NCBI RefSeq assembly: GCF_052425735.1
Contig: NC_135768.1
Coordinates: 16,926,001 to 16,990,000, forward strand
Reading direction: 5' to 3'
Source of the DNA: Oculina patagonica
Taxonomy: Eukaryota
Length of the DNA: 64,000 nt
Part shown: positions 1 through 64,000 of the stretch, in pieces
Numbering within the stretch: position 1 is the stretch's first letter
Layout: every line of letters starts with the position of its first letter
Made by a program: the position numbers and the translations under genes
Notes under the pieces: model-generated
What the model was told of the DNA's origin: nothing
Seen by the model: the letters and a program-made list of their open reading frames with translations, nothing else
The model's database searches: none

Positions 1-12271: not shown

Positions 12272-12854
12272 AAAGTTGACCGCGGAAGGTCAATATTTGC
12301 ATATTTAACCGAATTCGAAAAGTTCTCACGTCGCTCTTAATCATTTGCCCAAAGAAAATTTTACAGGGATTTATACACCATTCTTCTAACATTCAACCAC
12401 CAGAAGCTTAAACGATTTGAAGGTTTCGCACATGGTGAAAATTAATTTTATTTACCAAGTACTTTTACTTCAGTGAATTGTATGCCTTCGAAATTAAATT
12501 ATTTTGTCTACAAAGAACAACGCAATATTTCCCAAAATCATTTCAGTAGATGTTTAGAGATTGCTAACTATGGTTTGAGTGTTTAAAAGACGGTAGAGTG
12601 ATTTGTTTTTGCACGCGAGGCTCTCAAACTCGTGCAATAATCATGAATAATTTAGCGCCTCAAATGACGATTTTAACGGATTTTCGTCATTTGCATTTTT
12701 CTTTAAAATAAAAGGATATTCCATCGAAAGAACTATACAGTGATTTGAGTTATACCCTAGCCTATCTAACATAAAAGTATGAAAGAAATCGAAGTTCCAT
12801 CCTCTTGCCACGAAATGTTGGATTCTAAGCGACCGGCATTCTTAAACCTTTTTA

Positions 12855-12990
12855 TAATTCCATCTTGTTCTGAGGTTTTGCGTAGTTTTAACTGAAAATT
12901 TCCTTGACAGCGAAATCGCAAACACTTATTCAATTAGCTCTTGTAAGAGAGCCCTTAAGAAAAACATTACGTCGATCTATGAATAAAATT
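12855..12990 (+). repeat. ~135-bp direct repeat, copy 2
   Basis: Matches 7415-7550. Confidence 0.9.
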
Positions 12991-14159
12991 TTAATTTTCT
13001 ACTTTTTATTTACTTAGCGACTTCATTGAGGCCACATAACCAACTGTGTGCTCAGTCAACTTAGTTTAATTGGGAAAGTCGAACCACGCATAAGCTTTTT
13101 AGTTTCCTTTCGCCACTTTTCCTTTGTTACTTATTAAAATTATTTCATTGTATCCATAAAATAATTTTAAAAATATAAAGTAAAAATTAGTATGTTTATT
13201 GCACGTTAGTGTAAGCTGCCAAATATTTATTGATTGAATTAGTCTTAGTTTACAAAAAAAGACATATCATTTTGGAGAGAGCTGCTTGAATATTTACTAA
13301 TGAAATCACTTGAAATGAATTTATACTAAAGAAAATGTTGGAGCTAGTTTCTAAATACATGCCATGCAAGGAAAGGATATCAAAATACCCGGCGTCAAAA
13401 TTTAAGATCTATTTTTAAGTGTTTCTTGCTATTTTCATTCTTTACATAATTTTGTTCTCTAGCTTAAATGCAGGTGAAAATCCTTTGTTTTTATTTCTAA
13501 CCAAAACTAAAGCATCGTCTGCATGGGTTTTTGTTGGAAGTGTTGTTCACAGTGGTTTATTGGACGTTTTTGCGATAAAAACCGCCATTTTGAAAATGAG
13601 GCAAACGTTTCGCTAAATATAGAGTTGGTATGGTAATTTTTGAGATTTCGTTGTCAAATAACTTTCAGAAAATTGAATTTCTGCGTTGTTTATGGATCAT
13701 GTTTTCGTTGTATGATGAGGAAATGTCCACAATCTTGATCTATCAATGTGTGAATTTCGTGTGTGATATGCTCCCTCTCAAGGAAAGCGTGGCTTTCTGT
13801 GATTTCACACTGCTTGATTTTATGATCACCAATAAACTGCCCCCAAGGAACGAAAGCTTCCTAACGAAAAGACTGGCACTCGTTTACTTGCTACACAATC
13901 ATTACGCAAAATGAAGACTTGCTCTGACGGCCTTCTACCTGAACTGAATTTGTTCAGATTTCGTCTTCTTCAGCTTTTATATAATTACTTTTCTCCGCCC
14001 CGATTTGCCCCAAGCATCCCGCTAGTTGTCTTCACTATTTCTTATCAGTTTCCTTCTAGTTCCATCATTTTTTACCTTTTTTGGTATTATATATACCTCC
14101 TACGTTTATAAGGTGACTCACTTTAGGGGCTGCGTTTACTACTAACTTTAAAGTTCATG

Positions 14160-14330
14160 TTTATACCTTGTTCCCAACAAAATTTCCTTTTTTTCCTGTG
14201 TTCCCTAAACGTATTTCGTCGATTTTGGTGTTCCCTGTTCCCTCAAAATATGCTTTTGTTTCCGCGGTCCGAGTTTTATTTTCCTTTTGTTCCCATGCTT
14301 GTTCCCAAAAAGCTGAAGGCCATGTTTCCT
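14160..14330. repeat. TGTTCCC-rich subterminal-repeat remnant of a MITE
   Basis: About seven TGTTCC(C) motifs in 170 bp. Confidence 0.5.
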
Positions 14331-14543
14331 ATAAAACCTAAACTTAACCTCACTTTGGCTTGAATCCGAGACAGCGATCTTCAACGATGTCTCCCGATGC
14401 GAATAATTAAACACTCTTGTTTCCAGTGTGAATGTCTAAAAATGTTTGTATGATCAACTTCTACGTACCATCTGTGTCCTTCGATCTAGATCTGGAGGCC
14501 TGGAGTGCTGGAGCTAGGTCTGAATCTGGACAGATCTCCTCAC

Positions 14544-14695
14544 CGGGGGAAAAAACGTTCGCCTTATAACCAGGTCATTCATAAAGCTTTCACAATAACC
14601 GTCCACTGTGCCGTTTGCTGTTGTTGTTGCTCTGCGAGGCGGTGGAGCCGATAACGACCCTTTTGATCGCATATTTTGTGTCAAGAAGGTTTTAA
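14544..14695 (-). CDS. Putative exon 2 of type II membrane protein paralog B
   Basis: Acceptor ATTTAG| in phase 1, matching the exon-1 donor, gives ..Q-VKTFLTQNMRSKGSLSAPPPRRATTTANGTVDGYCESFMNDLVIRRTFFPP |GTGAGG, a Pro/Thr-rich stem. It may instead extend with frameshifts to ~14350. Confidence 0.4.
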
Positions 14696-15399
14696 CTAAA
14701 TAATCTGACAAGATGTGCAAAGAATTCTATAGACTCTTGACACTCTATTATATTGTCCGAGACCTTTTTCTTAGTCAAATTTACGTGCAACGATGCACAC
14801 CGTGCACTTTTGTTATGAAACGAGAAATTTAAACTAAAAATGATGATACCTTGCAATTTTACTTTAAGTCAGAAAAAATGAAATTAAAAAAGAACGTAAG
14901 AAGTAGATTCGATGACAACTTAACGCATCAACAAAACTAAATTTGCTGGAATCATAGTGTAGTTCTCGTAGTCTAGTTCTGTTTAAGAACTGCCGACGTC
15001 TCGTAAAGCAAAGGATCTAATCGTTGAGACTTTTATCGACAGAACAAGAAGTTAACCGTAAAACTGACATGCATATGACAACAAACTGCTTTTCAGTTGC
15101 AAAGTAAATAGCAAAATAATAATTTTTTTTGCTAATAGACCGCGTTGGTTACGTGCAAGCTTAAAAGAGCTTAAAAGTTTGTCCGCTACCGACACGCAAA
15201 GCTTGACGAGAAATAATTGCGCCTAAATCTTAGACATTCAGGGAGCCAAAATAAATGAACAAAGTAGATCCAATTGAATATTAGGTTTACTTCCTCTAAA
15301 TGACAACCACAGCATGAAAACATAAACTTTTTAGGCATAATTTCAGAAAACCTTGAAATATTTAGGCACATATTTTATAGTATCCATTTATAAAGCTTA

Positions 15400-15520
15400 T
15401 ATATATTCATTTTTCGTTTTCTTTTATTGCTATTTTATGTTCACGCACATGTTTTAACGAGCGCTTGCTCGTAAATGTTGTGTGGGTAAATAAAGTATTG
15501 TACCGTTTTGTATTGTATAT
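15400..15520 (+). mobile_element. LINE 3' tail remnant
   Basis: Stem-loop ACGAGCGCTTGCTCGT followed by AATAAA and a degenerate (TATTG)n tail. Confidence 0.5.
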
Positions 15521-15591
15521 TATCAGTCGATCTGATGCCTTATTTAGTTATCTGGGTAGTAACAGCACAAACGAGTTAACGTTTCACAGAC

Positions 15592-15736
15592 CTTGTATAT
15601 TTGCTGTGCTCCAGTACCGTGAATCCGCAGGCAACCCTTCCAGGACATTGTAGTTTATAAAAGTGATGAAGACGAAGGAAATCGTTGAAAACACGAGAAG
15701 CAAACGACCACGTCTTCTTCGCAGCAACCACGACAT
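15592..15736 (-). CDS. Putative first coding exon of a type II membrane protein, paralog B
   Basis: MSWLLRRRRGRLLLVFSTISFVFITFINYNVLEGLPADSRYWSTANIQ ending at donor CAAG|GTCTGT; homologous to 2053-2200. Confidence 0.65.
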
Positions 15737-16004
15737 TGTTAATTTACATATGGAGGAAGAACTTGAATCCTCAACAAATTCATCCACTCGCAGTAGCGGA
15801 AACTGCAGTGGGCTCAGTTGCAGAGAGCTAAAGGAAAGACAATGAACTTTTAAACAGTTTTAAGCACTTTTAAGCTTCAAGTAATCAGAGAAATGCCCTT
15901 CAAAGGAACAGTGTCAGCTATGTGTAAGTTTGGGCTACCTTCTTTACTATCGTTATCTGTTTTGTGGAATACGCGCAACATTATCAATCCATATCGTACT
16001 GTCT

Positions 16005-16220
16005 AGCGTTACCAAACATTGGAAGAGGCAACGGAGTGGACCGTCCGGAATGGGCCGGAATGAAAGCTGAATAACATAACATTATGAATGGACCAGAATG
16101 ATCGGGAATGAGATCAGAATGGACTGGAACGAGCTGTAAGGTACCAGAATGGACCCGAATTAACCAGAATGAGCCGGAATAAGACTGAAAAGGAGCATAC
16201 AGACAGATAAGATAAGATAA

Positions 16221-16265
<45 letters not shown>

Positions 16266-16391
16266 GGTTACTGACCTCACGAAAATCCAATGTATGGACC
16301 TGAATGGTGTCATTCCAGTTTTACTGATTTATTCCGGCCCATTCTGACTCATTCCGTTTCTTCCAATTTCATTCCTATGTTTAGTAACGCC
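16005..16391. mobile_element. MITE with ~10-bp GGACCGGAAT-like subterminal arrays, interrupted by a LINE tail
   Basis: TIR GCGTTACCAAACATTGGAA / TTCCTATGTTTAGTAACGC; GGAAT units on the left and ATTCC units on the right; (GATAA)5-CTTTATTT at 16206-16240 is a minus-strand AATAAA+(TTATC)n LINE tail. Confidence 0.75.
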
Positions 16392-16432
16392 TAAACCGTG
16401 CTGACTTGCCTTCGTAGCGCTTAACTACATGA

Positions 16433-17071
16433 TTAAGGAGGAGGGCGTTTGGATTTTCGGTTTTGAGGATTTTCCGGCCGGTTTCGGTGTCTTTTGTGGT
16501 TTGCACTTCTCCTTTTTTAAGCATTTGGTTTTCGTTTTTCAGCAAAAATTAAAAAAAAATAATGGTTTTTCGGATTTGGTGTCCGACATGGCTTTCAGTT
16601 TAATATTTTTCCAATGTGGTTTCCAGTTTCTCTTCGGCAATCATGATTTCAATTATAGACCAACCGCTTGCCAAGTTCTCGAAGCTGTAATGTGAGTTTT
16701 TTTTTTGGATTTTCAATGGATGCTTTCAGAGCTATAGTTTTTGTGATCGGAAAATTCCCCCAAAGTCCTGTATTCAGTAGACGATTTTTGCGATTTTTTG
16801 ACTACTTCAAACAGAGACTAAAGAAGATGTGCAGGATTCGGGACCATGCCATGCACAAATGCCGTGAAGAAAAACGTTTTTCAGTATGCTCCCCGAGTCG
16901 CCAATGTATCAGAACGATTAGAGTTTTAGAAATTTGGTGTGTCAAGTTTGGGTTCTGATGGTTTTATAGGCGGTGTTCGGTTTTAATAATATTTTTTTCA
17001 GTTTTGCTGTTTTGGATGTATTTTTGGGCAATTTTGCGGTTTTCAATAGGCCCCAACGTCCCTCTTATTAA
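16433..17071. mobile_element. Non-autonomous DNA transposon with CGGTTT subterminal repeats
   Basis: Imperfect TIR TTAAGGAGGAGGGCGTTTGG / CCAACGTCCCTCTTATTAA; many CGGTTT/GGTTTT motifs. Confidence 0.55.
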
Positions 17072-18354
17072 GACTGAGGATTTTTTTTTCCACTCCGGAC
17101 AAATCAGATGATTCGGTTACCTTGATGTGTTAAAATTTATTCGTTTTTTTCGAATTCATACGTTCTAGGAAAATGTTTAGAGATTTGTAGAGATTTGTAG
17201 AAAAAACAGTTTGGACCTCAAAATCACATGTTATGATAAAAATTATCGAGAACTTTCCTCGCTAATTTTTATCCCTTAGTGTTTATCTAAATTTAATCAC
17301 AATAACATTTTGCTATGAAAAACCAATTAGAAGTCCATCAACCTACGCTTCCTCTATTCATGATTAAAAAGCGTAAGTATATATACCCCCCAACAAAATC
17401 AGTCACGATATTGACACCCCATTTCTCGGGTACAAAGCTAATAAATGTAAGTTGAAGTTCAAATTTAAACTTCAGGATTTTTGAAATTCAAAGGCGAATG
17501 ATGAGATTCGAACTCTACTTTCGAACTTCGCCATGCATGACAACGGCTTTTACAACATTGCTGGATTTAAATGGACAAGCGTATTCACACTACAGTGACA
17601 TGTTCAATATCTGCTTACGTTTCTTTGAACGTACTTGAGAACAATGACAGGCAAAGGTAATTTGATGCAGAATACACGACGTAATATCCAACGAATGACG
17701 TCTTCAATAATTTTAAAGTATTGTTTAGGACAAGGAGCCCTGTCGAGCAAAGTGGATTCATATTAATTAATTTAACTTCAGAGAAAAGGCCAAACGGATT
17801 AAATTATGCTACGTTTTTAAGAAGCATTAAACTAGTACAGGCCGTCTTTCCACTACAGATAACATAAATTTCTGAATCATTTCATGTTTATGTTGTGTAA
17901 ATGTCGGTTGCTTCTTTCTCACAAATAGAAAAAAAAAACTGTCAGTGTCTTGTATTATGTTTCACCCGCGAGATTGCGAAAGAAAAAAATAGCAATATTT
18001 CAAGGCTAATAAACAATTTAGCCTTGTATTCCCGGCAAAGAAAGGTTTAGCAAAACAACGTTGAAACACAATAGATGTTTGTGTCATTAATTCCAAAAGA
18101 AATTAAAAATATCAAATATAACCATTCGCTTTCACGTGAAATTCATATTGAGCTGAAGTTTTTTTTCTCCAAAAATAGATATCAAATATCACGAAAGTGA
18201 CTGATATAAGATTCCACTTCAAACTGAATTGACATTTTAACATTCTTATTTAATTATAAAGGGACAAGATGTGTGGGTTAGTTTGTGTTGGCTTGATTTC
18301 GTACACTGAGTGAAAGTTGAGACAGTTGTACAAAAGTAAGAAACAACTTTAATA

Positions 18355-19260
18355 ATGTGGAACTATTCCAGCGAAACTGGAACCAAATCCACAGCAATGA
18401 ATGGTTCACAGATGTTCAAAAATTCTTCAATGCCTGAGACTATCGTCATCATAAACTGTGTTATAAACGCTCCATTGATGCTGACATCCATTATTGGCAA
18501 CACTCTGGTGCTAGCCGCCATTTTGAGAACTCCTTCGCTTCGTTCACCGTCCATAATGTTTCTTAGCAGTCTGGCTGTTTCAGACCTTCTCGTTGGTTTC
18601 TTCGTTCAACCACTTTATATTGCTAGTGGGTTAACAAGAATTCATCACCTAGACAATTTGTGGTTCATGGTATCATTTGCTACATGTGGTATTTCTCTTT
18701 GTTCCATAACAGCTATCAGCGTCGATCGCTTTTTGGCTCTTCATTATCACATGCGCTACCCGACCTTAGTGACTAGATCCCGCGCCATTTGGACACTGGT
18801 AATAATGTGGATTTTAATTTTTCTTCTGGCGGGAATTTACTATTTAGATCGGAATGTATATTTTCTGGTTATAGCTCTTGGAGTTGGCTTATGCCTCTTA
18901 ATCTCGATCGTCGCTTACATAGGAATTTACCGAATAGTTCGTCATCAGCAATTACAAATTCATACTCAGCAGCAAGCAGTACAAGCAGCGACTGAAGAGG
19001 TCTCCAGTTTAAAGCAGCTAAAGAGGAGTGCATTAAACTCTTTTGTGTTTTTCATTGTAATGGTTTTATTCTATGCTCCAATGTCTGTTGCAATGTCTCT
19101 TTATCTCATCACAAAAGACTGGGAACAAGCTTGGAGCTTTGCAACAACGGCAGTGTTCATGAACTCGGCAATTAATCCGTTGCTTTATTGCTGGCGGCTT
19201 GGGAAGCTACGAAAAGCAGTTGTAAAGACAGTGAAGAAAATGTTGTCTAAACAACCATAA
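18355..19260 (+). CDS. Intronless class A GPCR, 301 aa (R2)
   Basis: 7TM; GNTLV, LAVSDLLVG, DRFLALHYHMRY, NSAINPLLYCWR. Confidence 0.96.
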   Translation: MWNYSSETGTKSTAMNGSQMFKNSSMPETIVIINCVINAPLMLTSIIGNTLVLAAILRTPSLRSPSIMFLSSLAVSDLLVGFFVQPLYIASGLTRIHHLDNLWFMVSFATCGISLCSITAISVDRFLALHYHMRYPTLVTRSRAIWTLVIMWILIFLLAGIYYLDRNVYFLVIALGVGLCLLISIVAYIGIYRIVRHQQLQIHTQQQAVQAATEEVSSLKQLKRSALNSFVFFIVMVLFYAPMSVAMSLYLITKDWEQAWSFATTAVFMNSAINPLLYCWRLGKLRKAVVKTVKKMLSKQP

Positions 19261-20019
19261 ATAACAGAAAAAACACTCTTTGACTCTTACATGGACTTAA
19301 TTGTTACTGCATCAAAAGGTTAATGATACCACAAAAAACTGAGGAACTATATTTTAATGACATCAAGAACAGTAATCAAAAGAAATGACTATTTCTTTGT
19401 GTTTTACATGTTATTAAATGTCATTATGTTTACATTTTAATCTAAAATCAATTTGTCCAACAGTAAACACATAAAATTTAATTTAAATAAAGATTACCTC
19501 TTGGACGTATTTATGATGTGAGCTGGCAATATTATACTCATCAACAATTTCCGGCTAAAGTGTCTCTTCACCTGTCTATATCTACGAAATTTATGTGACA
19601 TTTCATCCGATGTTACGTACAGAAACTATAAAATTAAAAATTATAAGTACCTTTTAATATACCAAAATAGTTTGCTAACTTGTTTAGTTGATGTTAGCAA
19701 TGTTCACATTAATGCAAAAAAATGATGTCTGTATACTACTATTCTTTGAAGATAAAAGATACACTCGAAAGAACAATATCTCTCTTTCATTAAAACCTTC
19801 CCATTAACCTTTGTAGGGGGTTTTCACAGAGACCATCTTGGCACAACAGGATGCGTGTGCATAAAAATTGAAGTCATATTGCCAAAATTAATGAGAGAAA
19901 TTTTTTTTTGTTCAATATGTCCCTCGTGAGCCGGTGACGTCATTTTACGATTTTTGTACTACTAAAAACAAACTAAAATTAACCCAGAATGGTGTAGGGA
20001 ATTGTTGGCTTAGTGGGAA

Positions 20020-20150
20020 GGTGGTTCTAGCTTTTAATTTTGTAGACGAAACTTTATATTGTTACTATTTAAATGAAAGCTATTGAGTAGTACATTCATG
20101 CGGTACTGTTCATTATGTTGTAAATGTGTGGTTCTAACTTTTAAAAAAGT
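20020..20150 (+). repeat. Remnant of the ~104-bp AATGAAAGCTATTGAG.. minisatellite-type repeat
   Basis: AAATGAAAGCTATTGAGTAGTACATTCATGCGGTACTGTTCATTATGTTGT..GTGGTTCTAACTTTTAA, with GGTTCTA.CTTTTAA recurring about 108 bp apart; recalled as abundant in scleractinian genomes. Confidence 0.55.
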
Positions 20151-23041
20151 AAACGAAACAGTACTTTTCTGCGCGCAGTGCTGTTTTCGCTTTATTTTGT
20201 TTTTCCGAACTTGTGTAAAATGAAATTTGAGATTTTTTTTATCTTCTGTAAAATCAAATTTGGAACATCTTTATTTTGGAACTTGGTTGCCCTAGTCGTG
20301 GGAACAGAACCCATATTATAAGTGCTAGGTTCCTCTTATTTTTTTTTGACCAGATAGCTACGCAAACCCACACCACTAAACAAAAAAAAAAAAATATATG
20401 GAAGACTGAAACATTCATTGAATAATGAAGTTGCACGCCAGTTCGTGGGCAGGAATAAAATGAAATCAGTGGCAATAGAGCAGATATTCCATGTGACAGT
20501 ACGCTTTGCTTCGCTTAAAATCTTTATCTTGTGCCTTTTTTAAATAGAAATAAAATTATATTTAGAAATGAAAAATTGTAACTTCCTTAATTCCTTATTT
20601 TCCTATATCATGGACCACTTAGAAAATCGCAAAATTAATCTTTCCGCAGTATATTTTGGTACTGTAATTCAGAGACAAATACATTAACATTCTCGAAGCG
20701 TTTTTCTTTCAAATTCACGAAGTTCACTCGAAATTCTTGAATATTTTTTTTGTCAGCATTAAAAGCACTTTATATCTTGTAAAATCTACCTCGTTCATAA
20801 ATGACAAACTTCTGATAAGACAGACAAAATATTTTACGCCAACGTAAGGCCTAGGAAATTTATTTAGCGCTAACAAAGAAATAAACTTTAATTAAAATAC
20901 CCTATAACTTAAAAGAGAGATTTTTCTCAGAGTCTATAAGCGTAATAAATGATTGCCATGGAAACCGTTAGTGTGTGCAACCTAAGACATTTACATTCTA
21001 TTAAAAGTTGGTTTCTTCTATCGTATATACAGAATATTGACTAGAAATTTAAATTTGTCGAGGACATTTTAAATGTCTAGCGCACCGTTTTGTAATAGTG
21101 CACCCTCGCATGGAATCGGAGATTGCTTTCTGATAACTAACCAAGCGCTTGGTAAATTGGGACGTTAGGCCGTTATTTTTATCCCCTGGAACCGCAAAAA
21201 TGTTTGTATATTAAGACCTAGAATTCTACCTTAGTCTGACTTCAGCATAAAGGACAAGAATACATTGTCAGCGATCTACCATTTCAAACAAGTGTTTCTA
21301 AAAAAAAATTGACATTCTCTGAGTGAAAATCCGGATACTGAAACCAAGTGATTGATGCAGCTACTCCCAGAAAATAAAATGGAAAAAATTCAACGTTATT
21401 ATAATATGTCATGTTTCTATATCGTTTTAAGACGGTTATTTTCAGCTAGCAGTATTTGATCTTATCGAGTTATCTATAGCTGAATGACCTGAGTATATTG
21501 AAAGGTCAGAGAGTCAGGAGAGTATAAAGAATCAATACCTGACTCTCTGATATTTTGAACTACAACTTATTTTCTTTCCACGAGATTCTTAGGCAAATTT
21601 ATTTTTTCTGAAAATTGTCTCTGTCTTTTTGGGAGTTTTGAATGGATGTATGTAGTTGGACATTTTGCGTCCATATTACATTTTTCCCAAATTCAAAATG
21701 GCCTGCGTTGCGTGTTTCGTTTGAATCATATATAAAACTGTGGTAAAACAAACTTAAAGCTCAACAATAGGTCTTAAAAAAACAATGCCAACTCTAGAAG
21801 AAGTGATATGATCGGTGTTATGACATTTGCATTTGTGTAGGCATGAATCACGCGTTTGAGAGGCTCTTTTGATATTTATTGCATTTAAATTGCGTTTTTG
21901 GTCAAAGGGAAGGAACAAACCAAGTCACCAAGTCTTCAAAAATACACTTGGTAGATCAGAGCTGCAACAAACTTGTACTTTGAATATTTTGCTTTGCATT
22001 ATTTTATTTCTAAAATGGAAAATCCAAAAAAATAGCCAGTCATGTCTTTGTAGTTGGATCTTAAGCAACAGGTACTGAAGTCCCCTCCTCCAAAAGTTTC
22101 ACACGTCCTCTTTCAGCCGTGTGGGAGTATCTTTCGCCCTTAGTATTAATGGTCTTTTTGTGGTAAAAACTTGTTATCTTTTGCTGTATCTTATAGCTTG
22201 GGAAACCGCAGGTTTCCTTCCTTGCGGGCGTGGGCGCCTAGCATGTCTAGCTAATTTTTGTTTCTCACGCAAAGCAGATAACCACTCAAATGAATTTGTA
22301 TCTTCATGCATTGTTAATAGTGGCACAAAATTGACTTGAAAATGTGCTGAGGCAAATCGAGCCGATGAGAGAATCGTCGTTTTAAGATAATTATCGCATT
22401 TGCCAAGGAACACAGAATTAATGATTCATAGGTAACTTTCTTCGTTTGTTTTAACTTTGCCTCAATATTTACTAGGAATTATTTCCATAAATAACCGGGT
22501 CAAAGAGGACGGAATGAAGCGTTTTCTGATCACCAGCAAGCTCTCGAAACATCTGCCCGCACTTGCAATAACTGACGTAATACATTTTGAGCTGATTTTG
22601 AGATAACAAGAGATATATTTGCATCCAAACTTCTAAGAGCAAAGAGAACGGAACCGTCTGGCACGCAAGTTAACATTTCATGTTTAGCATGATTCATGAG
22701 AAAGAATCATATTCGTGGAAAGACGCATATATATGTTTACAAAAAAAAGAGCTTTAAAAAGCTTTTTGTTGTTTGCAAAATTCCCATCTATTCCTTCAGT
22801 AATACCGTAAACATTCGACTTATCTCTTCTTTCTTATGGATTGGTTGAGAGGCAACTTTATTACCTAATTACCTACAAACAATTCCACAGAGATAATACT
22901 CTGTTCATGCGCCGCTATCGCAAACCAAACTAGACCATGCGAAGTATTATCCGTACTCCGTGGGCATTGAGACCATAACACAGAGCCGCTACATCTTAAA
23001 AATAGTTATTAAGAATATCATTACAAAAACAAGCTCTGAAT

Positions 23042-23220
23042 CAGAGGCGGAGGAACGTTTTGAAAGGTGTGTGCCCAGCGTACTCCAAGCCAAGCGCATA
23101 CCCCCCGCCTCCCGTGGGGGGTGCATCCCCCTACGGTACTGAAATGTGGGGGGCTGAGCCCCAAAATTTTAGTTTAAAGGGGCTACAGCCCCCTATTCCC
23201 AACCTCTGCTCCGCCGCCTA
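23042..23220. mobile_element. GC-rich MITE, hAT-like
   Basis: Termini CAGAGGCGGAG / CTCCGCCGCCT; internal GGGGGCTGAGCCCC and GGGGCTACAGCCCC hairpins; degenerate flanks TCTGAAT/TATGAAT. Confidence 0.6.
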
Positions 23221-25084
23221 TATGAATAGAGATCTTGACCGTATTAAATCAAGTGTAGCTGAGCCTGAAACGTGCCAATGAACTACATTAACTGAACCGT
23301 TTTATCCTAAAACGTTCGCTTTGATAAGCAAAATCTCCACAAATGGTCTTGAAGTGATTAATTCAGGAGTGGTATAAAGGGATTGAATTTGATTGCTAGA
23401 TCACTCGATCGTAAAAAGTTTACCAAGACTGACAGGTTCTGTACCATTTCTTTTGGAGATTCGAGTGTATTCAAACCTAGAATGTGGTCGGGCATAGCAC
23501 GCACACCTTGGAGTCTTAGTATCATCTAGAATAACAGAGTCAGGACTTCTCGGCCAAAGAAATTGCAGCTTTCCAAGTTCACCTCTGGTAGTTATTTTTA
23601 AATAAGCCTTGAACTTACAAATTACGAAACAGTTTAATTCGTAAACGGATGCAAGAGACTATTCATGGCAGATCAGTTCATTTTTAAATTAGAATTCAGC
23701 AAACTAAATAATAAAACCGGTTGTTGTTTTAATGTGTGTGGCACTTTTTCTTTAAGATCTAGCCAAGTGCTAATCTATCTTATCGAAATTACATATGTCA
23801 CGGTTGAACACCTCTATTAGTTACAATGGACGTCCAATATACCGTTTTAAACTAAACATCTGTAGAAAACGCCCGTCATGCCTGATTTCCATATCTTTTC
23901 ATCATGTAACTCAGAAAATAATGAAGTGCAACTCCGAAACGACATGTGAGCAATATGGTTAAAAGGTATACTAAAATCCCGCAGGCAGAAGTGTCAGAGT
24001 GCAAGATAACTGTAAATGCAGAATGGCGTGCTCAGCCAATCAGGAGCGAGTAATTTTACCTCGATTAAAAACATAGCCTTCGTGTATGTTTAAGTCACAC
24101 CTGCTAGTTTCACCAACAAGCCGCGCTTTCGAAGTGCAAACTTGTAAATTTTATCGTGAAAACTGCGCGAAGATGGCAGAGGTTTGAGAATAATTCGCGT
24201 AAACGAGGCCTTCGTGGTAAATTTTGAGCATATTTTACTTAAAAGTTGTCATGCATAAGGCCTATTGAAGATATTTAAAACAAGCCTATTGGCCAATCAA
24301 TCGTTATTCAGTTTAAAGACTCTAATTAACACTGTGAACAGCATGTTCGCGCGCGCAAAATATTGTTTTTAGCACATCTGCACCATAAGATTTCCAATGC
24401 TATAATTAAATTTTGTCTCTTTTCTAACCGTAAATTTAATTTGATCTGATAAAAAGAAATTTGTAATTTTGTTTCTGAGCGTCTGGTACTTTCTTAAAAC
24501 AATTTTCTAGCCACTATAAGTAACAGCTGGCTGTCTTTGTCAAATTTCAAAATTTATGAAAATTACAGTGAATAATTAGAAGTGGTCATAAGAGAGAGAT
24601 ATAACAACATCCGGCACTCCTTGCATTAAACGACAACCGGTTATTTCGTGTTCCTGTGTGGCAAGATGTTACGAGAGTTCTGTCATTTGGAGTCGTTGTT
24701 AGCTTTGGATTTTACAGTAAAACGAATTTCAGTTCGATCTAAAATTGAAAGATAAACACGAACAGGGTTGATGCACTGCAAAACGCAGCAAAGTTATCTT
24801 CGACCATTTCAAGGTGGCTTAACAGCACACATGCGGAGAAGACAAATACTAAACGTACGAATAGTATATTTGAGATCTTTGTGAAATTTCGCTTGGTTTT
24901 CGCCGTTTTATGGAACCTGTTTCGTAAATTACTTTCAAGGAGCATCTATAGTGATGACTAAATATGAGTACATGTAAATGACAAACGCATTTAACAAATA
25001 CTGGAAAGTCCATAATGAAGACACAATCGTTTAGACTATAGAATTAACATAAGTTTATGTTCATTCGAAGACAGCGTCGCAATC

Positions 25085-25987
25085 ATGAACTTCAGCTTGA
25101 ACGAATCATTGAGTGATGACCAAACGGAAACTCAGGCAAACGAGACTCTTGGGAATATTGTTATCATAAACTGCGTATTAAATGCACCATTGATGCTCAT
25201 ATCCATTTTGGGGAACTTTCTAGTATTCACTGCAATATGGCGAACTGTGTCTCTCCGATCACGGCCTTCCATGATGTTTATCTCAAGCCTCGCTGTCACA
25301 GACCTTCTTGTGGGTTTGATAGTCCAGCCAATATATATTGCAAATTTATTGACATCAGTTCGTCTGCTTAAATTGCTCTCGTCAATGATGGCCTTTGCTG
25401 CCTGTGGGGTCTCACTCGGTACGATGGCTACCATAAGCTTTGATCGATTTTTAGCCCTCCATTATCACATGCGATACGCGGCTATAATGACGTCATCCCG
25501 TGCAATATCTGCATTAGTAACAACATGGGTGATCATCAGTCTTTTATCTTGCCTTGTATTTTGGGATCCTATAACTTGCATGTTTATTATGGCCATTTTA
25601 ATCAGCTTCTATCTGATAATTTCTGCTTATTTTTACGTCAGACTTTATCGGATTGTCCGCCGGCATCAGATACAGATTCAGCATCAAGATTGCAATCCAC
25701 AGGCCTTAAATCCGCAGGCTTTGAATCAAAAGCGTTTGAATAAGAGTGCCTTCAACACGTTTGTATTTTATACCTCTACAATTCTATGTTATCTTCCAAG
25801 GTTTATTTCTGTACCTTTCAGTGATCCTAACACACATGACGAGACAGCATGGATCTTTGCAGATACTCTGGTATTTATGAACTCGGCCATAAATCCAGTC
25901 TTGTACTGTTGGCGTCTTGGCGACCTTCGAGCTGCTGTCGCAAAAGTCCTAAGAAATATGTTCTGCAAGCAAACCGTGGAAAACTGA
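25085..25987 (+). CDS. Intronless class A GPCR, 300 aa (R3)
   Basis: 7TM; DRFLALHYHMRY, CYLP, NSAINPVLYCWR; NPQAL duplicated in ICL3. Confidence 0.96.
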   Translation: MNFSLNESLSDDQTETQANETLGNIVIINCVLNAPLMLISILGNFLVFTAIWRTVSLRSRPSMMFISSLAVTDLLVGLIVQPIYIANLLTSVRLLKLLSSMMAFAACGVSLGTMATISFDRFLALHYHMRYAAIMTSSRAISALVTTWVIISLLSCLVFWDPITCMFIMAILISFYLIISAYFYVRLYRIVRRHQIQIQHQDCNPQALNPQALNQKRLNKSAFNTFVFYTSTILCYLPRFISVPFSDPNTHDETAWIFADTLVFMNSAINPVLYCWRLGDLRAAVAKVLRNMFCKQTVEN

Positions 25988-27597
25988 ATTCTCAAACACT
26001 TAGTGAAAACTTCAATACTGTTCAACAGAACCCAGAAATTTGATCATAGAGACGAGCTTCAAGATGGCCGCTCGGTGTGACTTTTTACATGAACACAGAA
26101 ACACATCATCTATTTAACTGAAGCATCATATATATGCCAATTACTTATCCGAAAGGAAAACCTAAAACCTTACAAACGACTTCGTTCTCAGCAAAGGTGA
26201 GGGTGAAAACCAATGGTGTGCCCCTATATAACTCCTATATACCGGAGGAGTAGGGGTGGAGGAGGGGATGAAAATGTAGCACGATGAAAGTATAGCTCGA
26301 TGCTTTACACAATCGATGAGAGAGAGAGAAAAGCATCGAGAATTGTGACGTCACAACCCCACGAAGTACCAGAAGTCCCTAGGGAGGAAGTGAGAACGTA
26401 GTCATAACAAACATCATAAAATCATCTATTTTACAGGGTAAAATGAATTTCCTTTAATTAAAAAAGCTGTTATGCTGCCCTATGGTTAAAAAAAGAAATA
26501 AAATAAAAAAAATATTCCCGGGGCTTATTTCTTTTCAACGTCTTTTGACAGCGGGGGAAATGGGACTTGTTTCTGAATAATAAATCAGCTAATGCACGCG
26601 TACATGTAACTGGAGTAGGCAGTGTTGACAACTTATATTACGAGTAAGTTATTGTGGTAGACGGGAGCTTGTTAATAACAGTTGAAGCTATAGAGGGAGC
26701 TGATTGGAGAGAGGGCTGACTTAAAAGTGAGGGTCAGTGAGCAAAATGTAGCGTTTACGCCATAATGATGTATGAAAAAGGAACATGAAATCCTCCGGCT
26801 TGAACTCAGGGACGTCGATGGAAATTGCTAGGGACCGAGAGACCTGAAAAAAAGGAAGAAAGAAAAAAAGAGACCTGACGTGTGGAGAGCGTAGAGCACA
26901 GCCACTTAACCTATGGACTTAATTTTTTGTCCGACAGACGTCATGTAGCGGTTTTAGGGCTCCTTTCTTGATAACAGCACCTAAATCTGCTATGGTTTCT
27001 CGTATTAAAATAATTCTAATTTAAAAAAATTGGAAGCCAAATCTTCTGGGAAAAATTAGTTGAATGAAATCAAAACTTATTTACGGTTGATATTAATAAA
27101 TCCTACATCAGTTTGTTAGAGAGGAAATCTGGATACAAATGTCAGTCATTTCGGTTTTTTTAATTCCCGGCAGTTACAAGAATCTTTTACAGTGACACGA
27201 TTGTTCCAAATATCAGAAAACGAGAGTGTATTTGTTGTGTAACAAATAGGGCAACCGTTTGACGTCATAAGATTTATGATCGTGGCGCCCAGTAAATTGA
27301 AAACCCAAGATTGTTTTTTTTTTATCTACATGTAGTTTTTATTACTATCCATTTATTCATTTTGTTTTTAGCTTTTTTAACCATATATACATAACTGTGT
27401 AAATAACCAGTTTTTTCATTACTCATTAACTTAGTATTTAACATAAATAATTTACTGTAAGAGTATTTCATCATATTTAATTAAAATTATTAGAAATATA
27501 TTAATTATTATTAGAAATATTTATTATCATTTTGTGCGTGTCTACATGACTATCAGTATCTTTAACTTATGAAAATTCTGCTATTAGTGGTCATTAG

Positions 27598-28524
27598 TCA
27601 ACTTTCTTGCCTTTTTCTACAAAACACTTGTCTTCCTGTCTTTACGACTGCCGTTCGAAGTTCTCCAAGGCGCCAACAGTACAATAGTGGGTTGATAGAC
27701 GAGTTCATAAATACAACTGTGTCAGCAAAGTTCCAAACCTTTGTCCAATCTTTCTTCGAAATTGCATATAGAGACAACGAAACCAACATAGGCAGATAGC
27801 ACAGAATAATAAAAACGTAAAATATAAATGAGTTTATGGCACTTCTCTTCAATCGCAACATGTTCATGTTTAATATATTTTCACCAGAGCTTTGTATTGC
27901 TTGCTGTTGAACGTGAATTTGCGATTGATGTTGTTGAACTATTTGAAAAATACGAGTGTAGGAATACGTGGAGATTAGGAGGCAAACACAAATGGCAAAA
28001 CATATGCCTGCAAAAAAGATAATTTTGTTCCAAAAGTAAAAACCTGATAAAATGGACACCACGATCCAAGTTGTTACTAGCACACGGGTGACTCGAGGAA
28101 TGGTAACTGTAGCAGCATATCTCATGTGGTAGTGAAGGGCTGCAAATCGATCGAAGCTAATAGCTGTTACTGTGCAAAGAGAAACTCCGCATAACGAAAA
28201 TTGTATTATTTCGGTAATTCGTAATGCAGGGTATACACGTACTCTTAAAACTTCCGTAGCAATGTACAGTGGTTGTACGATGGCTCCAACAAGAAAGTCT
28301 GAAACAGCCAAACTGCAGAGCAATGTTATGGACGGTGAACGAAGCGAAGGCGTTCTTAATATGGCGGCTAGCACCAGAGTGTTGCCAAAAATGGATATGA
28401 GCATCAACGGAGCATTGAGGACACAGTTTATGATGAGAATTGGGTTAAGATGATTATTTCCTTTCGTATTTGAGAAGTAACTTGCTGATTCAGAACCATT
28501 CTTAAGTGACGTGTTGTTGATCAT
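27598..28524 (-). CDS. Intronless class A GPCR, 308 aa (R4)
   Basis: 7TM; DRFAALHYHMRY, NSSINPLLYCWR. Confidence 0.96.
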   Translation of the reverse strand: MINNTSLKNGSESASYFSNTKGNNHLNPILIINCVLNAPLMLISIFGNTLVLAAILRTPSLRSPSITLLCSLAVSDFLVGAIVQPLYIATEVLRVRVYPALRITEIIQFSLCGVSLCTVTAISFDRFAALHYHMRYAATVTIPRVTRVLVTTWIVVSILSGFYFWNKIIFFAGICFAICVCLLISTYSYTRIFQIVQQHQSQIHVQQQAIQSSGENILNMNMLRLKRSAINSFIFYVFIILCYLPMLVSLSLYAISKKDWTKVWNFADTVVFMNSSINPLLYCWRLGELRTAVVKTGRQVFCRKRQES

Positions 28525-30820
28525 CCTGACGATTTGAAATTTCAGAAATCCCTAACTTTAGAAATAACGTTTTCCAATGAGTGGTGTTGTCGTAACCGAA
28601 CCTCCCTAACAATTCTTTTTTAGAACTACCGGCAGTGTTGTCTGAATGTGTATAATCCTCATGTGTATTAATTTCCCTTTGCAAATAGAAGGCCACGATG
28701 TTTTTTGACAACGATTTTGGCAATACAAAAATACCCTATATTTATGGCTGAAAGTTTGTTGCCGGAAATTAAAAAGCGTTGCCTGGGTAGATACTGCTGA
28801 TATCTATAGAAATATAGCGTAGCCTATATCTACCGATTGTCAGTATAAGAACATTAAGCAAAGATAAATACGAAAACTAATTGTTTTAATAACAGTGGGT
28901 CGGAACTGAATCCTATAATGGAACAAATGATTCTGAAATTAAAGCTCCCCCAAATAATTAAATTCAATCTAATTTCGACTTGGAAATTAGTCTGGTACGT
29001 AATTGCCAAGCGTGCCGTTTTTTTTTGTCGACTTTAAAAATTTAGACACGGTAAAGAAAGCAAAAACAAACTTTTACACCAAATAAAAAGCAGCTTGGCA
29101 ATATGTTTTTTAACTAGTACATGACCAGATGTTTATTTGAAAGTTCAACAATCGTTTGGAGCAAAAGGTGACAATATGTTTCACCGTCGCGTACACAATA
29201 CAATATTAATCTTTATTTTTATTTGAATTTAAAATGACATAGCAAAAACAAACATCTTCAAAAGAAATAATTATGGTATAAAAAAGACTGCAATATATGA
29301 AGGGCAATATAATAATAACACAGAACAAATTAAAGCTTTCAGTCTGAGATGAAACTTATAAATCAAAAATTCTAAGGAGTTTTTCTTTTAAAGGAATCAT
29401 AAAACGTCATTGCTGGAGACGTCTTCACCAGCTGTCACATCTTTTTTTTGAAGATATCAAATGATTTCTAAGTTTTCTTTTCAACATCCCTATTGTAGTA
29501 AAAGACAGCGTTTGAAAATTCGGGCTTCTGAAAAAATAATAAGAAAAGGCTTAACAGCACGAAATGTCCATCTAATGAAGTACATTTTGATTTTTGGAGG
29601 GTGCAAACAAAAAAGGTCATACGGCAAAAAATCTATTATTGCCTGCTCTGAAGGCTTTTCCTTTTTTTTACAATTTTTTAATTAACTGCTTTGATCAATA
29701 ATTACTCCGAAAAACTGATCGAAGTCTGAGACAACAAGAATGCAGAGCGAAACATGGAGTGATGAACGAAACGGCGGCGCATTAGCAATAACGAGTGTGA
29801 TAACAATGGTTTCAGAAACAGAATTATTATGTTTCCTGCTCTGCAGATCTAGATTTGATTTTCTGTTTCGTTCGTTAATTTATGACTCTTTTTTCTATAG
29901 AGCTTAAACCCACGGTTGATATCGAAACAAAGCAATAGTTGTCAATCTTCCACACAAAAACCGACTGGATTCAAATTGGATGAAAAATCAAATCACTAGT
30001 TCTGTATTACAGAGATGACAGTGCATTATTGTCTAGATTTGGTTCAAGCTTGATTCAATTTATAGTTTGTTTTGCGACATCAGAAGGCGGAGAAAGACAT
30101 TGAACTCATACACATCAATTAGACAAGACAAAGGAGCAATATGACTCCTTTTGTGAGTTGCAAGCATAAATAATTCAATGGAGTATATTTTTACTAACGA
30201 TAGCCTTGGTAATCACCGCTACAATTTCGAAGTATTTGGGCAGGTTGGGCACGTTCGCAGAGCTAACAGTCTATCAACTTGTTAGGATACCTGTTTCACG
30301 TTCTGCCCTTCATAACCACATTCCAACTTTTCTGTACTTATCTTGGTTGTTTACGACATAAAATGGTACCGTCCTTACAGCCACCTTTTGGGACATAACT
30401 TTCTGTTTGCTTTGGCAGGTATTTATGAGGTCTTTAGCTATTTGTGCATTTGCCAAAGTCTCTTTCTCTGCTTGGTCAATTTTCGCCGAGTTGTTTTGAT
30501 AAAACTACAAAGAAACCTCGTTATTTTCTGCAGGACATGCCCTTACTACTATTAGTACGGCGTATGCATTGTTGATATAAGCTGAGAAACATTCAGTGGA
30601 TAATATATGTGAATAGTAGATATTGATGTAAAAAGTCATTTTGTGCATCATGGAGCAAAAACGAAGAAAAACAAAAACAAAACAAACTCTGCTCTATTAA
30701 GCCTGGTTTTCACTAGGACGCAGACAAGCGCAAGAATAACGCTTTTTTCACCGTAAAAAGGTTTGAAAGAACGGAGGCATTTTTTTTTTTTTTTTTTTTG
30801 GGGGAAACAAAAAAAAATAT

Positions 30821-30853
<33 letters not shown>

Positions 30854-31072
30854 CTTTTTTCTCTTGAAAACAAGGTTACATAAGATAAGTGTTACATAAC
30901 ATTTACGCCTAGCCATACATCCACCATACCATTGACTTGCATTTTGCTTTACCATGGCAACATTTTTTTCTGATCAGTTCCCTTCTATACTTGCATTTCG
31001 ACATTTGTTTTCACTCTCAAATCTGGCTGCTGTAGCCCCTTCATTTAAAAGACGATGATGCGTTATATTAAA

Positions 31073-31225
31073 NNNNNNNNNNNNNNNNNNNNNNNNNNNN
31101 NNNNNNNNNNNNNNNNNNNNNNNNNNNNNNNNNNNNNNNNNNNNNNNNNNNNNNNNNNNNNNNNNNNNNNNNNNNNNNNNNNNNNNNNNNNNNNNNNNNN
31201 NNNNNNNNNNNNNNNNNNNNNNNNN
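31073..31225. other. Assembly gap (153 N) with low-quality flanks
   Basis: Run of N; inflated homopolymers at ~30780-30860 and ~31226-31400. Confidence 0.99.
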
Positions 31226-31443
31226 TTTGTAAAAAAAAATTTCGGGGCACTCTTTAAAAAAAAACTTTTTTATATAGGCCCGCCCTCCACAACCATAAAC
31301 CTCCCCCCACTTGACCCACTATTTTTATGGTATTTGTTTACTAAATTACGGCGACTGACTAAAAAAAACCTTTTCATAAGCCCCCCCCCCACAACCAAAA
31401 ACTCGCACAATTTGGACCGAACTAAGCTTTGGTTTGTCCTCTT

Positions 31444-32358
31444 TTATTCTTGATATGTCTTAGTACATGGCATCTGCCTTGCTGTCTTTATTACTGCTGC
31501 TCGAAGTTCGCCAATACGCCAGCAATACAGAAATGGATTGATAGAGGAGTTCATAAACACTACCGTGGTAGCGAAGCCCCATTCTGTTTTCAGGTTCTTG
31601 TATGGCAGTTTATAGAAACTCAAAAAAATATACATCGGCGTATAACACAGAATTAAAACAATGTAAAACACGAAAGTATTCATTGCACTTCTTTTCAACC
31701 GCATTGTGTTTAAAGTATTGCCAGCATTGGAACTTTGCACTGCTTGTTGTTGGATGTGAATTTGTGACTGGTGCTGACGAACTATTAGATAAATTCTGAT
31801 GTAAGAATATGTGGAAATTACAAAAGAAACGACAATGAAACCCGCAGCCAAGTGGTTAAAGACGTGTTCATTTCTAAAGTGAAAATTTGCCAATGCGACG
31901 ATTGTCAACCAAAACGTTATTACGGTAAAACTGACTCGGGATTTAGTCACTAAAGTAGTATATCTCATGTGATAGTGAAGAGCCATGAACCGATCCACAC
32001 TTATGGCTGTTATTGTACATAAAGAAATCCCACATAACGAAGACCCAGTTATCTTCGAAAGACGGTATAAAACGTTCTTGTCATTCGTAACTTCCTGAGC
32101 AATGAAAATCGGTTGAGCAATGACACCAACAAGAAGATCTGAAACAGCAAGACTGCTGAGCATAATCATCGAAGTTGATTGAATGGAAGGAGTTCTTATT
32201 ATGGCGGCCAATACCAAAGCGTTTCCCAGGATGGATATGAGCATCAGTGGAGCGTTAAGACCACAGATTATGATGACAGTTGCATCAATTCTAGTGTGTT
32301 CTTCATAATTTATATGAGATGCTGATTCGCTCTTTCCATTATCAATGTGGTTCATCAT
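31444..32358 (-). CDS. Intronless class A GPCR (R5); likely start MMNH at 32358
   Basis: 7TM; DRFMALHYHMRY, NSSINPFLYCWR; the ORF-track start at 32388 is a TTG. Confidence 0.95.
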   Translation of the reverse strand: MMNHIDNGKSESASHINYEEHTRIDATVIIICGLNAPLMLISILGNALVLAAIIRTPSIQSTSMIMLSSLAVSDLLVGVIAQPIFIAQEVTNDKNVLYRLSKITGSSLCGISLCTITAISVDRFMALHYHMRYTTLVTKSRVSFTVITFWLTIVALANFHFRNEHVFNHLAAGFIVVSFVISTYSYIRIYLIVRQHQSQIHIQQQAVQSSNAGNTLNTMRLKRSAMNTFVFYIVLILCYTPMYIFLSFYKLPYKNLKTEWGFATTVVFMNSSINPFLYCWRIGELRAAVIKTARQMPCTKTYQE

Positions 32359-33842
32359 ATTGTCCTTTTTTATCTGCTGGCCGGGCAAGCAGATGAAACT
32401 GTCTTGAACAGCGGCTCTCGGGACCCCGGCTTATATTTTACGATCTTACTGCCACGTTTATTGTCTAACACCGCTCATGCTTGGTTTTGTATTACCTTAT
32501 TTAGTTGTTAAAGGTCTATGGTTATTACTAGTACTTTAATTAATCAAATTTTCCCTTATGAGTTGACACATTAAACGCCTAAATACGCCTCTGACAGCCG
32601 TAGAAATTTTGTTTATCTTTGTGCGTTGTTCATCACTCAATGTGCCTATATAATCAAAAATTTAGTAAGGTCAAGCGTTTTGCAGCTTTAATCGTGAAAA
32701 TTAGCATGAAAAAAGGAGGAACAAAATTAAATGATATAGAATACATAAAACTACGCCCTGAGCATATAATTTATCTAGCGTTTTAATTAAAATTTGAAGC
32801 TATCCTTATAAAAGTTATTGGGCGTCAAACATATTTTGCGTTGTGTCGAGGTTTCAGACAGACCCAGATTGTGGAATTTGGTTGGGATTTTGATGCAGAA
32901 ATACAATGCATTCGCATTTTCTGTAGCGTATGGGTTGTCTATATCTAAGCAACAATCATGATAACTAGTACATGTATAGAAGTAGTGATTATTGTAGATA
33001 TAAAAAGCGTACCCAAACTTCATCTCAAACGGCACCATTTTATTAATGGATTACAAGTTCCTTAAGCCTACTAGCAATACACGTGCATTCTGATCTATAT
33101 ATTTTTACAATTTTGGTTGTAATGTTATAACTTCGATTATACAATACATTACTCGCCTTATAGAGATGGTGTCGCATTTTTATTCCTATTTTTATTCACA
33201 TTTTCAAAGTTATTCCTGTTCCTAGCAGAATTCAACACCTTCCAATAAGGTAACTGTCCCATCCTTAATTTTTGCATGGGCATCTAAAGTGCTTTCTGAA
33301 TGATTGCGACTTACACTGGCAGATTTGTATTAAAGTTTTTTTAGTCTTTACGAAATTAAATGAAATTTCCCTTAGGTAAAAAGTAAATAAAATATAAGCG
33401 CAAAGAAAGGAGTGTCAAAATTGACCACTAAGTAATTACGAAGCGCGAAGCGACTGATCTGTGAAACTACCACAAAATAAGTATGTAAAATAAAACATGT
33501 ATTTTTACAATAAGAGAAATCTCACAAACGCGTTATACTTTACACACGAACATACTGAAATCATAAGATCATGCGGGTTTTTTTGTCATCCCTCAGTTAG
33601 GTTATACAATTAGTTCTCATTTCAATTTTTTTTCTATATTACACCAGACCTAATTTTGGCAATAATCCACAAATTGTTAGATCACAGTGATCTAGGGAAC
33701 AGAGTGAACCAACACACGTAGCTTATGGGCCATCCTTTACCATGTGTTTGTCCATATAATTAAAAAGACATGCATCCTGTCCTTAATTTGGAATCCATAC
33801 TTACGGTTGTACGGTTACATCAAATATTTGGTTGCTTTTATT

Positions 33843-34799
33843 TTAGGTCTGACCTGTTTGTTTACATAGTCATCTGCCTTGCTGTCTTTACAACTGCCGT
33901 TCGAAGTTCCCCAAGACGCCAGCAATACAAAATTGGATTGATAGAGGAGTTCATAAACACTACCGTGGTAGCAAACTTCCATTCGATTTTCCAGTGCCTG
34001 TATGATGCTCCGTAGAGTGTCAGTAAAACAAAGGTTGGAACATAACATGAAATTAAAACGATATAAAACATGAAAGTGTTTATTGCACTTCTTCTTAATC
34101 GCGCCATGTCTAAGTTACTACCGAGCATTAGAACTTTGCACTGCCTGTTGTTGAGCTTGAATCTGTGACTGATGCTGACGAACTATTAGATAAATTCTAA
34201 TGTAAGAAAATGTGGAAATTATAAGACAAATGACAATTAAAACTGCGATTAACTGATTAAGTAAACGCTTGTTCCCCAAAGTAGAAGCTTGACAAAGCGA
34301 AATTTGTCAACCAGATCATCAACACAGCAAAACTTGTACGAGATTTAGTAACTAAAGAAGCATATCTCATGTGATAATGAAGGGCCGCAAATCGATCCAA
34401 AGAGATTGCTGTTATTGTAGCTAGTGAAACTCCACAAAACGAAAGAACTGCCACTTGTGCAAGATTGGATACGAAAACACTGCTCATTCTGGTAAGTTCA
34501 TTGGCAATGTAAAGCGGTTGAGCTATGACACCAACAAGAAGATCTGAAACAGCAAGACTGCTGAGCAAAGTCATTGAAGTCGAGCGAATGGAAGGTGTTC
34601 TTATAATGGCGGCCAGCACCAAAGCGTTGCCCAGAGTGGAAATGACCATCAATGGCGCATTCAAAACGCAGATCATGATAGCAGTTTCATCAATATTAGT
34701 GTAGCCCTGAAAGTTTGAAGCATAATCTGATTCATTCCTGCGTTCAGTTTGGTTTGTTGTATTTCCATCACCATGTTTGGTAGAAAACAAATCAGACAT
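33843..34799 (-). pseudogene. Full-length GPCR with three +1 frameshifts (R6)
   Basis: Alignment to paralogs needs removal of one base at ~34275 (TTT GGG [G] AAC), ~34126 (AAT [G] CTC GGT) and ~33869 (A[C]TA TGT). These could be assembly errors. Confidence 0.85.
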
Positions 34800-35662
34800 T
34801 GTAAGATTTTCTTGACAGTGCAGGTGGCGGTTACCAGTTTTCACTTTCCACACTTTGTGAATTGAAAGACGTTTGTTGCATAAGACAGTTAATGCTCGCT
34901 TTTATAAAACCTACACGAGTTTTCTCAATAAATGTCGCACTTTAGTCACATTATGTATGTCGGCAAGTCGGCAACAGACCCGTTGTGACTTACTTTAAAC
35001 CATTTGAACTGGAATCTCAACGATCTCGATTTCAAAGCAAGCGTTCTTCAAGGTTCGTACAATTTCCTTGGCCTTCAAAAGAAATTACTTTCAAAGGTGA
35101 AGATTTGATTAAAGCAAGTTGCGTTGTGCTGTTTAATTAATCTTAAGGTAGTCCTTTCTCTTCCGTTTGCCACTCGATTCGTTTATGAAGTCAAACAATC
35201 GTCTTTGTACATCTGTTCTCAAGAATATTAACATCAAAAAGAGGAGCGAAAACTAAATAAATTGAAAATACGAACACCACGCCGACCATTAAAACATATT
35301 TATTTAGCAGTTCATTAATAACGCGAAGCGACAATTCTATATAACAGTTATATCTGGGCGGAGATTAATCTTGTTTTAAGCGCAATATCACGCCGTTTTA
35401 GCGTCTTATTCAGTCGAATAATTATATTGAGCACTTTTATCAAGAAACACGGGCGGTCCAGTCTCTTTCGATTTTCTGTAGAATGTCAAAAATCCGAATC
35501 CATTCAACTTTGTCAATGTTCAGTAGTTTTCAATAATAAAACTGAAAAAAACTCTCGTTGTTTTCTGTAGGACATGCCGTGCGGGGTAATGATTGCCGAT
35601 TGTAAATAAAGGAATTCAATGTTTGCAATGCGATTGAAAACCTTTCTGCTAATCTCTATCAG

Positions 35663-35701
35663 GCGATGAAGACTTAAGCAGTATAACAGCCGAAACGTCG
35701 C
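35663..35701 (+). mobile_element. Degenerate Penelope-type hammerhead-like motif (duplicate at 40189-40227)
   Basis: GCGATGA-AGACT...AGCC-GAAAC-GTC; the core is mutated relative to CUGAUGA. Confidence 0.4.
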
Positions 35702-35782
35702 AATCAATGCCTCAAGGCGACTCCATCGTGAGACAAACGAATAAACGTTAATGCTCTCATCAAAAAACATTTTTCTATTACA

Positions 35783-35920
35783 ACAGGGCTGAACTGGTTC
35801 GAATGATGGATACCCTATTCAGTGGATAAATCGCTATCCGCCTGTGGATAAATGTTAACAAAACATTCTACGCTATCCACTAGATAACGTTATCCATCCT
35901 TTGAATAACTGGACCACGAC
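35783..35920. mobile_element. Short GGATA/TATCC-repeat MITE (duplicate at ~40284-40420)
   Basis: CTGGTTCGAATGATGGATA...GTGGATAAATCGCTATCC...TTATCCATCCTTTGAATAACTGG, a palindromic organisation. Confidence 0.75.
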
Positions 35921-35985
35921 CTGGGCCTCACTGTAATCCACGAAACTTTTGTTTATCGTGATAGAAACATGAAGCTTCTTCCATT

Positions 35986-36940
35986 TTAGTCCTGACCTGT
36001 TTGGGTACAAAGAATCTTCCTTGCTATCTTTACAATTGCCGTTCGAAGCTCGCGAAGACGCCAACAGTACAAAATTGGATTGATAGAGGAGTTCATAAAC
36101 ATTACCGTAATAGCAAAGTCCCATTCTGTTTTCCAGTCCTCGTATGATGTTCCATATAATGTCAATAAAATATAAATTGGAAAATAACATAATATTAAAA
36201 CGATATAAAACACGAACGTATTTTTTGCACTCCTTCTCAATCGCATTAAGTTAATGTTATTGCCAAGGTTGGAATTGTGCACCGCTTGTTGTTGAGCGTT
36301 GATCTGTAACTGATGATGACGAACAATCTGATAAATTCTGACGTAACAAAAAGTGGAAATTGTCAAACATATGACATTCAAAACTGCGACTAACAGGAAA
36401 AAGGCACGCTCGCTCCAAAGGTATAAACCTATCAAAACGAAGATGATCGACCAAATCATCCCTACAGTACATTGAACACGGGATTTAGTAACCAAAGCTG
36501 GATATCTCATGTGAAAGTGAAGGGCCATAAATCGATCCAAAGTGATGGCTGTTATTGTACCTAACGAAATTCCACAAAACGAAACTACTGTTATTTCCGA
36601 AAGAGTCTAGGACAACATTGTTGTATTCGGTAAGTTCGTTGGCGTGAAACAGCGGTTGAGCTATGACGCCAACAAGAAGATCTGAAACAGCAAGACTGCT
36701 GAGCATAATCATCGAAGTTGAGCGAATGGAAGGAGTTCTTATTATGGCAGCCAATACTAAACCGTTGCCTAGAATGGATATGAGCATCAAAGGAACATTC
36801 AAAGCACAGTTAATGATTACAGTGGCATCAATACCAGTGTGATCTTCGAAGTTTAAACCATAATCTGATTCGTTCTTGCCTTCATCGGTTTGGTTTGTCG
36901 TATTGCCATATTCATGTCTGGCAGAAGGCAAGTCGGACAT
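35986..36940 (-). pseudogene. Full-length GPCR with a 2-nt deletion at the top of TM3 (R7; sister of R10)
   Basis: R10 has TAC CAT CTT TCG and R7 has GAC --T CTT TCG at ~36605; the two halves lie in different frames. Confidence 0.88.
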
Positions 36941-37931
36941 TGTACAAATGTATCTAACAGTGCAGATGTCGGTTACCAGTTTAAATCATTATAACAGTTA
37001 TAACACCGCTGACGCTGGCTTTGATGTTGCCTACAGAGTTTCGTCGATCAGTTTCGCTCGTACTTCACATTATAAATGTCATTATGTATTGTAGTCAACA
37101 GACTTTTTGTGAAATCCTTTGAAATCATCGGTACTGAAAAAATAAATTATTTCGAATTGAATGCGAGCGTTCTTCGAGATTAATATAACTTCAATAGCCT
37201 TCCAAATAAATTATTTTGAAGAATAAATGGATAACTTTTTAATTTTTAGGTGGACTTTCTTCTTTTGTTTACCACTCCATTCGTATATGCAAGAAAAACA
37301 ATCGCCTTTTTTCATCTCTTCTCAAGGAAATTAACATGAAAAAGGGAATGAAAACTAAATTGAAAATACGAACACCACGCCTACCCAAAAAAAAATTATT
37401 TATTTTTCACTTCATTAATAATAGGAAGCTTTAATTAATTCTACAGAAAAGCTATGAAGGGCTATGTCATGCAGATTTAGCGTCTTAGACAGTTAGATAT
37501 ACTTAGCATTTTGATCTCTCGTTTGAGTTTCTGCAGATTGTCCAAAATCCAATTGTATTCAACTTTGGCCAATGTTGAGTTGTTTTAAATAAACTAAACA
37601 AAAACCGTTTTTTAGTAATGGCTATGCTGTGCAGTGTAAGGATTGTTGATCACCAAAAAATAAAGCAATTCCGTTTTGGCAATGTGATTGAGTGCATTTT
37701 GGTATAGAAAATAACATACTAAGAAAATCAGTAGAACTATTCTGGAGCTTTAACGGGTGGAATCAACTGCAGCTGAATGTGTACATGTTTATCGTAACAT
37801 ATTATTAACGGCAGTGCGACTTTTTCTTTTTTCAATTCTTCTTCAATCCTTCCCTCTGCCTTTTTTCAGTCAGAGCTTGCTGCTGTGACCCGTTTTTGTT
37901 ATAGGAATGTTCCCAAAATGTCTATTAAATT

Positions 37932-38385
37932 TTATTCTTGATATGTTTGTGTACATAGGAGTTTTCTTGCTGTCTTTATAACTGCAGTTCGAAGCTCGCG
38001 AAGACGCCAACAGTACAATATTGGATTGATAGAGGAGTTCATAATCACTACCGTCGTAGCAAAGTTCCATTCTGTTTTCCAGTGCCTGTATGATATTCCA
38101 TAGAGAGACCGTATGATATATATCGGGAAATAACATAAAACCAATGCGACATAGAACACAAATGTGTTAAATGCACTTCTTTTTAATCGCATCATGTTTA
38201 AGTTACCTTCTGTATTGAGAATTTGCACTGCTTGTTGTTGAGAGTGAACCTGTGACTGATGATCACGAACGATTCGGTAAATTCTAGTGTAGCAAAAAGT
38301 GGAAATTATAAGGCAAATGGCAGTTATAGCAGCGGCTAGCAGGCTCCCCGCACGATTATTCCAAAGGTATAGATTGGAAAAAACA
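37932..38385 (-). pseudogene. 5'-deleted GPCR (end of TM4 to C-terminus; R8, sister of R11)
   Basis: Open frame from LWNNRAGSLLAAAITAICL to ..CTQTYQE*; at ~38385 the sequence jumps to the equivalent of ~45580, a deletion of about 1.5 kb. Confidence 0.9.
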
Positions 38386-38589
38386 AAACAAAAACGTTAA
38401 ATCTGTTTTTCATCTCAAAACTATTTTTTTAATACAGCCGACCTTAGTTGAGCAAGAATCCGCAAAATTGTCTCTTACTGTGGTAGTAAAAACATAGGGG
38501 AACAACATACATAACAAATAGTACATAACCAAATTTGGAACAAATATCCAAGTTTGTAGGGTGACATCCAACATTTGGTTTCATTCATA

Positions 38590-38857
38590 TTAGTCCTGTC
38601 CTGCTTGTTTGCATATCATCTGCCTTGTTGTCTTTATAACTGCTGCTCGAAGCTCGCCAAGACGCCAGCAGTACAAAACTGGATTGATAGAGGAGTTCAT
38701 AAACACTATCGTAATAGCAAAGTTCGATCCTTTTATCCAGTTGTATATGAAGCTCGGCCATATAATGTCAATATGATAAACATGGGAAAATAACATGATA
38801 TTAAAACGATAAAAAACACAAACGTATTTTTTGCACTTCTTCTCAATCGCAGCATGT
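38590..38857 (-). pseudogene. GPCR 3' fragment (ICL3 to C-terminus) with a -1 frameshift (R9, sister of R12)
   Basis: Shares the diagnostic NWIKGSNFAITIV with R12; one base is missing at ~38745; truncated by a MITE. Confidence 0.9.
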
Positions 38858-38858
38858 T

Positions 38859-39285
38859 AGGGCCTCTTCACATGATCCCGGTTGACCGGGCTGGCCCAGT
38901 TACCAAGATCTCGGCTCACTCCTATTTTCTTTGTAAAATTTTGGATGTGTTCATATGAGAAGGTGGGCCAGCCCGGTTACCGATATCTCGGTTTCTGCAA
39001 CCGAGATCTCGGCAACCGGGAAGAATATTTTCCCATATGAACACTCCAGCCCGGTCGCCGGGACGCAACTTTTTTTGAGAAAATAGCTTCCCTTTCGTAA
39101 CTGGGTGGTCAAAATTGCTTAATTTTGCCTTGTATCTATTTCCACTTCAGAAATATGCGAATTAGCTTTATTAATAAAGTTACAAGGGTCAATAAAGCTA
39201 CGATAGTCGCGAAAGATGCAACTTTATGTGTCGCCATTTTGGCTTTGTTTCTTGAATTTTATCCCCGTCAACCGGGCTAAAATTT
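38859..39285. mobile_element. Truncated PIF/Harbinger-like MITE at the duplication junction
   Basis: Starts TTA-GGGCCTCTTCACATGA; repeated ACCGGG/CCCGGT, GATCTCGG and CATATGA motifs; no right TIR. Confidence 0.65.
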
Positions 39286-39308
39286 TTTTTGCTAAAATGT
39301 ATGCCGGC

Positions 39309-39740
39309 CAGTCGGCAACAGACCCGTTGTTACTTTAAACCATTGGAACTTGAATTTCAATGATCTTAAATTCGAAGCAAAGGTTCCTCGAGATTCGTAA
39401 AATTTCCTTGGCCTTCAAAAAAATTACTTACAAAGGTGAAGATTCGATTAAAGCAAGCTGCGTTGTGTTGTTTAATAATTGTAAGGAAGACTTTTCTCTT
39501 CTGTTTTCCACTCGATTTGTATATCAGTCGGCAACAGACCCGTTGTTACTTTAAACCATTGGAACTTGAATTTCAATGATCTTAAATTCGAAGCAAAGGT
39601 TCCTCGAGATTCGTAAAATTTCCTTGGCCTTCAAAAAAATTACTTACAAAGGTGAAGATTCGATTAAAGCAAGCTGCGTTGTGTTGTTTAATAATTGTAA
39701 GGAAGACTTTTCTCTTCTGTTTTCCACTCGATTTGTATAT
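39309..39740 (+). repeat. Perfect 2 x 216-bp tandem duplication
   Basis: 39309-39524 equals 39525-39740; single copy in block A (~34965-35190). Confidence 0.95.
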
Positions 39741-40456
39741 GCAGGTCAAACAATCGTCTTTGTACATCTGTTTTAAAAAAAAATTCACATCAAAAAAAGG
39801 GAGCGAAAATTTAATAAATTGAAAACAGGAACATCACGCCCACCACAAGCTATATTTATTTAGCAGTTCATTAATAATGCGAAGCCTCAATTCTATATAA
39901 CAGTTATTTCTGGACCGAGATTAATCTTGTTTTAATCCCATTGTCACGCAGTTTTGGCATCTTAGACAGTCGAGTATAATGAGCACTTTGATCAAGAATC
40001 ACGGGCGGTCCGGTCTTCTTGATTTTCTGTAGAATGTCCAATGGTCAATATTCAGTAGTTTTCAATAAACTGAAAAGAAACTTTGTTTTCTATAAGACAT
40101 GCCATGTGGCGTAATGATTTTTTGATAATAAATAAAGAAATTCAATGTAAGCAATGCGATTGAAAACCTTTCTGCTAATCTCCATCAGGCGATGAAGACT
40201 TAAGCAGTATAACAGCCGAAACGTCGCAATCAATACCTCAAGGCAAAATAATGCTCTCATCAAAAAAACATTTTTCTATTACAACAGGGTTGAACTGTTC
40301 GAATGATGGATACCCTATTCAGTGGATAAATCGCTATCCGCCTGTGGATAAATGTTAACAAAACATTCTACGCTATCCACTACATAGCGTTATCCATCCT
40401 TCGAATAACTGGACCCTGACCTGGGCCTCACTGTAATCCACGAAACTTTTGTTTAT

Positions 40457-40937
40457 TAAAGCTTTAAAGAGAATCGTTTAAAGCGCAGTTAATGGAGCGT
40501 GACGCTCCCGAGGCCTTCGGTTAAGTCTCGCAGCGACTTCCCCAAGCTTCGTTTAGTAAACTTATTTTACGCTCTTTATGCCTTTTCTTGTCCGATCCAG
40601 CACGTGCCGGCGGAGTCGGCTCGTAGTGCTGGGGAGATAAGTAAGGCTCGTGAAGTCACAATTGTCTATACTCTAGCACGTTGCTGACCGGAGGTCAGCT
40701 CGTAGTGCCGTTTAGAGTTAGGCTTATAGGACGCGTAAGCTTATGACCCTGCCAACTTGTCCGATCCAGCGCAGGTTTTACCGCTGGGGAGATAAGTTTG
40801 GTAACGCAATGGAAGTTCGCTTGTCACGCCGATTGCGGAGCGGTGATCCCCCCCTTAATGCCATATACTGTGTGGTTATTGTGTTTATTTACTTTATAAA
40901 TGTCCAAAGCGAATTTGCATAGGAACTGTGACATTAA
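40457..40937. mobile_element. ~480-bp GC-richer segment absent from block A, LTR-like
   Basis: Block A reads GTTTAT|CGTGATAG. ATTAA occurs at both ends, the right end reads TGTCAC on the minus strand, and internal repeats include CTTGTCCGATCCAGC x2, GGGGAGATAAGT x2 and GCTCGTAGTGC x2. Confidence 0.7.
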
Positions 40938-40966
40938 CGTGATAGAAACATGAAGTTTCTTCCATT

Positions 40967-41887
40967 TTAGTCCTGACCTGTTTGTGTACAAAGAATCTTC
41001 TTTGCTATCTTTACAATTTCCGTTCGAAGCTCGCGAAGACGCCAACAGTACAAAAATGGATTGATAGAGGAGTTCATAAACATTACCGTAATAGCAAAGT
41101 TCCATTCTATTTTCCAGTTCTGGTATGATGTTCCATATAATGTCAATAAAACATAAATTGGAAAATAACATAATATTAAAACGATATAAAACACGAACGT
41201 GTTTATTGCACTCCTTCTCAATTGCATTATGTTTAAGTTATCGCCAAGGTTGGAATTTTGCACCGCTTGTTGTTGAGCATTAATCTGTAACTGATGATGA
41301 CGAACAATCTGATAAATTCTGACGTAACAAAAAGTGGAAATTGTCAGACAAATGACATTCAAAACTGCGACTAACAGGAAAAAGGCACGCTCGTTCCAAA
41401 GGTAGAAACCTGGCAAAACGAAGATGGTCGACCAAATCATCACTACAGTACACTGAACACGGGATTTAGTAACCAAAGTACGATATCTCATGTGGTAGTG
41501 AAGGGCCATAAATTGATCCAAAGTGATGGCGGTTATTGTACCTTGGGAAATTCCACAAAACAAAACCACTGTCATTTCCGAAAGATGGTATACGACAACA
41601 TTGTTGTATTCGGTAAGTTCGTTGGCGATAAAAAGCGGTTGAGCTGTGACGCCAACAAAAAGATCAGAAACAGCAAGACTGCAAAGCATAATCATTGAAT
41701 TTGAGCGAATGGAAGGAGTTCTTATTATGGCGACCAATACTAAACCGTTGCCAAGAATAGACATGAGCATCAAAGGAACATTCAGACTACAGTTTATGAT
41801 TACAATTGTATCAATACCAGTGTGGTCTTTGCCCTTGCCTTCATCGATTTGGTTTCTCGTTTTGCCATAATCATGTCTTGCAGACAT
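40967..41887 (-). CDS. Intronless class A GPCR, 306 aa (R10), DRF changed to DQF
   Basis: Intact 7TM ORF; TM3 reads CGISQGTITAITLDQFMAL. Confidence 0.93.
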   Translation of the reverse strand: MSARHDYGKTRNQIDEGKGKDHTGIDTIVIINCSLNVPLMLMSILGNGLVLVAIIRTPSIRSNSMIMLCSLAVSDLFVGVTAQPLFIANELTEYNNVVVYHLSEMTVVLFCGISQGTITAITLDQFMALHYHMRYRTLVTKSRVQCTVVMIWSTIFVLPGFYLWNERAFFLLVAVLNVICLTISTFCYVRIYQIVRHHQLQINAQQQAVQNSNLGDNLNIMQLRRSAINTFVFYIVLILCYFPIYVLLTLYGTSYQNWKIEWNFAITVMFMNSSINPFLYCWRLRELRTEIVKIAKKILCTQTGQD

Positions 41888-43095
41888 TGTACGACTGTAT
41901 CGAACAGTTCAGATGGCGGTTACCAGTTTAAATCGTTATAACAGTTATAACACCGCTAACACTTGCTTTCATATTACCTAAACTGAGTTTCATCAATAAA
42001 TTTCGCTCTTACTTCATATTTTGTATGCCAGTCGACAAACCTTTTGTGACATCCTTTGAAACAATTGGTACTGGAATATAAATAATTTCGAATTGAATAC
42101 GAGCATTCTTCGTATAATTTCCTTAGCCTTCGTAAGAAATTGTTCTGAAGGATGGTTACTTTGAAGGGTTTCGACTAAAGCAGGTTGCACTATTTTTTTT
42201 AATTTTAAGGTGAACTTTTTTCCTTTGTTAAGCACTCCATTCGTATATGCAAGTCAAACAATCGCCTTTTTACATCTCTTCTCAAGGAAATTAACATTAA
42301 AAAGGGGAAAGAAAACTATATAAATGGAAAAAATGAACATCACCCCAACCGTAAAAACATATTTATTTGGCACTTCATTAATAGTAGGAACCCTTAATTC
42401 TATATAAAAGTTATGAAGGGCTATGTCATGCAGTTTTGGCGTCTCAGACAGTCAGCTATATTAAGCATTTTAATCAAGAATTCACGGGCGGTTTGGTCTC
42501 CTTTGATTTTCAGCAGATTGTCCAAAATCCAATTGTCATTCAACTTTGGTAAATATTCAGTTGTTTTTGATAAACTAAAAAAGAAACCCCATCAGAATAG
42601 ACATCAGAGTAAATAATCAGAGGATTGTTGATTCAGTGTTTGTAATGCGATTGAATGCCTTTTAGTAGAGGGAATAAGGTCCCAAGAAAAAAAAATAAAA
42701 TTATTGACGGTTGGAATCGATTACCGCTAAATGTGTACATAGATATAGTAACATATTGTTAACGCTAGTGCAACCAACTTTTTCTAATTCATCATCAATT
42801 CTTGCCTTTGCCTTTTTTTTTTCAGAAATAGCTTGTTGCTGTAGTCCTTATGTTAAACTTTTCTGATGAAGGAATGTTCCTAAAATTTTACAGCAACAAA
42901 AAAGGTAAATGTGTTATTTTCTGATCTGGCGTTTGCCGCTTTTCTTTACGGCAGTCATCTTTTGTCAGATTCTGATTATATAAAATAATAGATGAATTAC
43001 ACTAGGAAAGCGAAAGATCTATTATCTTCTTTGCTGTCAGCTTTTAATTCACTATCAATGCCTTTTCCTCGTGTGAGTAAAAAGCTTTTAAACAC

Positions 43096-43441
43096 AATAT
43101 TGCAAAAAATTTGAATGTTCCTAAAATACATATTCAACAGCAAAAGACAGATCAGGTTTCTCAAAGGGAAGTCGAAAAGTTATATAAATCAGGTTTTTAC
43201 CTGTTTAGGCACAAACAGGCATTTATACTAGACTTCGGTATTAACCACAATTTTGTTACCGTAATTAACATAATTATTTGCAAAAAATTTGAATGTTCCT
43301 AAAATATATATTCAACAGCAAAAGACAGATCAGGTTTCCCTTAGGGAAGTTGGAAAAGTATATAAATATGGTTTTTACCCGTTTAGGCACAAACAGGCAT
43401 TTATACTAGACTTCGGTATTAACCACAATTTTGTTACCGTC
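43096..43441 (+). repeat. Imperfect 2 x 178-bp tandem duplication
   Basis: TTGAATGTTCCTAAAATA.ATATTCAACAGCAAAAGACAGATCAGG at 43111 and 43289. Confidence 0.92.
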
Positions 43442-43625
43442 ATTTACCTATCTATATTACAAAGAAAGGCTCCACTATTGCAAATAATGATCTCCTTTGC
43501 AGTTCGGTCCGTCCAAAGCAGCTCACCAAATTCATTTTGGAATCAAAGAGAATTTAATTTTGTCCCGTAACATCCAGCTGCATACACAGAACGTCTGGCT
43601 GGCTCTTAAGAATCTAATTTTATTC

Positions 43626-44534
43626 TTAATCTATTTCTGTACATAGCATCTTCCGTGCTGTCTTAACAATTGCCGCTCGAAGCTCGCGAAGACGCCAACA
43701 GTACAATATTGGATTAATTGAGGAGTTCATAAACACTACCGTCGTAGCAAAGTTCCATTCTGTTTTCCAGCGCCTGCATGATATTCCATGGAGAGACCGT
43801 ATGATATATATCGGGAAATAACATATAATCAAAGCGACATAGAACACAAATGTGTTCATTGTACTTTTTTTTAATCTCATCATGTTTAAGTTACCTTCTG
43901 TATTGAGACTTTGCACTGCTTGTTGTTGAGAGTGAACCTGTGACTGATGATGACGAACGATTCGGTAAATTCTAGTGTAGCAAAAAGTGGAAATTATAAG
44001 GCAAATGGCAGTTATAGCAGCGGCTAGCAGGCTCCCTGCACGATTATTCCAAAAGTTTAGATTGGACAAAACAAAAATTGTAACCCAAATCATCACTAAA
44101 GTATACCACACACGGGATTTAGTCACTAAAACAGCATATCTCATGTGATAATGAAGAGCCAGGTAGCGATCAACAGTTATGGCTGTTATCGTGCATAGAG
44201 ATATTCCGCTCAGAGAGATCCCCAAAATCTGCGAAAGATGGTATATAAAGGCGTCACTGTCCTTAGTAAGTTGTCTGGCAGTAAAAAGCGGTTGAGCTAT
44301 GACACCAACAAGGAGATCTGTTACAGCAAGACTACCGAGCATAATCATCGAGGTTGAGCGAATGGAAGGAGTTCTTATAATGGCGACCAATACCAAAGCG
44401 TTGCCCAGAATGGATATGAGCATCAGAGGAGCATTGAGAACACAGTTTATGATGACAATCGCATTAATACTGGTGTGGTCTTCAAAGTTTGAATGATATG
44501 CTGATCCGTTCTTTTCGTTATCAGTGTTGTTCAT
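43626..44534 (-). CDS. Intronless class A GPCR, 302 aa (R11)
   Basis: 7TM; canonical DRY, NSSINPILYCWR. Confidence 0.96.
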   Translation of the reverse strand: MNNTDNEKNGSAYHSNFEDHTSINAIVIINCVLNAPLMLISILGNALVLVAIIRTPSIRSTSMIMLGSLAVTDLLVGVIAQPLFTARQLTKDSDAFIYHLSQILGISLSGISLCTITAITVDRYLALHYHMRYAVLVTKSRVWYTLVMIWVTIFVLSNLNFWNNRAGSLLAAAITAICLIISTFCYTRIYRIVRHHQSQVHSQQQAVQSLNTEGNLNMMRLKKSTMNTFVFYVALIICYFPIYIIRSLHGISCRRWKTEWNFATTVVFMNSSINPILYCWRLRELRAAIVKTARKMLCTEID

Positions 44535-45779
44535 TATACTGCCATTATATATTTGCCAGCAAGCAAATTAGACGCTTAAAAACCTTTTAACATCAGAGAA
44601 GCCGGTGATCATCACAGGCCAGTCTATTGCCTGGAATCGTTGGGGCTCGATAATATATTGCCTAATCCATGAATAAATTCCTCTTTTACGTCGCATTATG
44701 TATTCTAATCGAGAGACACCTTATGACATCAGTAGAAATTTTATTAAATATCTGTCTCATAGGGTCTTACAATAATTGGTATTGGTAGTCTTCGTATTGG
44801 TTTAGCGAAAGAGGAGACATCTTATAGTTTTAGTGATAGGATTAAATTAAGGCTTTTATCTTTTGTTTGCCGCACAAAGTTGGCATATGAATTAGACAAA
44901 CTCATTTCATCTATTGCGACAAAAAAACGAGAAACAAAAAAAAAAATAAAATACGCCCTGAATGTATTTATTTAGCTCTTTGTTAATCCCCATAACAGTT
45001 ATTGGGAACTATCCTATTTTCCATATAGCAGTATCATGGTTTTAAGACTGAGGTCTTAATAAATGGTTGGGATTTTGATAACTTTGCCTAGATCACAGTA
45101 TCGCTGGTGAAACAAGAAACAGTTTTCTTTTAACCAAAGACGAACAGACTTGATAAAAAGCTAGCCCAACTGTTTATTCAGTAGATCGTTAATGGGTGTT
45201 CCAGTCAAAAAAAATGTCAGCTCAAACGTTATATTTTATTGTGGTTCCGATTAAACTCTAAGCCAAAAACTAATTTCTTTAATAACTGTATGCATTAAGA
45301 TCTATCAGCGATATCGGTAAATAAATATTTAAAAAAATCGATCATTCACTACTTTTATTTCATTGAACTATCCTATTGTTTCTTGATCTGGTATCTAAAG
45401 CGCTTTACAAACGTTTTCTATCTATATATATATTTTAATTAAAATGATTTTGAGAATCTTCCTGGGATATTTATAGTAGAAAAACCATTAACATGTGCTG
45501 AACGGGAAGATATTCTAAACTCATCAACTCACGTTTCTTTTTATCATCGATGTACAACATTTACGGAAAGAATTAGACCAAACTTTCAATCTGGTTTTCA
45601 TCTCAAAACGTTTATCTTGATATACACGAACCTACTTTCGCTAGAATCCGCAAAATTGATTCTCATTGTGCTAGAAAAAAACGAGAGGGGAACAACATGC
45701 ATAACAAATAGTACATAGCCAAATATGGAACCAGTATTCAACTTTGTAGGGTGACATTCAACATTTGGTTGCTTTCATA

Positions 45780-46726
45780 TTAGTCCAGTCCTGTTCATTT
45801 GCATATAATCTGCCTTGTTGTCTTCATAACTGCTGCTCGAAGTTTGCCAAGACGCCAGCAGTACAATACTGGATTGATAGAGGAGTTCATGAGCACTATC
45901 GTAATAGCAAAGTTCGATCCTTTTATCCAGTTCTTGTATGAACCTCGGCCATATAACGTCAATATGATAAACATTGGAAAATAACATAATATTAAAACGG
46001 TAAAAAACACAAACGTATATTTTGCACTTCTTCTCAATCGCATCATGTTAAAGTTATTGCCAAGGTTGGAACTTTGCACTGCCTGTTGCTGAGCGTCAAT
46101 CTGTGACTGATGGCGACCAACAATTCGATAAATGCTCGCGTAGCAAAAAGTTGAAATTGTCAAACAGATGATATTCAAAACTGCGATTAAAAGGTGAAGG
46201 CACGCTCGTTCCAAAGGTTGAAACTTGGCGAAACGAAGATTGTCACCCAAACCATCAAAACGATAAGCTGGGTGCGGGATTTAGTCACTAAAGTAGCATA
46301 TCTCATGTGATAGTGAAGGGCCATAAATCGATCCCATGAGATTGCTGTTATTGTAGCTAGCGAAACGCCACAAAGCGAATACCCTGTCATGAATGCAAGA
46401 TTGGATACGAAAACATTGCAATTGTTGGTAATTTTGTTGGCAATGAAAAGTGGTTGAGCTATGACACCAACAAGAAGATCTGAAACAGCAAGACTGCTGA
46501 GCATAATCATGGAATTTGAGCGAATAGAAGGAGTTCTTATTATGGCGGCCAGCACCAAAGCGTTGCCCAGAATGGATATGACCATCAATGGAGCATTCAG
46601 AACGCAGATTATGATGAGAATTGCATCAATACCAGTATAGTCCTGAAAGAGTGTTTCGTGATTGCCTTCAAAGGTTTGGTTTCTAGTACTGCCTTCATCA
46701 TGTCGTGTAAAAAGTAAATCAGACAT
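45780..46726 (-). pseudogene. Full-length GPCR with a -1 frameshift and a late nonsense codon (R12)
   Basis: GCC TT- CAC at ~46197; TGA at 45795-45797 falls five codons before the family stop; start MSDLL at 46726. Confidence 0.87.
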
Positions 46727-48152
46727 TGTAAGATGTTCTTGACAGTTCAGATGGCTGCAATAAACCACCAGTTTACACTTTTCACACTTGGCAAACTGAC
46801 AGGGAGGTCTGCTGCATAACACAGTTAATACTGGCTTTTATACAGCCTGCCGAGTTTTCTCATTTAATCTCGCCCTTTTGTCACATTATGTGTGTGCCAG
46901 TCAATAGACCCTTTGTGACATCTTTTAAAATCATTGGAATTGGCATCTAAATGATTTCAAATTTAAAGCAAACGTTCTTCGACATTCGTATAATTTCCTT
47001 TGCGGTCTATAGAAATTACTTTTAAGGGTGAAGTTTTGATTAAAGCGAGTTGTGTTAATAGTTTTTAAGATAGACGTTTTCTTTCTGTTGAGCACTCTTT
47101 TAATATATGTCGGACTAAAGATTGATTAAACAGAAGAGGGACCATTTTATAGTTTTAGTGATGAGATTAAATTAAAACTTTTATCTTTTGTTTGCCACAC
47201 AAAGTGACCATAATAAGTTAGACAAACTCTTTTCTTTTATTGCAGAAAAAAATAAACATCAAAAGGAAAAACAAAATTAAAGAAATCTACAACACACAAA
47301 TACGCCCTGGATGTATTTATTAAGACATTTTAATAATAATACGAAGTTGTCCTCAAAACAGTAATTGAGCACTATCCTATTTTACATAGCTCTGTTATAT
47401 GTTTAGAGACTCAGGTCTTGGAAAATGGTTGAAATTATCATTGTTTTGCCCTGATAAAAGGCACAATAAACCCGGTACACTGACTAGGAACAGTCCCTTT
47501 TTTAACAAAAGACGCATTGAATTAATATAACAATCAGACCTAATTACTTATTCAGCGCAGTGTTAATGGGTGTTCCAGTCAAATAATGTCAGCTCAAACG
47601 TCATCTTTTATTGTAATTACAATTTTACTCTAAACTGAAAACTAATTTCTTTAAAAGCTATATGCATTAAAATTTATACTTAGCGATTTCGGTATAAGTT
47701 TTATAAAAATTCGATAATACAAAAGTACATTTCAAAAGGAAACTGTCCTATGGTTTTTTTGAACTGGTCTTTAAAGCGCTTTAAAAAAATTTTTTTATCT
47801 ACATTTTAGTAATGAAATATTTTGGAAAATCCTCCTAAAATATTTACAGTAGAAAAATTATAGACATGTTGGCCATAAAGGGCAGATGTGCTAAACACAC
47901 TAAGTCATGTCTTTTTTTATATCAACAATGTACGATATTTACGGAAAGAAGACCAAACCTTTAATCTGGTTTTCATCTCGAAACATTTGTCTATAACACC
48001 CGACCAGAGCTTGCTATAATTCGCAATTTTTGTTCACTGTGATAATTTATAAAGAGAAAAGAGGAACAGCATACATAGCAAATAGCACCTTACCAAAGTT
48101 AAACTAACGTCTTCGTTTGTTCCGAAATATCCAACAGTTAGTTGCTTCCATT

Positions 48153-49070
48153 TTAGTCCTGACCCGTTTGCGTACCTATCAACTGCCTTGCAGTCTTTAT
48201 TACCGCCGTTCGAAGCTCCCCAAGACGCCAGCAATACAAAATTGGATTGATAGAGGAGTTCATAAACACAACCGTGATAGCAAACTTCCATTCTGTTTTC
48301 CAGCTCCTATTTGATGCTCCGTAGAAAGCTAATAAAATATATATTGGAAAATAACATGAAATTAAAACGATATAAAACATAAAAGTGTTAACTGCACTTT
48401 TTCTCAATCGCGCTATGTTAAAGTTACTGCCAAGATTGGAACTCTGCACTGCCTGTTGTTGCGCTTGAATCTGTGACTGATGATGACGAACTATTAGATA
48501 AATTCTGATGTAAGAAAATGTGGAAGTTATAAGGCAAATGCCAATGACAACCGAAGTTAACAGCTTAAGAGCACGCTCGTTCAAAAGGCTTAAACTTGAC
48601 ACAGCGAAGATTGTCAACCAAATCATCATTACAACACACCTTACACGGGATTTAGTAACTAAACTAGCATATCTCATGTGATAATGAAGAGCCATGAAAC
48701 GATCCAAAGTGATGGCTGTTATTGTACCTAGGGAAACTCCACAAAGCGAGAGCACTGTTATCTTTGAAAGGTTGACGACGAAAACATTGTTTTCGTCGGT
48801 GAAGTCTTTGATAATGAAGAGTGGTTGAGCTATGACACCAACGAGAAGATCTGATACAGCAAGACTGCAAAGCATCATCATCAAATTTGAGTGAATGGAA
48901 GGAGTTCTTATAATGGCGGCCAATACCAAAGCGTTGCCCAGAATGGATATGAGCATCAATGGAGCACTCAGTCCACAGTTTATGATGGCTATTGCCTCAT
49001 TACTATTGTGCTCTTCAAAATTCGAATGATATGCTGTTTCGTTTTTTCCGTTATCAGTGTGGTTCATCAT
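48153..49070 (-). CDS. Intronless class A GPCR (R13); likely start MMNH at 49070
   Basis: 7TM; DRFMALHYHMRY, NSSINPILYCWR. Confidence 0.95.
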   Translation of the reverse strand: MMNHTDNGKNETAYHSNFEEHNSNEAIAIINCGLSAPLMLISILGNALVLAAIIRTPSIHSNLMMMLCSLAVSDLLVGVIAQPLFIIKDFTDENNVFVVNLSKITVLSLCGVSLGTITAITLDRFMALHYHMRYASLVTKSRVRCVVMMIWLTIFAVSSLSLLNERALKLLTSVVIGICLITSTFSYIRIYLIVRHHQSQIQAQQQAVQSSNLGSNFNIARLRKSAVNTFMFYIVLISCYFPIYILLAFYGASNRSWKTEWKFAITVVFMNSSINPILYCWRLGELRTAVIKTARQLIGTQTGQD

Positions 49071-50354
49071 ATTGCCACTATCTTTCTGCAAACAAGCGAA
49101 TGAGACGTGTAAAATCTATCTTCAACAGTGGAGCTTGTGATCATAACATGCTCGATGTATGATGTATGTATTCAGTCTAGCTGAACGACATTAGCATTTT
49201 TATTCGAAATGGAATCTTTAAAACAATACCAAATTTAATACCAGCGCCGGAAATTAATTGGTATTGGTAGTATTAAAAGGATAAATTAAATGGAAGAAGG
49301 TAGGAGCTTTTAATTTTTATTGTCAGTCCAGATGCATTTATAAGTTACAGAAGGTCTTTTCATCTTTTGCCGTAAATTAAAAAAAATATCATCAAAAAGG
49401 AGAAAGGAATAAAAGACAAAACAAAACAAAACACAAAACAATACGCTGCATATATTTATCTAGTTTTTCACGAGTAATGCAAAGCTGTTTTCATAACAGT
49501 TGTTGGGTACTTATCCTATTTTGTATTACTATATAGTGTCATGGTTTCAAAGATGTCAAGAGAGTCAGGTCTTGGAATGTGGTTGGAAATTTGATTGAGG
49601 AAGACAATATATTCTGATTTTGTACAGGATATGCGTTGCCTAGATCAAAGCCATAATTTATCCGTTTGAACCAGAAACAGTGTTTTTGTTAATCAAAGAT
49701 ACGCTGATTTAATAAAATAGCAGGCCCAGTATTGATTATACAGTCCAGCATTAATGGGTGTTCCCGTCAGGAAAAAGTCATCCCAAACGTCATGTTTTTT
49801 AGTGATTGCAACTTTACTCCAAACAGACATTTACTACTTAAAAGCAATATATATTTAAATTTATATTAGCAATTCCGGTAACAATGTTAAATACATAAAT
49901 TCGATCAAGCAATCCATTAGTAAAGTAAGGCATGTCGCGACTGATCTTTGCTAGAACACTGCCACTGTTCATTCACCTGTCGCTTCTTTTTGTAGTCCCT
50001 CTTATTTTCTAACAATAAATATGCATTGGCAATCTTCCTAAATATTTTACAGAAGAAACGCGATATTCTTTACTTTTCAAATCAAGCGTTTTTTCTTATC
50101 TTACAGTTATCAATGTATAAAATTTACAGAAGTAGACAAAACTTTGAATCTGGCGTTCATCTCAAAAAAAATTTCTATCACAACAGACCTGTGCTTCGCA
50201 AAACGCCCACAAAACGTTATATCATATGCATGGTGATATAAATTACAGGTGAATAGCATAAATAGCAAAATAGTTCCTCACTGGAATTTACGTTTAACGG
50301 TAGGTAACGTTCAACATTTGGCTGCTTTAATTTCAACATTCGGCTGCTTTAATT

Positions 50355-51272
50355 TCAGTCCTGGCCTTTCTGTGTACATGTCATCCGTCTTGCTGTCTTC
50401 ATAACTACCGTTCGGAGCTCGCCAAGACGCCAGCAGTACAATATTGGATTGACAGAGGAGTTCATAAACATAACCGTTGAAGCAAACTTCCATTCTGTTT
50501 TCCATCTCTTGACTGATGCTCCGGAGAAAGTCAATAAAACATAGATTGGAAAATAACATGAAATTAAAACAATATAAAACATGAAAGTGTTTATTGCACT
50601 TCTTCTTAATCGCGCGATGTTTAAGTAATTGCCGAGATTTGAGCCTTGCACTGCCTGTTGTTGAGCAAGAATCTGTGACTGATGCTGACGAACTACTAAA
50701 GAAATTCTAACGTAACAAAAGGTGGAAACTATAAGACAAATTGCAATGATAACCGCGTGTATCAGGAATAGTGCACGCTCTTTCCAAAAGCTTAAACTTG
50801 ACAAAGCGACCATTATCAGCCAAATCATCACGACAAGACACTGGACACGGGATTTAGTAACCAAAGTAGCATATCTCATGTGAAAGTGAAGGGCCATAAA
50901 TCGATCTAAAGTGATGGCTGTTATTGTACCTAGAGAAACTCCACAAAGCGAGACCATTGTCATCTGCGAAAGACTGGCTACGCTCACATTGCTCTTTTCG
51001 GCAAGTTCTTTGAAAATAAAGAGCGGTTGAGCTATAACACCAACAAGAAGATCTGAAGCAGCAAGACTGCTGAGCATAATCATCGAATTTGAGCGAATGG
51101 AAGGAGTTCGTTTTATGGTGGCCAATATCAAAGCGTTGCCCAGAATGGATATGAGCATCAATGGAGCGTTTAAAACACAGTTTATGATGACAGGTGCATC
51201 AATACTGGCGTGGTCTTCAAAATTTGAGCCATAATCTAAATTGCCCTTGCCTTCACTGCTGTGGTTCGTCAT
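50355..51272 (-). CDS. Intronless class A GPCR, 305 aa (R14)
   Basis: 7TM; DRFMALHFHMRY, NSSVNPILYCWR. Confidence 0.95.
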   Translation of the reverse strand: MTNHSSEGKGNLDYGSNFEDHASIDAPVIINCVLNAPLMLISILGNALILATIKRTPSIRSNSMIMLSSLAASDLLVGVIAQPLFIFKELAEKSNVSVASLSQMTMVSLCGVSLGTITAITLDRFMALHFHMRYATLVTKSRVQCLVVMIWLIMVALSSLSFWKERALFLIHAVIIAICLIVSTFCYVRISLVVRQHQSQILAQQQAVQGSNLGNYLNIARLRRSAINTFMFYIVLISCYFPIYVLLTFSGASVKRWKTEWKFASTVMFMNSSVNPILYCWRLGELRTVVMKTARRMTCTQKGQD

Positions 51273-51944
51273 ATTGTTATCATCCTGTCATGAGCAAATC
51301 AGAAGTTGTAAGATTGTTGCGGACGACGGTTCTAGTTCATGACATCCCACTTTGCAAACCCACTTTACGGTTATTGCCTAACACTGTCATTGCTCGTATT
51401 TACATTACCTACTGAAGTTTTTGAATAAATTTCGCTTTTACTTCACATTATGTACTTCAGTCAAATGACACTAATGGCATCAGTAGAAAGTCATTCCAGC
51501 TTGAACCGCAGCCACATCGTTCGCGTGGTTTTCTAAAACCACAATAAGAAGAACATTCGTTGCTTTGGAGAATTTCGATTAAAAAAATGTAGTGACATTG
51601 TGCTTAAATTTAAGCACAATAAATGTGTGCAGTTTGTATGCGCGTTCAAAGGTCAAACAATCGCCTGTTTGCATTAGTCCCCGAGAAAATTAACATCAGA
51701 ATGGGGGAAGAAAAATTAAAAAAAATCGGAAATACAAAAAACGCTGTTTTAGAAGTCAATACACATTCCATCGAATCGTGTTTGGTGTAATATCAGGTGG
51801 TTTTGCAGACTCAGCTTGTGTGGATATGGTTGTCATTTTCATCAAGAAACAAATTTTCTGATTTTCTTCAGATTATTCAAAATCCAATTCTGTTTCAACA
51901 CTTTTTTGCATGCCGTTTTTTTTTTCTGTTACGGCACAACAGGA

Positions 51945-52200
51945 ACAACAGAAACAGCAAGACTGCTGAGCATAATCATCGCGGAAGCTGAGCAAATGGA
52001 GGAATTTTTTCTCGTAAAAAAGCGTTGTCAAGAATGAACATGGGAATCAATGGTGCATTCAGAATGCAATTATCATGATGCCAGGTGTTTCGTTTTAAGT
52101 GTGTTCTTTTAAGTTCGAATAACATGTGGATTCGTTTTTACCATTTTTGGTGTTAGATTCATCTTGTTGTCACCATCACGTCAAGTGGAAACCAAACCTT
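51945..52200 (-). pseudogene. Heavily decayed GPCR 5' fragment (N-terminus to TM2; R15)
   Basis: GAAACAGCAAGACTGCTGAGCATAATCATC (rc of MIMLSSLAVS) and AAAGCGTTG...ATCAATGGTGCATTCAG (TM1) match the paralogs. Confidence 0.8.
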
Positions 52201-52262
52201 GTAACATTGGTTCGAACAGTGAAAACGTCCTTACAAGTTTATATTATCGCATCTTATGTTAT

Positions 52263-52392
52263 CGCACCCTGCGATGGACTAGCGTCCCATTCAGGGGGAC
52301 GTAGAAAAATTCCTAGTCGCTGAATGCTACGGAAACCGGGATAAAGCTCCGACAGTATGGGCCGCATGTCTCAAGGCTTCCCTTACTTACTT
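52263..52392 (+). mobile_element. 3' portion of a SINE (V-domain-like core) with short tail
   Basis: CCCTGCGATGGACTAGCGTCCCATTCAGGGGG...CCTAGTCGCT..ATGCTACGGAAACCGGGATAA...(CTTA)n; recalled cnidarian SINE family. Confidence 0.7.
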
Positions 52393-52599
52393 TGTGAATA
52401 GACAGGCAAGGGTATTGCCTAACCCCACCGGTGCTTGCTTTACATTTACACTTTTACATTTATGCTGCTCGTGACATTATCTATGCCCGTCAAAAACGCT
52501 GTGACATCCTTAGAAACCGTTCATTTCCTGAGCATTCATAAGAAGAACACTAATTAATTTCAATGACTTTTATTAAAAGTAATATAAGTAGTACAAATT

Positions 52600-53165
52600 G
52601 CTTCTTAATTGTAACTGCAATTATTTATGGCAATACGCAGTATGCTCAGAAGAGTCGATGGGCATTAATCCTGTTTATTACACGACTAAGGCGGTCCGAG
52701 GGCCAATAACTAAATCAGCCAATCAGATTACTTTATTTCCGGTCCCGCGAGGGCCGATATTTTCCAAGTATCGGACCGGATTTTGTCCCGGATGATCCCG
52801 CGCTAATTGATGCGCGATTTAGCGCAAGATTTTTGCTAGATTTTTTTTGCAAGAGTTTTTCGAAGTTTTTATTGCTTTGAAAATGAAATGAACTCTAACA
52901 CAGAAATAATTATAACTCTTTTAGCGCGAGTAAAAGTTTTGCCGCACATTGTTTTCCACAACATCTACCGGGTAGCAATTCTCACTACCCAAAGTTTCCA
53001 GTTGTGTAATAAATCTCTTATTAACCAAGCTTGCTCGGGACCGTACTGGGCGATTATTGGCCCTCGGTCTTTTTGTACGGACCTCGCTGCGCTCGATCCG
53101 TACTGTCAAGACCTCGGGCCAATATTCGCCCAGTACGGCCCTCGCGCGTGGTTAATAAGATATAT
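52600..53165. mobile_element. Non-autonomous Crypton-like element with a terminal ~140-bp hairpin
   Basis: Hairpin 53018-53158: TTATTAACCAAGC..CCGTACTGGGCGA.TATTGGCCC / GGGCCAATATTCGCCCAGTACGG..GTGGTTAATAA; the left boundary is approximate. Confidence 0.6.
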
Positions 53166-54416
53166 TTCGCACCCAAAATATAGAACTGGTTGGCATTTTG
53201 ATCAAGATACACTGTGCCTCTAAAATTGTGCAGGGAAAGCGTTTCCTTGTTTGGAGGCACCTCAACCGCTACAACCGTAAAAATGAAAACTACAATGATT
53301 AAAAAGCGGACCATTTGGTCGAGTGTTAATAAGTGTTCCTGTCGAAAACATTGTCAACTCAAACGAGATCTTTTATTGCCTTTTCCATTTTAATCTAAAC
53401 CGCCAAAGAAGTTTCATAAAAGTAATATTTGAAGTTGTCTCATCTTAAGAATGTTATGTAATTACTAGCAAAATAATTAAGAAAACTGTACCCTCGTGTC
53501 TCGTAAGTGCTGTGTCATCGTTTCCATGCTCAATTCATGAATTTTTAATTTATTAACCAAGAAAATTAAATATTCTTTCCCTGTTTTCCCTTTGCTAAAA
53601 TTTAAAACAACACCATACAAATAGTGATTTCAGTTTGTCACGTTTTAGTTACGGTTTAACAGAACTGGATTTTTGAAGCTGTAAACAATCATATAAATTA
53701 ATGCCGACATTGATACCATTTTGCACAACTGCAGTTCTCCTGCCTACAGGACGTGAAACGATTATAGGAAATGACGGCGACAAACAATACTCAGGATCAT
53801 TCGAAAACGCATAAAATATAATCCAGATAAACTGTGCGGTTTGTTGTTTATTCCGTTTTACAATGTGGCACAAGTAGCCATTCTGCGCATGAAAACCGCA
53901 AAAACGTTCCTTTCCTTACAAAATAAAAATAGATCTCAAGGCAGCAATGAGAAAAGAAACTATACATTGTACTGTGTTAATGTTTTCGTTTTTTTTATCT
54001 GCCACACAAAGAGCATTCGATTTTCGCCAGTGTGCTTCACCAGTGTTATCAGAGTACAAGTACAGGAATGATGCCAATTCGCGCGCAACACATGACGTCG
54101 GAACAATTAAACCTTGCTTGATTATGGCTGGGCATCCTTGAACACACCAGGATGAAGTATGCTCTCACTTTCAATGATCTGTTCCATCAGTTGAAAGACA
54201 GTCGATAACATAGCTGCATGAGTTCCACAATGTCAACTCCATCCTCCATAACGTGATTTCTCCCAAAATTTTGCCTCGCGAGGAATTGCACGACCATTGG
54301 GAACTTTCTGTTGCTGACTTCATGAATGACCTTGGTGGATCCTCGGCTTACACCATCTTTATCATCAAGCAAAATAGACCGTTCTTTTGTGAGTAATCGG
54401 ATACGTTGTCTTTTAA

Positions 54417-54580
54417 AGGAGCTAGGTCACGGGGACTTCGCAGATTTTTGGTCTTAACTGTTCTGAAAATACAGGTAGACAACTTAAGCCGTGAAAAACA
54501 TTATCTCTGGACATCTAAAGAAAGACATAATCTTAATTTTGGCTGTTCAAAAATCTGGTAAAAACCGTGACATAGTCCCT
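54417..54580. mobile_element. Kolobok-type MITE (TTAA TSD)
   Basis: TTAA-AGGAGCTAGGTCACGG ... CCGTGACATAGTCCCT-TTAA, about 50 bp downstream of the R16 stop. Confidence 0.8.
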
Positions 54581-54631
54581 TTAAAAATATCTTACTATGT
54601 AAATTAGAATCCATTCTAAGTAGTTCAGTAT

Positions 54632-55543
54632 TTATTCTTGCTCGCTTTGTTTGCATAACATTTTTCTCGATGTCTTCACAGCTGCTCTTCGAAGCTCACG
54701 TAAACGCCAGCAGTACAAAAATGGATTGATGGAAGAGTTTGTAAACACCAAGGTCGTAGCAAAGTTCCACTCAGCTGGCCAGGGCTTGTGCGAGATTCCA
54801 TGAAGCGTCAGCAAAATGTACAGTGGAAGAAAGCATATTACCAAAATTATATAAAAAATGAAAGTGTTTATCGCACTCTTTTTCATTCGCAATATATTTA
54901 TGTCATTTTCAGCACTTGACCATTGCACTACTTGTTGTTGAGCATGAATTTGGAACTGATGTCGACGAACAATGCGATAAATTAAGATGTAAGAAAATGT
55001 GGAAATCACAAGACAGATTCCTGTAATAACAGCTATGATAAAGTGATATACAAAATCATTCAAAAAATAAAACACCGATGAGAAGAAGTTTATACACCAA
55101 ATTATAACCATCGTATATTTGACACGAGATATAGTGACTATATTAGCATATCTCATGTGATAGTGAAGAGCCAAAAATCGATCCACACTTACGGCTGTTA
55201 TTATCAACAGGGAAACTCCACAAAACGAATAAGCCAATGTATCCCATAGAATGTCTAAAACACGGTTTTCTGTGAGTTCCTTAACAATATAAAGCGGTTG
55301 AGTAATGAGACCAACAAGGAAGTCAGAAACAGCGAGACTGCAGAGCATAATCATTGAAGTTGAGCGAATGGAAGGAGTCCTGATTATGGCGGCCAATACC
55401 AAAGCGTTGCCAAAAATGGCCATGAGTATCAATGGAGCATTGAGGATACAGTTTATGATGACAATAGTCTCATGGGTAGCAAGGTCGTCAGCGTTTTGAT
55501 GGTCGTCGCTCTTATTAAGTGTCATGTTACTCATTTCACTCAT
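54632..55543 (-). CDS. Intronless class A GPCR, 303 aa (R16)
   Basis: 7TM; DRFLALHYHMRY, CFLP, NSSINPFLYCWR. Confidence 0.96.
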   Translation of the reverse strand: MSEMSNMTLNKSDDHQNADDLATHETIVIINCILNAPLILMAIFGNALVLAAIIRTPSIRSTSMIMLCSLAVSDFLVGLITQPLYIVKELTENRVLDILWDTLAYSFCGVSLLIITAVSVDRFLALHYHMRYANIVTISRVKYTMVIIWCINFFSSVFYFLNDFVYHFIIAVITGICLVISTFSYILIYRIVRRHQFQIHAQQQVVQWSSAENDINILRMKKSAINTFIFYIILVICFLPLYILLTLHGISHKPWPAEWNFATTLVFTNSSINPFLYCWRLRELRRAAVKTSRKMLCKQSEQE

Positions 55544-56121
55544 GACTGATCGTCAGCGTTAAGGTCAGAAGCGAGGGATTATCTTTCTTTTCTGCAGTGA
55601 CAGTACGGTGGAGAGGCCGATAGATCTTATAACAAATTTCACAAAATAAACTGAGTTATATTTATTTTCCTACGCAGCTGGTTCCCAGATTGTTTGCAAT
55701 TATTATTTATGCAAAACGTGACAATTTCATGCACTCCAGGGTGAATGTAGGAGTCGTTATACAAAAGACTACGCACTACGAACCTAATAAAAATTCAAGC
55801 CAAAGGTTAGAAACATTTTTTTTTTAATTTTCGGGTTAAAAGTAAAGGTTTTTTTTTCTTTTCGCGCGAATACAGGTGCACATGTCAGTCAAATATATAT
55901 TAATTAAACTGACCATCGACATTTTGAAATCGTATCCTACCAATTTACATAACACGGCTTACAGTGATATTGCTTTAAGGAGAATAACCATTCACGAAAA
56001 TTAGTTCTTTTCCTTTTTGAACAATTTTCAAACGCTCATTTCTTTTTTTTTTTTTTTTTTAACACTCTTCTGCTGTAATTTCGTTTGAATTTTTAATAAA
56101 AGAAACCCTTTGGTCATTCTA

Positions 56122-56652
56122 GTGACTTAGAGCCATTGTTTTACTAAAGAAATTGAGACTTTATTTTAAACTTGACCTAAAACAAAACCAATTAACGGAA
56201 AGTTCAAACGCAAGGAGATAGGGCACATAATCTACTGTTAATAGATTTTCTTGTCAAGATAAACATGCCAGCTTATGTTAATCTATTGTAAAAGTTAATT
56301 TTTAACAAATTCTGAAAACAAGAAGGTTATATTTCGAGAAAGTATGTAAGGGAGTTTGAAATCAGCGACGACTAAATGTTTTCTGCACCGTACTTAGACT
56401 CATTGTTTTATTGAAGAAATCTAAGCTTTATTTTAAACGTGACTAAAAAACTTGACAATTAACGGAAACGCAAGTAGAGCACGCAAACCCTAATTGATTT
56501 TTTTGTCAATATCTTAATATGTCAGCTCACATTACCTTTTTTGGAAAGTTAATTTTTTTCTGGAAACAAACAAATTATGATTTCACGAAAGCAATATGTT
56601 AATCTATGCAAGGCAGTTCGGAATCAGCGGCAGAAAATCGTTTATGCACTTT
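56122..56652 (+). repeat. Diverged 2 x ~265-bp tandem duplication
   Basis: ACTTAGA..CATTGTTTTA...CTTTATTTTAAAC...CAATTAACGGAAA...AATCAGCG occurs twice. Confidence 0.85.
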
Positions 56653-56676
56653 ACACCAAACAAGGCTATTGGGCTG

Positions 56677-57296
56677 TGAAGGCTATAGAACTTTGTAAAT
56701 AAATATTTAACTCTTTTAATTTCGTAATCTACCGCGAACGCAAAGTCGTACAATTTCTTAAATTTCCGGGTTTGTCTTCAATTTTGAAGTTGAGTCAATT
56801 TAAATTCGTGAGCCAAGCCACGCACACTCTGAAATATTGCGACAAATATATATTTTTTTCTTTTTGCTACTGGAATATATTTATTGAAACCAGAATGGTT
56901 CAGAAAATATTGACAAAATGTTTTTATGTTAGCCTTAGAATAATTAGAAAATAAAATTGTAGTTTTGTACTTGAAGGCTATAGAACTTTGTAAATAATTA
57001 TATTCGTTGTCAAATTTCAAATCCACCGTGAACGCAAAAACTTATACATTTTCTTAAATTTCCACATTTGCCTTCTACTGAGCTTTTAGAATAGATGTTG
57101 GCAACATTTTCGGTAATTTTAATATATAATGATAGTTCGTATTTACTAAATATAGATCGAGTTAGTTTAGATTCGTGAGCCTAGTCACGCACGCTCGATG
57201 GTGTCAAAATGATTTTTCTGTTTTTATTCTAAAAACAAGAACATTTCAGAAAATATTGAAAAAAAATATTCTGTTGGGCTTAGAATAATTAGAAAA
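56677..57296 (+). repeat. Diverged 2 x ~295-bp tandem duplication
   Basis: TGAAGGCTATAGAACTTTGTAAATAA at 56677 and 56972; both copies end CTTAGAATAATTAGAAAA. Confidence 0.88.
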
Positions 57297-57667
57297 GAAC
57301 ACCGGTGAATCTTTTGTGTCGTTTGCTGTTAACTGACGAAGTGAGCTCTGATCTCCCTTGGCGCATTCGTGCCCAAGGACAATATCTCGTTAAAACCATG
57401 TTCCAGCTTGTCTCAGTGTTTATCTATTTGTTTTTGGGTATTGCTGTTATTCGCTATACATTCATGAAGGAATATTTTAACAGAATTAAAAACAAAATAG
57501 GAAAAACGATAGAATACTTAAACAATTTGGCATTTTAGAAACATTAAGCGGTGCTTTCTTTGGCGAAAGAAGAAACATGACGAAGGGTTGAAAATTTGGG
57601 TAAACTAAAACGTTAGTTGCGTAGGAAAGCAATTCTGGCAAATAGCTAGAGAAGCGACAAGACTGCT

Positions 57668-57880
57668 TAAAGGTGCTGACACACGGGGGGAGCCTGCAGG
57701 GACATGTCGTAGCGACTTGTAGCGTGGACGAAATCACACCATGTACACAAAGAAGGCTATGTAGCTGGGACATGCTGCAGCGACACGTGTCCATTGTCGA
57801 AGAAAGCCGTGATTTCTTCACTGTTGCATGTCGCTGTGACACAACCCTTCAACATGTCCTTTCGAGTATCAGTGAATTGC
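57668..57880. mobile_element. Degenerate MITE with GGACATG/GCGAC repeats
   Basis: Starts TTAAAGGTGCTGACACACG; repeated GGGACATG, GCGAC and CATGTC motifs. Confidence 0.5.
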
Positions 57881-58149
57881 AAAATGTCAATTAATAAATG
57901 AATTAAGGATAATCATTTGTTTTCTATATTTGGGACAAAGTGTAGCTTTTCCATTTGTGGCAGCGGCGTAATTGGTTTTCTCCGTTAGTTTTTGTCATCT
58001 TTTGCAGTAATTTTAGTTATTTGGTTTTAAAATTATGCCCGGAAACAAGAAAAGAGGAATTCTACACATATCTGAATTCCCATAGCACTGTAACCCTGAT
58101 GAGGATTGAAAATCGTTGCAACAACCTTGCGCCTTCAATTTCCACATGG

Positions 58150-58233
58150 CTGAAACATGGTAACCTTCGCGCGATGTTGCCTTGTACTTTGGACTTGACT
58201 ATAAGCATGGACATTGAATCAAACCCTGGACCA
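58150..58233 (+). other. 2A-like (StopGo) peptide motif, probably a LINE ORF relic
   Basis: ...LPCTLDLTISM-DIESNPGP, an exact D(V/I)ExNPGP consensus at 58210-58233. Confidence 0.7.
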
Positions 58234-58914
58234 GCCCGTTCCAATGTGCCATATATAGAGAAGTGGTGTTTGAGAAGATGGTCGAATCTTAGGTCTCATC
58301 TTCATCGACTCGGATGGTATGTGGTGGCTATGACCGCGGTAAACACGCATCTTTTGTGATGGAAACCACTATTTCTACTACTCCCGTCTACTTTTCTAAC
58401 AAATTGTACCCACAAAACTTAGCTCGGGGTGGCGAAACCGATGTTTTTCGAAAACTTCGTTAACACTAATTAATGTTGTCCGACGTTTCCATTTTGCTAA
58501 CATCATCACCAAGGCAAAAAGTGATGACAGTTTTATCGTAGTGTGAATATAAATGAGTGGAAACAGTGTAATAGACATTTTTCTTTTGTGTTCCTGTAAG
58601 CATGGACATTGAATCAACTTCGTTAACAGCGTGTTTTTTATGCCAATTCTTTTATACTCCGCTGCTTAATGAGAATAGGGAAGAAAAGGAGGCACTGTTC
58701 TTACTCGTAACGATTTATATTGGGAATTCGTAAGCGTTACTAAGCTACCAAACAACTTTCGCACTTGAAAATGTTCAGTTGTATGTGACATGTCACACGA
58801 CATGACGAAATGTGGGGTCGATAGTACTAGTCATCTGCGTTAAAATTTAACACCATGCGCATTGTCACTGTGGGTCACCAATCAGCAGATAGTTCGAACA
58901 GGCATGCGTAAATG

Positions 58915-59071
58915 CGTACGGGTTATAGTTTCATCCACGCCTCGAATACGCCAACTATACAAACATGTATTGATGGACGAGTTCATATAATCAACAGTGA
59001 CAGCAAAGTGCCACACATTACCATTCCTTGAATGATAGTTCAAAAATAGTCATCAGTAAAACGCATATTGG
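58915..59071 (-). pseudogene. Decayed GPCR TM6-TM7-helix 8 remnant (R18) abutting the R17 stop
   Basis: PICVLLMTIFELSFKEW / NVWHFAVTVDYMNSSINTCLYSWRIRG, with one frameshift. Confidence 0.8.
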
Positions 59072-59960
59072 TTAATTATCTTGAGTATTTTTACATAACA
59101 TTTGCCTAACTGTCTGCACAACTGTCATTCGAAGCTCTTTTAGACGCCAACAATAGAGAATTGGATTGACAGATGAGTTCATGAATACAACAGTGTCTGC
59201 AAAGTTCCACACGTTTGTCCAATTCTTGTGTGAAATGGTATACAGGCACAACGAAACAAGCCTTGGAAAATAACACAGAATAATAAACATATAAAATATG
59301 AAAGTGTTAATAGCACTTCTCTTCAATCGTGCAATGTACAAAACATTTGCAGCAGCCGGACCTTGCACAGCTTGTTGTTGAACATGAATCTGAACATGAT
59401 GTTGATGAACAATTCGAAAGATTCGAAAATAAGAAAACGAGGACACCACGAAACATATGCCAATACTAACAAATGAGATAACAAAATAGTTAATCCTATT
59501 CCAGAAGTAAAGACTCGATGTCAGAGAAGCCATAAGCCACATTATTGCGACGGTATAAATGGCACGAGGAATGGTTACCATGGTAACATATCGCATGTGG
59601 TAATGAAGGGCAGCAAATCGATCCATGCTGATGACCGTCATGGTGAAAAGAGAAACTCCACACAAAATAAATCCCATAATTTCACAAATAAGAAATACAG
59701 ATAATTCGTCTGTCAGTTCTTTAGCATATAAAGCGGTTGTACAACGAGCCCAACAAGAAGATCTGAGACAGCCAAACTGCAGAGAAAAATCATGGACGGT
59801 GAACGAAGCGAAGGAGTTCGCAATATGGCGGCTAGCACCAGAGTGTTGCCAATAATGGATATGAGCATCAATGGAGCATTCAGGACACAGTTTATATGAT
59901 GACGGTACTTTCGTGACTGTCTTGATTCGATTCGTTCCTTGTTCCGTTAGTGAGATCCAT
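59072..59960 (-). pseudogene. Full-length GPCR with +2 and -1 frameshifts (R17)
   Basis: True start MDLTNGTRNESNQDSHESTVII at 59960 hits TAA because of an extra TA at ~59895. TM1-TM2 (NCVLNAPLMLISIIGNTLV..LAVSDLLVG..QPLY) lie in another frame until a 1-nt deletion at ~59726. Confidence 0.88.
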
Positions 59961-62757
59961 GTTTGTAAAACAGATATCCCTTGTAACCTGTCCAAACTTC
60001 TAATTCAAGCAAAAAGCCAAATAATATGGGAGATATATAATAGGTCTAGCTGCGCCTCTCTTTAGTGCTAATTGCCAAACCTAGGAGACGGAAACTCGGC
60101 GATTATGTGAGGTAAGTGAGATAATTGAGCCAGCGGAAAGAACAAATTTTGTCCGTTTTCTTTTACAGCTGTCAAAACTAGAGCACACAGCAGGCCGTAA
60201 TTTTCAATTATAAGTTAAAATTGCATCTCAAGAAACCTGATACTAAAACCACTATATTCTAATCAGAAACATCAACTTATAGCTCAGCTACAACATTTAA
60301 AATTGTTTTTCCCCTTCTTAGAACCACCTGTCCAGTTTATTTGCTCACTTTAAATTCAATTAACGCGAGCCGTCTAAGTGTTTGAGCATAACCCAGACAC
60401 CGATTTGTTTAACCACAAGTCAAGTGAAAGTGGTAAATTTATAATTTTGGTTTGTCATTGCTTGCGCACGCTCCCAGGGCAGTTTATAGAAAATTACACC
60501 GCGCTTGCGTAACCAGATCTGATTGCGAGTTTGCCTAATAGTCGGTCGCTTGGTAATGCCAAATATTGATAGTTGTGTGCTGGGGAGTTTAGCTAGTGTC
60601 AGTAGTGTTTAGTATTTGAAAATGGAAACCATCTGGCAGGTGTTTTGCTTTTCTACCAGGTCAAAATATCAACTTTCGTTACTAATTCGCGAACCCTGAA
60701 GTTCAAAACCCAGCTAATAACGATTGCGTTTTTCCTGCCGTATATCAAAAATATAGCGACTGCGAAACAAACCTTGAAAAACAGAAGCAAGCAAAATGGA
60801 TAGAAATCTACCAATCACAACAGCCAGAGGTGACCTTTTGAACCTGTTGGGGTGAACTTCTGATTCGTGAGGGGTCTGCTTTAAAAATTGACGGCAGCGA
60901 AAAACGTAACCGTTGACTGAGCAGAGTTCGTGTGTTATTGAAAACTGCAGTAATGTTCCTTTTTCTATCAAGAAGATATCTAATTCTTTTGATGATTATG
61001 GGAATTTCTTTAGCTATCTCTTGGGGATACATTGTTTTACTAAGAGACAAAAAAAATCAGTCCGATCAGATATAGCTGATGGATTTAGGTATGTATCAAT
61101 TTGTTACTCAATCGTGGCAGAAAAGCCTAAATTGTTGGATAATACAAAGAATGGAACCCAGTCAGTGCAAAGTTCCAGTGCTAGGAAAAACAAACTCGTG
61201 TGGGAAGACAAATAATTATTATTCTAAGCACTGTTTAGTATCGTTTTAATTGATTTTTCCAATGTTCTATTTAATCTGTGATAACATATAAGGAGCCTCG
61301 TTTAAAGGCTAGAAAACAAAATGGAAATTTGTGCTGTCCTTGTAACATGTTTTCGTCCACCAATCTTTTTTTGTATTGTGCGCTGACGTCTTAGCACTTG
61401 AAAGCGGACAGTTGTGAGAGGGCAACGAAGTAGATATCATGTACTGTGTTACTAACTTTTTTCACCAATAATGGCTTAAAACGCATTACGATAATGGAGT
61501 GATAAAATATATTTATGTTTTTGTTAGTAAATTAAAATAACAATTAAATCTTAAATGCACAGTTATGAGAAATTGCCATGAAACAAAAGTGCTACGATTC
61601 TCAGGACCTTAGCACGCTAAAAAATTTTTCCGTGGGTCGGTGGATCAGCGGAAGAGTTTTAAGTCGAGTCATGATTATGTGACATTTAAAAAGGTCCCCA
61701 GTTAATATACTGCAGACAACATACATTTGTTTAACTTTCACGTACTTCGATTGACGTATGTCAAGTCAGTTTGAAATGAAACATGTTTCCTATTCAATAG
61801 CAAATATCATTTACAAGCCGTGTCGGGCTAAAAATCACATTCACCATTGTTTATTTTATCTGTACAGTTTGAACATCTCATTGTAATTTACCCTGAAAAA
61901 CCATTTTTGGAGAGGGTGTCTTAAAGACACCGATACCCAATAAAAATGATGATAAATTCGGATCCTTAACAAAAAGCACGTGAGGAAACTAGCTTTCGAA
62001 ATGTAAGTCAACATCCAAATTCTTTCTACAAGTCACCATATAGTTCCAACAGTGCTAGTTGGAGGAATTCGATCACACGTCAAGTATTGTAGAAATTCCT
62101 TTTTTTCTTCTTTTTTATTATTTTTCTATATATGCATGTCCTATAGGTTTTGATTATTTTTTTAGCTTTGCTGTGTAACGCGCTACAAAATGTTGCTATA
62201 TTCACGCTTTACTGGTCTCTAAGAGTCATCCATAATACTTACACTATCGATGTTTTTGTATTGTACAAAGAGGAAGCATCAAGATGGTCTTCCTGATATG
62301 TCTATGACCGGTTTCGTTTTAAGTTTAGCTAATTTTGACTGGAAGAAACTTTTTTGGTCCCGATCTCTTATACAGGTGCTTGTGGATTGAGCCCAAAAGT
62401 AAAAAAATAACTGCGTCATCTGGAATTGGATATTTTCCTTCTAAAAGTCACAGGAAATTATTAAAAGTTAAATGAAACTCTCGTCGAGTCATATCAAAAT
62501 TGTATTAGGTCATCTGCATAGAATTACCAATTCTAATTATGTCAAGTTAATGAGTGAAATACAGAAAGTAAGGAACAGGAAAAAGGAAGCTCATTAAAAC
62601 ATAGACGGCTGTTTCACAAATACAGTCATTTACGTACAACTGTCGGGTATTATAGCTTCCAGTGTTTCAAAACAACTTTTTGACTTGCCATCGGCTCAAG
62701 GAAGACAGATATTAACATTACTTTGGCATTTTGGGTAAGGAAAGGGCAAAAGGCACT

Positions 62758-63660
62758 ATGATGAACTACACCTACAAAGACAAGAATGGACCAGTCATTC
62801 AAGACTACAATATGCGTGAAACATTTGTCATCATAAACTGTGTTTTGAACGCTCCATTGATGCTCATATCCATTCTGGGCAACGCTTTGGTATTGGCCGC
62901 AATAGCAAGAACTCCTTCCATTCGCTCAACTACAACGATTATGCTGTGCAGTCTGGCTGTTTCGGATCTTTTTGTGGGTCTCATCGCTCAACCGCTTTAT
63001 CTTGCAGATCTGCTTACGACGGGAAGTTTTGTAGCCGATCTGTCGATAATGGTAGGTTTCTCTGTATGTGGAGTGACCCTATGGACCACAACTGCGATTA
63101 GTGTGGATCGCTTTATGGCTCTTCACTATCACATGAGATATGCTACTTTAGTGACTACATCCCGTGTCAGATATTCTGTAATAATCATATGGTTGATCAA
63201 CATACCTTTTTCAGGGTTCTACCTTTGCAAAGAGCGCGAATATAAATTTACTATCGCAGTTATGACTGTGACATGTCTGGCAATTTCCACATTTTGCTAC
63301 ATTCTAATTTATCGAATTGTTCGTCGGCATCATTCGCAAATTTTTGCGCTACAGCAGACAGTGCAAAGTGTGGCTGCTGGAAATGACGGTTTACAGATCG
63401 CAAGACTGAAAAAAAGTGCATTAAACACTTTCGTATTTTACATCTTTTTGATTATTTGTTATATCCCAATGTACATTTTATTAACCCTCTATGGAATCTC
63501 TTACATCGAGTGGACGATAGAATGGAACTTTATTACCATTCTAGTGTTTATGAACTCAGCAATTAATCCATTTTTGTATTGCTGGCGTCTTCGCGATGTC
63601 AGAACGGCAGTAGTAAAGACAGCAAAGCAGATGTTATGTAAACAAACAGACGAAAACTAA
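62758..63660 (+). CDS. Intronless class A GPCR (R19); likely start MMNY at 62758
   Basis: 7TM; DRFMALHYHMRY, NSAINPFLYCWR; divergent in orientation from R17. Confidence 0.95.
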   Translation: MMNYTYKDKNGPVIQDYNMRETFVIINCVLNAPLMLISILGNALVLAAIARTPSIRSTTTIMLCSLAVSDLFVGLIAQPLYLADLLTTGSFVADLSIMVGFSVCGVTLWTTTAISVDRFMALHYHMRYATLVTTSRVRYSVIIIWLINIPFSGFYLCKEREYKFTIAVMTVTCLAISTFCYILIYRIVRRHHSQIFALQQTVQSVAAGNDGLQIARLKKSALNTFVFYIFLIICYIPMYILLTLYGISYIEWTIEWNFITILVFMNSAINPFLYCWRLRDVRTAVVKTAKQMLCKQTDEN

Positions 63661-64000
63661 AACCGGCCTTCATTTTGAGGAGAAAAATGAGAAAAAAAAT
63701 AATGCGATGACACAGCGTATTTCGATATTCAGCCAATAATGTATCCAAGTTTAAGGCAATTTCCGGCCTTCCAAAAAAGGAGTTTAATCAAGTGCTTCTG
63801 GAGTGTAAATTTTAATTGCAAGTTCTAATCATTTCCAAAGCAATTAGTTTTTAAGAATTAAGCTGTTGGCGGGCAAGTGACACTAGCTAAAGGAAAATAA
63901 ACCGCCACAACTAATATGGAAAACTACAACGGTTAATTTACTTTTATACTTGATCATTAACTTATTATTTTCAGGTTGCCAAAAATAGTCGTTTTGGATA

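Follow-up and report, generated by a model that had tools for sequence, protein, structure and literature searches.

The 64,000 nt of Oculina patagonica DNA analysed here in their entirety (the window) belong to a tandem array on the megabase scale whose intronless genes encode G protein-coupled receptors (GPCRs) of class A and are members of a large cnidarian family. Ligand-pocket positions in these genes change about as fast as silent sites, and diversifying selection is demonstrated for the family, in a younger clade situated outside the window, and not for the window's own genes.

The receptor array

The window contains 11 intact intronless class A GPCR genes and six to seven broken copies, i.e. 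the tandem, intronless arrangement with pseudogenes of a chemoreceptor-type expansion. In the O. patagonica genome, the family comprises at least 130 copies, 115 of them without internal stops, most of which are on C11 (16.3–23.9 Mb), and it evolves by birth and death. A previous sequence-only reading of this DNA, limited to positions 18355–63660, left out the most divergent intact paralog, g05, and also missed the broken copies. The features, in window coordinates, are as follows; 14-mer designates the coding sequence of a 14-residue TM3 peptide.

4742–5632, minus strand: g05, eleventh intact paralog, 296 aa (ORF; Pfam 7tm_1, 99.8 bits)
18355–19260, plus strand: g18, intact class A GPCR gene, 301 aa (TM3 14-mer at 18649–18690)
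25085–25987, plus strand: g25, intact GPCR gene, 300 aa (14-mer at 25367–25408)
27598–28524, minus strand: g27, intact GPCR gene, 308 aa (14-mer at 28186–28227)
31073–31225, no strand: intergenic assembly gap of 153 N, without abutting receptor-like match
31444–32358, minus strand: g31, intact GPCR gene, first ATG taken as start (14-mer at 32029–32070)
33871–34853, minus strand: broken copy with frameshifts (three tblastn pieces)
35986–36940, minus strand: broken copy with one frameshift, duplicate of g40 (two overlapping ORFs)
37928–38859, minus strand: two 3′ gene fragments, head to tail (g43-like at 37928–38388, then 38392–38859)
40967–41887, minus strand: g40, intact ORF, 306 aa, DQF for DRF (R3.50Q; 14-mer at 41552–41593)
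43626–44534, minus strand: g43, intact GPCR gene, 302 aa (14-mer at 44205–44246)
45795–46822, minus strand: broken copy with one frameshift (two ORFs)
48153–49070, minus strand: g48, intact GPCR gene, first ATG taken as start (14-mer at 48738–48779)
50355–51272, minus strand: g50, intact GPCR gene, 305 aa (14-mer at 50940–50981)
54632–55543, minus strand: g54, intact GPCR gene, 303 aa (14-mer at 55217–55258)
59072–59995, minus strand: broken copy, C-terminal two thirds in frame, N-terminal part frameshifted (ORFs, tblastn)
62758–63660, plus strand: g62, intact GPCR gene, first ATG taken as start (14-mer at 63031–63072)

The broken copy at 33871–34853 has 78.7 % DNA identity with positions 45744–47056, and that at 35986–36940, whose counterpart is intact in another assembly (L051), has 83 % with 40934–42588. 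The two head-to-tail fragments are 92.6 and 87.9 % identical to 43616–44076 and 45580–46050, respectively, and an additional fragment (58903–59013) lies beside the broken copy at 59072–59995. The assembly gap is separated from the stop codon of g31 (31444) by 219 bp and from where g27 begins (28524) by 2.5 kb; since it is intergenic and no ORF or tblastn match was found abutting it, continuity of frame across the gap is irrelevant to all ten genes of the range read previously, and the gap itself may hide a receptor copy.

Six genes from the window scored 84–102 bits with the Pfam profile 7tm_1 (PF00001; cut-off 30.5), placing them in class A. An AF2 model of g43, which also served as the reference for residue numbering, contains seven helices (residues 17–54, 61–90, 95–136, 139–162, 164–206, 212–247 and 257–281) plus helix 8 (283–297), with a pLDDT of 78.7, and Foldseek aligned it to the beta-1, beta-2, D1, A2A and 5-HT1A receptors with a TM-score of about 0.75. 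With TM4 ending at residue 162 and TM5 beginning at 164, almost nothing is left of ECL2, and the Cys3.25 bridge is missing. The signatures N1.50, D2.50, D/E-R-Y, W4.50, P6.50 and NPxxY were all found and are near-invariant in the window genes, with DRF as a variant of DRY, CYFP of CWxP, and Cys instead of Pro at 5.50; g40 is the sole gene with DQF. Assignment to the vertebrate-type odorant receptors (profile 7tm_4, PF13853; cut-off 27 bits) was not supported: only g05 exceeded the threshold (38.5 bits), g27 and g43 remained below it (25.6 and 23.3 bits), and there was no match for g18, g25 and g62.

Variability and selection along the receptor

Mean pairwise identity among ten paralogs was 57.4 % over the whole 7TM core and 36.7 % over the TM3 14-mer, which spans Ballesteros-Weinstein (BW) positions 3.24–3.37 when DR[FY] is taken as 3.49–3.51. 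All ten peptides occur verbatim in the window, one per intact ORF, in agreement with the previous description of an extracellular half of TM3 that differs in every paralog. The site described as cycling through F, S, E, K, Q, D and I is likewise real: it is g43 residue 102, or BW 3.29, occupied across the ten genes by F, S, E, K, E, Q, K, Q, D and I, with true charge swaps, and position 3.25 holds G, D, K, L, Y, V or A. The top of TM5, also reported as highly variable, shows less conservation than any other part of the core, with 24.1 % identity in its outer half and the least conserved 14-residue stretch beginning at residue 164; identity is 31 % in the outer half of TM4 and 12 % in ECL1. The near-invariance attributed to ICL2, ICL3 and TM7/helix 8 was found in ICL2 (80.3 %; nine of 16 columns invariant) and inner TM7 (88.3 %; 10 of 14), but not in helix 8 (55 %) or in ICL3, with 48 % overall and 28 % at its centre; the N-terminal part of ICL3, a cytoplasmic extension of TM5 with the motif HQxQIxxQQQAVQ, has 66 %. 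The cytoplasmic regions of the window genes are under strong purifying selection (omega 0.13–0.27), as expected for the frozen cytoplasmic face proposed earlier, although it is not frozen everywhere, g40 having Q for R3.50.

Selection was examined with a purpose-written, simulation-calibrated codon-model engine that exactly reproduced the lnL of IQ-TREE, holding branch lengths at their M0 estimates. False positives in null simulations were one of 32 and none of 24 for M1a/M2a; in contrast, the M7 versus M8 test put forward in the sequence-only reading is badly miscalibrated on such data, with 21–63 %. Recombination screening, proposed there as a prior step, gave no significant PHI result in any set (younger clade, p = 0.10).

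The younger clade consists of 24 genes (C11, about 19.7–23.5 Mb) that in the tree are nested among the window genes, within the same subfamily, with dS of 0.05–0.3 and almost no indels. Over its core, likelihood ratios (LRT) reached 156.7 for M1a/M2a and 146 for M8a/M8, with about 7 % of sites at an omega of about 3.5, so that the diversifying selection claimed previously holds at the level of the family. The selected sites (2.64, 3.25, 3.28, 3.29, 3.37, 4.56, 4.60, 5.35–5.42, 6.51, 7.36 and 7.39) include the cycling position 3.29 and show omega values of about 3–8 with very strong likelihood-ratio support; the same sites were recovered under a model with synonymous-rate variation, and segment-specific trees kept the signal (LRT 73, 28 and 22.5). 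Eighteen of 20 selected sites are in the outer half (p = 4e-7), two being on the cytoplasmic side (5.63 and 6.28), and on TM3, TM4, TM5 and TM7 they are spaced at i, i+3/4, i+7. Pocket-facing positions were assigned by BW numbering and literature lists, with an a priori class formed by the ten class A 'key' cavity positions of PMC2650788; five of these ten are selected in the younger clade (p = 2.5e-4), the coincident positions being 3.29, 4.60, 5.35, 5.42 and 7.39. Omega for this class was 2.73 (LRT 66 against omega = 1), or 1.65 under the alternative register of TM5, which is ambiguous by one residue.

No site class with omega above 1 was detected among the window genes, with LRT of 0 for M1a/M2a and about 0 for M8a/M8. 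Both tests on the 7TM core were non-significant for the 11 window genes, for a seven-gene core clade and for the window plus 18 neighbouring paralogs (LRT 0–3.2), and a MEME-like episodic test, as suggested in the sequence-only reading, found no more sites than chance. In simulations on the window trees, selection as strong as that in the younger clade was detected with a power of 100 %, and the earlier claim of diversifying selection is thus not supported for the window's own genes. Omega was 0.68 at the top of TM3 and 0.81 at the top of TM5; it was 0.16 at 2.60, a conserved L or I, and 0.83–1.20 in the window sets at the younger clade's selected sites. The highest single-site estimates were at 5.39 (4.3), 3.29 (2.5), 3.25 (2.1) and an ECL3 site. 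The a priori pocket positions had an omega of 1.07 [0.78–1.43] (0.72 under the alternative TM5 register), versus 0.39 for other outer-half helix residues, which places the variable sites facing the pocket and not lipid. Of the two observations that the earlier reading named together as contrary to its proposal, an omega above 1 was not shown by any test in the window, and an orientation of the variable sites to lipid or solvent was contradicted. The window paralogs are older (dS from 0.45 to saturated, deep branches above 1.2). With the tests non-significant and regional omega below 1 despite full power, the pocket sites average an omega of about 1 over the long term, which is compatible both with past episodes of selection whose signal has been averaged away and with plain neutrality.

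Explanations for the pocket divergence

We consider it probable that the window belongs to an array of receptors with a conserved transducer half and a free pocket ring, in which positive selection acts on young duplicates and the window paralogs are older. Each receptor would keep its transducer-facing half nearly unchanged (N1.50, D2.50, DRF/ICL2, TM5 where it extends into the cytoplasm, inner TM6, NPxxY and the beginning of helix 8), while its open, ECL2-less extracellular pocket would be ringed by changeable residues (2.64, 3.25, 3.29, 4.60, 5.35–5.42, ECL3 and 7.36/7.39). In young duplicates, positive selection would drive these residues apart, with omega of about 3, most likely retuning ligand specificity and leaving the output pathway unchanged. 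The window paralogs, being older and with an omega of about 1, would carry the diversity produced by this process without ongoing or pervasive positive selection, and their own adaptive diversification is extrapolated from their relatives. Conservation of the cytoplasmic face reasonably suggests a shared G-protein coupling, and the family may have a chemosensory or other environmental-cue role.

It seems rather unlikely that constraint was only relaxed, with a neutral pocket rim in the window and selection in the younger clade as a separate, clade-specific episode. The null likelihood ratios in the window, obtained with full power for a pervasive omega of 3.5, its pocket omega of 1.07 and the values near 1 at the younger clade's sites are all as this would predict, and so are the absence of excess sites in the MEME-like test and the one third of window copies that are pseudogenes. 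Nevertheless, strong selection is seen at these positions in a nested clade of the window's subfamily, the top single-site estimates in the window fall again on 3.29, 5.39, 3.25 and an ECL3 site, and the intact ORFs, whose signalling halves are strongly conserved, speak for receptors in use, a used pocket being rarely fully neutral.

An artefactual omega above 1, due to gene conversion, misalignment or saturation, is very improbable: the PHI test was negative in every set, the signal was kept in three segments with separate trees and under synonymous-rate variation, and the calibrated tests were more than ten-fold above the null maximum (10–14) in a clade that is nearly indel-free and of low dS, even if gene conversion is a common risk in tandem paralogs, M7/M8 is miscalibrated and the deep window branches are saturated. 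It is also hardly plausible that the variable residues are exposed to lipid or solvent, where change is simply tolerated, and are unrelated to ligand binding. Outer helix halves and loops of class A receptors are generally under weaker constraint, and the outer half of TM4 is variable here too, but other outer-half helix residues have an omega of 0.39–0.47 against 1.0–1.4 at literature pocket positions, and the selected sites, with their helical spacing, match 3.29, 4.60, 5.35, 5.42 and 7.39 as well as 3.25 and 3.29, which are contacts in MC4R (PMC8563958).

Under the favoured explanation, the young clade on C11 represents active selection, and the window a diverse part of the family where positive selection is no longer detectable. 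The outcome is a testable map, in which the family's diversification is assigned to a small number of pocket positions, and a methodological caution, in that hypervariability alone did not equal an omega above 1. To our knowledge, little has been established about the receptors through which corals perceive settlement cues, prey, microbes or symbionts. Tentatively, this ECL2-less family of at least 130 members, melanocortin-like in architecture, could be a cnidarian repertoire for environmental cues, of independent origin from bilaterian odorant receptors, in which a small ring of residues sets specificity and adaptive turnover continues in young duplicates. The ring would then consist of 2.64, 3.25, 3.29, 4.60, 5.35/5.39/5.42 and 7.36/7.39, the candidate cues would be those just named, and the window would represent a section of the repertoire that is older and has mostly settled.

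Comparison with known receptor systems

Melanocortin receptors have an ECL2 of few residues without Cys and lack the Cys3.25-ECL2 disulfide, and positions 3.25 and 3.29 of MC4R contact ligand and Ca2+ (PMC8563958). The coral family resembles MC4R in its very short, Cys-less ECL2, in the lack of a Cys3.25 disulfide and of Pro 5.50, in its length of about 300 aa with short loops, and in that its most variable sites, 3.25 and 3.29, are these same contacts; many members are automatically annotated as 'MSH receptor-like'. However, the E2.60/D3.25/D3.29 motif of MC4R is absent, 2.60 being L/I and the other two positions hypervariable, and so is the conserved ECL3 disulfide, with no conserved Cys at residues 248–256 of the window genes. 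In pairwise sequence searches, melanocortin receptors were matched no more closely than the H2 and beta-1 adrenergic receptors (phmmer against PDB: E about 5e-16 for H2R and the beta-1 receptor, 2.5e-14 for CB1 and about 7e-14 for MC3R).

The rhodopsin-like GPCR orthogroups that tandem duplication has amplified in corals (Noel et al., 2023; PMC10236652) appear to be the same phenomenon at the scale of the genome; in its sections on amplified families, that work treats copy-number amplification, not selection on pocket sites, and leaves function open.

The overall pattern is of a kind already known. The chemoreceptor expansions of vertebrates (ORs, TAARs, T2Rs and V1Rs), echinoderms and lophotrochozoans (e.g., PMC11886862) also form large intronless tandem arrays that evolve by birth and death with pseudogenes, and have variable extracellular helix halves, positively selected pocket sites and a conserved signalling half. 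The coral family differs in being cnidarian and known here from its genes alone, and in that its window members have an omega of about 1, not above. It also has an ECL2 of about 1–3 residues, whereas that of lophotrochozoan expansions and vertebrate ORs is long, with 25–30 residues (PMC11886862).

Family membership and conservation of the receptor array

The window (C11:16926001-16990000, GC 36.8%) carries 11 intact single-ORF genes, each of 296-314 aa, together with six or seven broken copies of the same receptor gene. The genome contains at least 130 copies, 115 of them without internal stops, this being a lower bound with 130 scored out of 4194 first-look candidates; most are on C11, at 16.3-23.9 Mb. 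Several dense clusters of the family occur on C11, and scattered copies are found on C1, C2, C3, C4, C5, C7, C9 and C14. Two of the intact window genes deserve separate mention:

4742-5632, g05: intact 11th paralog, situated beyond the range of the sequence-only reading
40967-41887, g40: intact ORF with DQF for DRF (R3.50Q) and LDQF/ISQG changes close by

A run of Ns at 31073-31225 falls in the interval bounded by the g27 start (28524) and the g31 stop (31444), and is touched by no ORF and by no receptor-like tblastn match; this gap is thus irrelevant to the reading frames of the ten paralogs considered earlier, and could conceal one further copy at most.

The six genes tested matched Pfam 7tm_1 with 84-102 bits (cut-off 30.5), and the best solved relatives were histamine H2, beta-1 adrenergic, cannabinoid and melanocortin receptors (E 1e-16 to 1e-13). 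Close homologs form cnidarian clusters with the automatic names "MSH receptor-like", "histamine H2 receptor-like" and "adenosine A2b-like". A melanocortin receptor identity was not accepted, because the family lacks both the EDD motif and the ECL3 disulfide and is no closer in sequence to those receptors; Pfam likewise rejected a vertebrate-type odorant receptor, g05 being the sole copy to pass the odorant-receptor model 7tm_4 (38.5 bits, cut-off 27). The AF2 model of g43, our numbering reference, had a pLDDT of 78.7 and a TM-score of ca. 0.75 to class A structures, with helices at residues 17-54, 61-90, 95-136, 139-162, 164-206, 212-247 and 257-281, and helix 8 at 283-297. Since TM4 ends at 162 and TM5 begins at 164, ECL2 is practically absent. 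The Ballesteros-Weinstein (BW) anchors are N45=1.50, D73=2.50, R123=3.50, W150=4.50, C178=5.50 (with no Pro), P241=6.50 (CYFP) and P275=7.50.

All ten TM3 strings reported as hypervariable are in the window verbatim. In g43 numbering, this 14-mer corresponds to BW 3.24-3.37 and the residue described as cycling to 3.29. Among the ten genes, mean pairwise identity was 36.7% for the 14-mer, 24.1% for outer TM5 and 12% for ECL1, whereas the core averaged 57.4%, ICL2 80.3% and inner TM7 88.3%. The description of the cytoplasmic parts as nearly invariant therefore fits ICL2, TM7 and the motif HQxQIxxQQQAVQ of the TM5 extension. It fails for ICL3 as a whole, whose centre is just 28% identical, and for helix 8, with just 55%. 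The Gln-rich motif R-H-H-Q-x-Q-I-x-x-Q-Q-Q-A-V-Q (g43 residues 194-208), a predicted cytoplasmic extension of TM5, is conserved in all paralogs and looks distinctive for this family.

Codon-model tests across the paralogs

Models M1a/M2a, M7/M8 and M8a/M8 were fitted, branch lengths being kept at their M0 estimates, using a purpose-built GY94-F3x4 pruning engine that matched the IQ-TREE M0 log-likelihood to the third decimal, and were complemented with a FUBAR-like alpha/beta grid and a MEME-like branch mixture. The sets comprised the 11 window genes; a core clade of seven of them; a neighbourhood set of 29 genes, adding 18 paralogs from the flanking 16.65-17.23 Mb; and the L clade, with 24 younger paralogs from C11 (18.9-23.5 Mb), C5 and C9, which in the tree is nested among the window genes. 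Pairwise dS was 0.45-0.8 in the window core clade, higher than 1.2 to g05, g18, g25 and g27, and 0.05-0.3 in the L clade, with whole-gene omega of 0.35-0.54. The recombination screen gave PHI p=0.10, 0.13, 0.36 and 1.0 across four sets.

The M7/M8 comparison, suggested along with the sequence-only reading, was discarded in favor of M1a/M2a and M8a/M8 because null data sets exceeded its nominal threshold in 63% (L clade) and 21% (neighbourhood set) of cases; on real data it seemed significant throughout, with values of 134 for all 35 genes and 44 for window plus neighbours, yet null simulations with a neutral class reached up to 50. With M8a-null simulations, M1a/M2a and M8a/M8 each gave 1/32 false positives for the L clade (maxima of 10.3 and 13.7), and M1a/M2a gave 0/24 for the neighbourhood set, where we relied only on this test because the M8 optimiser stalled at times, producing negative M8a/M8 values in simulations. 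Seemingly selected sites in the N-terminal tail (residues 1-25) were also set aside, as the alignment is unreliable there and the tail unconstrained (omega ca. 1.07); removing these residues lowered the neighbourhood M1a/M2a LRT from 8.7 to 3.2.

In the 7TM core (residues 26-298), the M1a/M2a and M8a/M8 LRTs were 156.7 and 146 for the L clade, and 86.5 and 90.4 for all 53 genes. The full-length L-clade fit placed ca. 7% of sites at omega ca. 3.5, and omega was significantly above 1 in the tops of TM3 (1.52) and TM5 (1.47). The LRTs were still 73, 28 and 22.5 when the alignment was divided into three segments with separate trees, and a model with synonymous-rate variation recovered the same core set of sites. 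Sites with posterior >0.9 were 1.32, 2.64, 2.65, one in ECL1, 3.25, 3.28, 3.29, 3.37, 4.56, 4.60, 5.35/36, 5.36/37, 5.42/43, 6.51, two in ECL3, 7.36 and 7.39, plus the cytoplasmic 5.63 and 6.28 (g43 residues 191 and 219; loci L002-L030). These last two positions lie near the TM5 and TM6 ends, where other receptors make contact with G proteins. The FUBAR-like, FEL-like and MEME-like tests flagged residue 219 as well. Not all of the cytoplasmic face is frozen.

The window genes gave no such signal in the same core, with M1a/M2a and M8a/M8 LRTs of 0 and ca. 0 for the window, 0 and 1.7 for the core clade, and 3.2 and 2.4 for window plus neighbours. In the latter set, the MEME-like episodic test yielded 7/302 sites with p<0.05, no excess over chance. 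The highest single-site estimates in the window were for 5.39 (4.3), 3.29 (2.5), an ECL3 site (2.2) and 3.25 (2.1), none surviving multiple-test correction. Window omega was low in TM1 (0.14), ICL1 plus inner TM2 (0.13), inner TM3 plus ICL2 (0.16), inner TM5 (0.27), inner TM6 (0.19) and inner TM7 plus helix 8 (0.20), and higher in the tops of TM3 (0.68; 0.53-0.87) and TM5 (0.81; 0.63-1.02) and the ICL3 centre (0.78). Sites under selection in the L clade had omega of 0.83, 1.20 and 1.07 in the window sets, none different from 1.

Simulations on the window trees with 7.3% of sites at omega 3.5 had 100% power, with M1a/M2a LRTs of 15-86 for seven or 11 genes and 82-319 for 29 genes; against the observed 0-3.2, this argues that there was no pervasive strong positive selection in the window lineages. 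Averaged over long branches, the window pocket ring changes at a rate close to neutral, which fits bursts of change following duplication and then constraint, but fits plain neutrality as well. Model misfit at saturated, alphabet-limited sites could also produce an omega close to 1, and such misfit is not captured by the power simulations.

Position of the variable sites relative to the pocket

As an a priori pocket class we took the ten key class A cavity positions in Table 1 of PMC2650788 (3.29, 3.32, 3.33, 4.60, 5.35, 5.39, 5.42, 6.55, 7.35 and 7.39), placed by BW numbering, with the TM5 register set by HMMER alignment to the beta-1 adrenergic receptor or, alternatively, by counting from C178. 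In the HMMER register, pocket omega was 1.07 (0.78-1.43) for the window, versus 0.39 in the other 75 outer-half helix residues, and 2.73 (2.19-3.32) for the L clade, where testing against omega=1 gave an LRT of 66; the selected sites included 5/10 key positions (p=2.5e-4 for the L clade, 5e-6 for all 53 genes). The C178-counted register gave weaker values: omega of 0.72 for the window and 1.65 for the L clade (LRT 14.7), and 3/10 key positions (p=0.029 for the L clade, 0.004 for all 53 genes). Extracellular loops or the outer half contained 18 of the 20 L-clade selected sites (p=4e-7), and the selected sites are helically spaced on one face of TM3, TM4, TM5 and TM7. MC4R resembles the window family in its four-residue ECL2 and its lack of a Cys3.25 bridge, and its D3.25 and D3.29 bind, with E2.60, Ca2+ and the peptide ligand (PMC8563958). 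Pocket omega, key-position overlap, helical spacing and these MC4R contacts together led us to reject the alternative that the variable sites face lipid or solvent.

Decay of the window array and receptor evolution

A three-gene block is partially duplicated within the window (33807-38859 versus 40044-47056), with these matching segments:

35512-37606 and 40044-42588: 83-87% identity
37928-38388 and 43616-44076: 92.6% identity
38392-38859 and 45580-46050: 88% identity
33807-35125 and 45744-47056: 79% identity

Every receptor copy in the 33.8-38.9 kb block is truncated or broken. A contig from another coral assembly (L051; GCA_044670265.1, JADOBR010062414.1) is 93.7% identical in DNA to window 35997-38388, over 2.4 kb; P0016, its g40-like copy, is an intact gene of 317 aa, unlike the frameshifted counterpart in the window, and the g43-like copy in that assembly has a frameshift near the 5' end. 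In a cross-species ortholog search with the window genes, the sole close match, P0002/P0016 on L051, was to this pseudogenised duplicate block and not to intact genes. Among 53 aligned paralogs Arg3.50 is missing only in g40, which may be non-signalling or en route to becoming a pseudogene. Within the array, the window represents an older portion in partial decay: one copy in three is broken, and R3.50 is missing from one intact ORF.

The original observation was essentially correct. The accompanying claim of diversifying selection on ligand specificity stands for the location of the variation and for the family as a whole (L-clade LRT 156.7), but is not demonstrated for the window genes (LRT 0-3.2). 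The receptors keep one signalling module while varying an open pocket, selection pushes pocket-ring residues apart in young duplicates, and this divergence would most plausibly retune ligand specificity. The conservation pattern and the parallel with other lineage-specific expansions of class A receptors (PMC11886862) lead us to infer that the paralogs share their G-protein coupling and have a role in chemosensation or in sensing other cues. GPCR tandem amplification in corals has already been described, in an account that, where it treats this amplification, leaves function open (PMC10236652); the variable-pocket array is a fresh example of a well-known pattern.
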